Origin: Candidatus Saccharimonadales bacterium | GTDB lineage: Bacteria > Patescibacteriota > Saccharimonadia > Saccharimonadales > Saccharimonadaceae | Length of the DNA stretch: 64,000 bases | Direction of reading: 5' to 3' | NCBI GenBank assembly: GCA_035697325.1 | Contig: DASSDB010000002.1 | Coordinates: 91,232 to 155,231 of the forward strand | In this document: one piece after another, positions 1 through 64,000 of the stretch | Position numbering within the stretch: the first letter of the stretch is position 1 | Layout: every line of letters starts with the position of its first letter | The notes under the pieces: generated by a model | The model's database searches: none | What the model saw: only the letters and a program-made list of their open reading frames with translations | Told to the model about the DNA's origin: nothing | Position numbers and translations under genes: made by a program

Positions 1-483
1 TGAATTAAGCCCCACATCGCTTTCCCTACGTGGAGCCCTACGTCGCCACCAAAATTTGCTCGGTACACTTCGGTACCAGCATGTTCGTACATTCTTCCCA
101 AAGCATCGCCCAGAAAAGTCTGGTACATGTGCCCTGTGTGAATCTCCTTAAAAGGGTTTGGGCAAGAATACTCAAGAAGGATACGTTTTACAGGGGATTC
201 AATCGATGTGTGAAGTGCTGCTCGAAAAATCTCCTCTGCCGAAAGACGAATATTTATAAACCCTGGACCGGCAACATTGACTTCGGCAAACGCTCTACTT
301 TCCTTCAGCTTTGCCGCGATTGTTTCGGCAATTTCCTTGGGATTCTTCCCTAATTTTCCGGCAAGTTGCAAGGCGACATTAGTGGCGTAGTCACCAAATT
401 GCGCATCGGGACGCGTTAAAACAACTTCTTGCTGTACACCAAAAAGTTCAAAGATAATCGTGCGGACTTTTTCTTCCATCATC
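1..483 (-). CDS. argS: Arginine--tRNA ligase, N-terminal ~160 codons (gene runs off the left edge)
   Basis: Absent from the ORF track because it is open at base 1. The minus-strand frame from ATG ATG (483/480) reads MMEEKVRTIIFELFGVQQEVVLTRPDAQFGDYATNVALQLAGK...GPGFINIRLS...LLEYSCPNPFKEIHTGHM...GGDVGLHVGKAMWG without a stop. This matches the ArgS N-terminal add-on domain plus a class I HIGH-type signature (HTGH). Confidence 0.8.
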
Positions 484-511
484 CCTATTATAACAGAGGC
501 GCTCTAGAAGC

Positions 512-557
512 ATAAAAAGAAGGGCCGATGCCATCAAACGGATGATGGCATCGGCCG
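512..557 (-). terminator. Intrinsic terminator downstream of the 570-851 ORF
   Basis: 13-bp stem GGCCGATGCCATC (524-536) / GATGGCATCGGCC (545-557). On the minus strand it is followed by CUUCUUUUUAUGC. Confidence 0.65.
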
Positions 558-569
558 AGATGAGACGGC

Positions 570-851
570 TCAGGAGTAACGGCGAGCGATGTCGAGCTCT
601 CGCCGTTCTCGCTCCGGAAGCTCTTCTTCCGGTACCTCTCGAAATGCCAGCCCTCGTTCTATCAGGGCTTGTCGAAGGTTTTCCATCAGCACCTCGTCAG
701 TACTGCCGTAGTAACGTGTACTTTCGGGGTCATGGCCCTTGAGGTGATAAATGCGATCCCCCCTCCCCGTTTGCATCGGCGGAAGCGCTATCAGGACAGG
801 CTTCAGTACGTGGTCCGGAGTTTCGCCGTGCTCAAAAGCAAAGAAAAGCAA
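570..851 (-). CDS. Hypothetical protein, 93 aa, in a GC-rich patch (TTG start)
   Basis: ORF in track; I recognise no family. It has its own terminator. Line 601-660 is 36/60 GC by hand count. Upstream lies a separate 40-codon ORF (1044-922: MTEEQNTTTNSDDLDALRILLHTVKGLSAVSNTESVDSES). The region may be a decayed remnant. Confidence 0.35.
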   Translation of the reverse strand: MLFFAFEHGETPDHVLKPVLIALPPMQTGRGDRIYHLKGHDPESTRYYGSTDEVLMENLRQALIERGLAFREVPEEELPERERRELDIARRYS

Positions 852-1094
852 CTGACTTTTCCTTTCTCTTCTCGCAACAGAATTGCCGCAAGGATATCAT
901 CGCATTTTTCCCTTAAGAATACTAGCTTTCGGAGTCGACAGACTCGGTGTTTGATACGGCGCTTAAGCCTTTTACCGTGTGAAGCAGGATACGTAACGCA
1001 TCGAGATCGTCGCTGTTGGTAGTGGTGTTTTGTTCTTCGGTCATGTTTGTCTTTGCTTATTGTGATTGTCATATTAACATTAGCATTTTTACCA

Positions 1095-2714
1095 CTATTT
1101 GTCAATTAATGCTGTTTGCGTGGGTTGAGCAATTTTGGACGAAGAAAGGCCTGCTGCGACCAGTCCCTTAAATAACGAGTGTGCATTCCCCGGACGACTA
1201 CGAAATTCCGGATGTGCCTGAGTCGCAACAAAGTAACTATTACCCGGCGCCTCAACGTACTCTACTAACTTGCCATCAGGTGAAGTTCCGGAAACGATCA
1301 AACCCCCTCTCTTAATTTCAGCTAGAAATGTCTGATTTACTTCATAACGATGCCTATGCCGTTCGATCACTGTAGTTTTGCCATAAGCCTGCGCTACCTT
1401 TGAATTTGGCTGAAGCTTAGCCTCGTAATTACCCAGTCGAAGAGTACCACCTGTTGACTCTTTTCCAGCCTGACCCTCCATAATATACACGACGTCATGA
1501 TTGGTTGAAGCAAATTCTGTGCTATGAGCCGTTCGGAGTCCCGCCTTCCTGGCAGCAGCGATGACGGCAACCTGAAGACCAAGGCAAATCCCCAAATAAG
1601 GAACGTCGTTATCGAGCGCGTAGCGTGCTGCGGCGATTTTGCCATCTATACCTCGCGCACCAAAACCACCAGGTACAAGCAGTGCGTCAACGACAGCAAA
1701 GTCATCATCTGTCGCCGTTTCGGCATTAATCCATGCCACCCGTACTCGTGCCCCTTCTGCCCATCCTGCCGCCCGTAAAGCCTCAACTACGGAGAGATAG
1801 GTATCTTCGTTATCCATATACTTCGCCACCAACCCTACGGTCACCGGAGGGGATTCAATAGATTGCGCTTGTATAATTTTTTGCCACGCCGAAAAGTCAG
1901 GTTCTTTAGTAAAGCCCGAAAACTCCGAAAGAATTGCGCTAAGACCGCTTTTAGCTATTGCCATTGGTATGCGATATACCGTGTCGACATTTGGCATCAA
2001 CAAGACATTCTCCTCAGGCACCCCACCGAATAAGCTTATTTTAGCGGCCACGCCGGCCGGCGCAGGATCATCCGTACGCACCACGACACAATCTGGTGTG
2101 ATACCAAACCCTCTCAAATCGTTGAGTGCGTTTTGCGCAGGCTTGGTTTTAAACTCTTTACTCGTACGAATAAAGGGCACATACACTACATGAACAAACA
2201 AACAGTTTTGCCTACTAACACGCTGAGAAAATTCACGAATAGCTTCAATATAACTCAAAGCCTCGTAGTCGCCCACCGTTCCACCAATTTCAACGATGTG
2301 GATGTCGCTTCCCTCGCCCGCCTCCAGGATCGCCCGCTGAATTGCTCCCGTTAGATGTGGTACAAGCTGCACTGTTTTGCCACCTAACTTCCCTGCTCGT
2401 TCTTCCTCAATAAGGTCAAGTAGAAGACGGCCGGAAAGCGTTGCGTTTTTCTGAGTCAACTCCAGATCCAAAAAGCGCTCATAGTGACCAAGGTCAAGAT
2501 CCGTTTCCGCACCATCTTTGGTCACAAAACACTCTCCATGCTCCGCAGGATTCAAAAGGCCCGCATCTACATTGAGATACGGGTCACACTTTTGAATCGA
2601 GACGCGGGCACCTTTAGCCTGCAAGACGGCACCTATGCTGGCTGCGGTTATCCCTTTACCTACCCCCGAGAGTACACCCCCAGTTACAAATATATATTTT
2701 TCTTTTTGCCCCAT
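1095..2714 (-). CDS. pyrG: CTP synthase
   Basis: YIFVTGGVLSGVGKGITAASIG N-terminus, C-terminal glutamine amidotransferase domain (GICLGLQ, HRHRYEVN). The ATG at 2714 has GGAGAA 10 nt upstream; the track start at 2732 has no SD. Confidence 0.97.
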   Translation of the reverse strand: MGQKEKYIFVTGGVLSGVGKGITAASIGAVLQAKGARVSIQKCDPYLNVDAGLLNPAEHGECFVTKDGAETDLDLGHYERFLDLELTQKNATLSGRLLLDLIEEERAGKLGGKTVQLVPHLTGAIQRAILEAGEGSDIHIVEIGGTVGDYEALSYIEAIREFSQRVSRQNCLFVHVVYVPFIRTSKEFKTKPAQNALNDLRGFGITPDCVVVRTDDPAPAGVAAKISLFGGVPEENVLLMPNVDTVYRIPMAIAKSGLSAILSEFSGFTKEPDFSAWQKIIQAQSIESPPVTVGLVAKYMDNEDTYLSVVEALRAAGWAEGARVRVAWINAETATDDDFAVVDALLVPGGFGARGIDGKIAAARYALDNDVPYLGICLGLQVAVIAAARKAGLRTAHSTEFASTNHDVVYIMEGQAGKESTGGTLRLGNYEAKLQPNSKVAQAYGKTTVIERHRHRYEVNQTFLAEIKRGGLIVSGTSPDGKLVEYVEAPGNSYFVATQAHPEFRSRPGNAHSLFKGLVAAGLSSSKIAQPTQTALIDK

Positions 2715-2764
2715 GTTGATTGTTTTCTCCATGGGATTTCATTATAACATTAAAAAGTGATTAA

Positions 2765-2813
2765 ACGCTATATGTAGTGCATTGTAATCTTCACTATACC
2801 CTACATATGGTAT
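2765..2813 (-). promoter_or_regulatory. Tandem NrdR-box-like palindromes upstream of pyrG
   Basis: ACGCTATATGTAGTGC (2765-2780) and ACCCTACATATGGTAT (2798-2813), centres 33 bp apart. Both resemble the NrdR box consensus acaCwAtATaTwGtgt. The same two-box module is seen upstream of nrdA. Confidence 0.5.
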
Positions 2814-2823
2814 GTGTAGTGAT

Positions 2824-3819
2824 TTAAAAAACTAGTCGGCCGTTTTCAACTTCTGGTGCGTCTTGAACTTTCAGCTGATTCTGCTGCTCTTGAGGCTTTG
2901 GTGCGCGATCACCTTCAAAACGGAGCATATCGCGGCCAAATGCCTGAAGTGATGTAGTCGCTTCATTGGTGATAGGCCCAGCAGGCTGCTCATAATTAGT
3001 GGTCATGAGAACATAGCGCAGCATATGACCAGTTTTCTTGTTTTCGATAATTCCGACATCATGGCGGTTATTCCCCTCAGGATCGTTAAGCTGGCCTTGT
3101 TTATCAATAACCAAGATGTTCTCTTTGTCTTTGACTTGGCTGCGCGGACCGTAATCGTCGAAGATATTCGTAGCCAAGGCATTTTTAACGAATGCCGTGT
3201 AAGAATCGTAATTGCTCGCAAGCTTTTGGATAATAAAGTCTATTTCTGAAGCCGTAGTGTAACCAAGCAAGAATTTATCCGTTCCTGCGACTGGCTCCAG
3301 CTTGGTCACTTTTAACTCAGGATACTCTGTGAGATAGCGCTGATTCACCGCTTCTGCTCCGCCCAAGGCCTTGTTAACGATGGCGCGGACCGCCGTGTTA
3401 CCGGAGCGGTTTAACATATCAAAAAGAGCATCTTGTACTGTTGCTGTTAGTGGCGAGCTGTCCGAATCGTATATACCGGCGCCTGCCCGGCGATCACTCG
3501 CCGTCCAACTAAGTTGCGTATTGAGTGTGATTTTACCCGCTCGAAGATCTTCAAGTAATAATGAGGTTACAAATAATTTGCTGTCGCTGGCAGCCCAGTG
3601 TACATAATCGGTATTATGCGAATAAACAGGCTTCTTATCAGTCATGTCATAGACGATCACGCTTGTATCGATGCCTTTTTGCTCGTTTTCTTTAACTTGC
3701 CGCGCAAGCTGTAGTTTTAATATCAGACGCTTCGCGTACCAAGAAGCATCTTGGTGGTGTCCTTGTGAATTGTAAGACGACGAATCGTCCGCCGTTATAG
3801 GTATTACTGGGGTGGTCAT
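2824..3819 (-). CDS. Serine hydrolase, class A beta-lactamase / DD-peptidase-like
   Basis: SxxK (SDSK in WAASDSKLFVTSLLLEDL) and SxN (SGNTAVRAI) motifs in the usual order and spacing. No obvious signal peptide. Confidence 0.7.
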   Translation of the reverse strand: MTTPVIPITADDSSSYNSQGHHQDASWYAKRLILKLQLARQVKENEQKGIDTSVIVYDMTDKKPVYSHNTDYVHWAASDSKLFVTSLLLEDLRAGKITLNTQLSWTASDRRAGAGIYDSDSSPLTATVQDALFDMLNRSGNTAVRAIVNKALGGAEAVNQRYLTEYPELKVTKLEPVAGTDKFLLGYTTASEIDFIIQKLASNYDSYTAFVKNALATNIFDDYGPRSQVKDKENILVIDKQGQLNDPEGNNRHDVGIIENKKTGHMLRYVLMTTNYEQPAGPITNEATTSLQAFGRDMLRFEGDRAPKPQEQQNQLKVQDAPEVENGRLVF

Positions 3820-3897
3820 CCGCTGCTCCTCCTATTGTGTTTTAAAGCGATCATGCCATTGCACATTTCTTAGCATAACAAGGATGAATGGCGGTTG

Positions 3898-5184
3898 TTA
3901 GCCTTGACTTTGGCTTAAAATAGCCGCTATAGAGGCCTCCTTAGGATAAACCAGAAGTGGTGTATTTTCCATTTCCCACGCATCCAAAACGGGTTGTAAA
4001 ACCTGCCAGCTCGCTAAAACCTCCCCGCTACTTGTGAACAAACTTTTATGAGAGCGGATGGCGTCAACAAGAACTTGTTCGTAGGCATCGGGCAAAATCG
4101 CATCTTTTGGATACGAAAAGGCGAGATGACGCGGTTCGAACTCGCGCTCATAGCCTGGTTTTTTAGCGGAAAGCTCGATCTCAACACCTTCATTCGGCTG
4201 AATCCGCAGCACAAGACGATTCGCTTGGGCATCGTGGGTCTTCTTAAAATTGATTCGAATTTCCGTTATCTTAGTTTCTAAAGCCTTGCCCGTTACGAGC
4301 CGTAAAGGTACCCCCCTCCAAAGAGGATTGTCCGAAGCTAATTCCACACTGACAAACGTTTCTGTAAGGCTACCCGGGTTATTTACCTCTTTGGCGTACC
4401 CCTCATATTGGGCGCGAACAGCAAGTGAGGGATTGGCGCCACGAAGCTGGCTCAGCGCTTCAAGGCGTTTTTTTGGAATATCATTCCAGTCGAGACTGCC
4501 GGGAATTTCCATCAATACCAGCGCCAGCAGCTGCATCAAGTGCCCCTGGAGTACGTCGCGAAGTGCTCCGGTTTGCTCGTAAAACTGCCCTCTTCCCTCA
4601 ATACCTATTTTCTCGCTGGCAATCACTTCAATGTCGGTAATCGCCTGGTTGTTCCATATATGACTAAACAACGCGTTTCCTGCCCTGAATGCTGCGATAT
4701 TTTGAGCCATTTCTTTAGCCAGATAGTGGTCGATCCGGTACACCCGGGCATCATCAAAATAACTATCCACGTGTTCTTTCATAGCCTTAGCCGAGGCCAA
4801 GTCAACACCGAAAGGCTTTTCAAGCAAGAGTTTCGTATTTGATGTATTCAACTCCGCTTCACCCAGTAGCGATACGATTTGGCGCGTAGCCACTGGTGGA
4901 ACAGAAAGATAAATAAGGAGTTGCTCTTCGGGCTTAAGTGCTATATGTTTGCGCAGGCGGTCATACTCGGTCAGTGTAGCCATATCCATAGAAAAAAGTG
5001 AGGTTCGCTCTTGTAACTCTGGCGTGTTCCCGAGTAACTCATCGAGATCAAGTCCGCCCCTGGAAACACCGATGATTTCCATATCCGAAAACTGATCGTG
5101 GCGAATGATCGATTGAAGCGCCGGAAGCAATTTGCGCCGCGAAAGGTCACCCGATATACCAAAAATCAACAGCTTCGTCTTCAT
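3898..5184 (-). CDS. zwf: Glucose-6-phosphate 1-dehydrogenase
   Basis: N-terminal GISGDLSRRKLLPAL dinucleotide-binding motif and RIDHYLAKEMAQNI active-site signature. Confidence 0.93.
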   Translation of the reverse strand: MKTKLLIFGISGDLSRRKLLPALQSIIRHDQFSDMEIIGVSRGGLDLDELLGNTPELQERTSLFSMDMATLTEYDRLRKHIALKPEEQLLIYLSVPPVATRQIVSLLGEAELNTSNTKLLLEKPFGVDLASAKAMKEHVDSYFDDARVYRIDHYLAKEMAQNIAAFRAGNALFSHIWNNQAITDIEVIASEKIGIEGRGQFYEQTGALRDVLQGHLMQLLALVLMEIPGSLDWNDIPKKRLEALSQLRGANPSLAVRAQYEGYAKEVNNPGSLTETFVSVELASDNPLWRGVPLRLVTGKALETKITEIRINFKKTHDAQANRLVLRIQPNEGVEIELSAKKPGYEREFEPRHLAFSYPKDAILPDAYEQVLVDAIRSHKSLFTSSGEVLASWQVLQPVLDAWEMENTPLLVYPKEASIAAILSQSQG

Positions 5185-5185
5185 T

Positions 5186-6487
5186 TTATAATCCTCCTAT
5201 AGCGTTTCTCACAAGCCACATATTTAATCCGGTAATTACAAAAGCAATCGAGAAAACGGTCGCTTTCATCCAGGGCTTATTCACAAAGCTTCCCATATAT
5301 TTTTTACTGCTCGTAAAGTAAATCAATGGCAGTACAGCAAATGGCAGCTGAATACTCAGAACGATCTGACTGAATATAAGAAGCTGGGATAAGCCAGATC
5401 CGCCGAATAAAATCGCAATACAGACCGCTGGAATGATCGCAAGTGACCGCGTGATCAAGCGGCGCAACCATGGCTTCAGTTTTACTTTTAAAAATCCTTC
5501 CAGAATAATCTGTCCGGCAAGCGTTGCGGTAACCGTTGAGTTTTGTCCCGAGGCAAGCAGTGCAACCGCAAAGAGGATACTGGCCGCTCCTACACCAAGT
5601 AGTGGCGCAAGTAACTGATAAGCTTGGTCGATCTCGGCTACGTCGTTATATCCCTTGGAATAAAATGTCGCGGCAGAAAGAATAAGAATCGCCGCGTTCA
5701 CAAAAAACGCGATTGAAAGCGCGATCGTCGAGTCGATTGTGCCAAACTTGATCGCCTCTCTCCTTCCTTTCTTATGGAGTCCGTGTGCCCGCGTTTGCAC
5801 AACGGCCGAATGCAAATATAAGTTGTGCGGCATAACCGTCGCACCTAATATTCCTACCGCAATAAAGAGCATTTCCTGATTAGTAAACAACTCTGTCGAT
5901 GGTACAAACCCTTGAAGCAGCGGTGCTATAGCCGGTTGCGAAAACAGCATCTCAAGCCCGAAGCAGACGACGACGGTGATAATGAGCGTAATAACCAACG
6001 CCTCAAGCCAGCGAAAGCCTTTCTTTTGCAAAAATAATAGCAGGAGGACATCGAGTGCCGTAATAATCACACCGATCGGAAGTGGAATATGAAAAAGAAG
6101 CTCTAACGCAATCGCTGTACCGATCACTTCTGCTAAATCACAAGCAATAATCATGATTTCGGCCATAGCCCACAAAAACTTTGTTACCCAGCTAGGAAGG
6201 TTCTCCCGGCAAATCTGCGCCAGGTCCTTGCCTGTCACCACACCGAGCTTTACGGTAAGATGCTGCAAAAACATCGCAAAAATACTTGAAATCAAAATAA
6301 CGAAGAGCAGCGCGTACCCGAACCGCGACCCACCAGCAAGATCGGTTGCCCAGTTGCCCGGATCCATATAACCAACGGCCACAAGATAGCCCGGCCCAGA
6401 AAACGCGAACATCTTTTTTAAAAACGAGGCCTTATCAGGAATTGTGATTGAACGATGGACCTCGCTTAAGCTTTTTGGTGCGCTCAC
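5186..6487 (-). CDS. mntH: Nramp-family divalent metal (Mn2+/Fe2+) transporter
   Basis: GPGYLVAVGYMDPGNWATDLAGGSRFGYALL signature; polytopic, 433 aa. Confidence 0.93.
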   Translation of the reverse strand: MSAPKSLSEVHRSITIPDKASFLKKMFAFSGPGYLVAVGYMDPGNWATDLAGGSRFGYALLFVILISSIFAMFLQHLTVKLGVVTGKDLAQICRENLPSWVTKFLWAMAEIMIIACDLAEVIGTAIALELLFHIPLPIGVIITALDVLLLLFLQKKGFRWLEALVITLIITVVVCFGLEMLFSQPAIAPLLQGFVPSTELFTNQEMLFIAVGILGATVMPHNLYLHSAVVQTRAHGLHKKGRREAIKFGTIDSTIALSIAFFVNAAILILSAATFYSKGYNDVAEIDQAYQLLAPLLGVGAASILFAVALLASGQNSTVTATLAGQIILEGFLKVKLKPWLRRLITRSLAIIPAVCIAILFGGSGLSQLLIFSQIVLSIQLPFAVLPLIYFTSSKKYMGSFVNKPWMKATVFSIAFVITGLNMWLVRNAIGGL

Positions 6488-7080
6488 TTTTTATTCTTTC
6501 CACTAATGATGTCCGGAACCGGCTCGCCAAACACGATGCGGGGAATATTTACTAATTGACGAGCTTCTCCATCAGGATACTGATGCTGATACGCAGCCGT
6601 CGTCGAACCGAATACAGCCTGCTCCCACTCAAAGCCAAGAAGATCCGCTATACGTTTTACCTCATGTTCGTTCGGACCTTCAATCTCGATATACGGGTCG
6701 AGCCACGGCCATTCATCCAGTACCACTTCAACATCGCCAAGTCGCCACGTTTCGCGGCGTGACTCCTGGAAAGATTTGTGAGTTAACCCGGCAAGCCGAA
6801 GGATTTCTACCATGCCATCAAAGTCGCTTACAGTAACCTCTAACTCTTCTACACCTGAAATTGCCGTGTGATCATGAAATTGTTTGTATGTCAGCGTCAC
6901 CTTGTCGCCTTCATCACGGACACGGATGAACGCATCTTTTGCCTCCAGTTCAGGAGGTTCGATAATCACACGGCGCATCAACCGCATAGGTTGTTCTAAT
7001 GTGGCACCAGCAGCCTTTAACCGTTCCCGGAGCTCGTCAAAATTAACGTTAAGGAATTTCACTTCGGTCTCGGTTTTCAT
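6484..7080 (-). CDS. CYTH-domain protein (CyaB-type class IV adenylyl cyclase / triphosphatase fold)
   Basis: N-terminal EVKF (ExExK) motif and acidic beta-strand pattern (EELEVTV, YIEIEG) typical of the CYTH tunnel fold. 4-nt overlap with mntH. Confidence 0.75.
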   Translation of the reverse strand: MKTETEVKFLNVNFDELRERLKAAGATLEQPMRLMRRVIIEPPELEAKDAFIRVRDEGDKVTLTYKQFHDHTAISGVEELEVTVSDFDGMVEILRLAGLTHKSFQESRRETWRLGDVEVVLDEWPWLDPYIEIEGPNEHEVKRIADLLGFEWEQAVFGSTTAAYQHQYPDGEARQLVNIPRIVFGEPVPDIISGKNKK

Positions 7081-7088
7081 GGTTACCT

Positions 7089-8141
7089 CTATTGGTTCAG
7101 GATACTATTACTTGGGTCGTTCTCGTCGCGATCGGCGCTCGGACTTTGACCCTTTTTCGTACTCGCACCACCAGCATTTACCTCATAGCTGGTATTCGTA
7201 CTTTCAAAGAAGTTTACGAGCTCAAGCGTATCGTTAGCCGCTGCCATCCACTTAGCAGGGTTACTTACCTTGTAGTGGGGGTCGAATCCAAGCTCTTCAA
7301 GGCGCCTATCTGCCAGATATTTCACGTACTGATTGATATAATCGCTGTTAAGCCCTAGTATGCCGTTTGGAAGAAGATCGCGGTTATACGCTTCTTCCAT
7401 CTCAACACCATCGAGGATCATCTGCTTGATTTCAGCCGCAAATTCCTCAGTTTGAAGATCTTCATTTTCTTCCAATACGGTGAGGATCAGGTTGATACCG
7501 AACTTGAGATGCAAACTCTCATCACGAACCACCCAGTCGATAAGTGAACCGAAGTTGCGGAGCAGGTTACGCTGACGGAACGAAAGTGCCACCATAAAAC
7601 CGGAGTAGAACCAAATTCCCTCAAGGATAATATTGTAGGCCACAAGGTTACGAACAAAGTCCTTTTTGCCTTCCGTTGTCGTGATATCGAGCGTGTCTTC
7701 GGTCATACGCTTGATAAACTTTGTTTCAAATTCTTCCTTGCGTGCCATAGATGGTGTTTCCACGTGAGCAGCGTAGGCTTCATCACGATTAATCGGAAAC
7801 GTCTCAAGCACATACTCGAAAGACATACAGTGGTTGGCCTCTTCCCACATTTGCTTGGCAAGATACAAGTGACATTCTGCGGCATTCACGTAGGGATACA
7901 CACCAAATGCAAGGGCTTTGTTAACAAGTAGCTCGTTCGGGTTGAAATAGCTCATGAGAAACGTCAGTGCGTGGCGCTCTTCATCACTCATCTTCTTCCA
8001 ATCTGCCAAATCTTGCCCTAATTGGATCTCATTTGGAAACCACGTGTTTGAAACTGCCTGATCATACAGATCCATCGCCCACTTGTAATGAATGGGCTTG
8101 AGCAGTAGCCCGTCCTGAATCCCGGTTCCTAAAATTGCCAT
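7089..8141 (-). CDS. nrdB: Ribonucleoside-diphosphate reductase beta subunit (class I)
   Basis: WFPNEIQLGQDLADW, EEANHCMSFEYV and VRDESLHLKFG di-iron ligand regions. Confidence 0.95.
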   Translation of the reverse strand: MAILGTGIQDGLLLKPIHYKWAMDLYDQAVSNTWFPNEIQLGQDLADWKKMSDEERHALTFLMSYFNPNELLVNKALAFGVYPYVNAAECHLYLAKQMWEEANHCMSFEYVLETFPINRDEAYAAHVETPSMARKEEFETKFIKRMTEDTLDITTTEGKKDFVRNLVAYNIILEGIWFYSGFMVALSFRQRNLLRNFGSLIDWVVRDESLHLKFGINLILTVLEENEDLQTEEFAAEIKQMILDGVEMEEAYNRDLLPNGILGLNSDYINQYVKYLADRRLEELGFDPHYKVSNPAKWMAAANDTLELVNFFESTNTSYEVNAGGASTKKGQSPSADRDENDPSNSILNQ

Positions 8142-8160
8142 ATTTCCTCCTTATACCTTC

Positions 8161-8340
8161 TTACTGACAGCCTTCACACATCGTCAGGTCGGCTGGATCG
8201 AGCGGAGCGGCGACGGTGCCGTTTTGTGCCGCTTCCTCGTTTGCCTGCGCCTGCGCGTTTTTCATTGCGAGGTCAATTGCAGCCAGTTTTTCCTCGAGTG
8301 TCATATCGTCATTGATGATTGTACTTGCGTTCATGCCCAT
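8161..8340 (-). CDS. Unlisted small ORF (59 aa) between nrdA and nrdB, C-terminal CxxC
   Basis: Below the track cutoff. ATG at 8340 is preceded by AGGGGGA. It reads MGMNASTIINDDMTLEEKLAAIDLAMKNAQAQANEEAAQNGTVAAPLDPADLTMCEGCQ, stop TAA at 8161-8163. It fills almost the whole nrdA-nrdB spacer. Confidence 0.5.
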   Translation of the reverse strand: MGMNASTIINDDMTLEEKLAAIDLAMKNAQAQANEEAAQNGTVAAPLDPADLTMCEGCQ

Positions 8341-8359
8341 TGTTTTATCCCCCTAATTT

Positions 8360-10762
8360 CTATACCGTTTGTTTTGCTTTAGCGAATCCGAAACCTGTTT
8401 TTCGCGGACCACCGCCTAAGGCTTCTGCTTTGTTTACTTTGACCGTGCTCTGCTCAGCCTGGTGGCGTGGTTTTACGTGCAGATAGTAAGTCGTTTTAAG
8501 ACCCTTCTTCCAGGCAGTACTGTAAATATCAACATACTCATCAATATCGCGGGTCTCAAGGTACATATTGCGACTAATTGCTTGGTCGACCCATTTTTGT
8601 GCACGAGCAGCTACTTCGATAAAAGCATACGGACTCAGCTGGAAGCTCGTTTTGTATACATCTTTAAGATGTTTTGGAATTGCATCAATTTGTTGTACAT
8701 CACCTTGCAAACGAAGCACGTCTTCTTTTACATCATCCCAAATACCGAGTTCTTTCAGGTCGTTTACAAGGTTGACATTTACTTCAAGAAATTTACCGTT
8801 CAGTGTCGCACGAGAGAAAATTTGCGCAAATTGCGGGTCAAGCCCAGGTGTCGTTCCGGCAATATGTGCGATATTGGCAGTCGGTGCGATTGCCATCAAC
8901 GTTGCATTGCGCATACCCTTCTTCACCTTCTTGCGGAGCGCTTCCCAGTCAAGGCGGGTCTTGCGATTGACGTCTACTTTCACGTGGCGGTCCTTAGCAA
9001 GCTCATCGAGCGTATCAATAGGGAAGATTCCCTTGCTCCAGCCGCTTCCCTTGAAGGTTTCATAGGTACCACGGGTCTTGGCCATTTCAGCCGATTCATC
9101 GATCGCGTGGTAGCTAATGAACTCGGCGATTTGGTCAACAAGGTCATAGGCTTCTTCAGATTCGTAGCTGTAGCCAAGCTTCTCAGTCACATCTGTGAAT
9201 CCCATAAAGCCGAGGCCAAGTGCGCGGTTCTTAAGATTAGAGTTCATAGCCTCAGGAATTGGCGTGTTGGTGATATCACAAAGGTTATCAAGCTGACGGA
9301 TCGCACTGCGGGTTGAGGCAGCCAGGCGGTCCCAATCCCACGTTTTATCTTCCTTAAGGTGCGCAGCAAGGTTAATACTTACGAGATTACATACGGCCGT
9401 GTTGTCTTTATCCTGTGGCAGCGTAATTTCCGTACAGAGGTTTGAAAGGTGAATCGTACTCGTATTATTGTTGAGCGCACGAACATTAATCGTGTCCTTC
9501 CAAGTAAGCCATGGGTGACTAGTTGCTTGAAGTGTAATGAGGATTTGACGGAATTGCTCACGGGCTTTTACTTTAGAAAATTCACGCATCTGCCCTTTTT
9601 CAGCTCGCTTGATGTATTCAGCATAGCGCTTGGAGAATTCCTCACCGTAAAGTTCAGGGAGGTCTTCTACTTCGGCCGGGTCAAACATATACCAATCTTG
9701 GTCTTTTGAGACACGCTTCATAAATTCATCGCTGATGAAAACGGCTGTGTTGGCAAGACGAGTACGAAGATACGGGTCACCGGAGTTCTGCTTGAGGTCA
9801 AGGAACTGCGGAAAGTTGAGGTGCCAATTTTCCATGTAGAGCGCCGCCGCACCAGCCTTCTTGCCCTTGCGAGAAACAGCAAAAAGCGCAGTATCGACCA
9901 TTTTCATGAATGGAATTGGACCGGTCGATTCAGTGTTGGTCGTTTTAACAGGACTACCTGCGGCACGAAGTTTGTTGAGGCTGATGCCGATACCACCAGT
10001 ACCCTTCGCTATCCACATCACATCACGAACGCCCTTGGCGATCGATTCCATGTCATCTTGTACTTCGAGAAGAAAACAGTTTGAAAGCTGCGGGAACGAA
10101 CCACCAGCGTTTACACGGGTGCTTCCGCCCGGAACGTAGTCCAGATTACTCATATGACGATAGAAATCAAGCGCGGCTTCGGTTGGGTTTTCCTCATTAA
10201 AGCTAAGGCCCATCGCGATACGCATATGGGTAAACTGCGGCACTTCAATTGGTGCACCACTTTGCTTACGAAGCGCATAGCGGTTCTTATTGGTCACCAC
10301 CCCCAAATATTTGCTCAGTTGATCGCGGGTCGGATCAAGCGCTTTGGCAAGTTTTTTAATATTGAATACTTTATTGTTCATGCGAGTATCAAGCAGCCCA
10401 TCGCTAATACCTTGCTTGATAAACTCCGGAAATTTCTCTTCGTGAAGTTTTTTTAGCTCTGCTTCACTTTCGTAGTCACCTAAGATATTTTTGTAGATAT
10501 TCTTTAAAAGCAGACGTGCGGCGATCTTATCAAAATCGGGATCATCTTTGACGTTCTGAAGCGCCGTATGTATTACCGCTTCATCCAGTTGCTCCGTGGT
10601 AATACCGTCGAATAATGTCAGTTGCAGCTCTGTGGCTACTTGCACAACCTTGCTGATTTGGTCTGGCAAGCCCTCACTTGCGGCAACCAATGCGAGGTTG
10701 ATCTTGTTTGCGTCAAATGGTTCGCGGGTGCCATCGCGTTTTACCACGTGAATTCCACTCAT
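8360..10762 (-). CDS. nrdA: Ribonucleoside-diphosphate reductase alpha subunit (class I, with ATP-cone)
   Basis: N-terminal ATP-cone (VVKRDGTREPFDANKI), catalytic NLCTEI region, 800 aa. Confidence 0.97.
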   Translation of the reverse strand: MSGIHVVKRDGTREPFDANKINLALVAASEGLPDQISKVVQVATELQLTLFDGITTEQLDEAVIHTALQNVKDDPDFDKIAARLLLKNIYKNILGDYESEAELKKLHEEKFPEFIKQGISDGLLDTRMNNKVFNIKKLAKALDPTRDQLSKYLGVVTNKNRYALRKQSGAPIEVPQFTHMRIAMGLSFNEENPTEAALDFYRHMSNLDYVPGGSTRVNAGGSFPQLSNCFLLEVQDDMESIAKGVRDVMWIAKGTGGIGISLNKLRAAGSPVKTTNTESTGPIPFMKMVDTALFAVSRKGKKAGAAALYMENWHLNFPQFLDLKQNSGDPYLRTRLANTAVFISDEFMKRVSKDQDWYMFDPAEVEDLPELYGEEFSKRYAEYIKRAEKGQMREFSKVKAREQFRQILITLQATSHPWLTWKDTINVRALNNNTSTIHLSNLCTEITLPQDKDNTAVCNLVSINLAAHLKEDKTWDWDRLAASTRSAIRQLDNLCDITNTPIPEAMNSNLKNRALGLGFMGFTDVTEKLGYSYESEEAYDLVDQIAEFISYHAIDESAEMAKTRGTYETFKGSGWSKGIFPIDTLDELAKDRHVKVDVNRKTRLDWEALRKKVKKGMRNATLMAIAPTANIAHIAGTTPGLDPQFAQIFSRATLNGKFLEVNVNLVNDLKELGIWDDVKEDVLRLQGDVQQIDAIPKHLKDVYKTSFQLSPYAFIEVAARAQKWVDQAISRNMYLETRDIDEYVDIYSTAWKKGLKTTYYLHVKPRHQAEQSTVKVNKAEALGGGPRKTGFGFAKAKQTV

Positions 10763-10894
10763 GTTATACCCTCTATGCTACTTTATGTTCTACCCTAGTT
10801 CCACGCCCAAGTCTCTCAAAAATGGGTGCAAGAAAAATACCGCCGTAGCTGGTAACAGATACCCTCCTTGCCAAATGTGTGTTTTTATTGAACT

Positions 10895-10942
10895 ACTACA
10901 TATGTAGTGTCTGAATATGACTATAGACCCTACATGTATGGT
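10895..10942 (-). promoter_or_regulatory. Tandem NrdR-box-like palindromes upstream of nrdA
   Basis: ACTACATATGTAGTGT (10895-10910; ACTACATATGTAGT is a perfect palindrome) and ACCCTACATGTATGGT (10927-10942), centres 32 bp apart. Colinear with the pyrG module. Confidence 0.55.
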
Positions 10943-11016
10943 TTTCAAGTAGTTGGGCAGTGTTTTTATTACCACGAAAAAAATAACACCTTATAGCGTT
11001 ATGTTTGTTATTTACA

Positions 11017-11032
11017 ACACTATATGTAGCGT
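11017..11032. promoter_or_regulatory. Third, isolated NrdR-box-like site
   Basis: ACACTATATGTAGCGT, directly abutting the stop codon of the 11035-12165 ORF and about 255 bp upstream of the nrdA start. Confidence 0.4.
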
Positions 11033-11034
11033 AT

Positions 11035-12165
11035 TTATTCAGGTTGTGACGGCTCTCGGGCTGCTGCGTCCTTCTTTAGTTCTCTCATTTGGACGCCCAT
11101 TTCTTTAAATGCCCCCGAGTCGCCCCCTGCCTCAAATCCACGATCGGGGTGGAGTTTTGATTGCACCTTGCGCTCTACTTTACCTAGCTGAGCACTGTTA
11201 AGCGACTCTATGTCAGAAGTTTCGTAAAGGTTCTTGGCAACCGCTCGAATTTCCTCAGCGGCCTTTGTTACGTTTCGCTGCTCATACTCTTTATATGCGT
11301 CCTTTTCAGCCTCATCCCGTGTCACTTTCTCGCGGTAGGTGCGGACTTCGTCACTTTGAGGAGTGGCAGTCTGTTTTACTTCCTCGTAGGATTCAGTTTT
11401 CGGTTCGTAGAAGTCGTAGGTAGAACTCTCAGTACGAGGAGTACGCTTTGTATATTCATCTGCCTCATGTATGGTCGCATCAAAATAACTGGACCAATTA
11501 AAGGTACCGATGGGTTCGTCTAATATCTTCTGCGTACGAATTCGATCATAAGAGCCGAGATCTTTTATGGCGAACCCACCAAGATTGCGGCGATAGCTGA
11601 TATCTTGCCGCCCTTGTTCACGTTCCGCTTGTCCCACTTCATCAAGAAGACGATTAGTTTTACCGTCGATAAGCGGCACACCAGCCGGAAGCTTTTCGCG
11701 CAGTTCTTTGATTTGCAAGTCAGAAAGTTCTTCATGGACCAAGATTGCTGACGGAATTTGCGTCTCGCCGTCTACATCCAAGTGGCTGCCGTCGTACAGT
11801 AATGTAAGGTTTGGTGAAAGCTCATCCTTATTAATCGTTTGTCGCATATCCATATCGATAGATGACATGAGACTACCCATACCAAGCTTTCCGTAACCTC
11901 GCTCGCGTATATTGGACTTACTTTCTCCCTTTTCTTCTTGAGCTTCTCGAGCCAAATGCGAGAGTCCGGCAAAAGATTCTTGAGTAATTGAATTACTGTT
12001 CACCTCTACCATGACTGTGTCACGAGGAATAACGGCAAAATTACCTATGCCCTCAGATCCTGCTAAAAGCGAATGACGCAAAGTGCCCGAAGCAAAGGGG
12101 CTTTCCGTGTCGTAAAATTGGTAGGCTTCTCGATTGGATATGTTTATTTTTTCGCTGATGGGCAT
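11035..12165 (-). CDS. Hypothetical protein with C-terminal J-domain-like segment
   Basis: 376 aa. The C-terminus KVERKVQSKLHPDRGFEAGGDSGAFKEMGVQMRELKK has the helix II-HPD-helix III layout of DnaJ J domains. The N-terminal ~300 aa are unrecognised. Confidence 0.6.
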   Translation of the reverse strand: MPISEKINISNREAYQFYDTESPFASGTLRHSLLAGSEGIGNFAVIPRDTVMVEVNSNSITQESFAGLSHLAREAQEEKGESKSNIRERGYGKLGMGSLMSSIDMDMRQTINKDELSPNLTLLYDGSHLDVDGETQIPSAILVHEELSDLQIKELREKLPAGVPLIDGKTNRLLDEVGQAEREQGRQDISYRRNLGGFAIKDLGSYDRIRTQKILDEPIGTFNWSSYFDATIHEADEYTKRTPRTESSTYDFYEPKTESYEEVKQTATPQSDEVRTYREKVTRDEAEKDAYKEYEQRNVTKAAEEIRAVAKNLYETSDIESLNSAQLGKVERKVQSKLHPDRGFEAGGDSGAFKEMGVQMRELKKDAAAREPSQPE

Positions 12166-12223
12166 TTATAATAATATAATCACAAAATACCGCTTATGTC
12201 AATATACAGTTGGTTGTTGGTAG

Positions 12224-12270
12224 TTTGGGTCCGTCGTTCGCTGACAAAAATCACGAACGACGGACCCAAA
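12224..12270 (-). terminator. Perfect 17-bp hairpin downstream of the 12276-12449 micro-ORF
   Basis: TTTGGGTCCGTCGTTCG (12224-12240) / CGAACGACGGACCCAAA (12254-12270), 13-nt loop. No clear U-tract on either strand. Confidence 0.45.
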
Positions 12271-12275
12271 TGGCG

Positions 12276-12449
12276 TCAGAGCAAGTCACCTCCACCGTCG
12301 TATCCTCGGCAGCCGTCCTCGAAGACCTCACCCGGTGTTTCCGGGGCAAAGATCGCCCCGCCACACCCGTCGAATGAGGCACCGCCACCCAGCTCGCTAC
12401 CGAGCAGGGCATCGCCTGTCCTGGCAGCCTCATCATGCGTGGGTTGCAT
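12276..12449 (-). CDS. Unlisted 57-aa acidic Gly-rich micro-ORF in a GC-rich patch
   Basis: Below the track cutoff. AAGGGAG sits 7 nt upstream of the ATG at 12449. Candidate promoter TTGATC-17-TATTAT further upstream. Reads MQPTHDEAARTGDALLGSELGGGASFDGCGGAIFAPETPGEVFEDGCRGYDGGGDLL, stop TGA. Line 12281-12340 is 37/60 GC. Confidence 0.4.
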   Translation of the reverse strand: MQPTHDEAARTGDALLGSELGGGASFDGCGGAIFAPETPGEVFEDGCRGYDGGGDLL

Positions 12450-12532
12450 AGAGATACTCCCTTGTAGAGTTGATAGTCGGCCGACAAACCAAAGAGATAA
12501 TATACCGAATTACGGTTGTGATCAATACTCTG

Positions 12533-13579
12533 CTACTGTGTGCGAGCTTTAATAAAATCAACCACTTTGCTCATCGCCTCTTCGCCGTCCTCTGTATCAA
12601 GATTGAATTGGTACTCGTGCGGAAGCTTCGGTTGATGATCGTCGGCAAAGAACGAAGTAGTTACCGGTACATGCTTATCACTCAGTTCTTTTGCAAACGG
12701 TTTGGATTGGTCGTTGGTGAGTGGATCGTTGTTACCTCCGCTTATAAAGGTGGGCGGAAATTGAGACGTCACGTGATAATACGGAGACATCTGGCGAATG
12801 ATTGGATCTGAATAGTCCTTTGTGCCAGAGTATGCCCAGAGGGCCGTATCATCGCCCCATCCTATTATTTTGGGAAGTTCCGGCGCTGGTTGCGTAAGGC
12901 CGAACATTTTGTATATACCACAGAAAAGAATCACTCCTTTGAGCTGCGATGGTTTTAGTGTCGGTTCGATTCCTACCTCGGCTGCATAAAACGGATTGGT
13001 CACGATGGCTGCCATTTGACTAGAGATCTGGGCGCCGGCTGAATCACCAGCGAGAAATACCTTGTTCATATCTGCATGAAAACGGCCTTGATTTTTGTCA
13101 AGAAAATCGTATGCCTCATTTAGCTGTTTTAGCGGAGTGGGATAGGTTTTTTCGGGTGCAAGGGTGTAGTTAGGCGCGATAACAGTAAAGCCCTTGGCAG
13201 CCAAGATTTTAAAGTAGGTAGCCCAATCGTCTTTGCCGCCAGAAATCCAGGCACCACCATGGGTCCATATGACCACCGGTAGCTGTTTGTCCGTATTGCC
13301 TATATTTGATGGAAAGTAAACATCGAGAAGCATTCCGGTAGAATCGTATTTTTCATTGGCAAGCCGTGTTACGGGTTGTTGGGGAGTGTGCTTTTCGAGA
13401 GCCTGCTTAGACTTGGCGCTGTCTAAATCGAACACGGTTCGGATAAGCAATGCACCTGGCCATGGTGTTACCTTGAAAAGTGTCATTACAATAATAATGA
13501 CCGCAAGTATGCTACCCGTTATCCACAGCAGCTTCTTATGACGTTTATAGAAAGGAACGCGTTTTTTTGATTTTGCCAT
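12533..13579 (-). CDS. Alpha/beta hydrolase (HSL-type esterase/lipase), membrane-anchored
   Basis: HGGAW oxyanion motif (VIWTHGGAWISGG) and GDSAGA nucleophile elbow. N-terminal TM helix after MAKSKKRVPFYKRHKK. The ATG at 13579 is preferred over the track start at 13657. Confidence 0.85.
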   Translation of the reverse strand: MAKSKKRVPFYKRHKKLLWITGSILAVIIIVMTLFKVTPWPGALLIRTVFDLDSAKSKQALEKHTPQQPVTRLANEKYDSTGMLLDVYFPSNIGNTDKQLPVVIWTHGGAWISGGKDDWATYFKILAAKGFTVIAPNYTLAPEKTYPTPLKQLNEAYDFLDKNQGRFHADMNKVFLAGDSAGAQISSQMAAIVTNPFYAAEVGIEPTLKPSQLKGVILFCGIYKMFGLTQPAPELPKIIGWGDDTALWAYSGTKDYSDPIIRQMSPYYHVTSQFPPTFISGGNNDPLTNDQSKPFAKELSDKHVPVTTSFFADDHQPKLPHEYQFNLDTEDGEEAMSKVVDFIKARTQ

Positions 13580-13657
13580 ATACCCTCTTTTCCGTTTATG
13601 TTTATTGTAGAAAAAATAACGCGAAAAAACAAAACTTTGCCCTATATAGTTAATCAA

Positions 13658-13690
13658 AAGAAAAGAGCCCTAGTCTAGGACTCTTTTCTT
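13658..13690 (-). terminator. Hairpin terminator immediately 3' of tRNA-Ser(GGA)
   Basis: AAGAAAAGAG...CTCTTTTCTT stem. The minus-strand transcript then continues UUUUGAUU. Confidence 0.6.
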
Positions 13691-13779
13691 GGCGGAGAGA
13701 CAGGGATTCGAACCCTGGGTACCATTGCTGGCACACACGCGTTCCAGGCGTGCCAATTCAACCACTCTTGCACCTCTCC
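13690..13779 (-). tRNA. tRNA-Ser (anticodon GGA)
   Basis: Hand fold of GGAGAGGTGCAAGAGTGGTTGAATTGGCACGCCTGGAACGCGTG...GGTTCGAATCCCTGTCTCTCCGCCA. Long variable arm, anticodon loop CU-GGA-AC, encoded CCA. Confidence 0.9.
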
Positions 13780-13794
13780 ACAGGTTTTATAACC

Positions 13795-14583
13795 CTATTC
13801 TACCAGATTAAAATGACGTAGTGCATAGGTGAGGCCATCCGGCGTATCTGATACGGAAGGAACGACAAGATCCGCTTTGGCCTTAAGGAGCGGATCGGCA
13901 TTTCCCATGGCGACGGTTATGCCGCGCTGTCTCATAGCGTGGATGGCATCAAAGAGAGGGCCATCACCGGAGATATCATCTCCTATACCAACGGCCTTGC
14001 CATCGCTTAAACCGGCCAATTCAAACACTTTCGCAATTCCCGTTCCTTTATTAATTCCATTCACCGTTATTTGAAAACACCCCAAAGTCTCACTATTTTC
14101 ATAGCGCATAAAACGAGCCTGTACTTCGTTCATACTTTCAAACAACTCCTCGAGCCATGGCCCTTCTTCTAGAGGGTACACACCAAAGACAGAGGGCGAC
14201 TCCTCCGGATAATTAAAACGTGTATCGATACTGGCCGGATCTGTCTTGATGCGCGCCTCCAGAGTTGAAGTCGAAATTTCGATGCATTTTCTGCCGGCTT
14301 TACGCATGATTTCTGTTACTGTATCGCGCTCGAGCCAGTTTTTCCAGACTACTTCCTCGGTCGCAAGGTCAACGGCAGTTGCACCACTATCGAGGGAGCC
14401 AAGATCAACGAGACGGACACCATGCTGAGCAATTTTACGCATAAGGGGTAAGTTGCGAGCTGTCGCCGGAATAGACGGAACTTCGAGGGCATTTAGAGCC
14501 TCTTTTGAGGGAATCGTCTTTGTAAGATGGTCGTACGCCGTATTATCGACATCCCATGCTACCACATCAATACGCTCACTCAT
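13795..14583 (-). CDS. HAD-superfamily hydrolase (Cof/IIB-type phosphatase)
   Basis: DxD motif (VVAWDVDNTAYD) and C-terminal GIGDDISGDGPLF motif. Confidence 0.8.
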   Translation of the reverse strand: MSERIDVVAWDVDNTAYDHLTKTIPSKEALNALEVPSIPATARNLPLMRKIAQHGVRLVDLGSLDSGATAVDLATEEVVWKNWLERDTVTEIMRKAGRKCIEISTSTLEARIKTDPASIDTRFNYPEESPSVFGVYPLEEGPWLEELFESMNEVQARFMRYENSETLGCFQITVNGINKGTGIAKVFELAGLSDGKAVGIGDDISGDGPLFDAIHAMRQRGITVAMGNADPLLKAKADLVVPSVSDTPDGLTYALRHFNLVE

Positions 14584-15530
14584 TGCTCGCTACCCCGATA
14601 AACATTTGGAAGCAATCGGCGAACCACTTCGAGGTCTTTAGGGCGATGAAAACGAAGTTGTCCTTTATCTTCGGGGGCTTCTGAAAAAAGGCGATCGAGC
14701 GTCATTGGAAGACCTTTAGCATTTGTCACTTGCCTGTCGGCATCCGTAACATCAGGGGTGATGCGCCCCGTCGCCATATCGACGTACTGCGCGGCAGGGT
14801 GCTGCGTGTGCGCGCCAGCATCAGCGCGGAACACGGCATCAACATAGTGCTCGGCTCTATCTTTATACTGTTCAGGAAGCTCATTGCGAAGCATCGCAAG
14901 CTCACGCTCGGCATCGTACATTGCCTCTTCGAATGGCAGGTTTTTGTCGTGATATTTACGGATAGCCGTACCAACCATATCTCTTAAAGAAAGTTGCTCA
15001 ATAACTTGTTTTTCATCATCTGTTAGTACTTCGGTATGAGGTAGGATATTGCGTACAACTTGTAAATTGTACTTTTTTTGATTGCGACTATTACCGTCGA
15101 GAGCCACCCCATACGATTTGCCACCATCTTGAAATATAGTAGTGAACACACGAAGTATTCGATCGCGCGGTTCGGCCAGGTCTTGATCGAGCGTATGATT
15201 ATAAACATTTGTCACAGATTGATTATGCTCGCCAAGGCGGCGGGGGCGAGGTATTTTTATGTCACCAGCGAGCATCCATGCCATAAGAAGCGAGGTTGAG
15301 CCCAGCTTGATCATTTGGTTACCCGTTCTTTCGGCGGCTCGCTGTATATCGGCTTCGCGGGGCTGAGCCATATGCTCTTTAATAAAAGCATTGAATGTCT
15401 CCGGATCAACAAGCGGCTCGCCTTCACTAAGACGATGGCTGATTTCGCGAGTTATAGCCTCAGGAATTTCGCGCGGACCGGCCAGAATCTCTCTTGTCTG
15501 TTCCAAAGAGATGGAACGAGGTTTATTCAT
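14580..15530 (-). CDS. Hypothetical protein, 316 aa, GC-rich
   Basis: Long ORF with 4-nt overlap to the HAD gene and 8-nt overlap to the upstream ORF. No family recognised. Line 14761-14820 is 42/60 GC. Confidence 0.7.
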   Translation of the reverse strand: MNKPRSISLEQTREILAGPREIPEAITREISHRLSEGEPLVDPETFNAFIKEHMAQPREADIQRAAERTGNQMIKLGSTSLLMAWMLAGDIKIPRPRRLGEHNQSVTNVYNHTLDQDLAEPRDRILRVFTTIFQDGGKSYGVALDGNSRNQKKYNLQVVRNILPHTEVLTDDEKQVIEQLSLRDMVGTAIRKYHDKNLPFEEAMYDAERELAMLRNELPEQYKDRAEHYVDAVFRADAGAHTQHPAAQYVDMATGRITPDVTDADRQVTNAKGLPMTLDRLFSEAPEDKGQLRFHRPKDLEVVRRLLPNVYRGSEQ

Positions 15531-16182
15531 TGTTCACGCCCCTGTTATATACTTGCGTTCGTACGTTCGTAATAGAGGGAGCAAGCCGATCTTGATCCAT
15601 TTGCTCGGCAATGGCCAGGACATCCTCAAGGGCTCCATCGTTAAGTTCGGCAGCAGAGATATCAACAAACGTTCCTGGTTCATGATACATAACTGGATGT
15701 TTTGAATTTGGGAGATAGCGGATAGAAAAGAGGTCGGCTGCGGTTAAGCGAAGTGCTTGGCGCCCTGATTGCCTGAATAATGCCTCCACCTCTTCCATGG
15801 TGAATTCTTCGTTAGATTCATCATATTCACGACGACGACCAAGCGGGACTCGCGCTGCCGGGACATCTTCGGACCGGGGTACCCATAGTTCGGTCCGGCC
15901 AATACGATCAACGAGCTCCCCGTAGTCGTCCGCTTCAGGCGTGCCCCATGATTTACTTGGATCGAGACCAAATACCACTTCTTTTCGCGGTCCGAACCTC
16001 CCCTCACCTACAACTCCACCGATTATGGGCAGGTGTGGATCGGCAGTCTTTAACGCATGTCGAACAAGCCGGTCAAGCACTTTACCCCGATTAAGCTCTT
16101 GCCCCTCTGGTATTTCCAGTCGTGCTGAAAAAGTGTAATCAACCCCTTCACCAAGCGTATAAGAATGCTTTTCTGCCATCAA
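15523..16182 (-). CDS. Hypothetical protein, 219 aa, GC-rich
   Basis: First gene of the three-gene minus-strand operon. No family recognised. Line 15841-15900 is 41/60 GC. Confidence 0.7.
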   Translation of the reverse strand: MMAEKHSYTLGEGVDYTFSARLEIPEGQELNRGKVLDRLVRHALKTADPHLPIIGGVVGEGRFGPRKEVVFGLDPSKSWGTPEADDYGELVDRIGRTELWVPRSEDVPAARVPLGRRREYDESNEEFTMEEVEALFRQSGRQALRLTAADLFSIRYLPNSKHPVMYHEPGTFVDISAAELNDGALEDVLAIAEQMDQDRLAPSITNVRTQVYNRGVNNE

Positions 16183-16289
16183 ATTCCCCCTTTAGCTTTC
16201 ATCAAATGTATACTGAATACACTTATCATACACATAAGCATTTTGTCAAAGAGCCGCCCTGAGTTGTATAATTTACGCTACCTGGACGG

Positions 16290-16319
16290 TTGCTTTTCAA
16301 GAGAAGACGCTCCTATAAT
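16290..16319 (+). promoter_or_regulatory. Candidate promoter of the ABC operon (near-leaderless)
   Basis: TTGCTT-18 nt-TATAAT (16314-19), with the ATG at 16328 only 8 nt after the -10 and no SD. A second candidate, TTGTCA-16-TGTATAAT, lies about 45 nt upstream. Confidence 0.35.
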
Positions 16320-16327
16320 GGGATAGT

Positions 16328-17173
16328 ATGTCACACACCGACGTTTCTTCACCAGTTATTGAACTCCGCGGCCTTACGAAAACATATGGCCTGGGTGATG
16401 CTGAGCATCGGGCGCTAGACGGTGTCGACCTTACAATTGAGCGTGGTGAGTTTATCACTATCATGGGGCCAAGCGGATGCGGTAAGACAACGCTACTCAA
16501 TATTCTCGGCCTTCTAGACCGTGGCACCGAAGGAGATTACCTGCTTGATGGTGGCTCTATGGAAAAAATTGGGAGCGCCAGGCGCGCCCGGATCCGAAGT
16601 CAGCAAATTGGTATCGTGTTTCAGAATTTCAACCTTATTAATCGTCTCTCTGTTATCGAAAATGTCGCGCTGCCGCTTACGTATCGCGGTATGCTTCGGA
16701 CCAAACGGCTCCAGCAAGCAAGCGATATCTTGAAGAACTTTCACCTCTCGGAGCGTGAATATTACATGCCTTGGCAGCTATCTGGCGGACAGATGCAACG
16801 CGTTGCAATTGCAAGGGCGCTTGTGAGTAACCCTTCGATCATCCTTGCGGATGAACCGACAGGTAATCTTGATAGCAAATCGAGCCATATTATTATGGAA
16901 GAGCTCTCAGACATCCACAAGCGTGGCAATACTATTATTATGGTCACGCACAATCCCGCACTCACAACCTATGCCAGCCGCGTTATCCACATGCTGGACG
17001 GGAAAATCGACAGCGATACGAAGATCCCGATCCAGACTGAAACTTCAGCCGAGAAGGTTCCCTTAGGAGCCAAGCGAATCGTAAAAGAAAAAGCTGAGAA
17101 GAAGCCAGCGAAAAAACGCAAGACCAAAGCCAAGGCAAAGGCAAAGCCAAAGACGAAAGCGAAGAAAGCATGA
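16328..17173 (+). CDS. ABC transporter ATP-binding protein (MacB/LolD-like) with Lys/Ala-rich tail
   Basis: Walker A GPSGCGKTT, signature LSGGQMQRV, Walker B ILADEPT. C-terminal KEKAEKKPAKKRKTKAKAKAKPKTKAKKA. The TGA stop overlaps the next ATG (ATGA). Confidence 0.93.
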   Translation: MSHTDVSSPVIELRGLTKTYGLGDAEHRALDGVDLTIERGEFITIMGPSGCGKTTLLNILGLLDRGTEGDYLLDGGSMEKIGSARRARIRSQQIGIVFQNFNLINRLSVIENVALPLTYRGMLRTKRLQQASDILKNFHLSEREYYMPWQLSGGQMQRVAIARALVSNPSIILADEPTGNLDSKSSHIIMEELSDIHKRGNTIIMVTHNPALTTYASRVIHMLDGKIDSDTKIPIQTETSAEKVPLGAKRIVKEKAEKKPAKKRKTKAKAKAKPKTKAKKA

Positions 17174-18402
17174 GCAAACTCCTTATCGTTGATCATATAC
17201 AAGGTGCGATCCATTCACTAAAAACCACTCGCACTCGCACTTTTTTGACAACACTTGGCGTGGCAATCGGTGTAGCAAGCATCACGACTATTCTTTCGCT
17301 CAGTGGTGGCGTGAGTCAAATGGTTAATCGTCAGATAGATGGACTTGGCGGCAACATCGGCGTTATCCGCCCTGGAAGCCCGGAAAAAACAACGGATATT
17401 CTCAGCAATCCTACAATTGATAGATCTTATACAGCCAGTACCCTTACCGAAAAGGACCTAGATGACATAGGAAAGGTTGATGGAATTGATGCGGCCGCTC
17501 CTATCATGGTAGTAAACGGTACAATGAAAGCCGGAGATACGACCGTCTCAAATGGGACGGTGGTCGCCACCACCCCCGATCTAAAGGATATTGCCGGCTT
17601 ACCTATTCGTGATGGCCAGTTTATCGATAGCGTTACGAATCGTGACACTGTTGTTATCGGTAGTCAGCTTTCGGTTGATTTATTCGGTACTGACCAGTCT
17701 ATTGGACAAACGTTCAAGATCCGCGGGCAGACGTTTACGGTGATTGGGATATTGAAGCGGATAAACAATCCTATTAACTTTAATAATGTCGACTTTGACC
17801 GGACGGCCATTATTAGCCTTGAAAGCGGAAAGAGCTTTCATCAAGGTGTCGCCGAAATCCAGCAAATCGATCTTCGCGCAAGTGAGCCTAGCAAGCTGGC
17901 GGCATCGTTAAAAACCGTTGAGGAGCGACTTCAAAAAAATCATGGTGGTGAAAAAGATTTTTCCGTACTCTCCAACACGCAAATTGCTGAACCATCCAAC
18001 CGCTTCTTTGTCGCTCTTACGAGCATTATGACTATCATCGCAGCAATTTCACTTTTAGTAGGCGGCATTGGCATTATGAACATCATGTTAGTAGGAGTAG
18101 CAGAGCGAACACGTGAGATCGGGTTGCGTAAAGCGGTTGGCGCCAGCAATGGCAATATTATCTGGCAGTTTCTTATAGAAGCGCTGATCATCAGCTTGCT
18201 CGGCGGCATCATCGGGTACGGAGCAGGATATGTGTTTGCCTTTGCTATTAGCACCTTCTTTACCTTCAGCCCAGCCTTTACGTGGCAGATTGCGCTTTGC
18301 GCCTTTCTTCTCTCGGTTGGTGTCGGTACGATTTTTGGCATTTATCCTGCAATACGAGCCGCCCAGAAAGACCCTATCGAATCGCTGCGGCACTATCGAT
18401 AA
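17170..18402 (+). CDS. ABC transporter permease (FtsX/MacB-type)
   Basis: N-terminal TM helix, large extracytoplasmic domain, C-terminal FtsX-like three-TM bundle (REIGLRKAVGAS). Confidence 0.9.
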   Translation: MSKLLIVDHIQGAIHSLKTTRTRTFLTTLGVAIGVASITTILSLSGGVSQMVNRQIDGLGGNIGVIRPGSPEKTTDILSNPTIDRSYTASTLTEKDLDDIGKVDGIDAAAPIMVVNGTMKAGDTTVSNGTVVATTPDLKDIAGLPIRDGQFIDSVTNRDTVVIGSQLSVDLFGTDQSIGQTFKIRGQTFTVIGILKRINNPINFNNVDFDRTAIISLESGKSFHQGVAEIQQIDLRASEPSKLAASLKTVEERLQKNHGGEKDFSVLSNTQIAEPSNRFFVALTSIMTIIAAISLLVGGIGIMNIMLVGVAERTREIGLRKAVGASNGNIIWQFLIEALIISLLGGIIGYGAGYVFAFAISTFFTFSPAFTWQIALCAFLLSVGVGTIFGIYPAIRAAQKDPIESLRHYR

Positions 18403-18405
18403 GCG

Positions 18406-18438
18406 AAAGAGGCTCAGGAACCCGGGCCTCTTTGTTTT
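18406..18438 (+). terminator. Intrinsic terminator between the ABC permease and the isomerase gene
   Basis: AAAGAGGC / GCCTCTTT stem followed by GTTTT. Confidence 0.7.
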
Positions 18439-18444
18439 AACAAG

Positions 18445-19497
18445 CTACTTGGCTTTAGCTAATTCACTCTTTAGTTTTTCTACGAGATCAACAGGCGTCG
18501 GATCGACCCCATTAAGAATGGCAACGTAAATACTGGTGAAATCAGCTAAAATACTTGCCCAGAGATGTTGTTTTATGGCCGTATCACCTTCCAACTTAAT
18601 TGTGTGCGCCTTGGGACGCAGCCCGGAGAGAAGTCTATCGGTAACTTCGAACCGCTTTAAAATCCGCGGATTCTCTAAATGGCTTACGAGATCAAATACC
18701 ACGAATGGTTTTTCTACTGGATGCGATGACCAGCCAATGAACTCATTGTGATTAAATTCTGGCAGTTCGTTACAAAATGCTACATTTTTAGCGTTTTCGT
18801 TCCAACTGATCTTCCACTTGTACGCCGAGGGAAACATCAGGCTACCAGCGTAAATCACAGGGGTTTTTCCTACCGCAAGCAAAGCAAGTTGCTTGGCATA
18901 GTTTTTAGCTACCGTCACATCCGACTCCCACTGGCGGGTTTGTTCGTGTAGCCAATCGGCTGTTTCGGCGATTTCGTCAAACCGGGTCTGGTCGACAACA
19001 CCAAAGTGAACAAGTATTTTAACCAGTGCCCTTAAGTTGTAGATGGCTGCCATACGAGGTTGAATGTTTGCCGGTAAAATAATTGAGGTTATACCGCCCT
19101 CAAGCGCCGCTTCCTTCAGCCTGCCTCCCGAGGCGATTATGGCAAGCTGGGCGCCAGCTTTTTTAGCTTCTTCAAGGCCGCTTATCGTTTCTTCGGTGTT
19201 ACCAGAGTAGCTGCTCGCAATAACGAGTGTATTTTCGTCAACATATCCGGGCAAATCATACGTTCGCACTACCTCGAACGGTACTTTCAAATCGCTTTTT
19301 AGCCACGCTTTCGCAAGTACCGCGGCCAATGCCGACCCACCCATACCTGCTACGACTACCTGTTTGATCTCGCGACCGTCGTGCTCTTCGTTAGTAATTT
19401 CCGCGATAAATTGCGCTTGGGTATATTGGCTGGCTGCCACCGCAAGTGCACCGGAAGGATCGCGTTGTTTTAGGACATTGTCATCATCTAACATCAA
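18445..19497 (-). CDS. SIS-domain bifunctional phosphoglucose/phosphomannose isomerase-like protein
   Basis: VVAGMGGSALAA and SYSGNTEET SIS motifs; two SIS halves; 350 aa. Confidence 0.8.
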   Translation of the reverse strand: MMLDDDNVLKQRDPSGALAVAASQYTQAQFIAEITNEEHDGREIKQVVVAGMGGSALAAVLAKAWLKSDLKVPFEVVRTYDLPGYVDENTLVIASSYSGNTEETISGLEEAKKAGAQLAIIASGGRLKEAALEGGITSIILPANIQPRMAAIYNLRALVKILVHFGVVDQTRFDEIAETADWLHEQTRQWESDVTVAKNYAKQLALLAVGKTPVIYAGSLMFPSAYKWKISWNENAKNVAFCNELPEFNHNEFIGWSSHPVEKPFVVFDLVSHLENPRILKRFEVTDRLLSGLRPKAHTIKLEGDTAIKQHLWASILADFTSIYVAILNGVDPTPVDLVEKLKSELAKAK

Positions 19498-19583
19498 ACT
19501 TCTCCTATGTTATAGATAGCCTTGCAGGCTTCACTCTTTCTATGATACAGTATTTACAAAAGAAGCATAAGTAATAACCAGAG

Positions 19584-20078
19584 GTGGGCATGGATATTCA
19601 ACCAACAAATCAGCAACCAATCAGTGATGACCAAGAGCTGGCCAAAGTACTTGCCGGTGTAACACAACAAGCCGATGAGGCAGCGACAACGCCTGCCCCT
19701 GATCCCGTGCCGGCGACCGAACCTCAGGAAGCTGATCAAGAAGTAGCGGAGACGCCCGCCCCAGCTGTGGCTCCAGAACCAGCCGCAGTGTCCTCTGCGC
19801 CTGCCGTAAGCCCCCTCCCTGCCGCGACAGGGCTGGACTCAATCAAACAAGATGCTTTAAGCGAGCTCCGACCGCTGGTCGACAAGCTTAATGTTGCTCC
19901 TGAAGAAAAGTTTGACACATATCTTCTTCTGATTCGCTCTACGGATGACCAATCTCTTATTGGTCCCGCCCACGAAGCCGCTCGAGCCATAACCGACGAG
20001 GCACGCCGCGCCCAAGCCCTGCTTGATATCATTAAAGAAATTGACTACCTGGCAGGCCCACAACAATCAGCCGCTTAA
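19584..20078 (+). CDS. Hypothetical Pro/Ala-rich protein
   Basis: GTG at 19584 or ATG at 19590, after GAGGTG. Low-complexity TPAPDPVPATEPQEADQEVAETPAPAVAPEPAAVSSAPAVSPLPAA followed by a helical C-terminus. Line 19741-19800 is 41/60 GC. Confidence 0.55.
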   Translation: MGMDIQPTNQQPISDDQELAKVLAGVTQQADEAATTPAPDPVPATEPQEADQEVAETPAPAVAPEPAAVSSAPAVSPLPAATGLDSIKQDALSELRPLVDKLNVAPEEKFDTYLLLIRSTDDQSLIGPAHEAARAITDEARRAQALLDIIKEIDYLAGPQQSAA

Positions 20079-20208
20079 GCTTCCTGAAGATAAAATGGCG
20101 TAGCAAAAAGGCCACATGAAAATCATATGGCCACCCCGGACGATCCGAGGATTTAGGGTGTTGCCCCCTTGGTATTGCTGCTAGCCTAGTTGCACGAGCT
20201 TTCGCCTA

Positions 20209-21267
20209 CTACGAGGTCACGCGACCCGGGCCAAATTTGGCGATGAGCGCGTCAGCCTTGGAGTCGGCGGTGCTTCGCTGAGCGAGTTGCTCCCTAAGCT
20301 GACTAATCTGCCCCTGCAACCGGTTAACCTCGCTCTGATGGGCGGCTTCGTTCTCGTGGATCTGCCGCTTCAGCTTTTCCTTGTCGCCGGCGAGTTCCTC
20401 GACGATCGCCACCAAAGACGCGATACGATCATTCGCAGGCGTGTCCGGCGCTGCCGCACTTGTCGGATTGTTGGTGGTCTCCTGGCGCGACGGAACTGGT
20501 GTCGGCACCGGTGCCTTGGCGCTTCCCTCGGTCAGCGATGCCGGTTTCGAGTCAACCTTCCTTGTCTCCACCGGACCGGCTTGAGTCGACCGGTACTCAC
20601 CGGCATCGTCGCAGGGGTGCTCCTCGATCACGCGCTTCAGCGCATCGACATCCAGCTCACGCGTTTCGACCGTCCACCACCAGAGGTGATTATCCTCATC
20701 CACTTTCATGTGGGAGCGAATGAGGCCCAGTCGCTTCAAGTAGTAGCGAACCTGCTTCTGCTCCACCCCAAGCATCCCCGTAGCTTTGAGAATGCCCTTG
20801 ACGTTGAGAGCGACCATGTTGCCCATACGACGAACCGTCGGCTTGGCCGCATACGTCTGAAGTTCCAGATACGCCAGCTGGCAGGTCTCGATCAGTGACT
20901 CCATTTCCGACTTGTCGTCCTTCACCACCGACGAGACAGTGAACAACAGCTTACGAACCTCTTCGACGCTCAGGAGAGTCGCCACCTCATCAGGAGTCAA
21001 ATCTCGAGAAAGCGAAATCGAGTAGGTTCTGGTGCGCTGTTCGTTCATGTCGCGGTTGATGCTGCCGTCCTTCTCCATCAGGAGGAGGGTGTTGCTGACG
21101 CAGGCACCGATCGCTTTGGTGTCCGGCAGCCCACAGAGCTCACGTAGCCGCGAAGCTATGCGACCTGTGGAATCCGATAGAACACCTCCTTTACGGTGCA
21201 ATGCGAGCTTGATCAGGTCGCAGAGTGCGGCCTGTTTCACCGAGTAGGAGTTGCTACCTTCGGTCAT
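20209..21267 (-). CDS. Hypothetical protein, 352 aa, GC-rich, C-terminal coiled coil
   Basis: Long ORF, SD GGAAGGAGAGGA upstream of the ATG. C-terminal heptad-like EKLKRQIHENEAAHQSEVNRLQGQISQLREQLAQ. No family recognised. Line 20461-20520 is 39/60 GC. Confidence 0.65.
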   Translation of the reverse strand: MTEGSNSYSVKQAALCDLIKLALHRKGGVLSDSTGRIASRLRELCGLPDTKAIGACVSNTLLLMEKDGSINRDMNEQRTRTYSISLSRDLTPDEVATLLSVEEVRKLLFTVSSVVKDDKSEMESLIETCQLAYLELQTYAAKPTVRRMGNMVALNVKGILKATGMLGVEQKQVRYYLKRLGLIRSHMKVDEDNHLWWWTVETRELDVDALKRVIEEHPCDDAGEYRSTQAGPVETRKVDSKPASLTEGSAKAPVPTPVPSRQETTNNPTSAAAPDTPANDRIASLVAIVEELAGDKEKLKRQIHENEAAHQSEVNRLQGQISQLREQLAQRSTADSKADALIAKFGPGRVTS

Positions 21268-21355
21268 GGTCCTCTCCTTCCTCTAGGGATCTGAACCAGT
21301 TAATATTATAACATCTAGGTGAACATCTGTAAATGTATGCTTTTATGCAGCATAT

Positions 21356-21388
21356 AAAAATACTTCGGCAATATCCCGAAGTATTTTT
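21356..21388 (-). terminator. groEL intrinsic terminator
   Basis: AAAAATACTTCGG / CCGAAGTATTTTT stem; U-tract on the minus strand. Confidence 0.7.
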
Positions 21389-21405
21389 CTACATTTTACA
21401 ACTTG

Positions 21406-23049
21406 TTACATCATCCCCATACCAGGCATGCCACCGCCTGGAGCAGCAGCTTCCTTTTCAGGAATTTCAACCACGAGTGCCCCCATGGTCGCAGCTGTTG
21501 ATGCGATAGAAACGGCGTTCTGTACGGCTTCTTTGGTAACTTTTACAGGATCGATAACACCGGCTTTCTTTACGTCGACCAAGCCTGCTGTAGGTTTCAT
21601 TACATTAACACCAAAACCTGGCTTGCCAGCTTCAACTTGAGCCAGAAGCGCTTCACTATTGAGACCGGCATTCGCAGTAATCTGAAGGAACGGCTGCTTC
21701 AAAGCGTTCTTTAAGATCTGACGACCTGCGGTCACACTGTCTGCTCCGTCAGCGGTAATACCAGTAGAGAGATTGACTAGCGTTACGCCACCTCCGGCAA
21801 CGATACCTTCGGCAAGCGCCGCCTTGGTTGCCGCCACTGCATCATCAACGCGAAACTTCTTTTCATCAATTTCAGTCTCGGTCGCGCCGCCCACCTTAAT
21901 AACGGCAACTTTGCCACTGAGGGCCGCTGCGCGCTTTTCAAGCTGCTCTTTATCGTATTCGCTCGAAGCGTTGTCGGCTTGAGTATGAATTTGAGTAATA
22001 CGTGCTTTTACATCGCTTTGCTTACCGGCACCTTCAATAATGGTCGACTCGTCTTTTGTCACGATAACCTTGCGTGCTGTTCCAAGCACATCCAGATCCA
22101 CATTTTCGAACGTCATACCCTGATCGTCACTAATGACAGTCGCACCAGTAAGGATGGCGATGTCTTCAAGGATTTCTTTGCGACGGTCACCGAACGCAGG
22201 TGCCTTAATGGCGACGGTATTAAAGACGCCCTTTAATTTATTAAGGACAAGGATGCTGAGCGCCTCTCCCTCAACCTCATCGGCAATCAAAACAACGTCT
22301 TTTTTGCCGGCTTGGGCCAGTTTTTCAAGCATTGGAAGGAACTCTTGGACACTGGATATCTTCTTATCGGTAATAACGATGGCCGGCTTTTCGTATACAG
22401 CCTCTTGACGATTCACATCAGTTACAAAGAAGGTACTGACAAATCCACGGTCAAGCGAGAAACCTTCTACTACTTCTGATTCCATCTCCAAGCCCTGCCC
22501 GGCCTCTACCGTAACGACACCTTCCTTACCAACCTTCTCTATAACATTGGCAATAAGCTTCCCGATGCTTTGATCACCGGCGCTAATTGTGGCTACTTCG
22601 GCAACACGATCTTTCTTGCCTTCAATGCTTTCAGCAAGCTTGTCAAGTTGGTTTATGACTTCGGCGCCCGCTTCTTCAATACCTTTACGGAGTTCCTGAG
22701 GATTATGGCCGGCCGCAATAAGACGGTGAGCCTCCTTCAGAACATTGTAAGTAAGCACAGTTACTGTCGTCGTGCCGTCTCCGGCTGCTTTATTAAGATT
22801 TTTGGCAGCTTGCTTAATGAGCTCGGCGCCTTCTTTCTGGCCAAGAAGTGCGTCATCGTCATCTGGTAGTTCAATGCTTTCAGCAACCGTCACACCATCA
22901 TGCGTTACTGTCGGACCGCCGAAACCCTTGGCAATAACCACGTTACGGCCCTTTGGTCCATAGGTTACCTTTACTGCGTCGTAGAGGGCTTTCGCCCCTG
23001 TTAGCACACGCTCGCGTGCGTCGTCATCATAAAATACTTTTTTTGCCAT
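21406..23049 (-). CDS. groL: Chaperonin GroEL
   Basis: [15 protein letters not shown]..., [11 protein letters not shown]-terminal GGMPGMGMM. The ATG at 23049 has GAGGAG upstream and is preferred over the track start at 23064. Confidence 0.98.
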
Positions 23050-23063
23050 TTGCGTACTCCTCA

Positions 23064-23327
23064 CTAAACGGTCGCTAAAATGTCTTCTTCTTTAATAATG
23101 AGGTATTCAGTACCATCAATAGTAAGTTCGGTCGTTGAATACTCTTTATAGATGATTTTATCGCCCTTTTTGATCCCTTTTACTTCAGGACCAGTAGCGA
23201 CAACTTCAGCTAAAACAGGCTTTTCTTTTGCATTGTCTGGCAAATAGATACCGCTCGCGGTCTGAGTTTTTACAGCTTCTCGTACCGCAACAACTCGGTC
23301 CGCCAGAGGCTTGATAGGTGTACTCAT
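23064..23327 (-). CDS. groS: Co-chaperonin GroES
   Basis: 87 aa, IKPLADRVVAVRE...ASGIYLPD mobile-loop region. Immediately upstream of groEL. Confidence 0.97.
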   Translation of the reverse strand: MSTPIKPLADRVVAVREAVKTQTASGIYLPDNAKEKPVLAEVVATGPEVKGIKKGDKIIYKEYSTTELTIDGTEYLIIKEEDILATV

Positions 23328-23376
23328 AGAATTCCTCCGTTTGTTTTATTTGTGTTTTCCATTGTAGATAAAAAAA

Positions 23377-23403
23377 TTAGCACTTGCAAGTCACGAGTGC
23401 TAA
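23377..23403 (-). promoter_or_regulatory. CIRCE operator (HrcA binding site) upstream of groES
   Basis: TTAGCACTT-GCAAGTCAC-GAGTGCTAA against the consensus TTAGCACTC-N9-GAGTGCTAA (17/18 arm positions). Confidence 0.85.
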
Positions 23404-23417
23404 TTTAGAAAAAATAC

Positions 23418-23855
23418 TTAGGCAGATTGAAGGAGTTCACCCTTTACGGCTGCTGGGACGAAGTTTCCCGCTTGCACAAGCTCGTGGATCTCACGAAGAC
23501 CCGTATCGCTACCAAGTAGTTTACCATCTTCGCCATAAAGCTCGATGGTTGCCGTCTTCTCAAGGTCATCAAATCCCACTACGACACCCCCGGCAAGCTT
23601 ACTCGTAGAAATACGAGACCCCACAGCATCTTTGTCGCCATGACCGCCATCGATGACGTCCCTTCCCTGCAACCGTAGACCTTCGATGATAGCGTTGGCA
23701 ATATGATGATGCGTCGGCACATACACCACTGCTACGGCTCCGCCCATAGGCAGCCAATCGGCAAGCGCTTTACCGACATTCCACGCGACATCCACAGTTA
23801 AATCGGCATCTCCTTTGCCACGAATATCAAATGCGCCAATTAATTCTTCGCTCAT
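23418..23855 (-). CDS. PGM/PMM domain-I-like protein lacking the catalytic phosphoserine motif
   Basis: From the internal ATG (MSEELIGAFDIRGKG...), 145 aa. It resembles alpha-D-phosphohexomutase domain I (FGTDGIRG-like AFDIRGK). VGFDDLEKTATIELYGEDG sits where the SHNP motif is expected, and domains II-IV are absent. Confidence 0.55.
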   Translation of the reverse strand: MSEELIGAFDIRGKGDADLTVDVAWNVGKALADWLPMGGAVAVVYVPTHHHIANAIIEGLRLQGRDVIDGGHGDKDAVGSRISTSKLAGGVVVGFDDLEKTATIELYGEDGKLLGSDTGLREIHELVQAGNFVPAAVKGELLQSA

Positions 23856-23922
23856 TGTTTCAATTGTAGCACTTATGGTTTTTGAGAGCGAAGAATCCCG
23901 GTTATCTTGTACAATAATGATT

Positions 23923-24954
23923 ATGAATGTACGCTTTGCCGACGATACTGAAATAAAAAACTGGAATAAGCATATTCTTCTCAATCCAGATGGAGGAAAT
24001 GTCGTTCAGGGATACGAGTTTGCCCAACAAAAAAAAGCGGCCGGCTGGACGATTCGTTATATCATGCTTGATTCGCTTGCTATGACCATTATGGAAAAAC
24101 GCATTCCCTACCTTGGTAAGGTGTGGTACGCACCCAAAGGTCCTGGCGTGTCCACTTTGGCACAGTTGAAACAACTAAGAGAACCGCTGATCGAGTTCGC
24201 CCGAAAAGAGGGTGTTTTTACCATAAAAATCGAACCGGAACTTCCTCATACTGCATCGCTTGATGCACTTGACTTTACAAAAACTCGTCCTGTCCAGCAA
24301 AATTACGCAACTGTGCTCGTTGACATATCGCCTGATCTTGAAACCATAATAAAAAACTTTCCGCAAAAAGGCCGTCACGCCATTCGTCGGGCCGAACGCG
24401 ATGGAGTAACAGTCAAAAAAGTACCAGCAACAGATGAAAACTGTCTTACTATGTACATGCTTTTAAAAGAAACTGCTACCGATGCACAGTTTGGTATCCG
24501 CCCATCCGAGTACTATAAAACATTCTATCAACGCTATGAAGCCGCCAACTTAGGCCAACTTTTCTTTGCCGAATATGAGGGTCAGGTAGTAGCCGGTGCC
24601 TTCGCAATTCATTTTGGCAAAAAAAGTATGTACAAAGACGGGGCTTCGATTCGCAAACGAACCGCCTATGGCGCAAGCCATCTCCTTCAGTGGCATGTTA
24701 TTACCTGGGCTAAAGAGCACGGTGCTAAAATCCATGATCTTTGCGGTGCGCCGCCAATCGCGCGCAGCAAAGACCCGAGCCACCCCTATTATGGTATTGG
24801 CCTTTTCAAAACGAGTTTCAATAAGGAAATTACCGAGTATGTAGGTGCTTACGAAATTCCTGTCCAACATGCAAAATCAAAATTATGGACAAAATACATC
24901 GAGAAGATTATCCGACGCCTATACTATAAAAAACATCATGAGTCATATTATTAA
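23923..24954 (+). CDS. FemAB-family peptidoglycan interpeptide-bridge aminoacyltransferase
   Basis: MNVRFADDTEIKNWNKHIL..., GRHAIRRAERDGV, YEGQVVAGAFAIHFGKKSMYKDGAS, ASHLLQWHVITWAKEHGA. The start at 23923 avoids overlap with the divergent gene. Confidence 0.85.
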   Translation: MNVRFADDTEIKNWNKHILLNPDGGNVVQGYEFAQQKKAAGWTIRYIMLDSLAMTIMEKRIPYLGKVWYAPKGPGVSTLAQLKQLREPLIEFARKEGVFTIKIEPELPHTASLDALDFTKTRPVQQNYATVLVDISPDLETIIKNFPQKGRHAIRRAERDGVTVKKVPATDENCLTMYMLLKETATDAQFGIRPSEYYKTFYQRYEAANLGQLFFAEYEGQVVAGAFAIHFGKKSMYKDGASIRKRTAYGASHLLQWHVITWAKEHGAKIHDLCGAPPIARSKDPSHPYYGIGLFKTSFNKEITEYVGAYEIPVQHAKSKLWTKYIEKIIRRLYYKKHHESYY

Positions 24955-25829
24955 TGAATACATTCAACCGTACCGTGCTGATGTCAGACGCTCAGCACTT
25001 TAGCACGAAGCAGCCCATTAACCCCTACTATAGCGATGACGATCTCAATAATAGCGGTGCGATCCACGAGCACGAAACCATCGCGGCCATGTTCGAATCT
25101 GCCGACATCAACGTTCTACGAGTTCCCTCCCCTGTCAGCTCACAAGACGGCGTTTATACGGCAAACTGGGCACTCGTACGTGGGGATATAGCTATCCTCG
25201 CACGTCTTCCCAATGTCCGAAAAGCAGAGGAAGATCATGCTGAAAAAATCCTCACTCAGCTTGGCAAAAAAGTTATCCGAGTACCAGAATCGTATCGTTT
25301 CAGCGGCCAAGGCGATGCACTTCCCTTTGGCGATTATCTCTTTTGCGGCACAGGATATCGCTCAGATGTCGAAGCACAGGAATTCGCCGCCCAGAAGTTG
25401 GGTTATACACGCATTCAACTACAAACCATTCCTGAATTGGATAGTAAAAACAAGCCAGTTGTCAATAAAATTACTGGTTGGCCAGACAGTTTCTTTTATG
25501 ATATCGATCTTGCTCTCTCTATTATCCGACCTCCCGAAGCGGGTAAAAAGGGGCTCATTGCATACTGCGAAGAAGCCTTTACCCCTGAAAGCCAAGCTCT
25601 CCTGGCAACATTCGATGCTGCTGAAAAAATCAAAATATCGCTTGAGGAAGCGACCGTGGGGTTCGCTGCTAACCTCGTTTCTACCGGCAAAACGGTCATT
25701 ATGAGTGACAAAGCGCCCAAACTTGCAGCTGCCTTAAGGAAGTATGGTCTTAAAATCATGACGCCTCATATCAAAGAGCTTGTAAAAGGCGGTGGCTATA
25801 TCCGTTGCACCAGCCTTAGCTTTAATTAA
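24954..25829 (+). CDS. Amidinotransferase-fold enzyme (DDAH / arginine deiminase superfamily)
   Basis: C-terminal GGGYIRCTSLSF with the catalytic Cys typical of the guanidino-modifying superfamily. The start overlaps the FemAB stop (TAATG). Confidence 0.7.
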   Translation: MNTFNRTVLMSDAQHFSTKQPINPYYSDDDLNNSGAIHEHETIAAMFESADINVLRVPSPVSSQDGVYTANWALVRGDIAILARLPNVRKAEEDHAEKILTQLGKKVIRVPESYRFSGQGDALPFGDYLFCGTGYRSDVEAQEFAAQKLGYTRIQLQTIPELDSKNKPVVNKITGWPDSFFYDIDLALSIIRPPEAGKKGLIAYCEEAFTPESQALLATFDAAEKIKISLEEATVGFAANLVSTGKTVIMSDKAPKLAAALRKYGLKIMTPHIKELVKGGGYIRCTSLSFN

Positions 25830-25940
25830 AAACACGCACTAGTGAAAAGATTGCCCCTAGACGATAGTCGTTGTATAGTCTCCAAAAAGATGATTAAATA
25901 CTTTCGTTCACGTGCCGCATCCTACATTTAGGAGAGTAGA

Positions 25941-26432
25941 GTGACTAGTAAGCGGAAATTAAGGAACGAGGCCATCGAGGCAATGGCGAATCTGGCCAAA
26001 AGACGTCCCAATCTTACCTCACAGGCGATAGCTCTCGGAGAGGTTGTCTGGTTCATTCTCCGGCAAAACGGTTTCCAGCGTGAAAGCTCACTGAGACCGG
26101 AGGGAGGCTTCAGGCTCTGGCTCGATCGAAGTGACACATTTGCCCCAAACCTAGCCTTGCTGGAATATTACATCAGGGTGAACAAGGATCGTGAGGACGC
26201 ACAGAAGGAGAAACTTCGAATTGAAGCCATAGAAAGAGAGACTCTTCGGCTTCATGCCTGTCTCGTTCACGCCTTCCTCCCCATACTCGGCGCAAGCAAT
26301 ACCGAGCTGTGCCTCCATCTCAAGCGATCCAGCTGGAGCTCAGAGGACAAGAATTCGCCTGTGGAGTCAATCCACATCACCTTTCCGCCGGAGAACCTGC
26401 TTCGGCAGCTGCGTGAAGCCGTGCTACCGTAA
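25941..26432 (+). CDS. Hypothetical protein, 163 aa, GC-rich cassette
   Basis: GTG start 6 nt after AGGAGAG, own terminator. No family recognised. Line 26281-26340 is 35/60 GC. Confidence 0.55.
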   Translation: MTSKRKLRNEAIEAMANLAKRRPNLTSQAIALGEVVWFILRQNGFQRESSLRPEGGFRLWLDRSDTFAPNLALLEYYIRVNKDREDAQKEKLRIEAIERETLRLHACLVHAFLPILGASNTELCLHLKRSSWSSEDKNSPVESIHITFPPENLLRQLREAVLP

Positions 26433-26476
26433 CCGCGTGCAATCAGCACCGCCCATTGTCTTTTCGAAGCCGGCAT

Positions 26477-26524
26477 AAATCCCGAACCTTCTCTCTCAAA
26501 AGAGTGAAGGCTCGGGATTTTTAC
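26477..26524. terminator. Bidirectional hairpin between the 25941 ORF and murE
   Basis: AAATCCCGAACCTTC / GAAGGCTCGGGATTT (one mismatch) followed by TTTTAC. Confidence 0.6.
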
Positions 26525-27876
26525 TTGGCTAATGCCTGTAACGCCTTTCGTGCTTCTTCTGCTTCGCTCCATGGCACAGATATAACTCGCTCCGGGTCAC
26601 CATCATCCTGCTTCAAGTGGCGAAGTTCAGCCGCGCGTGGTCCGGGGCGAAGGATATCTTTCTCGTGACCCTTACCTAAAAGAATAACTGTGTCTTCTTT
26701 TTTCGATACTCGCGAAAATGCAAAGATGATTGCTTCTCTGCGATCATGTACCAAAAATAAATCTCTTTCGCGCGTTTTTCCCACTTTTTCCGCACCCAAA
26801 GCGATTTCATCCATAATTTCCTGACCATCGATGTCACGATCATCTTCTTCAGTTAGGACCACCTCGTCGGCATACTTAGCCGCAATCTCTCCTTGGACGG
26901 CTCTTTTTTCTTCATCCCTTCGGCCAGCCGAACCAAATACCACAACCAGCTTGCCCTTAACAACCGGCCGCAGATCATGCAGTAACTTTTCAAAGCTATC
27001 GGGCGTATGGGCGTAGTCGATAATAACACCGAACGGCTGCCCTTCATCTATCACCGTCATGCGACCCTCCACTCCTTCAAGACTTTTGATGCCATCCTCA
27101 ATTTGCTGCTTTGAAAGACCAATTTTACGACCTACGGCTACCGCGGCGAGGCTATTATATACATTAAATTCTCCAGGAATCCGGCAACGAATCGCATACG
27201 AATCTCCACCGACTTCCGCAGTATACTCACTCCCTTCGGCGGTTAATGAAATATCGTTTGCGGTTAGTTCGCCCGTTTTTATGCCATAGGCCAGCGAGTT
27301 AGGCGTAGCGGAAAGAAAGGTAGCCGCATGTTCGTCATCCGCATTTACGATTCCGAGTCGCATTCCGTGCCGTGCGGCAATTTGGAAAAGTCGTCGCTTT
27401 GCCGCAACATATCTCGCGAAAGTCTTGTGATAATCAAGATGCTCATGAGTAATATTCGTCATGACGGCAATTTCATACGGAACCCCCCATACACGGTGCT
27501 GCACAAGGGCATGGCTGGTGGTTTCAAGCACAACCCACTCTACCCCTTGAGCCTTAAACTCCGCCAAGCGTTTTTGCAATAATGGTGCCGACACGGTCGT
27601 CATATGAGCGATCTGCGGGTGGATATCGTCATTTACTCCATAGGCTACCGTCGTCAATAGCCCTACCTTCAGCCCAGCCTTTGAAAGCATCTTATGGATC
27701 ATAAACGAGGTAGTCGTTTTGCCATTCGTGCCAGTTACCCCAATAACATGCATCGATTTTGACGGAAATCCATAACGAATATTCGCTGCGATCGCCTCAA
27801 TAAGATGACCCATAGGCTCAATTCGTTCAAACAGGCCGATCGGTATTGCTTTTTTTACAATGCTACGAAAAGACAT
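26521..27876 (-). CDS. murE: UDP-N-acetylmuramoyl-tripeptide synthetase (MurE-type Mur ligase)
   Basis: VIGVTGTNGKTTTSFMI P-loop, DYAHTPDS motif, 451 aa. Confidence 0.9.
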   Translation of the reverse strand: MSFRSIVKKAIPIGLFERIEPMGHLIEAIAANIRYGFPSKSMHVIGVTGTNGKTTTSFMIHKMLSKAGLKVGLLTTVAYGVNDDIHPQIAHMTTVSAPLLQKRLAEFKAQGVEWVVLETTSHALVQHRVWGVPYEIAVMTNITHEHLDYHKTFARYVAAKRRLFQIAARHGMRLGIVNADDEHAATFLSATPNSLAYGIKTGELTANDISLTAEGSEYTAEVGGDSYAIRCRIPGEFNVYNSLAAVAVGRKIGLSKQQIEDGIKSLEGVEGRMTVIDEGQPFGVIIDYAHTPDSFEKLLHDLRPVVKGKLVVVFGSAGRRDEEKRAVQGEIAAKYADEVVLTEEDDRDIDGQEIMDEIALGAEKVGKTRERDLFLVHDRREAIIFAFSRVSKKEDTVILLGKGHEKDILRPGPRAAELRHLKQDDGDPERVISVPWSEAEEARKALQALAK

Positions 27877-28965
27877 CTATTGATTCTCTTTTTCACCTAA
27901 AATGCCCAACTGATCTTTTTGTGAGGCGAACTCTTTTCCAATAAGCAACACTGTATCATCAAGCTTAGCTGCCCGGCCCACAATACGCCACGCTTCTTCA
28001 GGAGAAGCTACTACTTCCGCTCCTGGGAGCGCTCTCTCGTCGGCTAAGACCAATACGAGTCGATCGGCAACTTTTTTAACATACCGGATAGTTGCGTCAT
28101 CACACTTAGCTGCTTCGAGAGCAACAAGAAGTCGGCGCTTACTGAGTTCTGCCGCAGAATCAACTACCATTTTTATCGAAACATCGGTGCTAGCTTTATC
28201 TACTACAACCGAATAAGGACGATCTCCCTTCAAATATTCGTAGTTATCTTCTACCGCCTCTACCGCAGCTGCGCCTTCTTCGACGGTATTAAAAGGGATG
28301 CCCAAAACATACGCCGACGCAATTGCTGCGGTTAGATTGTAAGCATTAGCCTTCCCCACCAAATGTGTTGCTGCCGTGAGGGAAGTATGATGGTCAATGG
28401 TCAAATCGACCTCTGTGCCCTTACGATATAATGTCAATTTATTAATGCGGGCTTCGGCTGTTTCTTGCTCACCATACGTAATCACCTGATGGTCAGCTAT
28501 TTCCAGCAAACCCGCCTGATACGTATCTGGAATGACCGCATAATTCAGGTCTCCCGCCAGAAGTTCATCAGCCTCAGGCGATTTGCTTGTCGCTATTACT
28601 GTATCGATACCCAGAGCCATCAGCCCCCCCGACCCCATAAGCTCAGGAGTCACCTCAACGATAAAAAACTCAGCCGCGTTACGCTTTGCATCTTTCAATT
28701 GTCGTTGTAAATCCGATACTACATCCTCTGAACCTGGCACGTAGGTGACAACCACTCGTCCAGTCTCTTTTAAAATAGCCAGGAGCAATTGTGTCGTGGA
28801 CGTCTTACCGTACTCGCCTACCACTACGATGACTCGCACTGTACTTGCCGGGTTTCCGTAGCGGGCACTTACCAGCTTCGCCCTTCCCTTACGGTAAAGC
28901 CCGAGTACTCGGCCGGCTAGTCCACCGGAAGCCGTCTTCTCCATATCCCCCAAAAATTCTTTCAT
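27877..28965 (-). CDS. Mur ligase family protein, short (362 aa), specificity unclear
   Basis: VIVVVGEYGKTSTTQLL P-loop and central-domain layout. Abuts murE with no gap. Confidence 0.65.
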   Translation of the reverse strand: MKEFLGDMEKTASGGLAGRVLGLYRKGRAKLVSARYGNPASTVRVIVVVGEYGKTSTTQLLLAILKETGRVVVTYVPGSEDVVSDLQRQLKDAKRNAAEFFIVEVTPELMGSGGLMALGIDTVIATSKSPEADELLAGDLNYAVIPDTYQAGLLEIADHQVITYGEQETAEARINKLTLYRKGTEVDLTIDHHTSLTAATHLVGKANAYNLTAAIASAYVLGIPFNTVEEGAAAVEAVEDNYEYLKGDRPYSVVVDKASTDVSIKMVVDSAAELSKRRLLVALEAAKCDDATIRYVKKVADRLVLVLADERALPGAEVVASPEEAWRIVGRAAKLDDTVLLIGKEFASQKDQLGILGEKENQ

Positions 28966-29614
28966 GTCCCTATTTTACCACTCTGATCATCACTACAAAA
29001 TACAGCCTATTAATGATATGATAACGGGCATTATGCACCACAAATCATTTCAAACAATATCCAGGGAAGAAGTAGTCGATCACCTTCTTAGAGGTGAGGT
29101 AGGTGTCATGCCAACCGATACGGTATACGGACTTGTCGCACGCGCCTCAGACCCGAAGGCAGTAGCCAAGTTATACGCCTTAAAAAACCGGGACCATAAA
29201 CCGGGTACGGTTATCGCGGCCTCAACAGACCAACTTCTTGCACTTGGTGTCAATAAACACCATATCGACCGCGTTAAGCAGTGGTGGCCTAATCCTCTTA
29301 GCGTTGAGACCCCGCTTGGTCCCGAGCTCAATTACATGCACCAAGAGACCGGCCGACAAGGATTTCGAGTGGTGGCAGACGAAGCCGTAAGAGCCATCCT
29401 TGAAAAAACAGGGCCGCTTGTTACCTCAAGCGCTAATCATCCGGGAGCCCCAGGTTCTACCAATGTAGACGAAGCATGGGAATATTTTGGAGATCGTGTT
29501 GATTTTTATGTTGATGGCGGCGACCTCTCAAACAGACCCCCATCAACTATCGTTAAGCTTCACCAAAATGGCACGATAGAGGTCATTCGTGAAGGTGCGG
29601 TAAAACTCTCTTAG
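28964..29614 (+). CDS. tsaC: L-threonylcarbamoyladenylate synthase (TsaC/YwlC/Sua5 family)
   Basis: GVMPTDTVYGLVARASDPKAVAKLYALKNRDHKPGTV, SSANHPG. The true start may be an internal ATG (about 29018). Confidence 0.88.
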   Translation: MSLFYHSDHHYKIQPINDMITGIMHHKSFQTISREEVVDHLLRGEVGVMPTDTVYGLVARASDPKAVAKLYALKNRDHKPGTVIAASTDQLLALGVNKHHIDRVKQWWPNPLSVETPLGPELNYMHQETGRQGFRVVADEAVRAILEKTGPLVTSSANHPGAPGSTNVDEAWEYFGDRVDFYVDGGDLSNRPPSTIVKLHQNGTIEVIREGAVKLS

Positions 29615-29695
29615 CTCCAAAAACTTTTCCATAATATTGTTACTAAAGCAATGTTATGTTTAAATTAGGCAGTACTCTCTCCCCTAGGAGGAACT

Positions 29696-30382
29696 GTGAG
29701 AAAAATACTCTGGTTCGTTGTACTGGGCGCAGCGGCCTTGGCACTTCTTGTATCGGGGTGTAGCGGCTCGCCCGTGCATCAATCACGCGCCGAGTACCAG
29801 GCCAAGCTCGATGCCAGTCCCATCCGTTTCGACGCCAGCACGCAGGTTATCGGTAAAGGTGGCCGGCTGTACATCAAGAAGGGCGCTTCAGCCACACAGA
29901 GCTGCCTGAAGCTCTGTGGCACAATCGAACCCAAGGATTCGGCCGATCCGCAGAGTGGGTTCAAAGTAGCGCTCCCCATCGGATTCAGAGTGGCAATGAA
30001 CACACCGCAAACCCTGGCCGACGGCCTAGTCACCGAACTGACGTACTGGAATCCACTCACCCAAGCGGAAGAAGGTGTTCCTTACGAGCGCGACCGGGCT
30101 ATCGAGGTGCCTTCGTCGCTCATCAGCAAGACAGTCAATGACCTGGCAGAGGTGAAGGAAGGCTTCATCCAAGGAGCCTATGTTCACCCCACGCACGATG
30201 GCAGCTGGGTAGTCGACCGCGATATCCCGCTCTGGCGTGAACCGTTAGGACTTGACTACGGCATGACCGTCACGGTGAGAATCACCGAGAACGATGGCAA
30301 GCCTTCCGTCTGTGTCCCTTCGGGTACAGTACTGAGTTCGACCGTGACGGATGACGGGATCCAGGTTTCGAGATCCTGCTAG
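29696..30382 (+). CDS. Putative lipoprotein, GC-rich cassette
   Basis: GTG start after GGAGG. Signal peptide with lipobox LLVSGC. No family recognised. Line 29761-29820 is 39/60 GC. Confidence 0.7.
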   Translation: MRKILWFVVLGAAALALLVSGCSGSPVHQSRAEYQAKLDASPIRFDASTQVIGKGGRLYIKKGASATQSCLKLCGTIEPKDSADPQSGFKVALPIGFRVAMNTPQTLADGLVTELTYWNPLTQAEEGVPYERDRAIEVPSSLISKTVNDLAEVKEGFIQGAYVHPTHDGSWVVDRDIPLWREPLGLDYGMTVTVRITENDGKPSVCVPSGTVLSSTVTDDGIQVSRSC

Positions 30383-30392
30383 CAGGGAGTAC

Positions 30393-30417
30393 GGGGCAGC
30401 GGTTCGTTCGCTGCCCC
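30393..30417. terminator. Hairpin between the lipoprotein gene and the convergent membrane-protein gene
   Basis: GGGGCAGCG / CGCTGCCCC, 7-nt loop, no strong U-tract. Confidence 0.5.
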
Positions 30418-30428
30418 ACTCTCAAAAC

Positions 30429-31073
30429 TTATGCATTCTTTTTTGCTATCCACATGCACCAGTACAAAGTTACGAGTACCGCAAAGTAGCTTAACGTCAC
30501 CGAGATTAACCCAGGGTGCGCAGAAGGGTGAGCCACTATCGACCAAACGTCTCCAAAGAGACCAACCGGGTTACTCACCACATCCCAGCTATTCCACCTC
30601 AATTCTCTACCCAAATAAATTGCAAAGCTGCTCAGCAATAGCACCACCCCTACAAGTGGTGTTATTATTTTTGCCCTCAAGTGGCGTAGGTAGGCCGTAT
30701 GAAGAAGCCACAGACTCGCGAAGCCCATCACAAACCCGACGATACTAAACTGCGCCAGCATTATCACATCCTGTACAATATCCACACGTTGCACCTCCGG
30801 CAAGTGAATGTAATCTGTAAAAATATAAAAACTATTTGGCAAAAACAGAAGCCAAATAATCAAAAGAGCCACCGTACGCCAGTTCTTCCAGTTATAGGTA
30901 TTAAGCAGCTTCCGCAAGCCTACAGCAAGAGCAAGCGGAATTGCACCGAGAAAAAGATTGTATGGCAAATACCAATAGTCGAACGTGTGATTCCGCAGTG
31001 CGCCTACCGCAAATAAACCTATTGCTACTATACTCGCAACGATTAAACTTATGGTAAAAAGTCGGAAATTCAT
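30429..31073 (-). CDS. Polytopic membrane protein (DUF1361-like)
   Basis: Six or so hydrophobic helices. The YNLFLGAIPLALA motif resembles DUF1361 proteins; this family call is from memory only. Confidence 0.7.
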   Translation of the reverse strand: MNFRLFTISLIVASIVAIGLFAVGALRNHTFDYWYLPYNLFLGAIPLALAVGLRKLLNTYNWKNWRTVALLIIWLLFLPNSFYIFTDYIHLPEVQRVDIVQDVIMLAQFSIVGFVMGFASLWLLHTAYLRHLRAKIITPLVGVVLLLSSFAIYLGRELRWNSWDVVSNPVGLFGDVWSIVAHPSAHPGLISVTLSYFAVLVTLYWCMWIAKKNA

Positions 31074-31128
31074 TACCTCTAGTATACTCCGAGAGCCCTT
31101 CTGTATTAAAGAGGTGTAATCTGCTAAA

Positions 31129-32217
31129 ATGAGGGCAATGAAAATTTTGGGAATAGAAAGCAGTTGTGACGAAACCGCGGCCGCCGTCGTTGAAGATGGT
31201 CACCGCCTTCTCAGTAATGTCGTTAATTCTCAGATTGATATCCATGCCGCGTATGGAGGAGTCATCCCAGAGGTAGCTGCTCGAAGCCATATCGAGGTAA
31301 TAGAGCCTGTTATCACCCAAGCCCTCCAAAACGCCCACGCCACGTGGGACGACATTTACGCCATTGCCGTCACTTATGCGCCGGGACTTATCGGGTCGCT
31401 TTTGGTGGGTACGCTCGCCGCTCGAACGCTTGCTATCTTAAAAAACAAACCCCTATACCCCGTTCATCACGTCGAAGGTCATGTTTACGCAAACTTTATT
31501 ACTGAGCAATCGACCGATCTTTCTTTTGCGCTTCCCTCAAAACAGCCTGAATTTCCTATGCTGGCCCTTATTGTGAGTGGAGGCCACTCGCAACTAGTCC
31601 TCTTCCGCGATCATGGCGACTACACGCTCCTGGGCCAAACTCAGGATGATGCGGTAGGAGAGGCGTACGATAAGGTGGCAAAAATTATCGGCCTCCCCTA
31701 TCCAGGCGGTCCCGCTGTAGATACACTCGCTCTTCAAGGTGACCCCTATAAGTATCCTCTGCCAAAAGCCAAGCTTAAAAACCCTTACGACTTTAGCTTT
31801 TCAGGCCTCAAAACAGCTGTTTTACGGGCAGTACAGCGCGAAGTGGGTGTTGACTTCACTTTTCCATCTTATGGCCTTCCAGCACGCTTAAACGACGTTC
31901 AACGGGCAGATTTTGCTGCCAGCTTCCAGCGCATTGCCAACGAAACGCTTGTCGACACGGCCTTTCGCGCCTTTTCGGCCTACGCACCCAAATCCGTTGT
32001 TATTGCAGGCGGTGTTGCCGCGAGCCAAGCCCTTCGTAAAATGCTTGCAGATCGACTCCCTATCGCCATCGAATATGCGCCTATCAAACTATGTACTGAT
32101 AACGCAGCCATGATCGCAGCACTTGGCTACTACTACGCTCAAGCTAAGGAGCCTACGAGTCCTTATGATCTTGAAGTTATCCCAAGTCTCTCAATGACTA
32201 AAACAGCCTGGAAATAG
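31129..32217 (+). CDS. tsaD: tRNA N6-adenosine threonylcarbamoyltransferase
   Basis: ILGIESSCDETAAAVV, HVEGHVYANF, SGGHSQL motifs of Kae1/TsaD. Confidence 0.95.
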   Translation: MRAMKILGIESSCDETAAAVVEDGHRLLSNVVNSQIDIHAAYGGVIPEVAARSHIEVIEPVITQALQNAHATWDDIYAIAVTYAPGLIGSLLVGTLAARTLAILKNKPLYPVHHVEGHVYANFITEQSTDLSFALPSKQPEFPMLALIVSGGHSQLVLFRDHGDYTLLGQTQDDAVGEAYDKVAKIIGLPYPGGPAVDTLALQGDPYKYPLPKAKLKNPYDFSFSGLKTAVLRAVQREVGVDFTFPSYGLPARLNDVQRADFAASFQRIANETLVDTAFRAFSAYAPKSVVIAGGVAASQALRKMLADRLPIAIEYAPIKLCTDNAAMIAALGYYYAQAKEPTSPYDLEVIPSLSMTKTAWK

Positions 32218-33189
32218 CTATCGTTTTATTGCCCGAATAATCTTCTTGGCCGCCGGAAGACCGTACGTCCATGCATGGTAAAATGGCGAAAGCGGAAAAT
32301 CGAATGTACCAACCATGTTGTTCTCATGATCAGCAAAACCTTGTTTAAATGCGCTGATCCCATCGTTGATCAAGCCATTGAGGTCATACTGGGAGATTCC
32401 CCACTTCTTCATCATGGTAATAGCCTGCCATTTTAAGGTGTAGTTGGCCCTCGCCTCCTGCCCTTCATCCGTCACACCCCCGTATAGTTCAAACGCGGTA
32501 AAATTACTGATAGCCAACCACAAGAAGGCAACCATTTTTTCACCATGAAATGCGGCAAATACCGGCGAATGATCACCTAATTCCTTAAAAATATCTTCAT
32601 AATAGTCATCACCATGAAGTGCAAATCCGGCGCGCCGAGCTGTTTGCTTATATATAGCCAAACACTCCTGTAATTCTGTCGCTGTTTTTATCTGGCGAAC
32701 AGTCACTTCTGCCGCAGATTTTCGAATATACTGTCGTGTTTTTTTTGCCATAACGGCAAGCAATTCTTCTTCAGATCGCTCCAGATCAAGAATAAGAGTC
32801 CGAGGCGCCAAGATAGTGTTTGATGACTGGCGCCACCCCTCCGGCAGGTCTGCCTTCTCCCAATTCGGTTCGATCGTTAAGACTGTCGCAGGATGATGTT
32901 CTCTAACATAGGTAACCAGTGCATTCAAAACCACCCCCCTCTTACTCTCAACACACACAGGCCCTCTCGGTATATACACCAATGCCTTAAATGGCTTTGG
33001 TAAATGGCGGATCAAAAGTTGCGCGGCTCCCGCTATCTCGCTTCCCTCTCTCGCAACAACCCTCTCAGCACGCCAACCATGCGTTGCTTTTACTTCTCCC
33101 CAACCCCAAAGTTGGAGCGGGTGCCCACCATTATCGAGTACAATCTCATCCCATTCTTCCCTGTCGTTACAAGCCCTAACCTCTGTCAT
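32218..33189 (-). CDS. FemAB-family peptidoglycan bridge aminoacyltransferase (second paralog)
   Basis: GGHPLQLWGWGEVKATHGWRAERV, TRQYIRKS, ANYTLKWQAITMMKKWGISQYDLNG. Confidence 0.85.
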   Translation of the reverse strand: MTEVRACNDREEWDEIVLDNGGHPLQLWGWGEVKATHGWRAERVVAREGSEIAGAAQLLIRHLPKPFKALVYIPRGPVCVESKRGVVLNALVTYVREHHPATVLTIEPNWEKADLPEGWRQSSNTILAPRTLILDLERSEEELLAVMAKKTRQYIRKSAAEVTVRQIKTATELQECLAIYKQTARRAGFALHGDDYYEDIFKELGDHSPVFAAFHGEKMVAFLWLAISNFTAFELYGGVTDEGQEARANYTLKWQAITMMKKWGISQYDLNGLINDGISAFKQGFADHENNMVGTFDFPLSPFYHAWTYGLPAAKKIIRAIKR

Positions 33190-33277
33190 ATCTTCCTATT
33201 ATACACCTCCGTCATGTGGTATAATTAAAGAGGAAAATAAACACGTGGTGAAACATACTGGAGGATTTGTCAAACTT

Positions 33278-33323
33278 TTCACGTGAAACGTTTGTTATCT
33301 TCGCTGTGCTTTTTTCACGTGAA
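33278..33323 (+). promoter_or_regulatory. Two identical TTCACGTGAA palindromes in the valS leader
   Basis: TTTTCACGTGAAA at 33276-33288 and 33312-33324 (cores 33278-87 and 33314-23, 36 bp apart), plus a degenerate third copy CACGTGGTGAAA at 33242-53. All lie downstream of a TGGTATAAT extended -10 (33223-31). Confidence 0.45.
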
Positions 33324-33346
33324 AATTACAACAGAGAGCGACCTCT

Positions 33347-35902
33347 ATGAAACTAGCTAAAACGTACGACCCTAATCAATACGAGCCAACTATTTATGCC
33401 CTTTGGGAGCGCTCAGATGCCTTTAGTCCAAGCGGAGAAGGGGAGCCTTATAGTGTCGTAATGCCACCCGCAAACGCAAACGGCAACCTTCACTTAGGTC
33501 ACGCACTCACCATCGGCCTTGAGGATATCCTTACCCGCTATTACAGAATGAAGGGAAGGGACGTCATCTACATTCCAGGTGAAGATCATGCTGGTCTAGA
33601 GACATGGGTTGTATATGAACGCGAACTTGAGAAAAAAGGCCAAAGCCGATTTGATTTTAGCCGTGAGCAAGTATACAGCCAGGTATGGGACTTTGTTGCT
33701 ATGCATAGGGGTAATACCGAATTGCAGATCCGTGCCTTAGGCGCAAGCACTTCTTGGAAAGATCTCGTATTTACTCTTGACGATAAGGTTATTGATCGTG
33801 TTTATAAAACATTCAAAAAAATGTGGGACGAAGGCCTTGTTTATCGAGGCGAAAGAATTGTTAACTATAGTACGAAATACCAAACGGGCTACGCCGATAT
33901 AGAGGTCGATCACAAGTTAGAGAAGGGGACTCTCTGGAAAATTGCCTACCCAACACTCGATAAAATCGGTGAAATTGTCATCGCTACCACCCGTCCCGAA
34001 ACACTTCTTGGAGACGTTGCTGTTGCCGTCCACCCTAATGATGAACGATATAAGCATCTCGTAGGCACACATGTATTGCTACCTCTTACTAATCGCGAAA
34101 TTCCGGTAATTGCTGATGAATATGTTGACCCCGAGTTTGGTACCGGAGCGGTTAAAATTACTCCGGCTCACGATCCTAACGATTTTGAAGTGGGGGAGCG
34201 TCATAACCTTGAGCGTATTCAGGTTATCGACTTCGACGGCAAGATGATAAACGTGCCACAACAATTCGCGGGACTTGAGGTAGAAGAAGCTCGCAAAAAA
34301 GTTCTCGCAGCCTTAAAAGCTGGGGAGTTCCTGCGCGGAGAAGAAACGATCGAACACAGCGTGGGATACGACTATAAGAGCGGACTTCCAATTCAGCCCC
34401 TTATAAAAGAGCAATGGTTCCTCAACATGAAACCGCTTGCCGAGCGTGCTATTAAAGCTATTGAAAACGGGGATATCGCATTTACGCCAACAAGTAAAAA
34501 ATCGGCGTTGGTTAATTATCTCAAAAACATCCGAGACTGGAACCTTAGTCGACAGATTCCTTGGGGGATTCCTATTCCTGCCTTCCAAAACGAAAATAAC
34601 CCCGAAGATTGGATATTTGATACACGAGTCGACGAAAAAGCAATCGTTGTTAATGGTACTACATATAAGAGATCGGAAGAGACGTTCGATACGTGGTTTT
34701 CAAGCGGTCAGTGGCCGTTTGTTACAACAGACTATCTTGATGGCGGAGAGCTCAAACGCTTTTATCCTCTCAACGTAATGGAGACCGGAGCAGATATTCT
34801 CTATGCCTGGGTGGCACGCATGATCATGTTCGGACTATACGCGACGGATACCGTGCCGTTCAAAGACGTCTATCTCCACGGGCTCGTTCTAGATGAACAC
34901 GGCCAAAAAATGAGCAAAAGCAAAGGAAATGTCATCAATCCGATGGAACTCGTTGCCGAATACGGCTCTGACGCTCTTCGTCTCGGCATTATCGCTTCTC
35001 GCAGCGCCGGCCAAAATCAGGCATTTTCAACTAGTAAAGTGATTGCCGGACGCAACTTCTGTAATAAGCTGTGGAATATTGCTCGCTTCATAGAAGGGAA
35101 GTTGGGAGACTCCTACACACCTGAATCACCCCAGCCTCAAACTCTTGCCGACCACTGGATTATCAAAGAGCTTACCGATGCCGCTAGCTCGATCGAGAAA
35201 TATCTTGAAAGCTATCGTTTTGCCGAAGCAAGCGAAGTAGTTTACCACGCCGTTTGGGATAGTGTTGCCGATTGGTATATCGAAGCCAGTAAAACTACCG
35301 AAAACCCTGCCATGCTGGCCTGGGTACTCGATACGAGCCTCAAGCTTGCTCATCCGTTTGCGCCATTTGTTACCGAAACCATTTGGCAATCGCTCAGCTG
35401 GCACAACGATAAAGAGCTTCTTATTGCCGCTTCATGGCCCTCTGAGACCGCGTATAACGATATAGCCGCTGCCGAGTTCGAACAGCTCCAAACACTCATC
35501 GTAGAGGCCCGTTACGTGATGTCTGAGCTGCCTGGTAATGAGAGATATCCTCTTGTTTACCAAAACGACGCGCTTGTTGGCGATAACGCCGACCTTATCC
35601 AGCACCTCAGTCGCGTAAAAGAAGTCCGGGAAGAAGCTCAGCCAAAAGGCCTGCGGCTTGCAAGTAGCAACCGCGAAGCTTGGCTGGAGATCAGCGAAGA
35701 AACAATGTACGAACACCAAAGCAATCTTGAAGTACGCCTCGCCGAAACCAAGCAGTTTATCAAAACTCTTGAAGCACGCCTAAGTAACGAAAGTTACACC
35801 GCAAAAGCGCCCGCTCATCTTGTAGAAGAGTCTCGTAAGCAACTCGAAGAGAAAAAGACGTTGCTGCAACGCCTTGAGACCGAGCTGGCAGTTTTAAAGT
35901 AA
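33347..35902 (+). CDS. valS: Valine--tRNA ligase
   Basis: PPANANGNLHLGHAL (HIGH), KMSKSKGN (KMSKS), C-terminal coiled coil, 851 aa. Confidence 0.98.
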   Translation: MKLAKTYDPNQYEPTIYALWERSDAFSPSGEGEPYSVVMPPANANGNLHLGHALTIGLEDILTRYYRMKGRDVIYIPGEDHAGLETWVVYERELEKKGQSRFDFSREQVYSQVWDFVAMHRGNTELQIRALGASTSWKDLVFTLDDKVIDRVYKTFKKMWDEGLVYRGERIVNYSTKYQTGYADIEVDHKLEKGTLWKIAYPTLDKIGEIVIATTRPETLLGDVAVAVHPNDERYKHLVGTHVLLPLTNREIPVIADEYVDPEFGTGAVKITPAHDPNDFEVGERHNLERIQVIDFDGKMINVPQQFAGLEVEEARKKVLAALKAGEFLRGEETIEHSVGYDYKSGLPIQPLIKEQWFLNMKPLAERAIKAIENGDIAFTPTSKKSALVNYLKNIRDWNLSRQIPWGIPIPAFQNENNPEDWIFDTRVDEKAIVVNGTTYKRSEETFDTWFSSGQWPFVTTDYLDGGELKRFYPLNVMETGADILYAWVARMIMFGLYATDTVPFKDVYLHGLVLDEHGQKMSKSKGNVINPMELVAEYGSDALRLGIIASRSAGQNQAFSTSKVIAGRNFCNKLWNIARFIEGKLGDSYTPESPQPQTLADHWIIKELTDAASSIEKYLESYRFAEASEVVYHAVWDSVADWYIEASKTTENPAMLAWVLDTSLKLAHPFAPFVTETIWQSLSWHNDKELLIAASWPSETAYNDIAAAEFEQLQTLIVEARYVMSELPGNERYPLVYQNDALVGDNADLIQHLSRVKEVREEAQPKGLRLASSNREAWLEISEETMYEHQSNLEVRLAETKQFIKTLEARLSNESYTAKAPAHLVEESRKQLEEKKTLLQRLETELAVLK

Positions 35903-35928
35903 GCGTCATCCGCTTCTTAATAGACCAA

Positions 35929-36036
35929 GGCTGACACACCATCTCTCGAACAATGGACTCCGCGCCAAGAATTTCACGAATCAGCGATGTAAATTCTTGG
36001 GCTCTCGTATGTTGTTCTCAAGAGATGCGTCAGCCT
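35929..36036. terminator. 108-nt nested inverted repeat between convergent valS and the 36037 ORF
   Basis: Outer arms AGGCTGAC...CATCTCTCGAACAA / TTGTTCTCAAGAGATG...GTCAGCCT. Inner arms GCCAAGAATTTCAC / GTAAATTCTTGGGC. Confidence 0.45.
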
Positions 36037-36363
36037 CTACACGAGCGGTAAATTATAATTATCAAAAGCATGATGACCTTTAGGCGCATACTTTTGAAGA
36101 AGATGCCTTCGATCTTCGCTACGAGGCTGGATACCTGGCGTTGACGTCTGATACGATCGCATCGCCTGCGAAAACGACGTTCGCTCCGCATGGGGGTGAG
36201 TATCGTTCGTTATTACTGGTTTACCCGAAAGATCATATTGCACAGTAGGAGCTGTCAAAAACGTCGCCGTTGCTTTATCGAGTTTCGTATCATGAATAAA
36301 AATACCCGATGCCGTGCCTATGCTAAGTAAGAAAGTAAAAATGCTAATAAGTGATGGTGTCAT
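36037..36363 (-). CDS. Hypothetical small membrane-anchored protein
   Basis: 108 aa with an N-terminal TM helix. Candidate promoter TTGACA-17-TAATTT (36418-36390 on the minus strand). No SD. Confidence 0.5.
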   Translation of the reverse strand: MTPSLISIFTFLLSIGTASGIFIHDTKLDKATATFLTAPTVQYDLSGKPVITNDTHPHAERTSFSQAMRSYQTSTPGIQPRSEDRRHLLQKYAPKGHHAFDNYNLPLV

Positions 36364-36653
36364 GTTTATTTTCGTAAGGTTACTTTATTAAATTAGCATA
36401 AGTTTTATATATTGTCAATTAGGTGTCTTCGATTACCTTATCCATTTACACTCTCCATACTGAAAAACGATCCCTTGGATATGGCTTCTACCAAGGAAGG
36501 GGTGAGGCATGTCCCAGCCGGAAATCTACGCCAAGCATATTCGAAGCGGATTCATCTTTTGGCATAACAACAAACACCACAGAGCCCGCCTAGACGCAAA
36601 GAAGTGCAGTCATCCCCAAGAGATCCCGCTAAAACTACTTTGGCGGGTTTTCT

Positions 36654-37112
36654 CTATTCATGGTGATACAGACCGCCGTGTGAGATTTCTTGCGCCCGAT
36701 AAAGCTGCTCTACAAGAAGCAGACGAACAAGTTGATGAGGGAAAACAAGAGGTGACAGTGACCACACGCTGTCCGCCCTCGCATGAACTGATGCATCAAC
36801 GCCATACGCGCCCCCTATAATGCACACGATTCGGCGAGAGGACTCCAAAGGCGCAAGAAGTAACCTGGAAAAGGCGACTGAATCAAGTAGTTTTCCTCGC
36901 TCATCTAATAGAATCACAAAATCATCGCCTTTAAGTGCTTCTAAGATCCTTGCCGATTCTTCACGGCGAGCTTCGTCTTTTTGGCGTGAGGAGTGGGGCA
37001 AGAGCAGCCACGAAGCCATGAAAGGTTTTCGCAACCGCGCCTCATATTTCTCAATACCATCTGCCACCCAGGCTTCGTGTTTTTTACCGATTGCAATGAT
37101 TTGAATGGGCAT
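36654..37112 (-). CDS. rlmH: 23S rRNA (pseudouridine1915-N3)-methyltransferase
   Basis: SPOUT-fold RlmH pattern: IQIIAIGKK...YEARL...IIGGAYGV. The start overlaps the HIT gene stop (TAATG). Confidence 0.9.
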   Translation of the reverse strand: MPIQIIAIGKKHEAWVADGIEKYEARLRKPFMASWLLLPHSSRQKDEARREESARILEALKGDDFVILLDERGKLLDSVAFSRLLLAPLESSRRIVCIIGGAYGVDASVHARADSVWSLSPLVFPHQLVRLLLVEQLYRAQEISHGGLYHHE

Positions 37113-37504
37113 TAGATTCGGAGCTTCTCGGCTACGGTCGCTAATGCAGTGTGATCGGGCTCCGCGTTCATATCTTGAGGTGCCTTAAACTCTTCTACAA
37201 TATTAAAGGGTATGAGCTGAACATGAGCATGCGGAACGTCGACGCCAATAATTTTTTCGCCTACATAGCGAACACCCAGCGTCTTGCGCAAATGAAGGGC
37301 AAGCTTTTTTGTCACATCCATCACCGCGCGGTAATCTTCATCTGTAAGATCCCATACAAACTCAACTTGCACTTTAGGAATTACCAGCACATGACCGGGC
37401 TGGACAGGGTGGATATCGAGAAAAGCAAGTACTCGCTCGTCTTCATAGATTTTATGAGCCGGAATCTCACCATTTATAATCCTAGTAAAAATAGACGCTT
37501 CCAT
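37112..37504 (-). CDS. HIT-family nucleotide hydrolase/transferase
   Basis: Histidine triad VPHAHVQLIP. N-terminal FTRIINGEIPAHKIYEDERVLAFLDI. Confidence 0.9.
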   Translation of the reverse strand: MEASIFTRIINGEIPAHKIYEDERVLAFLDIHPVQPGHVLVIPKVQVEFVWDLTDEDYRAVMDVTKKLALHLRKTLGVRYVGEKIIGVDVPHAHVQLIPFNIVEEFKAPQDMNAEPDHTALATVAEKLRI

Positions 37505-37545
37505 AGAGGTATTGTAGCATTTTTGCTACAATGACAGATAGGTAA

Positions 37546-37634
37546 GGAGAGGTGCAGGAGTGGTTGAACTGGCCGCTCTCGAAAAGCGGTGAATCGCTAA
37601 GGTTCCGAGGGTTCGAATCCCTCTCTCTCCGCCA
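37546..37634 (+). tRNA. tRNA-Ser (anticodon CGA)
   Basis: Hand fold: GGAGAGG acceptor, anticodon loop CU-CGA-AA, long variable arm, GGTTCGAATCC T-loop, encoded CCA. Confidence 0.9.
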
Positions 37635-37648
37635 AGAAAGGTATTATT

Positions 37649-38014
37649 ATGGCAACTAAAGAAACAAAGCAACAAATAGTGCAAGCCGAAGCTCAAGCAC
37701 CTCAGCCGAGTGACAACTCACTTTCAATTATCTCTGTCGTTCTCGGAACGGTATCACTTATAGGACCGGGGCTCCTTTTAGGTATCCCGGCAATTATCGT
37801 TGGTGCGATAGCGCTCAAAAAACAGCAAGGCGAAAAAGGTGTTAGCATCACCGGTATCGTTACTGGTGCGATCAGTACAGTTTTCTCCGTTATTATTCTC
37901 GCTCTTGTCATTTGGGGATTTGTATGGGGAATGAATCACCCAGAAGAAATGCGTGACAAGCGCCGCATACCGACTCAAGAACAACGAGAACGATTCGATT
38001 TGCAGCGATCATAG
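37649..38014 (+). CDS. Small membrane protein (DUF4190-like)
   Basis: Two Gly-rich TM helices (LSIISVVLGTVSLIGPGLLLGIPAIIVGAIALKK; GIVTGAISTVFSVIILALVIWGF). Confidence 0.6.
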   Translation: MATKETKQQIVQAEAQAPQPSDNSLSIISVVLGTVSLIGPGLLLGIPAIIVGAIALKKQQGEKGVSITGIVTGAISTVFSVIILALVIWGFVWGMNHPEEMRDKRRIPTQEQRERFDLQRS

Positions 38015-38119
38015 AAACCCGACAGGATATCGCTTCGCTCCTTCGTTCATTTACGAAAAATGTAAACACTTTTTCGTTTCACTCACTACGCCGAACCTTA
38101 CGGTTCTTGCAGAATACTA

Positions 38120-38161
38120 CCAAGAAAATAACCTCACATAAAAGTGAGGTTATTTTCTTGG
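38120..38161. terminator. 18-bp perfect hairpin abutting the tRNA-Arg 3' end
   Basis: CCAAGAAAATAACCTCAC-ATAAAA-GTGAGGTTATTTTCTTGG. The last TGG is the complement of the tRNA CCA. Confidence 0.7.
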
Positions 38162-38235
38162 TACACCCGACAGGATTCGAACCTATGGCCTTCGGCTCCG
38201 CAAGCCGACGCTCTATCCAGCTGAGCTACGGGTGC
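38159..38235 (-). tRNA. tRNA-Arg (anticodon GCG by hand fold)
   Basis: GCACCCGTAGCTCAGCTGGATAGAGCGTCGGCTTGCGGAGCCGAAGGCCATAGGTTCGAATCCTGTCGGGTGTACCA. Anticodon stem TCGGC/GCCGA, loop UU-GCG-GA. Confidence 0.85.
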
Positions 38236-38365
38236 AAATACGGCGCTGAGCTAAAAGTCCAGCGCCGCGTTTCGTGTAACTAGAAGGTACTTTCAGCTAC
38301 CAATTTGCAGCGAACATGGGTTATTGTACCACGTATATGTATGTTGCGGCAAGAGATGACGTGCG

Positions 38366-38995
38366 TTAGATTCGCAGTTTTCGAATGACCTTATCAACAA
38401 AATCAAGATGAAGTGTCAACATGGGGAGCCTAGCACCGAGGCTATCAACGATGGCTTCGCCCGCATCTTCAGGGAAGTACACCACAATTCCTGGGCGAAA
38501 ACGTTTCACAGGAATAAGCATAACTGAATACTCTTCGCCGTCCCGGATAACCCCGAATCCTTTGAATTCGGAAAAAGAATAGAGATGATCATTCACGTGG
38601 AGGCCTTGCTTACCAAGAGAGTAGTCGATTACACGCGGTGGTCTATGGATGTAAACCAGGAGGGCCGCCGCCATGACAGGTACAAGGATCGCAAAAGAAA
38701 GCGAATCCATTAAAAAGATAGCCGCCGCCACAAGTATGGCGATCACAACACCAAAAATAACGAACCAAAGAACGTTCTTCTCTCGATGGATATACTCTTT
38801 TGCCTGCCAATGCACCGGCTCACTTAATGCGTTTTTAGATGGAGGCACTTCCGGTTGTTGGTTTGGGGCTGGTTGCTCAGGACTGAGGGATACAACAGGG
38901 GCCGGTTTTTGCGTATCTGAATCAGCAGCATACGGTGCTTGCGACGGCTGCGTTGGAGGCTCTTGCCATGTATCATCTTCGTGATTTGGCTGCAT
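38366..38995 (-). CDS. Hypothetical membrane protein (Pro/Gln-rich N-terminus, two TM helices, C-terminal globular domain)
   Basis: 209 aa. Topology inferred from hydrophobic stretches WFVIFGVVIAILVAAAIFL and FAILVPVMAAALLVYI. Confidence 0.6.
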   Translation of the reverse strand: MQPNHEDDTWQEPPTQPSQAPYAADSDTQKPAPVVSLSPEQPAPNQQPEVPPSKNALSEPVHWQAKEYIHREKNVLWFVIFGVVIAILVAAAIFLMDSLSFAILVPVMAAALLVYIHRPPRVIDYSLGKQGLHVNDHLYSFSEFKGFGVIRDGEEYSVMLIPVKRFRPGIVVYFPEDAGEAIVDSLGARLPMLTLHLDFVDKVIRKLRI

Positions 38996-39039
38996 ATTTT
39001 CAGTATAACATGAGTGGAATAAGAGAAAAGTGACAAATA

Positions 39040-39507
39040 TTACCCGTGGGTAACTCCCATACGCGCAGCAACACTCTCGGGGCCGTTAAAGAGTGAATTG
39101 CCACGGCTGACAGCATCTTGGATTATGCCAAACATCGTCGTTCTATCTTCGCAAATCTTCTCGACAAGTGCGCGGGGCGCTTCTGAAAGGGGATCGGTCT
39201 CCGAGCTCCACCGGGACATTTCAAGCAACATAGGAATAAGCTCTAAGCCTTTTTCAGTCAACACGTACAAGTCTTTGCGCTTATCGTCTTCGCAGCGCTT
39301 TTTTTCAATGATGCCACGCTGCTCCAGATGAGCCAACCGTGAAGCAAGAATATTAGTAGAAATACCTTCTCTCGAAGCCAAAAATTCCCCATAGGTGTGC
39401 TTGCCCCAAAACACAATGTCCCGCACAATAAGAAGTGACCATGGATCGCCAAACGATTCGAGTGCAAAATTGACCGGACAATGTGATTTTATATCTGTTC
39501 GCTTCAT
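39040..39507 (-). CDS. HxlR-family winged-helix transcriptional regulator
   Basis: CPVNFALESFGDPWSLLIVRDIVFWGKHTYGEFLASREGISTNILASRLAHLEQRGIIEKK. Confidence 0.9.
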   Translation of the reverse strand: MKRTDIKSHCPVNFALESFGDPWSLLIVRDIVFWGKHTYGEFLASREGISTNILASRLAHLEQRGIIEKKRCEDDKRKDLYVLTEKGLELIPMLLEMSRWSSETDPLSEAPRALVEKICEDRTTMFGIIQDAVSRGNSLFNGPESVAARMGVTHG

Positions 39508-39680
39508 ACGAACAATGTATCACACTTGCATAATAAAAGTAAATACGATGTCTCAAAAAACTGAGGAAGATTGCAGCGGAAGTTATACTGCGGATGAAAG
39601 CAAGATATACTTCTTACTATTAGCCCTGAGATAAGATGACCCAAACAAAAACACCATGTTTATCACATGGTGCCTATGCT

Positions 39681-39773
39681 TGGCGGAGGAGAGGAGATTC
39701 GAACTCCTGCTACAGGTCTCCCCGTACTAACGATTTAGCAAACCGTCCCCTTCAGCCACTTGGGTACTCCTCC
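39681..39773 (-). tRNA. tRNA-Ser (anticodon GCT)
   Basis: Hand fold: GGAGGAG acceptor, loop UU-GCU-AA, long variable arm, encoded CCA. A terminator hairpin CACCATGT...ACATGGTG lies 3' of it. Confidence 0.88.
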
Positions 39774-39820
39774 GTAGATTTACGGCTTGGTTTATTGTAA
39801 CACAAAACAGAGGCGAGAGG

Positions 39821-39848
39821 TAGACTTTACCTCATTTTTTGCTATAAT
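39821..39848 (+). promoter_or_regulatory. Candidate promoter of pilin paralog P1 (leaderless)
   Basis: TAGACT-16 nt-TATAAT (39843-48). The ATG at 39856 is 7 nt after the -10 and has no SD. Confidence 0.4.
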
Positions 39849-39855
39849 TAAGACT

Positions 39856-40284
39856 ATGTGGTCTAAGCGCATAAAAACAATTCGCTTTTTGTTTTTGCTT
39901 GGCAGTCTCTTCCTTGCTATTGCTCTTTTGGCGGCTATTCCTAGCACTACTTTTGCTACTGGTTTTGACATGGGCATGCTTGATGGTGCTAACTCCGCCA
40001 GGGGCATCGACCAAGCCACGACACTGTTTGGCTCTACGGGTATTTTTACGACCATTAGCAATGTCATGCTATTTCTCGTAGGCGCCATTAGTGTGATCAT
40101 GGTTGTCATTGGTGGTATGCGCTATGTTATTTCCGGAGGAAATACAGCGAACGTCGGTGCAGCTAAAAACACCATTCTTTATGCTATTGTAGGGCTCGTG
40201 ATCTCTATTCTTGCCTATGCAGTTATTAATTTTGTTATCGGTAGTTTTGTTCCTGGTGGAGAAGTGAGCGGGACAAACGTATAG
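39856..40284 (+). CDS. VirB2/TrbC-like T4SS pilin-type protein, paralog P1
   Basis: Signal peptide (cleavage near TFA-TG), then two TM helices with the family motif AISVIMVVIGGMRYVISGGNTANVGAAKNTILYAIVGLVISILAYAVINFV. The internal ATG is preferred over the track start at 39787. Confidence 0.8.
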   Translation: MWSKRIKTIRFLFLLGSLFLAIALLAAIPSTTFATGFDMGMLDGANSARGIDQATTLFGSTGIFTTISNVMLFLVGAISVIMVVIGGMRYVISGGNTANVGAAKNTILYAIVGLVISILAYAVINFVIGSFVPGGEVSGTNV

Positions 40285-40301
40285 GGAAGTAGCGAGAAAC
40301 T

Positions 40302-40332
40302 TGTATCGGATCCACGATACATTTGTTTTTTT
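40302..40332 (+). terminator. Intrinsic terminator after P1
   Basis: TGTATCG-GATCCA-CGATACA followed by TTTGTTTTTTT. Confidence 0.75.
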
Positions 40333-40384
40333 ATAGTATTATGTTATTATATATACTGACCTAACCTACGTCACGGGAGACGGT

Positions 40385-40801
40385 ATGTCTTTGGATCTGA
40401 GAGTAGCCCCGTTCGAGTCCAACCCTCTCATGCAGTGGGCGCTCAAAACGGTAAAGGCGGCCATTCCGAGAGGATATGAAGCCGTATCACTCGTGGCCTA
40501 TCAAGATGATTTGCCGCGAGTCGACGCCACTGCTTATGCCCTCGACAGGGAGGGCAATGAAGTGGGTCGTTGCGCCCTCGTCCTTGAGGGCGAGGTATGG
40601 CAAGCTGCTTTCTTGCTGCTTTCCACTCAACTCATCATCGACAGGGTACTCAGGGATCGGTACGAGGACAGAAAGGTGGAGTACGAGGCTTACCAGGCTG
40701 AAGTGAGGCTCGCAAATGAGCCCTGGCAGGCAGCGAACGTCGACGTCAACTACATGCCAGATCGGGACCGGATAGGTATCGACTTGGTAATCTCGAGATA
40801 G
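40385..40801 (+). CDS. Hypothetical protein, 138 aa, GC-rich cassette
   Basis: ATG 4 nt after GGGAGACGG, own terminator. No family recognised. Line 40561-40620 is 36/60 GC. Confidence 0.55.
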   Translation: MSLDLRVAPFESNPLMQWALKTVKAAIPRGYEAVSLVAYQDDLPRVDATAYALDREGNEVGRCALVLEGEVWQAAFLLLSTQLIIDRVLRDRYEDRKVEYEAYQAEVRLANEPWQAANVDVNYMPDRDRIGIDLVISR

Positions 40802-40821
40802 CCCGAGAGTAGTACGGTCAC

Positions 40822-40868
40822 CCCTCGACGAAATGAACTGCTCTTTTAGTTCTTTCGTCGAGGGTTTC
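40822..40868 (+). terminator. Terminator of the 40385 cassette
   Basis: CCCTCGACGAAA / TTTCGTCGAGGG stem followed by TTTCAC. Confidence 0.6.
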
Positions 40869-40887
40869 ACCATATTTAGATGATGCA

Positions 40888-40930
40888 CCAAGAAAATAAG
40901 ATGATCCAAAAGATCATCTTATTTTCTTGG
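40888..40930. terminator. 19-bp perfect hairpin abutting the tRNA-Ser(TGA) 3' end
   Basis: CCAAGAAAATAAGATGATC-CAAAA-GATCATCTTATTTTCTTGG. It shares the outer 12 nt with the hairpin at 38120. Confidence 0.7.
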
Positions 40931-41017
40931 CGGAGAGAGTGGGATTCGAACCCACGGTGCCGTTGCCGGCACGACGGTTTTCAAGACCGTTACCTTCAAC
41001 CACTCGGTCATCTCTCC
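40928..41017 (-). tRNA. tRNA-Ser (anticodon TGA)
   Basis: Hand fold: GGAGAGA acceptor, loop CU-UGA-AA, long variable arm, encoded CCA. Confidence 0.9.
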
Positions 41018-41052
41018 AGGTTGCTTGGCCCATAATAACAGATACGGCCTTT

Positions 41053-41763
41053 TTAGTCGAGAGGCTGGCGAGCGATCGCTGCCACCCACACGTCAGTCGC
41101 GCCTGCTTCCCGAAGTAAACGAGCGGCTGCTTTTATTGTCGCACCCGTCGTTACAATGTCGTCAACGATCAAAATCGTTTTATTTTCACAGCTGCCCCGC
41201 GCCGCAAAAGCAAGTGCGGCCTGTTCTGATCGCTTTCGCTTTGTTTTTCCTGTTTGCACCGAGTGTGTTCGTCGTTCTAAAAGTCGCTCAGGTTTTCGAT
41301 TGTTCAGCTTGGCAAGCTGCCGGGCAATTAAGTATGTATGGTCATAGCCACGCTGGCGAATATGCGCAGGATTGCTAGGGATAGGGACAACGCTACATGC
41401 TTCGGGTAAAATACCAATCCTCTGGAACAGTAGGTCCGCAAGCACCCGGGAGGCCGCTCGTTTCCTTTGGAACTTGTAATCATTGGTGAGAAGAAGGAGC
41501 TCATCGGCACGCTCGCCGACATACCAGGCCCTCGAAAAGGGAGGTTGACACTCTTTGCAAACACCTTCACTAGAGCACACGCATCCGCATAGTATACAGG
41601 TGCTAAAATCCTCACTTATGATGTTATATTTACAATTATCGCATAAAAGCGCACCCGTTTTTCCGCAAGAATAACAGAGGTGTGGAGCGAGTGTGGAGAG
41701 AAGCATATCAATCATTGTGTTTTTTACGTTTTGCACATTCGTTTTATTGATTATACCGTACAT
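41053..41763 (-). CDS. comFC: ComF family protein (ComFC-type phosphoribosyltransferase with N-terminal zinc finger)
   Basis: CYSCGKTGALLCDNCKYN and CILCG...CKEC Cys clusters. PRTase motif ILIVDDIVTTGATI. Confidence 0.85.
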   Translation of the reverse strand: MYGIINKTNVQNVKNTMIDMLLSTLAPHLCYSCGKTGALLCDNCKYNIISEDFSTCILCGCVCSSEGVCKECQPPFSRAWYVGERADELLLLTNDYKFQRKRAASRVLADLLFQRIGILPEACSVVPIPSNPAHIRQRGYDHTYLIARQLAKLNNRKPERLLERRTHSVQTGKTKRKRSEQAALAFAARGSCENKTILIVDDIVTTGATIKAAARLLREAGATDVWVAAIARQPLD

Positions 41764-41823
41764 GTTAGTTATAATTGAAGGGACTATTTGTCAATAGAGC
41801 CTAGAGAAAAAGTGGAGGATATC

Positions 41824-42297
41824 ATGGCACGCAAACAAAATGACGATCTGTTGATCGAAGATGAACTGGCCGCCGCGTTCCTAAATGACGACGAGCTCAG
41901 CGAGCAGCAACAAGCGGCCGCTCCAGCAGCAGTAAACGATAACGCGGCATGGGAAGAGTCAGAAGAAGACTTCCCAGGACAACTTGCCGTTGATGTATAT
42001 GAAACCGACGAGAAACTCATTGTTAAAGCCCGCACCGCAGGTGTTAACAAAGAAGATCTCGACGTCAGTATCAGCGACGGAATTCTTACAATTAGCGGTA
42101 CGCTCTCAAGCGGAGACGACACTGAAGCGACCAACTGGCATATCCAGGAATGTTACTGGGGTGAATTTAGCCGTACGCTTGCGCTTCCAGTTCCTGTAAA
42201 GGAAGACGAGGTTGAAGCAGTTCTTAAAGATGGTGTACTTACCATCAGCTTCACCAAAGTCAAACAAGAACAAGCCAAAAAGATTACTATCCAGTAG
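41824..42297 (+). CDS. Hsp20/alpha-crystallin small heat-shock protein
   Basis: ACD pattern LAVDVYETDEKLIVKARTAGVNKEDLDVSISDGILTISG...FSRTLALPVPVKEDEVEAVLKDGVLTISF. The ATG at 41824 follows GGAGGA. Confidence 0.9.
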   Translation: MARKQNDDLLIEDELAAAFLNDDELSEQQQAAAPAAVNDNAAWEESEEDFPGQLAVDVYETDEKLIVKARTAGVNKEDLDVSISDGILTISGTLSSGDDTEATNWHIQECYWGEFSRTLALPVPVKEDEVEAVLKDGVLTISFTKVKQEQAKKITIQ

Positions 42298-42376
42298 TAA
42301 GAAAAAGTTTTCCCTATGTAAAAGCACCCCAATTGCGAGGAGAGGGGTGTTTTTATTTTATCGCCTCCCAGCACCT

Positions 42377-42413
42377 AATAAAATAGCCACTCTTTGTAAG
42401 TGGCTATTTTATT
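42377..42413. terminator. Bidirectional terminator between hsp20 and the pilin array
   Basis: AATAAAATAGCCACT-CTTTGTA-AGTGGCTATTTTATT. Confidence 0.7.
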
Positions 42414-42427
42414 AATTTAGCTAGAAC

Positions 42428-42847
42428 CTAGGCGCCTGAACCGCTAGCCGAGAAGCTTGATACGACGAAATTGACCAACGCGTAAGCAAGAATTGATACG
42501 ACAATACCGATAACAGCGTAGAGAATCGTGTTCTTCGCGCTTGTTACCGCCGCCGAGTCACCATTTGACACGGTGTAGCGGATACCACCGATGATCAGCA
42601 TGATGACTGAAATCGCACCAATGATAAAGAGGAGCACGTTAGTAATGGTCTTAAAAATACCCTGGTCGCCGAATAGCTCGGCCTGCTGATCTTTACCTTT
42701 AGATGAATCTGCGCCATCCTGAAGACCTTTGTCGAATGCCGCATTTGCAGGGGTAGCCTGAAATACTGGGGCAACAAAGCTCACACCAAGCGCAAGTGCT
42801 GGTACGATCAATAAGCTTTGCAAACCTTTTTTGATTATACGTTTCAT
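42428..42847 (-). CDS. VirB2/TrbC-like pilin-type protein, paralog P2
   Basis: Signal peptide (ANA-AF) plus AISVIMLIIGGIRYTVSNGDSAAVTSAKNTILYAVIGIVVSILAYALVNFV. Confidence 0.8.
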   Translation of the reverse strand: MKRIIKKGLQSLLIVPALALGVSFVAPVFQATPANAAFDKGLQDGADSSKGKDQQAELFGDQGIFKTITNVLLFIIGAISVIMLIIGGIRYTVSNGDSAAVTSAKNTILYAVIGIVVSILAYALVNFVVSSFSASGSGA

Positions 42848-42920
42848 TGTTTATTCCTTTCTTAGGATTACTCTACCTTATGTTATATCAAACAGCCGTC
42901 GTTTTGTTAAGGCTTTAACC

Positions 42921-43283
42921 CTACTTAAATGATGTGACGACAAAGTTAACGATGGCATATGCCAAAATAGCAACGATCAGACCAATGACGGAATAAAGAA
43001 TGGTATCTTTGGCACCTTTAACTGCGCTTGTATCACCGTTTGAAGTCGCATAACGAATACCACCGATGACGATCATTATAACTGCGATTGCTCCGAGGAT
43101 GAAGAGAAGGATATTAACAACAGTCTTAAGGTTATCTTCTAGAGAAGTGCCGCCGTTACCACCCACGGCATTAACGCCACCCTGGATTTCGGATGCCGGG
43201 TCCGCATAGGTAAGCGATGGCATTAATACGATCGCACTGAGTGCCATAAATACCGTTACTATCGCGAGTTTGATTTTTTTCAT
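42921..43283 (-). CDS. VirB2/TrbC-like pilin-type protein, paralog P3
   Basis: Signal peptide (TYA-DP) plus AIAVIMIVIGGIRYATSNGDTSAVKGAKDTILYSVIGLIVAILAYAIVNFV. Confidence 0.8.
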   Translation of the reverse strand: MKKIKLAIVTVFMALSAIVLMPSLTYADPASEIQGGVNAVGGNGGTSLEDNLKTVVNILLFILGAIAVIMIVIGGIRYATSNGDTSAVKGAKDTILYSVIGLIVAILAYAIVNFVVTSFK

Positions 43284-43295
43284 AGTACCTCCTTT

Positions 43296-43676
43296 TTAAG
43301 CTCCGATAAATCTTCCTAATACGAAGTTGACAATAGCATACGACATAATTGCAATTACCAATCCGATAACCGAATAAAGAATCGTATCCTTTGCTTCCTT
43401 AACCTGGCTAGCATTTCCATTCGAAAGCGTGTAACGGATACCGCCCACGATAATCATAATCACCGCAATGATACCAACCACGAACAAAAGAATATTAATA
43501 ACAATGGTGATCATGTTCGTGGCGTTGTCGCCCTGAGCCTTACATACGGCAGCATCCGCATTTGAGGCACATTGGTCAAATACGTTTACCGCAGACGCCG
43601 AAGGGGTAAAAATAAATAATCCTCCGAGCCCTAGCGCCACCACGAATGCGCTTATAAGTTGTTTCCACTTTTTCAT
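43296..43676 (-). CDS. VirB2/TrbC-like pilin-type protein, paralog P4
   Basis: Signal peptide (ASA-VN), Cys pair in the mature N-terminus, IIAVIMIIVGGIRYTLSNGNASQVKEAKDTILYSVIGLVIAIMSYAIVNFV. Confidence 0.8.
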   Translation of the reverse strand: MKKWKQLISAFVVALGLGGLFIFTPSASAVNVFDQCASNADAAVCKAQGDNATNMITIVINILLFVVGIIAVIMIIVGGIRYTLSNGNASQVKEAKDTILYSVIGLVIAIMSYAIVNFVLGRFIGA

Positions 43677-43970
43677 TTAAAACCTCCCCAAGATAAATTG
43701 CGTAATAACGAATGCCATAATAATAACAACGAGTCCAACTACGGCATAAATGATCGCCTCACGAGCCCGCTTTGTATGTGATGGATTTGCCGTTGACGTC
43801 GTATAAAACAAGCCGGCGATAATAATAGCCAGCACACAAATAATACCCGCCCAGGTATATACCGTGGTTAGCACGGCACTCAGTGTCGCGTTCGGATCTG
43901 TCGCAGGGTTTTTAAGCCCAATTTCATCGGGTGTGATCTTATCGATTGCAAAAAGAAGAAATTGATTCAT
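43677..43970 (-). CDS. Divergent pilin-type paralog P5 without a recognisable signal peptide
   Basis: 97 aa. Keeps the two-TM core (GIICVLAIIIAGLFYTTSTANPSHTKRAREAIIYAVVGLVVIIMAFVITQF) but starts MNQFLLFAIDKITPDE. Abuts P4 and overlaps P6 by 1 nt. Confidence 0.7.
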   Translation of the reverse strand: MNQFLLFAIDKITPDEIGLKNPATDPNATLSAVLTTVYTWAGIICVLAIIIAGLFYTTSTANPSHTKRAREAIIYAVVGLVVIIMAFVITQFILGRF

Positions 43971-44392
43971 TACACAGCTCCCGCCACAATATTAACGATA
44001 GCTATTGAAAATATAGAGATTATCAAACCAATAACCGCGTTAAGAATGGTCTTGCGTGCCTTTACGATATCGTCGGGGCTACCCGTACTCGTAAGATACT
44101 TAAAACCACCCGCAATGATATAACCTACGGCGATATATCCGACAAGCTGGAGCATTACCTCAATAATATTAAGACCTATTTTTGCGATAAACGTCGGCAA
44201 TCCACCCACATCATTTGGATTTTTAATATCACAGCTATCGTTAATGATACCGCGATACCATGCCGGAAAGGTAAGAAGGCGATCGTTACAAGCTGCCATG
44301 GCCGGTTGTGGCGCAGCAATAGTAAGTGCTGTGCCCCCAAGACTTGCGGTAAATATAATTGCGGCTATCCAGTTACGAATTATCTTCTTCAT
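43970..44392 (-). CDS. Divergent pilin-type paralog P6
   Basis: Signal peptide (AMA-AC), Cys pair, core YIAVGYIIAGGFKYLTSTGSPDDIVKARKTILNAVIGLIISIFSIAIVNIV. Confidence 0.75.
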   Translation of the reverse strand: MKKIIRNWIAAIIFTASLGGTALTIAAPQPAMAACNDRLLTFPAWYRGIINDSCDIKNPNDVGGLPTFIAKIGLNIIEVMLQLVGYIAVGYIIAGGFKYLTSTGSPDDIVKARKTILNAVIGLIISIFSIAIVNIVAGAV

Positions 44393-44401
44393 ATATTCTC
44401 C

Positions 44402-44794
44402 TTATGCAAAAATGCCGCCAGGAATTAGGTAGTTCAGCACCAAATACATCAGGCCATAGGCGATTAACCCAATGACAACATTTCGAATAATCTCGATAGC
44501 TTTTTTGGTCTGTTCAGAGCTATCGCCGGCACTTGTGTAGAGGATAGAACCATATACAATACCGCCTACCGCAGCGATTCCTACGCCCGCCGTCATAATA
44601 TTAAGAACAATGAGCAAAACACCCCACACACCGTTTTCTTTAGCATTTGGCCCCGAGCTCGATTGGGGACAAGAAATGATAGCAGTTTGCGCACCGCCAC
44701 AACTCTCGGCCAATACAGCAGGTGCAGCAACGCCAGCCCCTACGAACGACGCGACAACGACAGCCAAACCAATGATTTTTTGTTTTATATTCAT
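44402..44794 (-). CDS. Divergent pilin-type paralog P7 (first gene of the array)
   Basis: Signal peptide (LAE-SC), Cys pair (SCGGAQTAIISC), core GIAAVGGIVYGSILYTSAGDSSEQTKKAIEIIRNVVIGLIAYGLMYLVLNYL. Confidence 0.7.
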   Translation of the reverse strand: MNIKQKIIGLAVVVASFVGAGVAAPAVLAESCGGAQTAIISCPQSSSGPNAKENGVWGVLLIVLNIMTAGVGIAAVGGIVYGSILYTSAGDSSEQTKKAIEIIRNVVIGLIAYGLMYLVLNYLIPGGIFA

Positions 44795-44891
44795 ACCTAC
44801 CTATAAAATACGATAAAAGCTCTGTAGGCGCAAGCAGAAACCACCGCGATTAACAGTATACTCACACCCTGTGTAAATGCAGTCCATTTGA

Positions 44892-44920
44892 TTGACTTTT
44901 TTGCCATAAAGTGGTAGCAT
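44892..44920 (+). promoter_or_regulatory. Candidate promoter of the VirB6-like gene
   Basis: TTGACT-17 nt-TAGCAT. ATG at 44931, 10 nt after the -10, no SD. Lies in the divergent spacer shared with the pilin array. Confidence 0.3.
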
Positions 44921-44930
44921 TAGCACTGAT

Positions 44931-47651
44931 ATGGTGGAATTGCGAAAAGCCTTTCTGCCCGGTAGTATATCGGGACGGAAAATTCTTTTGTTCGCCACAA
45001 GTATGCTCGTGGCCGTCTTCGCATTGCTTGGCATTTCTCCCACTGCCTACGCAGCCGACGCTACCTGGCAGGGCAATTCTATAACCTATGCCCAAAAGCA
45101 ATATATTAAAACCGGAAATGCCGGCAGCAATGACCCTCGCGGTTTTGCCAAAGACACTCAAATATATGCCTACGTGGAGCCCATTGTATCGGGTTCTTCA
45201 AACCCAACCCAAAAAGCTCACCTAATCTATTTTGCTCCAGGTACAGACCCTACCAAGGCAACGACGGCATCGTATGTCGTGTACGATTACACGCCGCCAG
45301 ACAGCTACACCAATCCCTCAGGGGCGACGCAGATCACCCTTGATCCTCAACCGGCAAATGCCAACGAAAACACTACCTCTTGTGCGCTAGAAGGTATTGG
45401 CTGGATTGTGTGTCCAGTCACTAAATTTTTGGCCGGGGCCATGGACTGGATGTATGGCATTCTCGCCAGCTTCCTTACCGTGCGTCCAGTACAAACGAGC
45501 CAAGATAATTCACTTTTCCGCATTTGGGCCGTTATGCGAAACTTTGCTAACATCGTCTTCGTTATCGGCTTCCTCGTTATTATTTATTCGCAAATAACCA
45601 ACGCCGGTATCTCTAATTATGGTATAAAACGTTTGCTCCCGCGCCTTATCGCGGCGGCAATTTTGGTGAATTTATCATACTGGATATGCGCCATCGCGAT
45701 CGACGTCTCAAATATCTTAGGTAATTCCATACAGGAATTGTTTATCAGCCTGCGTAATGTATTGGTGGGCCGAGAAGGGAACAACTGGGACATTATCAGC
45801 TGGGAGAGTATCTCCAGTTTCATTCTTTCTGGCGGAACAGCGGCCGTACTTGCGGGTATCGGAGCAAATATTTTACTCGGCGGTACGATTACCGGTTCGA
45901 TCTTCATGCTCGTGCCGGTACTAGTAACGGTGCTCGTAGCCGTGTTGGTGGCACTGCTGGTTATGGCGCTTCGCCAAGCGCTTATTACTATACTAGTGAT
46001 CGTATCGCCGCTGGCATTCGTAGCGTACTTGCTACCAAATACCGAGAAATACTTTGAAAAGTGGCGCGAGCTCTTCATGACAATGCTGCTGCTTTTTCCG
46101 ATCTTTTCGGTTATTTTTGGTGGATCACAGCTGGCGGGTATGGCAATTATACAAAATGCCAATTCGATCAACCTCATTCTCCTTGGTATGGCCGTACAAG
46201 TTGCTCCAATTATTATTACGCCTTTACTTATTAAGTTCAGCGGATCACTACTTGGCCGCTTTGCCGGCATGGTCAACAACCCAAACAAGGGACTTATCGA
46301 CCGCACTCGCAACTGGGCAAAGGATCGTGCCGAAAACCAAAAAGCTCGCGTACTTGCTGGCACACCGCGTGCCGGCTGGCGTGGAGCCGCCACCAGGCGC
46401 TCGCAAAACATTGAAACCAAGCGCCGCAAGCGCGAGGGCTGGCGCGCAGCCAATACCGCGCTGGCTGATGCTGCGTGGGCTAATAGCGAAGAATACTCAA
46501 AAATTCACCAGGCCAACCAACGTGCCGCACTTTCTAAAGAAGCAGGTGAAACAGCCGCGCAAGTACGCTTTGAAACCGCCAAAACAACCAATGCCGCGTT
46601 GCAGCACATGGACGTTGAGGCGCGAGCTGCTAAATTGAATTTGGATGTTACCAAGGCTAAAGTAGACGCCAATTGGCAAGAATTGATGGCGGGTAAGAGA
46701 ACTAATGAAAACCTCCTCGACTTAGAGGCGCTGAATCCGGCAGAAGTTTCTCGTCGAGGTATTGGCAACTACCAGGCCTATCGCAACAATATGGTTGAAG
46801 CTATCAAACAAGCCTCGATCGATAATAACCTTGAAAAGCGCCGTGCCCACTCCGCTGAACATGTACGTCAAGAAGATATGACGAAGCTCATGCTTTCAGA
46901 CAACTTAATACGTGAACGTGCTAAGGGTATTGATCCACACGGTGCCGATACAGCCCTAGCAAACGCCGTTGCCGAAGATCGAACTGCCTTTGGTAAATCT
47001 GTGGAAGAAGCAAAGCATGTATTGAAGCACTTTAACGTCAGCGCCGAAAAGCGAGCTGACCTCTTAAGAGGTGAGACTATTCACGTAACCGATAGCTCGG
47101 GACACCCGCGTGACTTCAGCCTTAAGGATACGTTCATTACCGAGGCTGCAATTGAAATCCAGATGAAGGAAGGAAGCTTTAGACAGAGGGAAGATATTAT
47201 TGCCGAATCTGGTAAAGGCGGCAAGCTATATGCTCACCGAACCACTATTGGTGATGAAGCTAAGGCGAACAAGATCGGCGAAATGGCCGCTTACTTTGGT
47301 GGTTCCGCTATCGACCGTATTAAACAGGGTGAAATTAAGGGTAATGCTGGAATCGACCTGAACATTGCGCACACCATCCGTAGCGGTAAGCTCAAGGCCG
47401 CCCACCTTGCCGATATGGATTGGGAAGCCGTCCAGCGAGTGGTTAAGGTTGCACGAGCTAATGCACCTGCTGAATTCAATGCTGCACAGGTGGCCGAATA
47501 CGAGCGAAACCGCGCTCAACTGGGCACACTGGCGAAGGAAGCACTCACGAACACCAGCCTTCGTGGCCGCGTGGCAAGGAACTCTCTAGAACACTTACAA
47601 AACCTTATACAAGACTTTCCTCCACCTCCAACACCGCCTAATAACCCTTAG
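44931..47651 (+). CDS. VirB6/TrbL-like polytopic T4SS channel protein with ~430-aa hydrophilic C-terminal tail (paralog 1)
   Basis: Signal peptide, ectodomain of about 120 aa ending in CALEGIGWIVCPV, then six or more TM helices (LFRIWAVMRNFANIVFVIGFLVIIYSQ..., RLLPRLIAAAILVNLSYWICAIAIDVSN...). A charged helical tail ends in PPPPTPPNNP. Confidence 0.75.
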   Translation: MVELRKAFLPGSISGRKILLFATSMLVAVFALLGISPTAYAADATWQGNSITYAQKQYIKTGNAGSNDPRGFAKDTQIYAYVEPIVSGSSNPTQKAHLIYFAPGTDPTKATTASYVVYDYTPPDSYTNPSGATQITLDPQPANANENTTSCALEGIGWIVCPVTKFLAGAMDWMYGILASFLTVRPVQTSQDNSLFRIWAVMRNFANIVFVIGFLVIIYSQITNAGISNYGIKRLLPRLIAAAILVNLSYWICAIAIDVSNILGNSIQELFISLRNVLVGREGNNWDIISWESISSFILSGGTAAVLAGIGANILLGGTITGSIFMLVPVLVTVLVAVLVALLVMALRQALITILVIVSPLAFVAYLLPNTEKYFEKWRELFMTMLLLFPIFSVIFGGSQLAGMAIIQNANSINLILLGMAVQVAPIIITPLLIKFSGSLLGRFAGMVNNPNKGLIDRTRNWAKDRAENQKARVLAGTPRAGWRGAATRRSQNIETKRRKREGWRAANTALADAAWANSEEYSKIHQANQRAALSKEAGETAAQVRFETAKTTNAALQHMDVEARAAKLNLDVTKAKVDANWQELMAGKRTNENLLDLEALNPAEVSRRGIGNYQAYRNNMVEAIKQASIDNNLEKRRAHSAEHVRQEDMTKLMLSDNLIRERAKGIDPHGADTALANAVAEDRTAFGKSVEEAKHVLKHFNVSAEKRADLLRGETIHVTDSSGHPRDFSLKDTFITEAAIEIQMKEGSFRQREDIIAESGKGGKLYAHRTTIGDEAKANKIGEMAAYFGGSAIDRIKQGEIKGNAGIDLNIAHTIRSGKLKAAHLADMDWEAVQRVVKVARANAPAEFNAAQVAEYERNRAQLGTLAKEALTNTSLRGRVARNSLEHLQNLIQDFPPPPTPPNNP

Positions 47652-47665
47652 TGCAACTTAGTTTT

Positions 47666-47697
47666 ACGCCCCGGTCTGTTTTTACAGACCGGGGCGT
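47666..47697. terminator. Bidirectional terminator after VirB6-like paralog 1
   Basis: ACGCCCCGGTCTG-TTTTTA-CAGACCGGGGCGT, 13-bp perfect stem. Confidence 0.75.
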
Positions 47698-47701
47698 TTA
47701 C

Positions 47702-47959
47702 TTACTCGGAGGAGACGATAATAATCACTACGATCACGACAAGCGTGAGAATGATTCCCGCAACTCCGAGACCCTGAAAAACCTGGCCTGGGTCCATCGA
47801 GACCGCATCGTCATCCATAGCCGCACTGCCCAAAATCAGTGAGAGGACAGACAAGCCACCAAGGACAACGAGGGTCAGCAGAATCCAGATGAAAGCTCCT
47901 TCCTTTCGCCGCTTCGCCCGGTGAGGCGGGTCCGGCAAGTCAAACGGGTCGTCAGTCAC
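47702..47959 (-). CDS. Hypothetical two-TM membrane protein, GC-rich
   Basis: The GTG at 47959 is preceded by GGGAG (the track lists a TTG start at 48019). Reads TDDPFDLPDPPHRAKRRKEGAFIWILLTLVVLGGLSVLSLILG...GVAGIILTLVVIVVIIIVSSE. Confidence 0.45.
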   Translation of the reverse strand: MTDDPFDLPDPPHRAKRRKEGAFIWILLTLVVLGGLSVLSLILGSAAMDDDAVSMDPGQVFQGLGVAGIILTLVVIVVIIIVSSE

Positions 47960-48105
47960 AGGTCTTAGCTCCCTAGTGAATATAGGCACCTTCACCCTAA
48001 CATAATAAACTAGAGTCAAAATAAAAAACTAATTAAACTTGCATTTCACCCGATAAAGTATATAATTACTCTGTCCAATCAGATACGCAACAGAGGCGGT
48101 GAAGT

Positions 48106-48624
48106 ATGAGTTCTCTGGACGATTACTACGCGCGGCAAGATGGCGGTAAACAGGAGCGGGCCGACGATCTGCACATCCGGCAGTACAACCGCTGGGTCGA
48201 CATCGTGCTCGAGGCCGTGCGGGAGTTCGCCCGTGCGGCCCAGACCCGCCCGCCCGCAACCTGCGAGTGGGTGTACGAAAATGGGCAGCGCACGGCTTCG
48301 TGGGAGCTCCTCAAGGAATACGACGACACCTACCGCATCAACTTGATGCAGGACGGCCGACTCGTGTACGTCAAGGGGTCGTACTACTCACTGAAGCCGC
48401 CCCCAGAGGGTCACGTCACCAATGTGATCCATCTGCGCCACATCTCCCACCAGTCGGAAGAGCAGGCAGTGGGGGTGGGATGGAGTACGCTGAGCGATCT
48501 GTGCAGCAACATCGTCACCAGCGGTTACCTGCGATTCCACATGCCGTCGCCCAGCCATTTGCACGACGATCTCCTCACGCACTGGTCTCGTACTCACCCG
48601 GCCGACGATCAGTCGAAGCGGTAG
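48106..48624 (+). CDS. Hypothetical protein, 172 aa, GC-rich
   Basis: ATG after GAGGCGGTGAAG; followed by hairpin CCCGTCGCG/CGCGGCGGG (48643-48669). No family recognised. Line 48241-48300 is 41/60 GC. Confidence 0.55.
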   Translation: MSSLDDYYARQDGGKQERADDLHIRQYNRWVDIVLEAVREFARAAQTRPPATCEWVYENGQRTASWELLKEYDDTYRINLMQDGRLVYVKGSYYSLKPPPEGHVTNVIHLRHISHQSEEQAVGVGWSTLSDLCSNIVTSGYLRFHMPSPSHLHDDLLTHWSRTHPADDQSKR

Positions 48625-48722
48625 CACCCTGAATTGGACACCCGTCGCGTAGAAAAAACGCGGCGGGATTGTCCCTGAAGTTATTTCTCACCCCTGTATA
48701 CACTTTTGATGTTAATATACAT

Positions 48723-48738
48723 ACGCTATATGTAGTGT
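48723..48738 (+). promoter_or_regulatory. NrdR-box-like palindrome inside the T4SS-like locus
   Basis: ACGCTATATGTAGTGT; 15 of 16 nt are identical to the pyrG-proximal box. It lies 22 nt upstream of the -35 of the 48840 gene promoter. Confidence 0.35.
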
Positions 48739-48759
48739 ATTAAAAGTATTTAAAACCCC

Positions 48760-48788
48760 TTGCGTTTTTAAGGGTATTAATGTATAAT
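48760..48788 (+). promoter_or_regulatory. Candidate sigma-70-type promoter of the 48840 gene
   Basis: TTGCGT-17 nt-TATAAT. Confidence 0.5.
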
Positions 48789-48839
48789 ACAAAGGCAATA
48801 GGTTACTTATGCTGCGCGTTTCGCGCTAAGGAGCACAAA

Positions 48840-49778
48840 ATGACTATTGAAAACCCCCATGCAAATCGTCTTAACGAACAAGGGGGTGTCATGCCTCCTG
48901 AAGAAGTAGACCAATCTCGTGGTACTGGAGAGATTCCTTACCAACAAACTGTCCATAACAACCCCGACACTTATCATATTCCTCAAACAGAAGAGGAAGA
49001 GCCAGGATTCCTCAAACGCCATTGGGGTAAAGTAGCTCTTGCTACCGCTGGTGTTGTCGCAGCAGGTGCCTACTACTTAGGCAACGCCACCGCTAACGAT
49101 TCCGAACCCAAAAATATCCCAGACACCGGGTCACAGCCGGTTGCCACTGCTGAACAACACCCTGGTGGAAGCGCTCCAGCTACTTCAGCAGAAGCACCCG
49201 CCTCCAGCCCTGAAGCCAACCCTGCTGACACCGGAGTATCATTCGGCTCGCAGCACATGACCGTTGAAACAGCCAAAGCGACACTTTTTGAAGTTTCCGG
49301 AGCTAAAGCACCCTCGCCTAATGAAGCAGCTAAGCAATGGGCTGTCGCTCTTCAAAACGGTATGAAAATGAACGCAAGCCGCGAAGCGGTATCGCAAAAC
49401 GGTGGTGTTGAAGCAACCGAAAAAGCCAACCTCGATCTTCTTACCGGTGCAGATGGAATTCTGCTTGGTCTTGGAAAGGATCATAACAGTGTTACTGATG
49501 CCGGAGCCGACTTTATGCAGCCAGCAACGCTTGTATATGAAGCTAATAAGGCGAACGTTGAAAACGAAACATTCTCACGTGTATATCTCACCAACATGCG
49601 CGTTACTGGAAGCGAAAGTGGTGGCTACACCGTGCTTGGCGACCTTACTGTCACGACAATGCGCGGAGAAGAGCCGCTGAGCAGTAGGGGATACAAGGCT
49701 GAGATCCACCAAAAGCTCGACCCCCAGACCAACAAGTGGGATTACACAGGTTCTCACGTTCTCAAAGATAACGGCTAA
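48840..49778 (+). CDS. Bitopic membrane protein (cytoplasmic N-terminus, one TM helix, ~230-aa external domain)
   Basis: ATG at 48840 follows AAGGAG (the track start at 48780 lies inside the promoter). TM helix WGKVALATAGVVAAGAYYLG. The beta-rich C-terminus is a possible VirB8-type candidate (speculative). Confidence 0.65.
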   Translation: MTIENPHANRLNEQGGVMPPEEVDQSRGTGEIPYQQTVHNNPDTYHIPQTEEEEPGFLKRHWGKVALATAGVVAAGAYYLGNATANDSEPKNIPDTGSQPVATAEQHPGGSAPATSAEAPASSPEANPADTGVSFGSQHMTVETAKATLFEVSGAKAPSPNEAAKQWAVALQNGMKMNASREAVSQNGGVEATEKANLDLLTGADGILLGLGKDHNSVTDAGADFMQPATLVYEANKANVENETFSRVYLTNMRVTGSESGGYTVLGDLTVTTMRGEEPLSSRGYKAEIHQKLDPQTNKWDYTGSHVLKDNG

Positions 49779-49794
49779 GCCTCTTACTTAACTA

Positions 49795-51798
49795 TTGTTT
49801 CAAACTGCTATCGGTTTTATACTGATAGCAGTTATGTTTATGTGGCGTGATTTATTTTCTAACATAAGACGTCGAGTTCTTGTTTTAGCTGCCGTGCCGC
49901 TTTTGTCGCTCCTTAGCCTTTACACGCCATTTTTTGCAAATTCCGCCTATGCCGTTACGGCAGATGATGTCCTTAACCGCGCTCGTGCGTGGTCAATTTT
50001 GCAGGCGGTGATTGATAAGGCAAGTCTTCTTGATTCAAGTATTAGTAACGAAGACGCCAGCAACTGTCATATTTTTGGTGGTTCAGACAATGATGCGGTG
50101 TATGTTGGCCACTGGGCGACAGGTGATAACGATGATAACGGCACCGTTTACTCCAACGGAGGATCGTGGGACGCACTCGAAAACAGAGTGGATCTTGCTA
50201 ATAATGCACTGGCTTCTGTGGGAATTCAGGGTGGCTGCCGAGGTTTGCTTGAAAAACTAGGCTACACCTCTAGCGGCGGCGACATGAATCAGCCAAAGGA
50301 TTATAGTAATGGCGATGGCGAGGTCCGCGATAAACTCCAAGCTGCTCTTAAGGCTGATGCATTTTTTGGCAGACGGCTAAGCGATGGTTCACCTGGTGAC
50401 GCAATTTCTTATGCAATGCTTTATTATGCGCTCACTAACGTATGCGGTTGGGCATATCGAAATCCTTTTGTACCCAACGATACATCACCGGGAGACGACG
50501 GAAGTAGAAACCGCGAAGCTCAAAACAACGGCTGGAGCGGTGATAGCCGTAACAGTCATTTTCATACATATACATATGAAAACGGTAAGGCAGGCGAGAA
50601 TACATACTACAAAGGCGGAGGCCGCGAAGATGATATCCGTGTCGGCTCAAAAACCGGGTTTGCCAACTCTGGGAATAACGATGCTATCACCGACTGTGGC
50701 GACAATAACGCCGATACAATTGGAGCAAAGCTAGGAGATAACCCCCGTTTTGCAGATGCGTACGCGGCGCTTTTGAAGCCAGGCGGTCAATATACTCCAG
50801 GAACGTGTGGTGAAAAGTATCCGGCAGCCGGTACAGACGCAGAAGTCCAGCGAGCAAACGCTCTTCGAGCGGCTTGTGACGACGGTTTCAAAAATAAAAC
50901 GGCTGGATATTGTGACAAATATAATAGCGATAAAGGCCTAAAAGACGCCTGTTTATACGGGCAACAGACCGCCACGGGTCTCTCCACAGATACGACGCCT
51001 GCCCAAGAAAAAGATCCTACTAAAAAAGAAGATAAAACCACGTGTGCCATCCCCGGTATCGGCTGGATCGTCTGCCCAATACTGAATTTGCTTGCGCAAT
51101 TGGTAGATGGCGCATATAGTTTTGTTGCGGCTCTGCTTAAGGTACAGCCAGTTGTGATGGATACTAACTCCGGATTGTTCAAGGCGTGGTCGGTTATGCG
51201 AAACTTCGCCAATATTGCCTTTGTTATTGCCTTCTTGTTTATTATCTTTTCACAGGTGACCAGCTTTGGTATATCTAATTATGGTATTAAACGAATGCTG
51301 CCGCGGCTTATTATTGCGGCGATATTGGTCAATGTATCTTTCTGGATATGTTCGCTTGCTGTCGACCTTTCGAACATTGGTGGCGCATCGCTTAAATCTC
51401 TCTTTGATGGCATCGGGCAGGGATTAAGTCTTCCGAATACCGACAATGGATTCAACTCCGGTACTCAATGGCAGGGAATCGTTGGTGGACTACTTGGTGG
51501 TACCGTCCTTGTTGGAGCGGCTCTGTATATTGGGCTTTCGGCACTTATTCCGGTGATACTCGCTTGTCTTATCGCTATTTTGGCTGTATTCCTCGTATTA
51601 GTTATTCGCCAGGCATTGATTGTGCTATTAATCGTTATATCACCACTGGCGTTCGTGGCGTACTTACTACCTAATACCGAATCATTATTTACAAGATGGC
51701 GGAAACTATTTACGACTCTCCTTATCCTTTATCCTGTGGTATCGATCATATTTGGCGCTTCGGCTCTGGCGTCTAAAATCGTCATGGGAGGAAGCTAG
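49795..51798 (+). CDS. VirB6/TrbL-like polytopic protein, paralog 2, TM part (ends at an in-frame TAG)
   Basis: Signal peptide, a roughly 370-aa Cys/Gly/Asp/Asn-rich ectodomain ending in CAIPGIGWIVCPI, then TM helices colinear with paralog 1 (LFKAWSVMRNFANIAFVIAFLFIIFSQ..., RMLPRLIIAAILVNVSFWICSLAVDLSN...). Alternative start ATG at 49834. Confidence 0.75.
   Translation: MFQTAIGFILIAVMFMWRDLFSNIRRRVLVLAAVPLLSLLSLYTPFFANSAYAVTADDVLNRARAWSILQAVIDKASLLDSSISNEDASNCHIFGGSDNDAVYVGHWATGDNDDNGTVYSNGGSWDALENRVDLANNALASVGIQGGCRGLLEKLGYTSSGGDMNQPKDYSNGDGEVRDKLQAALKADAFFGRRLSDGSPGDAISYAMLYYALTNVCGWAYRNPFVPNDTSPGDDGSRNREAQNNGWSGDSRNSHFHTYTYENGKAGENTYYKGGGREDDIRVGSKTGFANSGNNDAITDCGDNNADTIGAKLGDNPRFADAYAALLKPGGQYTPGTCGEKYPAAGTDAEVQRANALRAACDDGFKNKTAGYCDKYNSDKGLKDACLYGQQTATGLSTDTTPAQEKDPTKKEDKTTCAIPGIGWIVCPILNLLAQLVDGAYSFVAALLKVQPVVMDTNSGLFKAWSVMRNFANIAFVIAFLFIIFSQVTSFGISNYGIKRMLPRLIIAAILVNVSFWICSLAVDLSNIGGASLKSLFDGIGQGLSLPNTDNGFNSGTQWQGIVGGLLGGTVLVGAALYIGLSALIPVILACLIAILAVFLVLVIRQALIVLLIVISPLAFVAYLLPNTESLFTRWRKLFTTLLILYPVVSIIFGASALASKIVMGGS
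49803..49833 (+). other. 12-bp hairpin ending at the first ATG of VirB6-like paralog 2
   Basis: AACTGCTATCGG-TTTTATA-CTGATAGCAGTT (one G-U pair); ATG at 49834. Confidence 0.5.
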
Positions 51799-51801
51799 CA
51801 T

Positions 51802-52869
51802 ATGAATGGTGTCGTAAAATGGGTACAAACGGTGATGGGCGCCGGTATTGGTATTATTCCTTTGTTTTTAACCTACATGCTTGTCATGGCTACTTTAAAG
51901 GGCCTGGGAGCTATTGGTGGCGCGGTTTTAAGCGCTAGCGACAGAAGCCAAAAGGCAGGAAAGAATTTTGCGCAGGGTATTCGTGATGACCGCAAGAACA
52001 TACGTCGCCGCAATGAACTTGAGGGTAGGGGGATGGTAGGTCGTCGCGCTATTACACAATGGGGTGCGAGGCGCGCTGCCAAACGGGCTAGTAATGAAAC
52101 AGGTGCTAAGCGTGCTGAAACAGAATACGTTGCCGATACAGCCGTAAGTAATGATGCATTTGCAAGTGCGCTGGCTGGTGGCGACGAAGCTCGTAAAGCA
52201 GGTGTGGTGGCTGCCGCTGTTAACCAGCAAAAGAAGGCTTTTCAGGAAGATGTCAGTGACATGGAAGCACTTATTAAAATCAAGTTCGACAATGACCCGG
52301 AGAAGGCTCTTAAGGACGCCATAGAGAGCGGCAACAAGGCACAGGCTGTTGCTGCCCAAAATATGCTGTTTGCTAAGGGCGGTTCGGGTGTTAGTAAATT
52401 CCGTGAAATTGTAGAAGAAAGTGAGAAAACCACAGAAGGTCAGCAAAAGCTCGACAATGTTTCAGGTAGTTTGCGCGAAAACCTTCAGGAACGCCATGGT
52501 AAGCAGGCCAAAGACAAAGGCGCCGACCTCGTTACATGGGCAGGTAAAGGCGGCAAGCTCACTGACGCAAAGGCGGGAGCAATGTCCGACAACGATTTGG
52601 CCGGTCAGCATGCTGCGAGTATCGAAAAGATGGTCAATCAAGGAGGTGTTATTTCTGGCGATCAAGCGCGACGCGTCCTCTCTGATCCACGAGTGAGTGC
52701 CAACCTTAACGATGACCAGAAAAAACAACTTGTTCGTGCAGCCGGCGGAGACCTTCGCCCAGCACCGACCGATAAGGAGCTTACTATCGCTCATGAAGAA
52801 GCTGATGTTCAAAATAAACTCCATGACATGGAGAACAACAATCCGTCGGAACCACGGCAAGGTCCATAA
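51802..52869 (+). CDS. Continuation of VirB6-like paralog 2: last TM segments plus hydrophilic tail
   Basis: Same reading frame as 49795-51798, separated only by TAG-CAT. Aligns with the last TM region and the tail start of paralog 1. GGAGG lies 10 nt upstream of its ATG. Confidence 0.7.
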   Translation: MNGVVKWVQTVMGAGIGIIPLFLTYMLVMATLKGLGAIGGAVLSASDRSQKAGKNFAQGIRDDRKNIRRRNELEGRGMVGRRAITQWGARRAAKRASNETGAKRAETEYVADTAVSNDAFASALAGGDEARKAGVVAAAVNQQKKAFQEDVSDMEALIKIKFDNDPEKALKDAIESGNKAQAVAAQNMLFAKGGSGVSKFREIVEESEKTTEGQQKLDNVSGSLRENLQERHGKQAKDKGADLVTWAGKGGKLTDAKAGAMSDNDLAGQHAASIEKMVNQGGVISGDQARRVLSDPRVSANLNDDQKKQLVRAAGGDLRPAPTDKELTIAHEEADVQNKLHDMENNNPSEPRQGP

Positions 52870-52890
52870 ACTTTGCTATACTAAACCTAC

Positions 52891-53916
52891 ATGGCAGTAT
52901 ACAAAGTACCTCAGGATGTTGAAGCCGATGACAAGTTGATCGGTCCATTTAGCTTTCGCCAGTTTATCTATATTATTATTGCGATTATTGCTATCGGTCT
53001 TGCCTGGGGACTTGCTCAAATATTTGTAGGGCTAGCCTTAATACCACTACCTTTAGTAGTACTTTTTGGTGCGCTCGCGCTGCCGCTTCGTAAAGACCAG
53101 CCCATGGAAATATATCTCGCAGCGGTAGTGTCATTTCACTTAAAACCCCGCAAACGCCTTTGGCTCCCGGATGGGATTCAATCACTGGTAGAGATTACGG
53201 CACCTAAAGTTGTTGAAATTCAACGTACAAAGGATTTATCTCAGTCTGAAGCCGAACAAAGGCTCTCTTACCTTGCAAATATCGTTGACACTGGCGGCTG
53301 GGCTGTGAGGGGAGTAAGTACCCCAACTCCTGATAGCGCTATGCAAAACGACGTTTACTACGCCGCTCAGCAAACAGAAGATGTTCTCGATACGAATAGT
53401 GGCGTCGCCCAGTCTTTCAATACAATGATCAACCAAGCGGAAGTTGAGCGGAGAGAAGAAATGATTGCCCACATGAAAGAGGAGCCAAAGACGACAGCTA
53501 TCGTCCCTCAGGTGCCTGATCCATATGCAAGCCTGGCGCCCTCGGCACCTTCCCAACAGACAATGCCAACCGCCTCAACGCCTGTGACGGATGATCCGCA
53601 CCTTACGTATAATCCGTATCCAAATAGTATTCACCAGACGGTTATCAACCCCCTAGGAAGCACTCCTCGGTCCGTGCAAGCACCAATATCCGCTCCATCG
53701 ACAGCTGCCGCTCCACCGTCTGTGCCGACGGCAGTACCCGCGCCCGTGCAAACTGCGCAAACAAACACTAGCGAAGCGGTAGTGTCACCTGATATAATAA
53801 ACCTTGCAAATAACTCTGATTTATCTATCGAGACGATTGCGCACGAAGCCAACCGTATTCACGAGAAGGAAGAGCAAAAACTTCCCGACGATGAAGTGGT
53901 CATTTCATTGCGATAA
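52891..53916 (+). CDS. PrgI/VirB3-like protein with a long Pro/Ser/Thr/Ala-rich C-terminal extension
   Basis: N-terminus MAVYKVPQDVEADDKLIGPFSFRQFIYIIIAIIAIGLAWG plus a second TM helix matches the PrgI-family layout of Gram-positive T4SSs. About 240 further residues are partly low complexity. Confidence 0.65.
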   Translation: MAVYKVPQDVEADDKLIGPFSFRQFIYIIIAIIAIGLAWGLAQIFVGLALIPLPLVVLFGALALPLRKDQPMEIYLAAVVSFHLKPRKRLWLPDGIQSLVEITAPKVVEIQRTKDLSQSEAEQRLSYLANIVDTGGWAVRGVSTPTPDSAMQNDVYYAAQQTEDVLDTNSGVAQSFNTMINQAEVERREEMIAHMKEEPKTTAIVPQVPDPYASLAPSAPSQQTMPTASTPVTDDPHLTYNPYPNSIHQTVINPLGSTPRSVQAPISAPSTAAAPPSVPTAVPAPVQTAQTNTSEAVVSPDIINLANNSDLSIETIAHEANRIHEKEEQKLPDDEVVISLR

Positions 53917-53950
53917 CAGATAGATAGTCGGCCGAGGAGAAGAGTGGGAC

Positions 53951-54835
53951 GTGCCGCCAAATAATCAACAACCTCTACAACCAACCCCAGGGTCTGCTCC
54001 GAATATTCAGCAGCCTGTTCCTGCCGCCCCTCAAGTCCCCCTGCCACCCCAGCCTCAACAGCAGCCAAACGCCGTTGGGTCGGGTCAACAAGCTCAGCAG
54101 GCTAAAAAACCAGCAAACCCTAATACAACCCAAAATAGTCTTTTGATTTCTGAAATACGGGAAGGGATGGCGATTATGAGCGACGGCAGTTTTCGTGCGG
54201 TCGTGGCCTGTAAATCTATTAACTTCGACCTTATGAGCTCTCGCGAGCGGGAAGGTGTTGAGTATAGCTACCAGAACTTCCTTAACGCACTGTATTTTCC
54301 AGTACAGATCTTCATTCGCTCACAGCGTGTCGATATTGGTCCGTATCTTGATCGGCTTGCCAATATCCGCCGATCTCAAGATAATATGCTTCTGAATGTA
54401 CTAATGGATGATTATATCAATTTCATCGATGTGCTTTCGCAGGAAGCAAATATTATGGATAAGAGCTTTTTTATTGTTATTCCATACTATCCGACGGGCG
54501 ATCTTAATAATGTTGTTGAACAAAGTAAAGGCTTCTTTAGTAAGATCTTCGCCAAGGCTCCTACAACTGCGACCAAAATTGATAAGGTCGCCTACGACAA
54601 GGCGAAGGATGAGATCAAAAACCGTGTTGATTCTGTAATGAGCGGTTTGTTCCAGATTGGCATTAAGAGCGTTCAACTTAATACCAAGGAACTCGGTGAA
54701 CTTTATTACAATATGTACAACCCCGATACAGCCGTACGGGAACCACTTGGTGATTTTGAGAACGTAACAAGCATGTACGTTGCCAAGGGCCAGGGAGAAG
54801 CTCCTCGTCCACACCTGCAAGAAGGGGGTATGTAG
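53951..54835 (+). CDS. VirB4 N-terminal domain-like protein (separate ORF) with Pro/Gln-rich N-terminus
   Basis: LLISEIREGMAIMSDGSFRAVVACKSINFDLMSSREREGVEYSYQNFLNAL...ELGELYYNMYNP resembles the extreme N-terminal region of Gram-positive VirB4 ATPases (Orf16/TcpF/PrgJ type). Assignment from memory. Confidence 0.55.
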   Translation: MPPNNQQPLQPTPGSAPNIQQPVPAAPQVPLPPQPQQQPNAVGSGQQAQQAKKPANPNTTQNSLLISEIREGMAIMSDGSFRAVVACKSINFDLMSSREREGVEYSYQNFLNALYFPVQIFIRSQRVDIGPYLDRLANIRRSQDNMLLNVLMDDYINFIDVLSQEANIMDKSFFIVIPYYPTGDLNNVVEQSKGFFSKIFAKAPTTATKIDKVAYDKAKDEIKNRVDSVMSGLFQIGIKSVQLNTKELGELYYNMYNPDTAVREPLGDFENVTSMYVAKGQGEAPRPHLQEGGM

Positions 54836-54837
54836 AA

Positions 54838-56739
54838 ATGGCCAAGAAAAAACTTGATCCAATTGACATTGCTGCTCAGCAGCGCGCCCGCGAACAAGCC
54901 GAGGTAGAACAAGCGTTCTTAAAAGGAATGACGACGCTTCGTGACCTCATTGCGCCAAGTAGCATTGAAATTCACTCCAGTCACTTTAGGCTCGGGACGA
55001 AATATGGTCGTACGCTATATATTTATGGGTATCCGCGCCAGATCTACACGGGTTGGCTGAGCTCACTTATTAATATCGATGAAGTACTCGACATCAGTAT
55101 GTTTATTTATCCGGTTGAAAGCCAGGTGGTACTTAATAATCTTCGCAAAAAGGTGACTCAGCTTGAAGCAACCATGTCCATCAACAGTGAAAAGGGAAGA
55201 ACTCGTGATCCAGGGCTTGAGGCAGCCTTGCAAGATGCCGAGGAACTACGCGATCAGTTACAAGTGGGTGCCGAACGCTTTTTCCGCTATGGCCTGTATG
55301 TCACCTTATACGCCGATAGCATGGACGAGCTGAGCTTTGTACAGCACAAAATTGAAACGATATTCGGTCAGCAGTTGATCTTCAGCAAAGTCGCTTCCTC
55401 ACAGCAGGAGCAAGGGTTAAATAGTACGATTCCTCAGATGACCGACCAATTGCAAATTCGGCGCAATATGAACACCGGCGCAATCAGTACTAGCTTCCCA
55501 TTCACAAGTGCTGATCTAACCCAAGAAAAGGGCGTATTATACGGTATAAACATGCACAACAACGGATTGGTTATTTTTGATCGGTTCTCTCTTGAAAATG
55601 CCAATATGGTAGTGTTTGCAAAATCTGGTGCCGGTAAGTCGTTCACTGTAAAGCTTGAGGCACTTCGCAGCATGATGGTTGGCTGCGACGTGATTATCAT
55701 CGACCCTGAAAACGAATATCAAAAGCTCTCTGATGCGGTAGGGGGAAGTTATATTCGTCTTAGCCTTAGCGCGGATACACGTATTAATCCATTTGATCTT
55801 CCTAGGGTTATCGACAGTGATGAAGCAGATGATGCGCTTCGCGCCAACCTTGTGACACTTCACGGCTTGTTCCGGCTGATGCTGGGAGGAACGCAATCAA
55901 CCGCGAATGGGCAGATTATGTCTGCCCTCACGCCAGCCGAAGAGGCCGACCTTGATCAAGCTCTTATCGATACGTACGCGCGTGCCGGTATTACCAGTGA
56001 CCCGCTTACGCATCACTCAAAGCCCCCTACAATCGCCGACTTATACGACACACTGCTCCATATGGGCGGCACTGGCCCAGCGCTGGCGCAACGCTTGCGC
56101 AAGTATACCAGTGGAACCTTCGCCGGTATTTTCAGCCAGCAGTCAAACATCGACATCAACAACAATATGGTCGTCTTCAACATCCGTGACCTTGAAGATG
56201 AACTTCGTCCAGTAGCTATGTATATCGTACTATCGCACATTTGGAATATTACCAGGACCGACCAGCGAAAGCGCATGCTTATCGTGGACGAGGCGTGGCA
56301 GCTCATGAAATACGATGACTCTGCAAACTTCCTCTTTAGCCTCGCTAAGCGTGCTCGTAAATATTACCTTGGACTTACAACTATTACGCAGGACGTTGAG
56401 GACTTTATGGGAAGTAAAATGGGACGTGCGATTGTCGCCAACTCCTCTATGCAACTTCTCTTGAAGCAATCATCGAGTGCCGTTGATGTGCTTTCCGACG
56501 TCTTTAAGTTAACAGAGGAAGAGCGCAAACGTCTCGCTAACTTTCCGGTTGGACAAGGTTTATTCTTTGCCGGTCAAAACCATGTTCACATTCAAATCGT
56601 CGCCAGCCAAACCGAGACGGGACTTATTACCACTAATCCAGCGGCGGCGCAGCCTCAGGCGCCACAACCCCCACAGCAGAATCCCGGTGAGCCGATGGCA
56701 ACCAACGGCTACATGAATCCTGGCGAATTCAGCGTATAA
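54838..56739 (+). CDS. virB4: VirB4-family T4SS ATPase (main body)
   Basis: LRDLIAPSSIEIHSSHFRLGTKYGRTLYIYGYPRQIYTGWLSSL, Walker A FAKSGAGKSF, Walker B RMLIVDEAWQL. ATG 9 nt after AGGGGG. Confidence 0.88.
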   Translation: MAKKKLDPIDIAAQQRAREQAEVEQAFLKGMTTLRDLIAPSSIEIHSSHFRLGTKYGRTLYIYGYPRQIYTGWLSSLINIDEVLDISMFIYPVESQVVLNNLRKKVTQLEATMSINSEKGRTRDPGLEAALQDAEELRDQLQVGAERFFRYGLYVTLYADSMDELSFVQHKIETIFGQQLIFSKVASSQQEQGLNSTIPQMTDQLQIRRNMNTGAISTSFPFTSADLTQEKGVLYGINMHNNGLVIFDRFSLENANMVVFAKSGAGKSFTVKLEALRSMMVGCDVIIIDPENEYQKLSDAVGGSYIRLSLSADTRINPFDLPRVIDSDEADDALRANLVTLHGLFRLMLGGTQSTANGQIMSALTPAEEADLDQALIDTYARAGITSDPLTHHSKPPTIADLYDTLLHMGGTGPALAQRLRKYTSGTFAGIFSQQSNIDINNNMVVFNIRDLEDELRPVAMYIVLSHIWNITRTDQRKRMLIVDEAWQLMKYDDSANFLFSLAKRARKYYLGLTTITQDVEDFMGSKMGRAIVANSSMQLLLKQSSSAVDVLSDVFKLTEEERKRLANFPVGQGLFFAGQNHVHIQIVASQTETGLITTNPAAAQPQAPQPPQQNPGEPMATNGYMNPGEFSV

Positions 56740-56751
56740 TAGAGCATAATC

Positions 56752-59304
56752 ATGGAAACCAAGACTCCAAATACTAGGGAAGAACAGGATCAAGCCCACA
56801 ACCCTTCTCAAAGGAATATTGATCGTGAGTTCCAGCATATCGCCGACAACAATACGTTCGACGACATGATGAATAGCAATGGTCTTGGTCAAGAGCTCAA
56901 GGATATGGAGCAGCGTGTCGGCAAAGAAGCGGGGAATGCTGACAATGGAAGTTCGAATAACGCTCCAGACGCATCGAAAAACATCAGCAATGCGAAATCC
57001 AGCGAACAAGCCTGGAATACGGACGTATCTGCGGGCAATAAATCCGCTAAACAGAAGCAGGGATTTGGGTCACGCGTAAAGGGCATTTTCAAGAAACAGC
57101 TTCCTACGGCACTCGTTGGAGGTGGATTACTGACCGGTGGTGGGTTGCTTGGCTTCTTTGGCCTTACGCTTATGCCGGTTACTATAGCCGAACACTTCAC
57201 CAATGACACGAACGATGTCAATGACTCAAGCCAGCACAAGTCACTCAACCTTATTGGTAAACAGCTTGGCGGTGACGCGCGCAAAAAGCTAAGTATTTGC
57301 AATAAAGCTATTTCAATCCGCTGCAAATTTAATTCGATGGATAAAGACCTGGTAGCCAAGTACGAAGAGAAGGGCTTTAAATTTGGCGAAAAGCAGGTAA
57401 GCACAGACGGCAAGCGCGTAATGTTTACGTCCATCGAATTTCCGACAGGGGAAGTTGCCCATAACGTACAAGAACTCACGGCCATTTTAAAGAACTCAGC
57501 AGTTGCCAACGCCGCTTTTAACGCCGTGTACAGCCTTAAGAATTCTCTATTCTTGGTGGGAAATTTCTTTAAGGGAGTTTTAACAAGCTTGAATCTTACT
57601 AAACAGAAAAAAATTGAAGGAAAAAACAAGGAGGAAGCGGACAAATCGTTCGAGGACTCGGCAAAAGGCGAAAAGGGGACCGTCAGTACGGAGTCCGTCG
57701 CAAAACAAGCCGGCGATAACGCGAGTGAGGAGGCTAAGAAGGATGCCCAGGCGGCCACAGACGCCGGGAATGATACGTCGAGACAAATAAATGAGGCGAT
57801 CGCCAAAGGCTCCAAGCTAAAGTCGTTATCCTTGAAGATTACGAATGCTTTGGCAATACCTCAGCTGGCGTGTCTTACCTATAATATGTCGAGCTTCATA
57901 GCCACCATGGCAAAAATCAAAAAAGCTATGCGCTTTGCGGCATTTGCCATGATATTTCTCACGATGGCAAGTGCAATAAAAGCCAATGCCTCTACTGATG
58001 CCGAGGTGACGAAGGGAATGAGTATTCTTGCGCCATCGACCTACCCTCAAAAAGTTGAAGATCCTGAAACGGGAGAAATGATAGATAATCCTAATATCGG
58101 CAAAAATGCGCTGGATGCCGAGGCCTATAAAGTGGTGGCCTACGGTGATCAGATAAATCTTACAGGACTCGCTACCCGATTCTTTATCGCTAGCGGATTC
58201 CTTGGTGTTCTCGAAAAAATTGTCACGTGGCTTAACGACAATATTGGAAAAGAAACGATTAAGCTCACCTGTAAAGCGGTAAATAATAAGGTCGTCCAGA
58301 TCATTAGCTTTTTGGCCGCACCAATTTTCAGTGCAGTTATCCTTGGTATTACCAGCGTGCTACCTATTGAAGAGTGGGCAGCCGAACTTGTAAACGTAGC
58401 GATTGATGCCGCGGCAGGTGTCGATCTTACGACAGGCGTTACTGGAGTGGACGCAGGAAACGTCATATTTATCGGTGCCGCTGTTATTTTGGGAACGACG
58501 GCTATGAAATTCGGGCTAAAACCAGGAAAGCTTGCTGCTATTAAAGCAAACATCGCGGCAAACAACGAGCTTAATCAGCAGGACATAGCCATGAAAACAT
58601 ACGAAGCTTCAAAAACACCTTTTGATATTAATAATCGCTACTCATTCTTAGGTGCCATGGCGACATCACTCGCAGACTACATGCCTTCTATTCAGCAGCC
58701 GTTCATATCGACAATTGGGAAGACCTTTGCAGCCATTCCAAATTCGCTAACCATGCTGACAAATAACACTAAAGCAGCATACAGTATGCCCACGGCAAAC
58801 TATAGCGAGACTCGGTTTAGCCAGTGTAAAGATGAGGTGTACGCGACATTGAAGGATAAAATGGACCCTGATATGTTTTGCGCCGTACGATACGTACCTC
58901 ATGAATACGTTGATTCGGACGTCGTTCTTGATTATATGGAAAGCAATAATCAAATTGATGAAGTCTCGGGTAGTCCTAAGCCAGATACATACCTTGATAA
59001 ATACATGAAATACTGTGTCAATCGCGAAGATCCGTGGGGTAGTACAAGTGTCGCAGCCGAAGAACAAACGGATGAAGCAACGTGGTATACCGGCGAAAAA
59101 TGCATGGACGACACAACCGAGAATAAAATGTCGAGCGAATACAATGGCTATCTCATTTCTCAGACAAACCAAGATGAAGCAGGCTCAGGATCAACGGCCA
59201 CCTCAGCCTACTCCGACGACCCAGGCAAAGCCATGGCAGATCTTTCTACACCACAGGCACTTTCACTAGGAATGGCATATGCAATGGGAGGACTCAGCCA
59301 GTGA
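56752..59304 (+). CDS. 850-aa polytopic membrane protein of unknown function
   Basis: Hydrophilic N-terminus, at least six hydrophobic helices and large loops. The TGA stop overlaps the GTG start of the hydrolase gene (GTGA). No family recognised. Confidence 0.7.
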   Translation: METKTPNTREEQDQAHNPSQRNIDREFQHIADNNTFDDMMNSNGLGQELKDMEQRVGKEAGNADNGSSNNAPDASKNISNAKSSEQAWNTDVSAGNKSAKQKQGFGSRVKGIFKKQLPTALVGGGLLTGGGLLGFFGLTLMPVTIAEHFTNDTNDVNDSSQHKSLNLIGKQLGGDARKKLSICNKAISIRCKFNSMDKDLVAKYEEKGFKFGEKQVSTDGKRVMFTSIEFPTGEVAHNVQELTAILKNSAVANAAFNAVYSLKNSLFLVGNFFKGVLTSLNLTKQKKIEGKNKEEADKSFEDSAKGEKGTVSTESVAKQAGDNASEEAKKDAQAATDAGNDTSRQINEAIAKGSKLKSLSLKITNALAIPQLACLTYNMSSFIATMAKIKKAMRFAAFAMIFLTMASAIKANASTDAEVTKGMSILAPSTYPQKVEDPETGEMIDNPNIGKNALDAEAYKVVAYGDQINLTGLATRFFIASGFLGVLEKIVTWLNDNIGKETIKLTCKAVNNKVVQIISFLAAPIFSAVILGITSVLPIEEWAAELVNVAIDAAAGVDLTTGVTGVDAGNVIFIGAAVILGTTAMKFGLKPGKLAAIKANIAANNELNQQDIAMKTYEASKTPFDINNRYSFLGAMATSLADYMPSIQQPFISTIGKTFAAIPNSLTMLTNNTKAAYSMPTANYSETRFSQCKDEVYATLKDKMDPDMFCAVRYVPHEYVDSDVVLDYMESNNQIDEVSGSPKPDTYLDKYMKYCVNREDPWGSTSVAAEEQTDEATWYTGEKCMDDTTENKMSSEYNGYLISQTNQDEAGSGSTATSAYSDDPGKAMADLSTPQALSLGMAYAMGGLSQ

Positions 59305-60491
59305 TAAAATTATCAAAAAAAATAACGTCGATCGTGCTTGCATCCTTAATTGTCAGTTCCATCTTTACGGGATGGGCGCATGCTGAAGGAATCGACCAGC
59401 AATTTTACTCTGGTAATGATATTCTTTTTTATGATCCTAGCGCGACATGCGTTCCTGGTACAAGCGGCTCCGTTACGCCTGGCAGTGCGGCAAATCCGGC
59501 TCCAGCGGACTTTCCTAAAACGGTTTGGTCATTCCTCCTTGGCAAAGGCCTTACCGCAGAGCAAGCTGCTGGAGTTATGGGAAACATCCAGCAAGAATCT
59601 ACTTACAAGGGCTATCCTTTCAATCCTGAAGCAGAAGAAAAGCCAGGCACTGGCACAGGTGGTTATGGTATTGTGCAATGGACAGGTCCGCGCCGCCAGA
59701 GCCTTAACGCCGCTGCCGCAAAGCAAGGTGTTCCCGTGTCGAGTCTCGCATTTCAGCTTGAGTATCTTTACCAAGAAAGCAACGCTCGAACCGCTAAAGC
59801 ATCGTATGGTGGCGGTAATGAATGGGACGGACTAAAAAAGCAAGCGACGATTATCCAGGCGACAGTATACTGGCATGATAATTTTGAGCGATCAGCAGAT
59901 TCGCCCGAAGCCGTCCGAACCGTTCGTGGCGGCTATGCCCAAAAGTGGTATAACGAGTTTAATGGCAAGGTTGGACCAGGAAGCTCCGCCGGCTGCGGTG
60001 TCGCCGATACGTCATCACTGACCGCAACTGCGAAATCGTATGCTTGGCCCGACTATCGAGGTCTTACCATCGTCGCCAAGCCCGAGTATGTGACGGCACT
60101 CAATAAAGCACGGTCGGAAAGACGCTATATTGGAGGAATCAGTTACCCGGGAATCGACTGTGGTGGTTTTGTAACAACCGTCATGTACGACTCTGGTTTC
60201 GAAAAAGCCTACAATTCAAATGCTCGCGGCGGAGCAACTCCCGCGCAAAAAGCATGGCTTGATAAAAACTGGACTAACCTTGGGAATGGCGCTTCTATAA
60301 ACGTCGGCGACCTTCGGGCGGGAGACGTTGCAATGCTTCCTGGCCACACATATGTCTATGTTGGAGACAAAGGCAAAAAGCCGGAAGGATTTGATAGCGT
60401 CATCGCCTCAGCATCGCTTGACGAGCGCGCTCCAATGGCTGGACGTGAGAAAATTACCGCATCCGACACGACATGGTATCGAAAGAAATAG
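59301..60491 (+). CDS. Secreted two-domain peptidoglycan hydrolase (lysozyme-like N-domain + NlpC/P60-type C-domain)
   Basis: Signal peptide (AHA-EG). GLTAEQAAGVMGNIQQES...GYGIVQWTGPRR resembles the phage-tail-tip-lysozyme-type domain. GIDCGGFVTTVMY...LPGHTYVYVG provides a Cys/His papain-like dyad. Confidence 0.75.
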   Translation: MIKLSKKITSIVLASLIVSSIFTGWAHAEGIDQQFYSGNDILFYDPSATCVPGTSGSVTPGSAANPAPADFPKTVWSFLLGKGLTAEQAAGVMGNIQQESTYKGYPFNPEAEEKPGTGTGGYGIVQWTGPRRQSLNAAAAKQGVPVSSLAFQLEYLYQESNARTAKASYGGGNEWDGLKKQATIIQATVYWHDNFERSADSPEAVRTVRGGYAQKWYNEFNGKVGPGSSAGCGVADTSSLTATAKSYAWPDYRGLTIVAKPEYVTALNKARSERRYIGGISYPGIDCGGFVTTVMYDSGFEKAYNSNARGGATPAQKAWLDKNWTNLGNGASINVGDLRAGDVAMLPGHTYVYVGDKGKKPEGFDSVIASASLDERAPMAGREKITASDTTWYRKK

Positions 60492-60498
60492 GAGGAAT

Positions 60499-61128
60499 AT
60501 GACACCGACATTGTTTACACGACACAGAATACTCATTATCAGCCTTCTGGTTATAGCTGTCATCGTCATACCTGTTTTCTACTTTGTTTACACATCGATC
60601 GAGAGGGCTGGAAAAACCCAAGTGACGCTTATCGCGCTTCCGGAAGACGCTTCACTTACTATCGATGGCAAACCGACAGGTCCAGGAACGCTCTACCTTA
60701 AGCCCGGCTCTTATACCATCAAAGGCGAGAAGAATGGTTTTACAACCTACGAGCACAGAGAAGTCATCGAAAACGATAACCGAACGATCACCGTAGTCCT
60801 CAACCCTGTTTCAGATGAAGCAAAAAAATGGACACAGCAGAATCAGACCAAATACCTTGAAATAGAAGGAAAAGCCGGCTTAGCCGCCAACCAAGAGGGC
60901 GAGGCATTCCGCAAGGAAAACCCTATTGTGAACGACCTCCCTTACAGTAATTATTTATATACGATTGGATACCAAAACGATAATTCAGACCCTTCCGGAA
61001 ATTCCATTATCGTCACAATTGACGCCCCAAGCGGCTATCGAAATGCCGCCGTACGACAGATACGCGCACTTGGCTATGACCCCGCCACATTAAAAATAGA
61101 ATTTAGAAACTACGAAAGCCCATTCTAA
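60499..61128 (+). CDS. PEGA-domain membrane-anchored protein
   Basis: ATG after GGAGGAA. TM helix ILIISLLVIAVIVIPVFYFVY. PEGA-like LPEDASLTIDGKPTGPGTLYLKPGSYTIKGEKNGFTTYEHREV. Confidence 0.7.
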   Translation: MTPTLFTRHRILIISLLVIAVIVIPVFYFVYTSIERAGKTQVTLIALPEDASLTIDGKPTGPGTLYLKPGSYTIKGEKNGFTTYEHREVIENDNRTITVVLNPVSDEAKKWTQQNQTKYLEIEGKAGLAANQEGEAFRKENPIVNDLPYSNYLYTIGYQNDNSDPSGNSIIVTIDAPSGYRNAAVRQIRALGYDPATLKIEFRNYESPF

Positions 61129-61129
61129 T

Positions 61130-61759
61130 ATGAACAAAAGAATTATCATCACAATAGTAATCGTCGTGGCACTTCTTATTGCTGCTGCCAGTGTCACTTT
61201 TTATCTGCTTTCTTTTCGAAACGTGACCTTCACATTCAAAAAAACGGACCTTACGGCGAATATTTATCGTTCGGACGATACGGATAAAAAAAATAAGCTC
61301 GCCGATGTAAAAAATAATGAAACCATACGGCTCCAAGAAGGTAATTACGCAGCCTTCGCTTCGGGCGATAATTACGACCGAGCAGCGGTTTACTTTTCCG
61401 TTAACAAGGGAGATGCAACCGTCACTATTGACCCGAGCTATTCGGATACGTATCTGAAACGCGCACTTACGGGAGAACTGCCGGCCATAAAGGCCGCACT
61501 CATCAAAGCATTTCCTTTTGTTGCGACATCATTCGATATAAATGATGGCAAGCTCTACAAGGAAGGGGAGTGGTATGCCACAGCCCTCACGCAACGTCCT
61601 GCCGACCCACGCGACGAAGGCGACGTTTACTACACAATACTAAAAAAAGAAAACGATACGTGGACAGTCATCGGAAAGCCTAGCCTTGTGCTTACAACTG
61701 TCGACTTCAAAGATGTCCCTGCCGACATCATCAAGGACGCCAATCATATTGGTGAATAG
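61130..61759 (+). CDS. Bitopic membrane protein, unknown function
   Basis: N-terminal TM helix IIITIVIVVALLIAAASVTFYLL plus a roughly 180-aa external domain. Last gene of the plus-strand block. Confidence 0.65.
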   Translation: MNKRIIITIVIVVALLIAAASVTFYLLSFRNVTFTFKKTDLTANIYRSDDTDKKNKLADVKNNETIRLQEGNYAAFASGDNYDRAAVYFSVNKGDATVTIDPSYSDTYLKRALTGELPAIKAALIKAFPFVATSFDINDGKLYKEGEWYATALTQRPADPRDEGDVYYTILKKENDTWTVIGKPSLVLTTVDFKDVPADIIKDANHIGE

Positions 61760-61760
61760 C

Positions 61761-62804
61761 CTACTCTAATTTGGTAATAATACTCGCAGGAATACGGCTG
61801 CCACTCGTGGCGGAGGTAATGATAATTTGATGAGATTTCGTGAGCGTAGTTAGCTGTTTTTGGCGCTCTTCGTCAAGCTCGCTAAAAACATCATCAAGAA
61901 GTACGACTGGCTTTTCGCTTGTTACCTGCTCGATAATATCGATTTCGAGAAACTTAAGTGCCAGCACGATACTCCGCACCTCACCTCGTGAGGCCACCGA
62001 AAGAGCAGGGGAACCATTAAATTCAAAGAGAACATCATGACGATGCGGTCCAACTGACGTGAATCCCAGCACAAGATCCTTCTGAGTTGCATGGTGAAGC
62101 TCGCTCAGTAACTTCTGCTGAATTGAATCACCTGCTGAAAATGAATAGCGCATCGAGACCGTATCCGGCTTGTGTGCAATTGCATGATAGGTTTCATTCA
62201 AACGCTCGTTGAGTTGTTCAATAAAATGGATTCTTTTTTCAATAATCGTTGCGCCATATTCGCTCAAGGTAAGGTTCCATGCAAAAAAATCATCGCTTGA
62301 TGCCTGCTTTTTAAGAAGAGCGTTGCGCTGCCTTAAAGAGCGCTCGTAGCGGCGCAGTACTGATGCGTAAGAAACATCGATTTGTGATATGAACTGGTCT
62401 ATAAAGCGTCGCCGTCGCTCTGGCGAACCATTGAGCAAACGAAGATCATCGGGCTCAAATAAAACAACCGGGTAACGGAGTGCGGGCGGAAGACGATACT
62501 GATTTTTGTCATTAATATTGAATTGCTTTCGCCCAGTCTGTTTTCGGCTATCAAATTTAACCGTGCGCACGGTACCATCATCAAACCCCACATCGATTCG
62601 ATACCACTCCTTAGTACGCTCGACGATATCTTTATCCGATCCCTTAAATGAAGAGCCTTGAAGCGCCACATAAAGCGCCTCAAGAAGTGAAGTCTTGCCG
62701 CTTCCATTCGCTCCAGTAATGACGGTAACGTCCGGGGCAAGCTTCAATGTGAAATCGGGGTGGGCCCTTACGTGCCGAACATGCAATGATTGGATCCGGG
62801 GCAT
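61761..62804 (-). CDS. recF: DNA replication and repair protein RecF
   Basis: ITGANGSGKTSLLEALY Walker A; C-terminal VVLLDDVFSELDEERQ. Confidence 0.93.
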   Translation of the reverse strand: MPRIQSLHVRHVRAHPDFTLKLAPDVTVITGANGSGKTSLLEALYVALQGSSFKGSDKDIVERTKEWYRIDVGFDDGTVRTVKFDSRKQTGRKQFNINDKNQYRLPPALRYPVVLFEPDDLRLLNGSPERRRRFIDQFISQIDVSYASVLRRYERSLRQRNALLKKQASSDDFFAWNLTLSEYGATIIEKRIHFIEQLNERLNETYHAIAHKPDTVSMRYSFSAGDSIQQKLLSELHHATQKDLVLGFTSVGPHRHDVLFEFNGSPALSVASRGEVRSIVLALKFLEIDIIEQVTSEKPVVLLDDVFSELDEERQKQLTTLTKSHQIIITSATSGSRIPASIITKLE

Positions 62805-62805
62805 T

Positions 62806-63909
62806 CTAGCTCTTCAGCGGCATAATAATATGCCTATAGTTCACATTATCGCCCTTGGCGGCTAACACGCATGCCGCAAGCTTACCACTAAAGCGGAAGG
62901 TAACTACGTCACCCTCAATCACAGCAAGCGCATCGCTAAGGTAGCGCGAATTAAGCGTTACTTGGCCATCATCAGAAATCTCGGCATCTGCGCTTGATGT
63001 ATTCTCACCCAATTCAGATGCTATAGAGTGAATAGACAGCTGTTGGTTTTCCTTATCGGCCGTCAGCGTCACACTTCCACCGGATTCACGTGCAAATAGT
63101 CCGGCAATTTTTGTTACTCGTACGAATTCACTCGCGTTCAGTGTTGTATTCGTATCCGATTTTTCAGGGATAAGCTGGCGATAATCCGGATAGTTTCCGT
63201 CGATCAATCGGCTGGTTACCTCGCTTTCGCCAACACGGAATCGCACCTGTGTCTCATCAAACAGGATATCCACTTCCGAGACATCATCGGTCAGTGTTCG
63301 AAGTACCTCTTGGAGCGTCGTTGTTGGAATAATCGCCGCCACCTCGCTGGTCGTCTCAACCAACCTTCGCTCCGCAAGACGATATCCGTCCGTAGCCGCC
63401 AGATACAGACTTCCCTCAAAAGAGTGCCAATACACGCCCGTAAGCACTGGGCGCGTGCTATCATTGCTTGCTGTAATAATAGTTTGAGAAACTGCCTGCT
63501 TGAAATCTGTGGTACTGATGCTGTATTGAATCGAAGACGTCTCGTCGATTGTAGGGAGCTCGGGAAATTCGTCTGCCACCACACCGTTGATAACGGATTT
63601 GAAACTTCCTGATGAAATATGGAGGTGGCTATCATCGGTTACTTTTAATTCGACTGTACCTTTAGGAAGGCTCGACACAAACTCACTCACTAAGCGGGCG
63701 GGGATGGTAATTGCTCCTGGAGTCGCTATTTTAGCGCCGATATGCTGAGTAGAAGCAACTTCAAGGTTTGTCGCTGCTATGAGTAACCGGTTGCTATCTG
63801 TTCTTAGTAAGATGTTACTGAGTATGGGGAGTCCTGTCTTACTGCTTGCTACTCGTCCCACGTTACTGAGTGCTTTGGCGAGATTTTCTTGGGTAACGGT
63901 GAGTTCCAT
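62806..63909 (-). CDS. dnaN: DNA polymerase III beta sliding clamp
   Basis: MELTVTQENLAKALSNVGRVASSKTGLPILSNILL..., three-domain length (367 aa), directly upstream of recF. Confidence 0.95.
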   Translation of the reverse strand: MELTVTQENLAKALSNVGRVASSKTGLPILSNILLRTDSNRLLIAATNLEVASTQHIGAKIATPGAITIPARLVSEFVSSLPKGTVELKVTDDSHLHISSGSFKSVINGVVADEFPELPTIDETSSIQYSISTTDFKQAVSQTIITASNDSTRPVLTGVYWHSFEGSLYLAATDGYRLAERRLVETTSEVAAIIPTTTLQEVLRTLTDDVSEVDILFDETQVRFRVGESEVTSRLIDGNYPDYRQLIPEKSDTNTTLNASEFVRVTKIAGLFARESGGSVTLTADKENQQLSIHSIASELGENTSSADAEISDDGQVTLNSRYLSDALAVIEGDVVTFRFSGKLAACVLAAKGDNVNYRHIIMPLKS

Positions 63910-64000
63910 TATTATATACTGCCTTTCTTTCTTTTTCCTTTGGTAAAGGTAATAGTAGGTGCTGTGGAAACTGGGTAAAAATAGTGTTCACCCAGAGGTA

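Follow-up and report, generated by a model that had tools for sequence, protein, structure and literature searches.

Gene content and composition of the window

The window, a stretch of 64,000 nucleotides, comes from a metagenome-assembled genome (48% GC) of Candidatus Saccharimonadales, an uncultured (TM7) epibiont. It carries eight small GC-rich genes and a T4SS-like locus. Across the window the GC content is 0.479, with a standard deviation of 0.048 between 200-nt windows. The original prediction drew eight patches of raised GC, each of which has been scored as a z value against windows of the same length across the window. Patches 12224-12500 (GC 0.585, z 2.5), 19584-21300 (GC 0.571, z 4.5), 29650-30420 (GC 0.572, z 3.4) and 47652-48700 (GC 0.553, z 3.0) are outliers, and 25900-26524 (GC 0.526, z 1.6) and 40340-40870 (GC 0.535, z 1.8) show a mild rise. 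Most patches are real at the level of genes, but 13795-16182 is normal (GC 0.493, z 0.8) and 540-1094 (GC 0.503, z 0.8) is no outlier as drawn, being raised only in the gene at 570-851 (GC 0.557).

Third-position GC (GC3) has a median of 0.449 in the 54 backbone genes (standard deviation 0.035, maximum 0.527), whereas the eight small genes reach 0.56-0.81, which is 3-10 standard deviations over the backbone. Together with the gene at 19584-20078 they make up 6.8% of the window, yet 83% of the 200-nt windows that reach a GC of 0.58 or more fall in them. The eight genes favour G- and C-ending codons in nearly all amino acids, and their amino-acid usage is shifted likewise, with Arg 1.6-fold up and Lys, Ile, Asn and Phe at 0.6-0.7 of their usual level. 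The eight are genuine compositional outliers, and these shifts are compatible with a past in a GC-richer genome.

Two segments within the patches are not of this kind. At 13795-16182 (minus strand), a HAD-type hydrolase gene and two ORFans have GC3 values of 0.45, 0.43 and 0.42; the genes are lineage-specific and native in composition, and their normal GC3 rules the segment out as a GC-rich cassette. The gene at 19584-20078 (plus strand), divergent from the phosphoglucose isomerase gene pgi, is a core Saccharimonadales gene. It is ruled out as an acquired ORFan by homologs adjoining pgi in 55 related loci and by its normal GC3 of 0.45, and its high GC (GC1 0.75) arises because its N-terminal half is rich in Ala, Pro and Glu. 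The expectation that the patch ORFs belong to no family fails for this gene; the eight others are clade-restricted. For two of the ORFs originally chosen, strand or frame was also wrong: the real gene of patch 2 is a 57-aa minus-strand ORF, the plus-strand ORF not being coding-like, and patch 8 contains a divergent pair of genes.

Each of the eight is a self-contained gene at a junction that holds differing genes among relatives. As foreseen, SD-like motifs precede all eight, with GTG as the start codon in three and TTG in one, and a GC-rich hairpin (10-17 bp) lies 3' of seven. The GC step falls precisely on the ORF ends (start and stop codons); adjoining genes have GC3 of 0.43-0.50, and the upstream promoter and SD regions are AT-rich and native-looking. 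The predicted absence of integrase, transposase and flanking repeats around the genes was confirmed. Pfam, NCBIfam, PHROG, PADLOC and phage and plasmid libraries gave no matches for the eight genes, and Rfam and tRNA scans of the patches, including the region of c12276, found nothing.

Genes outside the T4SS-like locus

Three genes have no ortholog in any related locus examined. The gene c570 (570-851, minus strand, GC3 0.56, annotated VFH06_00870) encodes a 93-aa ORFan that forms a singleton cluster, with a 14-bp hairpin downstream at about 523-556. The gene c12276 (12276-12449, minus strand, GC 0.64, GC3 0.64, VFH06_00925) encodes a 57-aa Gly/Cys-rich ORFan, with the SD motif AAGGGAG and a downstream hairpin at about 12224-12270. 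The gene c25941 (25941-26432, plus strand, GC3 0.60) encodes a 163-aa ORFan with a GTG start and a hairpin at about 26477-26520, between convergent DDAH-like and Mur-ligase genes. In the related locus L003 its slot is empty, and in L005 it is taken by a GC-rich gene of 216 aa unrelated to c25941; across 77 related loci this junction is occupied in 15, by unrelated, mostly singleton genes. For these three genes, as for c40385 and c47702, the search was an exact-sequence lookup or covered local loci only, which makes it weaker evidence of absence, while c48106, c20209 and c29696 were searched against 5.8 billion proteins.

The gene c20209 (20209-21267, minus strand, GC 0.586, GC3 0.72) lies directly downstream of groEL and encodes a 352-aa ORFan with a coiled-coil-like C-terminus. 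A single homolog was found (31% identity), likewise downstream of groEL in the more distant relative L007 and with a much lower GC3 of 0.50; the gene is not present at the groEL position in sister genomes A and B. Unrelated, mostly singleton genes occupy the junction between the 19584-20078 gene and groEL in 15 of 34 related loci. Between convergent Sua5 and DUF1361 genes, c29696 (29696-30382, plus strand, GC3 0.66) encodes a predicted 228-aa lipoprotein (lipobox LVSGC), with the SD motif AGGAGG, a GTG start and a hairpin at about 30385-30423. By protein alignment, its orthologs in the same slot have 68% identity (GC3 0.70) in sister A and 54% (GC3 0.69) in sister B.

The T4SS-like locus and the c48106 family

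The T4SS-like locus (39787-60491) includes patches 7 and 8 with c40385, c47702 and c48106. It encodes seven VirB2-type pilins, a TrbL/VirB6-like protein (44931-47651) and its paralog (49795-51798), PrgI/VirB3 (52891-53916), a VirB4-like ATPase (54838-56739) and a lysozyme plus NlpC/P60 hydrolase (59301-60491). Between a pilin gene and tRNA-Ser, c40385 (40385-40801, plus strand, GC3 0.65) encodes a 138-aa ORFan with an ATG start, the SD motif GGGAGA and an 18-bp terminator at about 40822-40864; PGAP places an opposite-strand gene at this site instead (40487-40909). Its ortholog occupies the same slot in L088, with 67% identity and a much lower GC3 of 0.54.

The gene c47702 (47702-47959, minus strand, GC3 0.64, GTG start) is divergent from c48106 and encodes an 85-aa protein with two predicted transmembrane helices. 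Hairpins had been described as private to most of the genes, but c47702 shares a bidirectional one (47666-47697) with the TrbL-like gene. Its orthologs are in L088 (57% identity, much lower GC3 of 0.48) and in L102 (36% identity), where it is again divergent from c48106-family genes.

The most GC-rich of the eight, c48106 (48106-48624, plus strand, GC 0.617, GC3 0.81), has a TATAAT -10 box at 48061-48066 (by inspection) and a terminator at about 48642-48668. Its 172-aa product belongs to an uncharacterised Saccharimonadia protein family, for which a profile search of 1.84 billion representatives returned 33 family representatives. In every context containing a T4SS gene, namely this window and L097, L099, L100 and L101, the family lies directly downstream of a TrbL/VirB6-like gene (TrbL_3). 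Further members occur in the GC-rich contigs L098 and L103 and in contig L102, with two copies each in L102 and L103; in these three contigs the GC3 of the family members is near that of the contig's remainder, and identity between c48106 and members in GC-rich Saccharimonadia is only 22-33%. The copies in the window (W), A, B and L097 group together, and so do the TrbL-like genes of these genomes; the c48106 tree broadly mirrors the TrbL tree, an agreement that fits vertical descent as well as old transfer. The predicted structure is confident (pLDDT 91.6), with no structural relatives in PDB or BFVD and no match to the family among the Pfam-A families scanned. The model and gene position suggest a T4SS-linked cytoplasmic protein with a putative novel fold, position being what points to a role in secretion.

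Origin of the GC-rich genes

The explanation judged best, with a probability of about one half, is that the eight genes were acquired long ago from a gene pool richer in GC, probably one within Saccharimonadia. The Saccharimonadales loci examined span 36-57% GC. Pooled GC3 of the cassettes is 0.68, compared with 0.66 in core genes of Saccharimonadales at 55-57% GC, and their codon frequencies correlate with core genes of GC-rich Saccharimonadales at r 0.90 and with the window backbone at 0.51. Rare genes of related loci deviate in GC3 both ways, 13% lying above +0.10 and 16% below -0.10, compared with 0-1% of core genes. Each of the eight is an autonomous unit of AT-rich promoter region, SD site, ORF and (in seven) terminator hairpin, and would have entered the lineage at sites where an insertion leaves operons intact: between convergent 3' ends of core genes, beside a tRNA gene, or within the T4SS-like locus. 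The pool would most plausibly be other Saccharimonadia, and the composition is consistent with DNA uptake, then recombination anchored in conserved flanking genes, as the likely route.

The composition fits the proposed GC-richer history, but the acquisitions are neither recent nor strain-specific. Five of the eight have in-place orthologs in related genomes: c29696, c40385, c47702 and c48106 at the same position in sister genomes (A, B or L097), and c20209 in a more distant relative. At least four genes date back to before the sister species split and have since been passed on at the same sites, evolving fast. Against acquisition, the searches turned up a donor copy for none of the eight, the high GC3 of c48106 has not decayed as a foreign relic's should, and the orthologs are uneven in composition, those of c40385, c47702 and c20209 being far less GC-rich. 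The lipoprotein c29696, the two-helix membrane protein c47702 and the T4SS-linked c48106 may have envelope- or secretion-associated roles, as judged from sequence.

A rival reading, possible though rather unlikely, takes the genes to be native, with no transfer in their history, and holds that a gene-specific force, perhaps selection at synonymous sites or else GC-biased gene conversion at often-recombining loci, made and maintains their GC-rich silent sites. The c48106 family favours it, being native to the Saccharimonadia T4SS-like locus with a tree roughly as that of TrbL, and its GC3 values of 0.37 in L101, 0.58 in L099 and 0.71-0.81 in the W, A, B and L097 group would fit a shift on the group stem. 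Silent sites point the same way. At four-fold sites of backbone genes in W, B and L097 the residual GC/AT-state correlation is only 0.11-0.15, so after a transfer that predates their split GC4 could be no higher than about 0.65 (0.71 under the most permissive bootstrap bound). In c48106, GC4 is 0.89, 0.76 and 0.78 in W, B and L097 (n = 37 sites), above this neutral-decay ceiling, and GC3 over all codons is 0.72-0.81 where neighbouring silent sites are nearly saturated; c29696 lies right at the ceiling. Between orthologs, third positions are no more alike than in neighbouring genes, so that the sites turn over and yet keep their composition. On the favoured reading as well, the GC-rich silent sites of c48106 are not a passive relic; since they turn over yet stay GC-rich, either a gene-specific force or repeated allele replacement is acting.

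Several observations nevertheless count against a native origin. The genes for GroEL, GroES, HSP20 and pilins have ordinary GC3 (0.35-0.50), making expression-linked codon bias unlikely, and mRNA folding is no stronger than in shuffled sequences for c48106 (z = -1.3) and c29696 (z = -1.4). The GC step is exact at start and stop codons, which is not expected of recombination tracts, and amino-acid usage is shifted too. Of the polarised changes along the W and A branches, 15 are GC-to-AT and 4 AT-to-GC, a small count from a method biased in that direction.

The proposal that single genes were repeatedly and recently acquired from a high-GC host, such as an actinobacterium, and serve host interaction is improbable. 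It would account for GC-rich, atypical ORFans at variable junctions and for the lack of orthologs of c570, c12276 and c25941 in the loci examined, and the predicted lipoprotein and small membrane protein could plausibly face a host. However, every homolog with visible genomic context, in the 5.8 billion-protein search as in the c48106 profile search, lies in a syntenic Saccharimonadia-type locus, with none outside Saccharimonadia-type contigs, and related genomes carry five of the eight genes at the same position. The c48106 family is specific to Saccharimonadia and tied to their T4SS-like locus, so any donor would be another Saccharimonadia and therefore not the host. Actinobacteria at 65-72% GC have GC3 above 0.85, whereas the 0.56-0.81 seen here matches Saccharimonadales at 55-57% GC, and the GC step ends with the ORF, leaving native-looking promoter and SD regions. 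No strong sign of gene transfer from the Actinomyces host has been reported for TM7x (PMC7427843), in agreement with the lack of a host link for the eight genes.

Chimeric assembly or binning, or the misreading of GC-rich non-coding DNA or RNA genes as ORFs, might be suspected in a metagenome-assembled genome with long ORFs in several frames of its GC-rich DNA and a patch 7 gene whose strand differs between public annotation and this analysis. An artefact is nevertheless very improbable given the recurrence of these genes at matching sites in genomes assembled independently from other samples (L001-L006, L088, L097), GC concentrated in codon position 3 of one frame, the confident c48106 model and the empty Rfam and tRNA scans.

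Comparison with known systems

The eight genes resemble laterally acquired ORFans or "genomic islets" in being short and lineage-restricted, with deviant GC3 and codon usage, and in their placement between conserved core genes at variable junctions. Bacterial ORFans are usually AT-rich; the eight genes differ in their GC-rich deviation, in lacking mobility genes and flanking repeats, and in that several are old and common to sister species. Integrons and other site-specific cassette arrays likewise consist of single promoter-to-terminator genes of unassigned function, here placed singly, but the eight genes have no integrase, attC-like repeat or array, and their hairpins differ from each other and resemble ordinary terminators.

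GC-biased gene conversion, reportedly described in recombining bacterial genes by Lassalle et al. in 2015, would similarly raise GC3 persistently in particular genes of one genome, but the rise here (+0.2 to +0.36 GC3, with sharp edges at ORF ends) is much larger and more local than is generally reported. Laterally acquired genes are said, in the model of Lawrence and Ochman, to undergo amelioration; c48106 departs from it because its GC3 has not moved towards the genome value despite nearly saturated silent sites.

The T4SS of Patescibacteria/Saccharimonadia is related to monoderm conjugation systems (MPF-FATA class) and has been reported as indispensable for Ca. Southlakia epibionticum to grow as an epibiont (PMC12102498). 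The locus at 39787-60491 is alike in its VirB2-type pilins, VirB6/TrbL-like proteins, PrgI/VirB3, VirB4-like ATPase and cell-wall hydrolase. By its lack of Pfam-A, PDB and BFVD relatives c48106 differs from these components, and its secretion role would follow from position only, a post-TrbL position that its family keeps in the window and four related genomes.

Composition and gene calls

Window GC is 0.479, with a standard deviation of 0.048 in 200-nt windows. The original prediction described eight patches of elevated GC; five of these rank in the top 5% among windows of the same length, the patch at 25900-26524 falls just under, and those at 540-1094 and 13795-16182 are unremarkable on the same comparison (z = 0.8 each). 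Eight small genes have GC3 of 0.56-0.81, compared with 0.449 ± 0.035 (maximum 0.527) in 54 backbone genes. They comprise c570 (570-851), c12276 (12276-12449), c20209 (20209-21267) and c47702 (47702-47959) on the minus strand, and c25941 (25941-26432), c29696 (29696-30382), c40385 (40385-40801) and c48106 (48106-48624) on the plus strand. Nine genes, covering 6.8% of the window, hold 83% of those 200-nt windows whose GC is 0.58 or higher. The 200-nt profile and gene GC3 thus uphold most of the predicted elevation, and the eight genes lie beyond the resident range in composition, whereas two claimed members, the patch at 13795-16182 and the ORF at 19584-20078, stay within it. Both G- and C-ending codons are raised in the eight genes for almost every amino acid; Arg is up 1.6-fold, and Lys, Ile, Asn and Phe stand at 0.6-0.7.

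The observation of GC-rich patches is therefore largely real, with several gene calls corrected and two members removed. The patch at 13795-16182 contains a HAD-type hydrolase and two ORFans of normal GC3 (0.42-0.45). The supposed ORFan at 19584-20078 is a core gene whose homologs adjoin pgi in 55 related loci, and its high GC is caused by an Ala/Pro/Glu-rich segment (GC1 0.75, GC3 0.45). In the second patch the real gene is the minus-strand 57-aa ORF at 12276-12449 and not a plus-strand ORF, and the eighth patch (47652-48700) does hold genes, but two of them, divergently transcribed. The genes were correctly described as ORF units with an SD motif, a frequent GTG start and a hairpin of their own: an SD-like motif precedes all eight, the start is GTG in three and TTG in one, and a GC-rich hairpin (10-17 bp) lies 3' of seven. 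No paralogy was found among the eight genes, and no hexamer is notably enriched in them relative to synonymous-codon shuffles. The plus-strand gene c40385 begins at an ATG behind the SD motif GGGAGA, is followed by an 18-bp terminator and is matched in a sister-genome contig (L088) by an ortholog of 67% identity. It is opposed by the public PGAP call VFH06_01100 (minus strand, 40487-40909), which is probably on the wrong strand.

Genomic setting and mobility

The gene model was taken from the ORF list and checked against Pfam. Housekeeping genes in the window include pyrG, nrdAB, an ABC transporter with an FtsX-type permease, pgi, groES/groEL, FemAB-family genes, Mur ligases, Sua5, TsaD, ValRS, recF and dnaN. 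The last two are on the minus strand at the right-hand end (61761-63909), and the replication origin and dnaA probably lie just past position 64000. The plus-strand ORFs 36509-36820 and 36820-37104 are spurious; they overlap the real gene, a minus-strand SPOUT methyltransferase (36654-37112) with conserved counterparts in both sister genomes (L003, L005). RNA genes do not account for the patches, since ARAGORN and Rfam give only five tRNA genes, all outside them; a permissive Rfam scan of 12100-12600 gave no match.

The reported lack of integrase, transposase and terminal repeats is confirmed by the Pfam scan and the repeat search. None of 70 scanned ORFs of the window matched an integrase or transposase, the eight genes are not flanked by any repeat family, and neither attC-type nor terminal repeats indicative of a mobile element or integron cassette were detected. 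No target-site duplication is visible at the junction between the DDAH-like and Mur-ligase genes. An 18-bp palindrome (ACRCTATATGTAGYGYAT) occurs twice upstream of pyrG (2765-2782 and 2796-2813, two boxes 31 bp apart), once upstream of nrdA/nrdB (11017-11034) and, unexpectedly, upstream of a gene of the T4SS-like locus (palindrome 48723-48740, gene 48780-49778). Five matches compare with 0.21 expected by chance, and the palindrome resembles an NrdR box.

Predicted products

Pfam, NCBIfam, PHROGs and PADLOC gave no credible match for any of the eight genes, and a tblastn comparison of their proteins with phage and plasmid collections gave none. A phage, plasmid or defence origin is accordingly without support in PHROGs, PADLOC, NCBIfam and tblastn. 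By sequence, c29696 is a predicted lipoprotein with the lipobox LVSGC; its structure model, built from three sequences, is unusable (pLDDT 37.6). The 85-aa product of c47702 has two predicted transmembrane helices. A PDB sequence search with c20209 returned nothing useful. The 57-aa peptide of c12276 is Gly/Cys-rich (MQPTHDEAARTGDALLGSELGGG|ASFDGCGG...), with an acidic helix-like leader followed by a Gly-Gly motif and three Cys in the remainder. The Gly-Gly after a leader and the Cys residues give it a loose likeness to double-glycine bacteriocin or RiPP precursors; no processing or export gene adjoins it.

Distribution among relatives

Two sister genomes, A (L002-L004) and B (L001, L005, L006, L088; L001 is 100% identical to part of L088), were compared with the window. 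Word-index searches of 5.8 billion proteins turned up no more than two or three relatives for each of c48106, c20209 and c29696, on contigs whose gene order is the same as in the window. The slot of c29696 between Sua5 and DUF1361 is occupied in the window, A and B by proteins that are 54-68% identical, with GC3 of 0.66, 0.70 and 0.69, respectively, next to neighbours of about 0.45. A metagenome scan with the TrbL-like protein placed orthologs of c40385 and c47702 in their own slots in B, at lower GC3 (0.54 and 0.48). The one homolog of c20209 (31% identity) likewise follows groEL directly, in L007, a more distant relative, where its GC3 is 0.50. No ortholog of c25941, c570 or c12276 was found among the loci reached.

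A broader sample of 80 Saccharimonadales loci was fetched from the genome_contigs collection with the DDAH-like protein as query; it contains no detectable copy of any of the eight genes. The commonest order, pgi, core gene 19584-20078, groEL/groES, FemAB, DDAH-like, Mur ligase, is probably ancestral. An insert of at least 300 bp is present at the convergent core gene/groEL junction in 15 of 34 loci and at the convergent DDAH-like/Mur-ligase junction in 15 of 77; the genes inserted at both junctions are nearly all singletons. In all loci together, the GC3 of rare genes departs to either side (13% lie above +0.10 and 16% below -0.10, compared with 0-1% of core genes). In this order it is therefore usual for operon-neutral junctions to carry mixed-composition accessory genes, and what is peculiar to this clade is that the outlier genes are all GC-rich. 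Unrelated singletons, some strongly GC-rich (GC3 deviation up to +0.32) and others strongly AT-rich (down to -0.21), occupy the same two junctions in L005 (778-1416, 6015-6665), L058 (4127-6600), L043 (9539-11618) and L082 (10886-13236).

Gene content varies between genomes at the groEL-downstream and DDAH-like/Mur-ligase slots, which elsewhere are empty or filled with unrelated genes, but c29696, c40385, c47702 and c48106 are in place in sister genomes. Acquisition gene by gene fits these atypical, clade-restricted accessory genes, although most were not acquired recently, having orthologs in relatives.

Probable source of the GC-rich genes

The original prediction took the source organism to be an epibiont, which agrees with its identity as a Candidatus Saccharimonadales MAG (locus tags VFH06_008xx-011xx), on a 583-kb contig of which exact-sequence matches locate the window, and proposed its host as a high-GC donor of host-interaction genes. 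Homology and phylogeny name no donor lineage: homologs of c20209, c29696 and c48106 were found only in syntenic Saccharimonadia-type contigs. No match could be linked to a non-Saccharimonadia genome, either for these three genes in 5.8 billion proteins or for the c48106 profile in 1.84 billion. Pooled GC3 of the eight genes is 0.68, compared with 0.66 in core genes of those fetched Saccharimonadales that have 55-57% GC, and their codon frequencies correlate at r = 0.90 with those core genes but at 0.51 with the window backbone. Actinobacterial hosts of 65-72% GC would have GC3 above 0.85. For TM7x, no strong sign of transfer from the Actinomyces host is reported (PMC7427843). The most economical source of the genes is thus GC-richer Saccharimonadia, and no other source would be compatible with the family of c48106. 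The route would be natural transformation with recombination in conserved flanks.

The host as donor is thus not upheld; none of the eight genes is linked to it, and the strongest outlier lies in the epibiont's own secretion locus. Overall, the predicted interpretation is partly supported. In an epibiont, GC-rich ORFans invite the reading that they come from the host; in this case synteny and family membership speak against it, so that composition alone is no basis for calling host-to-epibiont transfer in CPR genomes.

Decay or maintenance of GC3 in c48106

Beyond the original prediction, the GC3 of c48106 is undecayed across a handful of genomes. It is 0.81 in the window (neighbours 0.43-0.50), 0.71 in A (0.41-0.48) and 0.74-0.76 in B (0.46-0.54). 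Family members on related contigs have 0.72 in L097 (neighbours 0.39-0.51), 0.58 in L099 (about 0.45), 0.37 in L101 (about 0.38) and 0.64-0.75 in L100, L098 and L103, contigs of 54-57% GC with similar neighbours. The window, A, B and L097 group together in neighbour-joining trees of c48106 and of the TrbL-like protein alike. At backbone four-fold sites, the residual GC/AT-state correlation is 0.08-0.13 for pairs among the window, A and B and 0.11-0.15 for pairs among the window, B and L097 (bootstrap upper bound 0.22). Under a two-state model, this means that about 0.36 (at most 0.47) of an ancestral deviation survives in each lineage, and descendants of an ancestor with GC4 as high as 100% would today reach no more than 0.65 (0.71 at the upper bound).

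GC4 of c48106 is 0.89, 0.76 and 0.78 in the window, B and L097 (n = 37 sites), and all third positions give 0.72-0.81. Since these GC4 values exceed the ceiling, one transfer long ago, with neutral decay since then, does not account for c48106. The picture is mixed across genes: c29696 (0.62-0.71) is at the neutral limit, and c40385, c47702 and c20209 are lower in relatives, as amelioration would have it. Third positions are no better conserved between orthologs than those of the neighbouring genes, so sites turn over while composition is kept. Polarised changes on the window and A branches of c48106 point the other way (15 GC-to-AT and 4 AT-to-GC), in a small count for which near-saturated GC-rich outgroups bias the method. 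Selection on mRNA structure was rejected as an explanation, with folding z of -1.3 for c48106 and -1.4 for c29696; the -5.2 of c40385 comes largely from its 18-bp terminator.

Either the GC3 of c48106 is maintained, or its allele is repeatedly replaced from a GC-rich pool, of which the searches recovered no member. A doubtful reading, to which we give a probability of roughly one in five, is that GC3 is stationary and gene-specific at about 0.75 in a 48% GC genome, outlasting silent-site saturation of the neighbours in a fast-evolving, novel-fold family of the T4SS-like locus. If this is true and there is no re-import, these epibionts must have a GC-favouring process that acts very locally. 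Silent-site selection is one candidate for it, and extreme biased gene conversion at genes that are under diversifying selection is another; compositional outliers would then mark the fastest-evolving host-interface genes and not foreign DNA. Population data could decide between selection, biased gene conversion and repeated replacement.

The c48106 family and its secretion locus

The T4SS-like locus at 39787-60491 carries a complete set of VirB4, VirB6/TrbL, VirB3/PrgI, VirB2 pilins and a cell-wall hydrolase. Its Pfam matches are T4SS_pilin (seven genes), PrgI, P-loop_TraG/AAA_10/CagE_TrbE_VirB, and Phage_lysozyme2 with NLPC_P60; TrbL_3 is recorded on the L097 and L101 orthologs. Two TrbL/VirB6-like paralogs (44931-47651 and 49795-51798) share a 191-nt repeat of 74% identity.

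The c48106 protein is 75-77% identical in A and B, and a three-ortholog profile run against 1.84 billion representatives delimits a family of 33 members, 98-190 aa long, with the common motifs YN..V, PP...W[VI], SW and INLL.DGRLV; a few long proteins that were also recovered are spurious. An AlphaFold2 model from a 29-sequence alignment (pLDDT 91.6, pTM 0.84) predicts an N-terminal helix of 44 residues, a five-stranded sheet and C-terminal helices. Foldseek searches of this model against PDB and BFVD gave nothing significant (best E = 0.08-0.1, TM < 0.3). As in the window, a family member lies directly downstream of a TrbL_3 (VirB6-like) gene in L097, L099, L100 and L101; VirB2-type pilins are upstream in three of these four, and in L097 the next genes are PrgI and TraC/VirB4-like. 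The distant relative L094 has a GC-rich gene of 204 aa in the corresponding place, which hhalign shows not to be homologous to c48106 (probability 0.4%).

The conserved position of the family and its apparently novel predicted fold, seen in a handful of genomes, extend the original prediction. The place after the TrbL-like gene (window, L097, L099, L100, L101) and the pairing with a small membrane protein (window, L088, L102) make c48106 a candidate T4SS component. Both c48106 and its small membrane partner may have T4SS accessory, substrate or immunity functions. With a confident model, no structural relative and a conserved place beside a VirB6-like gene, the family provides a new secretion-system lead. 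The T4SS of Patescibacteria is reported to be related to monoderm conjugation machinery and to be essential for epibiotic growth in Ca. Southlakia (PMC12102498).

Two family members each are found in L102 (553-1550) and L103 (403-2727), and in L102 a c47702-like membrane gene is divergent from them, as in the window. A second type of small gene, starting MGEAEDI or MDEAEDV, precedes the family member in L099 (3929-4914), L002 (215-496) and L103 (403-2727), and the L099 copy has a weak profile link to the c48106 family (E = 1e-4). Such arrays of c48106-family and small genes are reminiscent of immunity or accessory gene arrays.

Follow-up and report, generated by a model that had tools for sequence, protein, structure and literature searches.

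A rare three-gene cassette next to tRNA-Ser(GGA) in Saccharimonadales: a possible three-component phosphohydrolase module

In OxsA and in the archaeal MptA/MptB systems, an HD-domain enzyme (a phosphodiesterase in the MptA/MptB route) removes part of a phosphate-containing group and a further phosphatase then yields the free alcohol. Saccharibacteria have tiny, host-dependent genomes in which much of the accessory gene content is unannotated. Among HD domains, the phosphodiesterases are marked by the pattern H..HD..H..HH..D, and the mononuclear phosphohydrolase type by H..HD..D and an Arg that precedes the first His (PMC8177086). YfbR, YpgQ, OxsA and the SpoT hydrolase (PF01966) are mononuclear HD phosphohydrolases. 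The stretch of 64,000 nt from a Candidatus Saccharimonadales bacterium analysed here (the window) carries a cassette of three genes, for proteins of 219 and 316 aa and a HAD phosphatase, the logic of which would be analogous to OxsA-type stepwise dephosphorylation and the MptA/MptB route. However, neither system has a sequence relationship to the cassette beyond the superfamily level, and the 219-aa partner is neither a T-fold nor a radical-SAM protein. On balance, we lean slightly towards reading this rare accessory operon as a three-component phosphohydrolase module that carries out a two-step dephosphorylation of a small molecule, which would turn two “hypothetical” genes into a defined module open to experiment.

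The earlier note on this DNA had described three overlapping minus-strand genes adjacent to tRNA-Ser(GGA). Their coordinates hold (Table 1), successive genes share 8 and 4 nt, and ARAGORN places the tRNA on the same strand, 15 nt beyond the HAD stop codon. The downstream ATG of gene 1 is preceded by a GGGGG ribosome-binding site, and the resulting 218-aa form, which is an entry in a public protein collection, is more likely than the 219-aa form. The conserved upstream block is confined to four cassette-bearing genomes and absent from empty-site genomes, and always lies immediately 5' of the first cassette gene, whichever gene that is. It contains a perfect TTGACA (16244-16249) and is a candidate promoter or leader of the cassette; no clear -10 element was called for it on the minus strand. 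Directly 3' of the tRNA is a hairpin, GAAAAGAGTCC-TAGACTA-GGGCTCTTTTC-TTTT, which with its T-run is likely to terminate the transcript of both tRNA and cassette. Transcription of the tRNA probably either continues from the cassette or starts within the 3' end of the HAD gene.

Table 1. Positions of the cassette genes and adjoining features in the window.
Feature	Position	Strand	Basis or remark
Gene 1, 219 aa	15523..16182	(-)	ORF; probably 218 aa from ATG at 16179
Gene 2, 316 aa, putative divergent HD-superfamily domain protein, QD variant	14580..15530	(-)	ORF + motifs
Gene 3, 262 aa, HAD-IIB (Cof-type) phosphatase	13795..14583	(-)	ORF + Pfam Hydrolase_3
tRNA-Ser(GGA)	13690..13779	(-)	ARAGORN
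Candidate promoter/leader of cassette, conserved block CTTTGACAAAATGCTTATGTGTATGATAAGTGTATTCAGTA	16211..16251	(-)	Upstream of gene 1
Hairpin + T-run, likely terminator of tRNA + cassette transcript	13656..13688	(-)	Sequence reading

The 316-aa protein had been called unassignable, and neither its single sequence nor its profile matched anything in Pfam, NCBIfam or the PDB; through its relatives, however, it can tentatively be assigned to the HD-domain superfamily, of which it would be a very divergent member, judging by shared motifs and profile alignments. It has 29 close homologues, and a wider profile search of 1.8 billion proteins returned 102 representatives, including relatives with textbook HD motifs (EH..V, HDIGK and a terminal D). 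The residues conserved in the 316-aa protein are E101-H102, [Q/H]134-D135-x-G-K138 and D237. H102 sits in RRLGEHNQSV, just behind an Arg cluster (R95, R97 and R98), in a helix of the pattern h-x-x-H-x-x-x-V. It lines up with the motif-I His in genuine HD domains, and 110 of the 121 superfamily members in the alignment have His at this position. D237 (in RADAGAHT; conserved in 108/121) aligns with the Asp of CDAISAARPG in RNase Y HD domains. Between them, the window's protein reads Q134-D135-G-G-K138, that is, QD where the canonical doublet is HD, so that only the Asp half of the doublet is present. The first position of the doublet is Gln in 76 and His in 24 of the 121 relatives (e.g., LALHDIGKP), with the Asp kept in 111 sequences and the Lys in 114.

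Alignment statistics are partly consistent with this placement. When the 316 family was aligned by hhalign with real HD domains, E-values of 1.4e-4 (over 199 columns) and 5.9e-4 (over 155 columns) were obtained, with scores of 36.3 and 31.5 against maxima of 17.6 and 15.4 from 40 column shuffles each, in which E never fell under 0.07; with two further HD subfamilies, hhalign detected nothing. Pfam HD matches were found in register in six of eight distant cores, at 12-18.5 bits, which is under the cut-off of 22. The AF2 model of the 316-aa protein (pLDDT 94.3) is all-alpha, and a Foldseek search of it against the PDB retrieved no HD structure (best E 0.19). Compared with the mononuclear HD phosphohydrolases, the protein has the same motif order, with His in an EH..V helix followed by a [H/Q]D-x-GK turn and then the terminal Asp, an Arg shortly before the first His and a predicted all-alpha fold, and its distant relatives have LHDIGK. 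It differs from them in the Gln of the doublet, as do 76 of the 121 relatives, in scoring below the Pfam HD threshold and matching no HD fold in Foldseek, in the additional conserved elements Q151, N155, T242 and [ST]LD.LF, and in an apparently obligate partner domain. Based on the H..HD..D pattern, the Arg before the first His, and an alignment in which no H..HH block is conserved between the doublet and the terminal D, the 316-aa protein would be of the phosphohydrolase rather than the phosphodiesterase type. Because the window's protein is without the canonical doublet His, its hydrolytic activity could be altered or absent. A terpene-synthase NSE/DTE motif at D279/S283/E287 was considered and rejected, as E287 varies among the homologues and this part of the protein does not form a helix. 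The family would form a branch of the HD superfamily outside all Pfam and NCBIfam models, with some 100 representative clusters among the 1.8 billion proteins searched.

For the 219-aa protein, likewise reported as unassignable, that description stands: no known relative was found by sequence or fold. Single-sequence and profile searches of Pfam, NCBIfam and the PDB gave no match, and none of its nine homologues is named or has a Pfam domain; a large-database search with a wider profile of the family had known members alone among the matches listed. Its AF2 model (pLDDT 90.5) consists of two beta-alpha-beta-beta-alpha-beta repeats. Foldseek found no significant match to this model in the PDB or BFVD, the top matches being ferredoxin-fold, HemQ and IlvA regulatory domains (E > 1e-3, TM < 0.3). 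As modelled, the protein has a tandem ferredoxin-like alpha+beta architecture, and with its homologues it makes up a small new family. Weak matches of residues 182-212 to PPR repeats were dismissed, there being no supporting domain, and an MptA-like T-fold was set aside, since both the topology of the model and its Foldseek matches are ferredoxin-like. Few residues are kept across the broad 219 family, most of them structural, and an Arg-rich motif is seen in standalone proteins only, so the protein is read as a partner. The 219-like proteins would accordingly define a new partner domain for the HD-like branch. The 219-like tandem unit, as modelled, would parallel ACT and ferredoxin-like regulatory domains (threonine deaminase IlvA; RelA/SpoT) in that it, too, is C-terminal to the catalytic domain when fused. 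Unlike these, however, the 219-aa protein has no sequence similarity to ACT domains, its Foldseek match to IlvA is not significant, and its standalone forms have an invariant Arg-rich loop (RVPLGRRREY) that is not seen in ACT.

The third gene had been identified as a HAD phosphatase, which Pfam confirms (Hydrolase_3, PF08282; 49.6 bits against a cut-off of 20.9, E 5.7e-13). All four HAD motifs are intact (D13-x-D15-x-T, T/S-x-R, Lys and GDxxxD), and they are common to the cassette HAD and the fused HADs of four other proteins (P0064, P0075, P0098 and P0109). The above-threshold Pfam score and the four motifs are shared with the Cof-type HAD-IIB phosphatases (YcsE, Cof and YbiV-like enzymes acting on sugar and nucleotide phosphates), but the cassette HAD reached no NCBIfam equivalog (e.g., 36 against a cut-off of 123, and 27.6 against 220); its weak NCBIfam matches are to HAD-IIB, Cof, sucrose-phosphate, phosphoglycolate, pyridoxal and YcsE-type phosphatases. 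It belongs instead to a distinct subfamily with the signatures LDGGAT, PSVFA and VAMGNA, and this subfamily has a specific tie to the HD-like domain, by linkage or by fusion.

The proposal that the three genes form one functional unit is strongly supported by their conserved order in unrelated contexts and by domain fusions among all three components. The order 219-316-HAD recurs in at least five unrelated neighbourhoods: it is syntenic with the window in locus L005, has TsaE, RNase Y and NUDIX genes as neighbours in L009 and isochorismatase and DUF2130 genes in L012, and is found again in L017-L020. Ten proteins of 484-522 aa are fusions of an HD-like with a 219-like part, the latter C-terminal, and one of the ten comes from within the same order, in genome G384. 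Four further proteins (713-748 aa) join a HAD of the cassette's own subfamily to an HD-like and another domain. The C-terminal extension of these HAD-containing three-part proteins (cluster C1) has no detectable likeness to the 219-aa protein (hhalign E 0.39), and the other fusion partner (cluster C2) is unrelated to HAD; an ADP-ribosyltransferase (ART) identity for C2 was not adopted, as the matches stayed weak and a PDB profile search found none. In G384, the place of the HAD gene is taken by a His_Phos_1 gene, which lies upstream of the HD+219 fusion with a 1-nt overlap and is adjoined by a second His_Phos_1 gene; a His_Phos_1 gene is also upstream at the P0020 locus. The phosphatase partner of the HD-like/219 pair thus appears interchangeable, HAD or His_Phos_1, and two phosphatase families that are not related to each other could each supply the predicted phosphomonoesterase step of the module. 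In L007 and G002, which have no 219 gene, identity of the 316-aa orthologue is no more than 57-58%, which suggests co-dependence of the two proteins; the flanking ABC gene and the HAD in these genomes are 93-95% and 77-87% identical, respectively. A distant member (L014/L015) occurs alone, without 219 or HAD.

The cassette was found in one of 401 sampled Saccharimonadales genomes and is absent in three of four congeners. It is rare, and not a set of everyday enzymes kept in synteny across the whole lineage. Occupancy of the site varies within the genus: it is empty in G001, G003 and G004, has two genes in G002 and L007, and has all three in G000 and L005. The same tRNA lies 3' of the HAD gene in L005, L007 and G002, and in G003 and G004, two of the congeners with an empty site, it is about 100 nt from the start of the ABC gene.

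From this inventory we infer enzymatic activities, their order and a class of substrate. The 316-aa protein is presumed to be the catalytic core, of the mononuclear phosphohydrolase type, with H102, Q134-D135 and D237 as predicted ligands. The 219-aa protein would be a partner subunit that binds the HD-like protein, corresponding to the C-terminal domain of the HD-like protein in other organisms, and would probably serve in substrate binding or regulation rather than perform chemistry of its own. In the first step, the HD-like enzyme and its partner would act on a small phosphorylated molecule, perhaps one derived from a nucleotide, and cleave a phosphoanhydride or phosphodiester in it; in the second, the HAD-IIB phosphomonoesterase, which is predicted to be active, would take off the remaining phosphate. 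The substrate is possibly a nucleotide derivative, by analogy with the usual activities of the HD and HAD families and from NUDIX or nucleoside-hydrolase-like neighbours in two loci. These neighbours could be coincidental. If the substrate is a nucleotide or related metabolite, the module would bear on how these epibionts handle host-derived compounds. The QD variant would also be of interest for HD-domain enzymology.

A role in conflict or defence, in which the module would deplete or modify nucleotides or cleave nucleic acids against phage or competitors, with the 219-aa protein as sensor or regulator, is unlikely. The sporadic distribution of the cassette would suit such a role, as would its varied contexts and its faster evolution relative to its flanks, and HAD phosphatases that deplete ATP and IMP act as defence effectors (PMC12715507). 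Among distant HD-like homologues, some carry a fused domain that weakly matches ART-PolyVal (ADP-ribosyltransferase), and others form the C-terminus of CPR proteins of 900-1580 aa, one of them beside HicAB. However, the ART-like matches (E about 0.01, in 3 of 32 proteins, with a negative PDB profile search) belong to distant paralogues and not to the window cassette, which has no mobile-element genes and no recognizable sensor, nuclease or toxin-antitoxin architecture. PADLOC gave no match for the three window proteins, the sole match in PADLOC-DB being a marginal Cas3-HD (E 0.015) in one distant relative. PHROGs returned only a generic phage HAD hydrolase (phrog_4901), for the cassette HAD and the HAD domain of P0064, and marginal noise on two distant relatives.

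HAD-IIB enzymes commonly complete biosynthetic or salvage pathways. The cassette HAD has weak NCBIfam matches to phosphatases of this kind, and a replaceable phosphatase partner fits a generic role in a last dephosphorylation. The 219- and 316-aa proteins might then make a phosphorylated intermediate (a sugar derivative, cofactor precursor or compatible solute) from which the HAD would free the product, yet the motifs of the HD-like protein follow a hydrolase and not a synthase pattern, and no transferase, kinase or ligase lies beside the cassette in any locus examined, which makes this reading distinctly improbable. We are similarly doubtful of an arrangement in which the 219- and 316-aa proteins form a new two-subunit enzyme whose QD site is completed by the Arg-rich loop of the 219-aa protein, for a chemistry other than that of HD hydrolases; its substrate might be a host-derived nucleotide or an ADP-ribose-like compound of importance for the epibiotic lifestyle of Saccharibacteria.

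The phosphohydrolase module that we favour is a reading of function; as to origin, the adjacency to a tRNA gene had raised the prospect of an acquired island, of which the site polymorphism stands and the expected hallmarks do not. As reported previously, there is no integrase (none among the eight main ORFs at 11.0-19.5 kb, whose Pfam content comprises esterase, ABC/FtsX, PGI, HAD and unknowns) and no repeat of the tRNA-Ser 3' end (with up to 3 mismatches allowed, matches are limited to the window's further tRNA-Ser genes, at 37.6 and 40.9 kb); direct repeats flanking the cassette were not found either. Recent acquisition by an island targeting tRNA-Ser(GGA) is thus very improbable: presence and absence do vary at exactly this site within one genus, the cassette-specific upstream block is missing from empty sites, and L005 has a disrupted partial copy of the tRNA (its first ~41 nt) between HAD and tRNA (local alignment score 33 against a null maximum of 24), but in the window cassette the best tRNA-like match is no better than chance (27, with a null maximum of 26), the cassette lies 5' of the tRNA, those of L009, L012 and L017-L021 do not adjoin tRNA-Ser, and differential loss explains the site pattern equally well.

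Base composition, too, is like that of the surroundings. The GC contents of the three genes (0.503, 0.487 and 0.488) are less than 1 SD from the window mean of 0.479, at the 68th-83rd percentile among windows of the same size, and their GC3 (0.42-0.45) is similar to that of their neighbours; no deviating composition was found in the cassette. The GC-richness pointed out earlier does not extend to the level of whole genes, but it is real in single 60-nt lines, with 42/60 in the line from 14761 and 41/60 in that from 15841.

The three overlapping minus-strand ORFs that an earlier note described beside tRNA-Ser(GGA) are real, and their coordinates (see table) and overlaps were confirmed: successive genes of this cassette (219, 316, and HAD, the numbers being protein lengths in aa) overlap by 8 nt and then 4 nt. 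A hairpin and T-run directly follow the tRNA gene. The start of the 219-aa gene is most likely the ATG at 16179, preceded by a GGGGG ribosome-binding site and giving 218 aa, which is also the form held in public collections. The genome (1.03 Mb, nine contigs) has Candidatus Saccharibacteria/Saccharimonadales MAGs as its close relatives. Two 60-nt lines do reach the 42/60 and 41/60 GC counted previously, but the claim of a GC-rich operon fails at the gene level (GC 0.503, 0.487, and 0.488 vs. a window mean of 0.479), and GC3 (0.42–0.45) is similar to that of neighboring genes. The highest local GC near the cassette (0.54–0.55 in 300-nt windows) lies outside it, at window 12150–12600, the spacer separating the esterase gene from a 376-aa gene.

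Coordinates of the cassette, the adjacent tRNA gene, and 316-aa orthologues from genomes lacking the 219-aa gene
Feature	Position	Strand	Remark
219-aa gene	window 15523–16182	−	ORF
316-aa gene	window 14580–15530	−	ORF
HAD gene	window 13795–14583	−	ORF
tRNA-Ser(GGA)	window 13690–13779	− (as cassette)	15 nt past HAD stop
316-aa orthologue P0012	L007:6001–6945		no 219-aa gene
316-aa orthologue P0009	L016:5001–5978		no 219-aa gene

Neither the 219-aa nor the 316-aa protein has a sequence match in Pfam, NCBIfam, or PDB, whether searched singly or by family profile, and both families are small and nameless (9 and 29 clusters, respectively, among 5.8 billion proteins). AlphaFold2 gave confident models from the family alignments: all-alpha for the 316-aa protein (pLDDT 94.3, pTM 0.92) and a tandem pair of beta-alpha-beta-beta-alpha-beta units for the 219-aa protein (pLDDT 90.5, pTM 0.87); Foldseek gave no significant match to either in PDB, nor in BFVD for that of the 219-aa protein.

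Searching 1.84 billion representative proteins by profile recovered 102 relatives of the 316-aa protein, and an alignment of 121 sequences keeps E101-H102 (LhEHtQaV), D135-x-G137-K138, Q151, G187, and D237-x3-[H/Y]-T242, with position 134 occupied by Gln in 76 sequences and by His in 24. Distant members carry the classical HD pattern (LxEHTxMV ... LALHDIGKP ... YYMCDAGAYT); six of eight distant cores gave in-register, sub-threshold matches to Pfam HD (E 0.0025–0.19), and one distant relative marginally matched the Cas3 HD model. Profile–profile alignment of the family to real HD domains of the window's genome and its relatives gave E 1.4e-4 over 199 columns for an RNase Y-type HD and E 5.9e-4 over 155 columns for a second HD subfamily (scores 36.3 and 31.5, vs. 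maxima of 17.6 and 15.4 in 40 column shuffles of the query); both alignments place HDxGK against QDxGK, and the former places the terminal Asp of the RNase Y-type HD against D237. Judged from these motifs and alignments, the 316-aa protein is probably a divergent member of the HD-domain superfamily; the window's copy has Gln in place of the His of the canonical doublet and is therefore termed a QD variant, not a canonical HD member. Mononuclear HD phosphohydrolases have H..HD..D with an Arg shortly ahead of the first His, and HD phosphodiesterases require H..HD..H..HH..D (PMC8177086); by the criteria of that review, the predicted type is mononuclear phosphohydrolase, not phosphodiesterase.

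Two large proteins from CPR-like contexts (L022:8001–10736, 911 aa; L023:8001–12479, 1492 aa) carry the HD-like domain at their C-terminus, with canonical LALHDIGK and no other recognized domain; downstream of the latter gene lie a HicA/HicB pair and a HAD_2-type hydrolase. Distant HD-like domains also have a recurrent N-terminal partner of ~300–400 aa (P0057, P0058, P0060, P0062, P0083, and eight others; also L074:5458–7095) with conserved [YF]-H-[GA] ... G-x-G-L-Y blocks. Three of 32 proteins matched Pfam ART-PolyVal, the ADP-ribosyltransferase domain of polyvalent proteins, weakly (E 0.006–0.012), and a PDB profile search with this partner found no match.

With 49.6 bits to Pfam Hydrolase_3 (cut-off 20.9) and all four catalytic motifs, the third protein is a hydrolase of the HAD-IIB/Cof type; it attains no equivalog cut-off in NCBIfam. 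The cassette HAD of another locus (L019:5939–6729) is split over two reading frames (5939–6568 and 6571–6729), with a called product of only 228 aa, possibly through frameshift, truncation, or assembly error.

That the genes form one functional unit, as first proposed from their tight coupling, is borne out by gene order and domain fusions. The order 219-316-HAD is repeated in a syntenic locus (L005) and in unrelated neighborhoods (L009, L012, and L017–L020). Ten proteins (484–522 aa) fuse HD-like and 219-like domains, one of them encoded by another member of the order (G384), and four (713–748 aa) join an N-terminal HAD to an HD-like and a further uncharacterized domain; the HADs of these four align end to end with cassette HADs, and the subfamily signatures LDGGAT, PSVFA, and VAMGNA are common to fused and cassette forms. 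The G384 fusion gene is translationally coupled to a His_Phos_1 (histidine phosphatase) gene in place of HAD; two such genes flank it (L072:4889–5605 and 7120–7806), one overlapping it by 1 nt. Because His_Phos_1 replaces HAD here, the phosphomonoesterase step is integral to the module, yet an enzyme of unrelated fold can provide it. A GFO/IDH/MocA oxidoreductase gene adjoins this locus.

The 219-aa gene is absent from locus L007 and the congener G002, where the 316-aa orthologue is 57–58% identical to that of the window, the HAD 77–87%, and the flanking ABC gene 93–95%. Both 316-aa orthologues from 219-less genomes have a 10-residue basic insertion (VSSVHGPKRTA) just ahead of the RxRRL motif. 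Few residues are kept throughout the broad 219 family, and the Arg-rich RVPLGRRREY motif occurs only in standalone forms, which suggests an accessory role, substrate-binding or regulatory, for the 219-like protein.

On balance, we favor a sequential dephosphorylation module as the most likely reading of the cassette: the HD-like enzyme, acting with its ferredoxin-like partner, would break a phosphoanhydride or diester, leaving a phosphate that HAD (or His_Phos_1 in G384) would then take off. The substrate may plausibly derive from a nucleotide, given the usual substrates of these families and the NUDIX and nucleoside-hydrolase-like neighbors in two loci. A role in conflict or defense appears unlikely, and PADLOC and PHROGs searches gave it no support; a biosynthetic pathway with HAD as its final step is quite doubtful.

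A recently acquired tRNA island is improbable: presence of the cassette does vary within the genus, but a classical tRNA-targeted integrative element is unsupported, there being no integrase among the neighboring ORFs scanned with Pfam and no repeat of the tRNA 3′ end (both as noted earlier), no flanking repeats around the cassette, and no deviation in base composition from its neighbors. The close family spans six GTDB species (Saccharibacteria or other MAGs), and in an even sample of 401 genomes from the order, the cassette itself was found in one, the window's own. Three congeners (G001, G003, and G004) have an empty site with ABC, tRNA-Ser(GGA), and esterase genes; G002 and L007 hold 316 and HAD there, and the window's genome and L005 all three genes. 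The cassette is located 5′ of the tRNA. The block next to the ABC gene is common to all six genomes compared, and only the genomes that bear the cassette have a ~45-nt block with TTGACA (window 16211–16251), which lies immediately upstream of the leading cassette gene. This evidence fits gain or loss of the cassette alike.

In the window, the tRNA body has one short imperfect match in the HAD gene (13752–13772/14015–14035, 18/21 nt) and another in the 219-aa gene (13740–13754/15931–15945, 13/15 nt); both are probably chance, because the best cassette–tRNA local alignment is at chance level (27 vs. a null maximum of 26). The tRNA-Ser(GGA) site may be recombination-prone. At the syntenic locus L005, the interval separating the HAD stop from the intact tRNA gene (L005:7737–7890) contains an incomplete, interrupted copy of the tRNA's first ~41 nt, to which local alignment found nothing comparable in the window; its pieces, GGAGAGGTGCGTAGGAGTGGTTG and ATTGGCACGCCTGGATACGC, lie ~65 nt apart and score 33 vs. 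a shuffled maximum of 24.

Follow-up and report, generated by a model that had tools for sequence, protein, structure and literature searches.

The stretch from 39.8 to 61.8 kb of the window, the 64,000 nucleotides of DNA from an uncultured Candidatus Saccharimonadales MAG that were analysed here, is the core chromosomal type IV secretion system (T4SS) of Saccharibacteria (class Saccharimonadia) and not a mobile element. We consider it very probable that the identity of the locus, its non-conjugative nature and its role as a pilus-building machine at the host interface hold jointly, the direction of transport being left aside in this judgement. Saccharibacteria, also called TM7, are ultrasmall and live on other bacteria. 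Their origin-proximal, relaxase-less T4SS cluster, present in all of them, has been described before and is essential in a cultured relative, and the locus is not new. A first-pass annotation of the window, which had proposed a chromosomally fixed, T4SS-derived machine incapable of self-transfer and had suspected similar loci in reduced-genome bacteria, was thus right in its interpretation, yet the interpretation is not new because this locus type is already published as the Saccharibacteria/Patescibacteria T4SS (PMC10633639, PMC12102498, PMC12857230).

The genes of the locus specify seven VirB2-like pilins, a pair of VirB6-like paralogues, a PrgI/VirB3 protein, a TrsD-like protein with VirB4 encoded directly after it, a membrane protein of 850 aa, a hydrolase with lysozyme and NlpC/P60 domains, and a PEGA protein. 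It abuts recF and dnaN (61761..63909, minus strand), as had been noted, and dnaA follows just past the edge of the window. This housekeeping context by oriC, the lack of a relaxase, coupling protein (T4CP) or integrase within reach, and synteny in at least 55 related Saccharimonadia species establish that the machine is chromosomally fixed. Comparison across these species shows a preserved order of pilins, VirB6a, VirB6b, PrgI, TrsD, VirB4, the 850-aa protein, hydrolase, PEGA protein, a 209-aa protein, recF and dnaN, with dnaN lying 5-9 kb downstream of virB4 in 55 of the 56 loci that have enough flank. VirB4 is 84-94% identical in the best 80 of at least 554 relatives, and the labels of these 80 are almost all Saccharibacteria/Saccharimonadales or unclassified MAGs; NCBI VFH06_01195, from a Ca. 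Saccharimonadales MAG, matches the 850-aa protein at 100% identity. Divergence is rapid in the pilins, VirB6 N-domains, hydrolase and 850-aa protein, and the genes compared carry no inactivating frameshifts, the sole in-frame stop being a maintained split of the VirB6b gene.

Outside the locus, a greedy set of ORFs of at least 80 aa without overlaps was drawn up, and each was scanned or else identified by eye from its N-terminus; those scanned were housekeeping genes or had no family, and the remainder were housekeeping by eye. No relaxase, T4CP or integrase was found in the 64-kb window or in about 8.5 kb beyond dnaN, where a 91-aa ORF, dnaA, rpmH, rnpA, yidC, jag and glycosyltransferases lie past the right edge. 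Replication and partition genes were not found in the window, and a repeat search returned short repeats at chance level and no att-like direct repeats. The absences of a relaxase, coupling protein, integrase, replication and partition genes and att-like repeats listed in the earlier reading therefore hold in the window, and the search of the sequence just beyond its right edge for a relaxase, T4CP or integrase with direct repeats also found none. A VirD4-like T4CP may nevertheless be encoded elsewhere in this genome, as such proteins are common in Patescibacteria yet distant from virB4 (PMC12102498). The base composition of the locus is close to that of neighbouring genes, as had been claimed with the exception of one GC-rich insert.

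The closest described counterpart is the cluster SEML1_0004-0024 of Southlakia epibionticum ML1 (Wang et al. 2023, Cell; PMC10633639), which matches gene for gene in order and predicted content; this comparison used published gene tables, and the sequence-level synteny refers to 80 other Saccharimonadia species. In ML1, dnaA-dnaN-recF is followed by a bitopic exported protein, a PEGA protein, a multi-domain wall hydrolase, a large membrane protein, VirB4, a TrsD-like protein of about 293 aa, PrgI, a VirB6-like protein, an NTF2-like protein, a second VirB6-like protein, six pilins, Hsp20, ComFC, a tRNA-Ser and an outlying seventh pilin. The present locus departs from this in several respects: a maintained stop divides its second VirB6 into pieces of 667 and 355 aa, its 850-aa protein is missing the DD-peptidase domain found at the C-terminus of SEML1_0007, its hydrolase carries two catalytic domains where ML1 has three, and there are additional small lineage-specific ORFs at 47.7-48.6 kb. 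The locus also shares with the Patescibacteria T4SSs surveyed by Quinonero-Coronel et al. (2025, PMC12102498) an MPF-FATA-related VirB4, an adjacent TrsD, PrgI/VirB3 and VirB6, no relaxase, no adjacent T4CP and proximity to dnaA/dnaN. The VirB4 type, the separate upstream TrsD, PrgI/VirB3 with VirB6, the pilin array, a cluster free of relaxase and T4CP, and the dnaA/dnaN proximity that characterise the Saccharimonadia/Patescibacteria T4SS are all present here. The survey reports few VirB8 homologues outside class ABY1 (PMC12102498), whereas the present locus has a structural NTF2-like candidate; nothing essential differs.

VirB4 (54838..56739, plus strand), a monoderm-type, MPF-FATA-like ATPase of the CD1110 family, scores 373.7 bits against the NCBIfam model NF045971 (cut-off 325) and matches the VirB4 ATPase domain of PDB 4AG5 with an E-value of 4e-49; its translation carries the Walker A motif SGAGKS and the Walker B motif IVDEAW, as originally read. 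The accompanying statement that VirB4 is encoded as two ORFs is not borne out: the first of these is a separate TrsD-like gene (53951..54835, plus strand), equivalent to the VirB4 N-terminal domain, which is separate from virB4 in 79 of 79 related loci and lies in a different frame here. The TrsD-like protein has a sub-threshold match to NF041427 TrsD (E 1e-4), also matches VirB4_plasma at positions 233-279, and is PF26593 TraC-like in precomputed gene calls. Upstream, the PrgI/VirB3-like protein (52891..53916, plus strand; counterpart SEML1_0010) has a long C-terminal extension, and its assignment stands with PF12666 at E 1.4e-12.

The locus has two VirB6/TrbL-like modules. VirB6a (44931..47651, plus strand; 906 aa; counterpart SEML1_0013) is an extended polytopic protein with a variable exported N-domain, about six TM segments and a long hydrophilic C-domain. 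VirB6b (counterpart SEML1_0011) comprises an N-terminal part of 667 aa (49795..51798, plus strand), consisting of a variable exported domain and the TM core, and a C-terminal part of 355 aa (51802..52869, plus strand, same frame) with the last TM segment and the hydrophilic domain. The break consists of an in-frame TAG at 51796-51798, accompanied by a Shine-Dalgarno sequence, GGGAGGA, and a restart ATG; the orthologues are unbroken in 11 of 13 loci, and L082, the closest relative, has TAA at the same codon, so the in-frame stop that splits the gene is maintained. Single-sequence Pfam searches gave no significant match for either protein, TrbL reaching E 0.71 over profile positions 4-175 of 215 in the VirB6b N-terminal part. 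Their TM cores nevertheless share 48% identity (E 1e-81), which makes the two paralogues; PF04610 TrbL is matched by 18 of 46 members of the VirB6-like family (best 2e-6), and each of the five best PDB matches of the VirB6a AF2 model is to R388 TrwI/VirB6, albeit weakly (E 0.04-0.2, TM 0.3-0.43). The modules proposed earlier are thus retained, with a weak VirB6 assignment suggested by this structural match and by transitive family matches.

Six divergent VirB2/TrbC-like pilin genes form an array on the minus strand (42428..44794: 42428-42847, 42921-43283, 43296-43676, 43677-43970, 43970-44392 and 44402-44794), and an outlying seventh lies on the plus strand at 39856..40284 (PF18895 E 2e-7), in an ORF that opens at 39787 with a likely ATG at 39856. 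All seven match PF18895 T4SS_pilin in Pfam (E 3e-12 to 9e-6), six above the gathering cut-off and the pilin at 44402-44794 at 26.1 bits versus 26.6, which bears out the earlier count of seven two-TM pilins; each has a signal peptide and two TM segments except the 97-aa pilin, which has no leader. Pairwise identity across the array and the outlier averages 33% (range 19-52%); surveyed Patescibacteria have VirB2 arrays of 2-11 genes with a mean identity of about 25% (PMC12102498). The array corresponds to SEML1_0014-0019, all essential in S. epibionticum, and the outlier to the non-essential pilin SEML1_0024 by position. Interspersed among the pilins or lying next to them, as described from the outset, are a ComFC-like phosphoribosyltransferase-domain protein that is no part of the T4SS (41053..41763, minus strand; PF00156 E 7e-11; counterpart SEML1_0021, K02242, non-essential in S. 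epibionticum), the small heat-shock protein Hsp20 (41788..42297, plus strand; PF00011 E 5e-19; counterpart SEML1_0020; 63-87% identity across related loci), and, as context, two tRNA genes on the minus strand called by ARAGORN and Rfam, tRNA-Ser(GCT) at 39681..39773 and tRNA-Ser(TGA) at 40928..41017, the latter in the position of SEML1_0022.

The GC-rich insert does contain a patch of GC 0.62, but its ORFs are lineage-conserved and one is NTF2-like, which modifies the picture of a simple GC-rich insertion. A small 105-aa ORF with two TM segments (47702..48019, minus strand) is 80% identical in L082 only and had no family match in a profile search. A 172-aa ORF within the patch (48106..48624, plus strand) is 77% identical in L082, was not found in the 80 other loci and had no family match. 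The third is a bitopic protein of 312 aa from the ATG at 48840 (48840..49778, plus strand), with a weakly hydrophobic TM segment and a C-terminal domain predicted by AF2 as an NTF2-like fold with pLDDT >90. Foldseek matches of this domain are all in the NTF2 superfamily, including IcmL-like 5CNL, CagV/VirB8 6IQT but also many unrelated NTF2 proteins, all with E >0.001, and profile searches gave no VirB8 match at the sequence level. The protein has only about ten relatives and is unrelated in sequence to the NTF2-like proteins of 80 sampled related Saccharimonadia loci, yet it occupies the slot of the NTF2-like SEML1_0012 in S. epibionticum; we regard it as a VirB8-like candidate on the strength of its modelled fold.

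Downstream of virB4 lies the conserved 850-aa membrane/exported protein (56752..59304, plus strand; counterpart SEML1_0007), which has no match in Pfam or PDB. It is a scaffold to which some orthologues add cell-wall hydrolase (M23, CHAP, M15-like) or Exo_endo_phos (EEP) modules. The EEP domain, fused to two orthologues and absent from the window's own protein, is a point for uptake; alternatively, it could represent an effector of the phosphatase or sphingomyelinase type instead of a nuclease. The secreted two-domain peptidoglycan hydrolase that had been predicted (59301..60491, plus strand; counterpart SEML1_0006) matches Phage_lysozyme2 PF18013 (E 3e-31), phi29 gp13 (3CSQ, E 2.5e-6) and, below threshold, NlpC/P60 PF00877 (E 0.0017), and is a VirB1/CwlT analogue. 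It is followed on the plus strand by the bitopic PEGA-domain protein (60499..61128; PF08308 E 8.5e-5; counterpart SEML1_0005), another of the initial assignments, which probably starts at the ATG at 60499 as in gene calls, giving 209 aa, and by a bitopic exported protein of 209 aa (61130..61759) with an N-terminal TM segment, homologues in 15 loci and the essential S. epibionticum gene SEML1_0004 as its positional counterpart.

Tn-seq of S. epibionticum ML1 showed that epibiotic growth requires the T4SS genes and the six-pilin array, in a cluster where neither a relaxase nor a coupling protein could be recognised (PMC10633639). In the light of this result from a different genus, the machine described here very probably serves the interface between epibiont and host and is needed for growth on the host; its function is not self-transfer. 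Judging from homologous parts in studied T4SSs, the hydrolase would breach the cell wall of the epibiont itself, VirB3, VirB6 and VirB8-like proteins would form a membrane platform, and VirB4/TrsD would pull pilins from the membrane and, with VirB6 as the base, polymerise them into a pilus or tube; the exported, fast-evolving pilins, VirB6 N-domains and 850-aa protein would face the host bacterium.

As to what passes through it, we tentatively favour a T4CP-independent conduit that would import host-derived macromolecules, for example nucleic acids. Since comEC is dispensable (PMC11665869, PMC12857230), nucleotides must arrive by another route, and for another Patescibacterium there is a report of tubular structures and of host-RNA uptake (bioRxiv 10.64898/2026.06.21.733656). 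Helicobacter pylori ComB and the archaeal Ced importer likewise need no relaxase or adjacent coupling protein, and their import through VirB2-, VirB4- and VirB6-like parts is a functional precedent (PMC11665869). Membership of the Ced family was rejected (CedB 46 bits against 700, CedD 26.5 against 600), the similarity being that of generic ATPases. ComB, for its part, belongs to the diderm MPF-T systems and includes VirB7-10. DNA uptake linked to the adjacent comFC, as first suggested, finds no support in the literature: in S. epibionticum comFC is non-essential and comEC dispensable for growth, whereas the T4SS is essential (PMC10633639 Table S1; PMC12857230).

Exporters that lack a T4CP exist, Bordetella Ptl and Brucella VirB among them, and import therefore does not follow from a missing T4CP. 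As the next reading in line, which we judge possible but rather unlikely, the T4SS might inject proteins such as hydrolases, nucleases and toxins into the host, or release them onto its surface, manipulating or permeabilising it; substrate recruitment would then need no T4CP of its own close by, or would rely on one encoded far away. Export is the commonest non-conjugative role of T4SSs and has been speculated for Saccharibacteria (PMC10633639, PMC11665869), the M23, CHAP, M15-like and Exo_endo_phos modules of the 850-aa orthologues could act on the host envelope, and fast evolution of exported parts fits an arms race with the host. Against this, the locus and its immediate surroundings contain no T4CP, S. 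epibionticum needs its T4SS but has a non-essential T4CP homologue (PMC12102498), and the analysis turned up no candidate effectors bearing known T4SS signals.

An organelle for contact alone seems improbable. Here the VirB4-built, VirB2-type pilus would be an adhesin or host-recognition filament without transport, and seven divergent pilins, at 19-52% identity, would widen the host range, much as the arrays of 2-11 pilins common in Saccharimonadia have been likened to the variable pilins of Bartonella/Anaplasma (PMC12102498). Two type IV pili already provide adhesion and motility in Saccharibacteria (PMC12206443), and two large conserved VirB6 channel-type proteins together with an ATPase of extreme conservation point to a role beyond adhesion; moreover, each of the six arrayed pilins is essential in S. 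epibionticum, which argues against simple redundancy.

That the locus is an ordinary ICE, or a decaying remnant of one inserted near tRNA-Ser genes, is barely credible and largely refuted: its VirB4, TrsD, PrgI and CwlT-like hydrolase are homologous to Gram-positive conjugative parts and tRNA-Ser genes lie inside it, but mobility and replication/partition genes and att repeats were not found in the window and about 8.5 kb beyond dnaN, its composition is near that of its neighbours, its position and order relative to dnaN are fixed in 55 of 56 related species, its compared genes have no inactivating frameshifts, the lone in-frame stop being a maintained split, and VirB4 is under stronger purifying selection than DnaN, being the more conserved in 57 of 57 genome pairs. 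Membership of a conjugative element was likewise rejected, as the ORFs scanned in the same stretch included no relaxase with oriT, VirD4/TcpA-type coupling protein or integrase with att sites. The Gram-positive conjugative T4SSs (ICEBs1 Con, Tn916, pCF10 Prg and the CTn2 CD1110 family) share with the present locus a CD1110-family VirB4 above cut-off, PrgI and TrsD, but the locus differs from them in having no relaxase, T4CP, oriT or integrase, and in being chromosomally fixed at oriC. The order of VirB4, large membrane protein and two-domain muramidase/peptidase resembles ICEBs1 conE-conG-cwlT. The VirB2-like pilins found here are absent from the Gram-positive conjugative systems (PMC12857230).

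The locus carries the core parts of a type IV secretion system (T4SS), its gene order is conserved across the Saccharimonadia, and genes for mobility are absent within reach on either side. The first-pass annotation, which had described a relaxase-less T4SS-like machine here, saw something real and read it correctly, and both its observation and its interpretation had already been published. In Southlakia epibionticum ML1, an "apparent T4SS (SEML1_0006-0019)" was found to be most like Gram-positive conjugative systems, with essential pilins inside the cluster and without any coupling protein or relaxase that could be recognised (PMC10633639). The gene list in Tables S1/S2 of that study agrees with the window one gene at a time between recF and the seventh pilin, which lies apart beyond comFC and tRNA-Ser. 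Nearly all of the listed genes are essential; the seventh pilin, comFC and the NTF2-like gene are non-essential (PMC10633639). In a survey of the phylum, Quinonero-Coronel et al. (2025) found that VirB4 forms a monophyletic clade with affinity to MPF-FATA, with TrsD, PrgI and VirB6 encoded close to virB4, 2-11 VirB2 genes per array at about 25% identity, rare relaxases, T4CPs far from virB4, and dnaA/dnaN close by (PMC12102498). A 2025 T4SS review, in which these systems count as "perhaps the most exciting newcomers", offers the speculation that the pilus is a conduit for signals or uptake (PMC12857230); a 2024 perspective calls the role "completely unknown" and proposes nucleotide acquisition (PMC11665869); and a 2026 preprint describes, for another Patescibacterium, tubular structures and the uptake of host RNA (bioRxiv 10.64898/2026.06.21.733656). 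Because observation and interpretation are both in the literature of 2023-2026, the locus is not new, and the window is a further orthologous instance of the system rather than a discovery.

According to the literature, no T4SS had earlier been reported as essential for its own carrier bacterium, no other monoderm T4SS has VirB2-type pilins, and the system is a leading candidate for the means by which the ultrasmall, auxotrophic Patescibacteria exploit their hosts; the question of the machine's cargo is of high interest. What the window adds is modest: an apparently maintained split in one VirB6 gene, an NTF2-like VirB8-type candidate in the slot between the VirB6 genes, nuclease/phosphatase-type domains fused to an 850-aa protein family with modular C-termini, core genes lying head-on relative to oriC, and a VirB4 more conserved than DnaN. 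These details could aid the design of structural and genetic work on the system.

Translation of the ORFs and scans with Pfam and NCBIfam bear out nearly all of the components named in the first-pass annotation. Seven proteins in the window match the T4SS pilin family PF18895, three of them additionally matching TrbC/VirB2 at sub-threshold E-values; six form a minus-strand tandem array (42428-44794) and the seventh is set apart (39856-40284). They share a layout of a leader and two transmembrane segments, with pairwise identities of 19-52% (mean 33%). A PrgI/VirB3 protein (52891-53916) matches PrgI at E 1.4e-12. The secreted hydrolase (59301-60491) combines a phage-tail-lysozyme-type muramidase domain, resembling phi29 gp13, with a sub-threshold NlpC/P60 domain, and is followed in order by a PEGA protein, a bitopic 209-aa protein, recF and dnaN. 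Searched as single sequences at E-values up to 10, the VirB6-like proteins and the 850-, 355-, 332-, 209-, 172-, 138- and 105-aa proteins gave no Pfam or NCBIfam match, except for a TrbL hit to the VirB6-like proteins that fell short of significance (E 0.71).

The VirB4 ATPase (54838-56739) scores 373.7 bits against the NCBI CD1110 family of Gram-positive conjugative VirB4s (cut-off 325), is similar at E 4e-49 to the VirB4 ATPase domain structure 4AG5 and has both Walker A and Walker B intact in translation. That VirB4 is encoded as two ORFs, as had been supposed, does not hold in the sense of a broken gene: a TrsD-like ORF of 294 aa lies upstream of virB4 in another reading frame, and a separate upstream gene accompanies virB4 in all 79 of the 79 related loci. 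The 294-aa product has weak similarity to TrsD and to the N-terminal part of mycoplasma VirB4, and the VirB4 ORF itself covers 172-732 of the 752 positions in the CD1110 model; since the alignment starts only at position 172, the N-terminal domain is supplied by a separate protein. The arrangement corresponds to the TrsD-VirB4 pairing, reported to be the trait most often seen in Patescibacteria T4SSs (PMC12102498).

The two polytopic modules, VirB6a (44931-47651, 906 aa) and VirB6b (49795-52869), are paralogues with 48% identity across the membrane core (E 1e-81). Their assignment as VirB6-like is supported by several individually weak lines, the structural one included. PF04610 is matched by 18 of 46 aligned family members (best 2e-6), and when the core was modelled with AF2 (pLDDT 79.5), five R388 TrwI/VirB6 chains headed the PDB matches, with E-values of 0.04-0.2 and TM scores of 0.3-0.43; PDB searches by sequence and by profile gave only coiled-coil noise. 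VirB6b is one gene interrupted by an in-frame TAG (51796-51798) that separates a 667-aa from a 355-aa ORF, and the stop is accompanied by a GGGAGGA Shine-Dalgarno sequence and a restart ATG, with stop and ATG both lying in 51796-51804. Orthologues are uninterrupted in 11 of the 13 loci in which both halves were found, the remaining two being cross-hits between the paralogues. The closest relative, a sister lineage from a different metagenome, has a VirB6b of 92% identity with TAA at the same codon and the same Shine-Dalgarno and ATG (5037-5045 of its locus, L082), and gene calling on an independently assembled Logan contig likewise gives the 355-aa product. That the stop is an error of sequencing or assembly is thereby rejected, and TAG recoding with codon-specific readthrough is at odds with the relative's TAA. 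Because the relative shares the stop position and the restart, the split appears to be a lineage-specific gene fission that has been maintained, and neither an error nor decay nor a pseudogene.

Between the two VirB6 genes lies a variable slot (47.7-49.8 kb), whose three ORFs have no tblastn match among the 80 related loci sampled; the sister lineage keeps all three in the same place at 77-88%. The first-pass annotation had taken this segment for a GC-rich insert. The GC-rich patch stands, but the segment is not evidently foreign, and that reading is rejected: the ORFs are conserved in place in the sister lineage, and the largest occupies the NTF2-like slot of S. epibionticum. The patch (local GC 0.62, background about 0.47) coincides with a 172-aa ORF (48106-48624) that has neither a family match nor a transmembrane segment and is conserved in the sister lineage only (77% at the amino acid level). 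The largest ORF, read from the ATG at 48840 (48840-49778), encodes 312 aa and has about 10 relatives among 1.84 billion representative proteins. In S. epibionticum, SEML1_0012 in the same slot is NTF2-like, with ECOD 4EC6 as best template (PMC10633639). The C-terminal 180 residues of the 312-aa protein are modelled as an NTF2-like alpha+beta domain at pLDDT above 90, and its Foldseek matches, none of them reaching E 0.001, all belong to the NTF2 superfamily, including two T4SS proteins, the IcmL-like lpg0120 and CagV/VirB8. ECOD 4EC6 is what we take to be the pIP501 TraM domain. On this modelling the 312-aa protein is a candidate VirB8/TraM-like component, not a proven one.

The 850-aa protein (56752-59304, plus strand) is identical to an NCBI protein from a Candidatus Saccharimonadales MAG, and searches of the PDB with its family, by sequence and by profile, were empty. 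Its members share a conserved core (about aa 140-770), to which exchangeable modules are joined at the C-terminus. The window's member carries no such module, homologues of about 1000 aa have an M15-like peptidase motif, and two distant orthologues, P0146 (from locus L013) and P0147, carry Exo_endo_phos beside M23 or CHAP wall hydrolases.

At least 554 relatives of VirB4 occur in a collection of species-representative genomes; the best 80 have 84-94% identity and are mostly labelled Saccharibacteria or Saccharimonadales, the rest bearing generic, Patescibacteria-group or other MAG labels. When all window genes were compared with the related loci by tblastn, one order held class-wide: pilins (minus), VirB6a, the variable slot, VirB6b, PrgI, TrsD, VirB4 and the large protein, then hydrolase, PEGA, the 209-aa protein, and recF and dnaN (minus). 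Of the 56 species whose flank is long enough, 55 have dnaN on the strand opposite to virB4 and 5.0-9.2 kb downstream of it, so that the plus-strand core (in the 44931-63909 region) converges on recF-dnaN, head-on to the fork leaving oriC, which is unusual for a long operon essential in a relative. Median identities fall from 88% for VirB4 through 67% for both DnaN and TrsD, 58% for RecF, 53% for PrgI, 47% for VirB6b and 41-50% for the pilins to 33% for the hydrolase and 24% for the 850-aa protein. VirB4 exceeds DnaN (62806-63909) in all 57 genome pairs by a median of 20 identity points, as would be expected if the ATPase were under very strong purifying selection; because the loci were ranked by VirB4 similarity, the comparison favours VirB4 somewhat. 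A highly constrained motor with fast-diverging exported parts is the pattern expected where an outer face meets a changing partner.

By analogy with known systems, the hydrolase would open the wall locally, VirB3 and VirB6, possibly with the VirB8-like protein, would form the membrane platform, and VirB4 with TrsD would power pilin extraction and polymerisation; the pilins, the 850-aa protein and the exported N-terminal domains of both VirB6 proteins may face the host. As to direction, we tentatively favour import, because no coupling protein is associated with the locus and a distant one is dispensable in S. epibionticum, because these organisms cannot make nucleotides, because ComEC is dispensable, because importers that lack a T4CP exist (ComB, Ced), and because Exo_endo_phos stands beside M23/CHAP in two orthologues of the 850-aa protein. 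It is possible, if doubtful, that the VirB2-type pilus of this Gram-positive-type T4SS pierces the host and imports nucleic acids or other macromolecules as an essential nutrient route, in which case nucleic-acid processing at the portal might fall to the orthologues bearing Exo_endo_phos. The window adds only circumstantial support to this idea, since it already stands in reviews and the 2026 preprint. Export of effectors is a somewhat less likely but live alternative, and a pilus serving contact only is a less likely one again, though live as well. An integrative and conjugative element is essentially excluded, as no relaxase, T4CP or integrase lies in reach on either side and att-like direct repeats are absent from 36-64 kb, where only short, chance-like matches occur apart from the VirB6 paralogy.

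That the genes of such an element might lie just outside had been named as the refuting case, and within reach it is excluded on both flanks, across the upstream ORFs and about 8.5 kb past dnaN. Upstream of the locus, every member of a greedy non-overlapping set of ORFs of at least 80 aa was scanned or recognised by eye from sequence, for example pyrG, NRAMP, nrdAB, groES/EL, an ABC transporter, tsaC/tsaD and valS by eye, and G6PD, PGI, a Mur ligase and FemAB confirmed by Pfam scan, with no match to relaxase, T4CP or integrase families among the few family-less ORFs. Past the window edge, a contig with identical dnaN continues with a 91-aa ORF, dnaA, rpmH, rnpA, yidC, jag and glycosyltransferases, which is a canonical oriC neighbourhood. 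The functional tie to comFC that had been suggested is rejected, because the S. epibionticum counterpart of this gene is not essential.

A second GC-rich patch (0.54) at 19000-22000 adjoins groES/groEL and holds two ORFs without a family match (19584-20078, plus strand; 20209-21267, minus strand). Promoter-like sites at 39.5-50 kb are not enriched (17 against 14.1 ± 3.9 in shuffles); terminator-like sites there number 22 against 11.0 ± 3.2, and we base no operon claim on them. Rfam finds three tRNA genes in the window at the gathering threshold and ARAGORN five; where the T4SS locus begins on the left (37546-41017), three tRNA-Ser (CGA, GCT, TGA) and a tRNA-Arg are interspersed with small genes, and S. 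epibionticum has a tRNA-Ser at the equivalent position.
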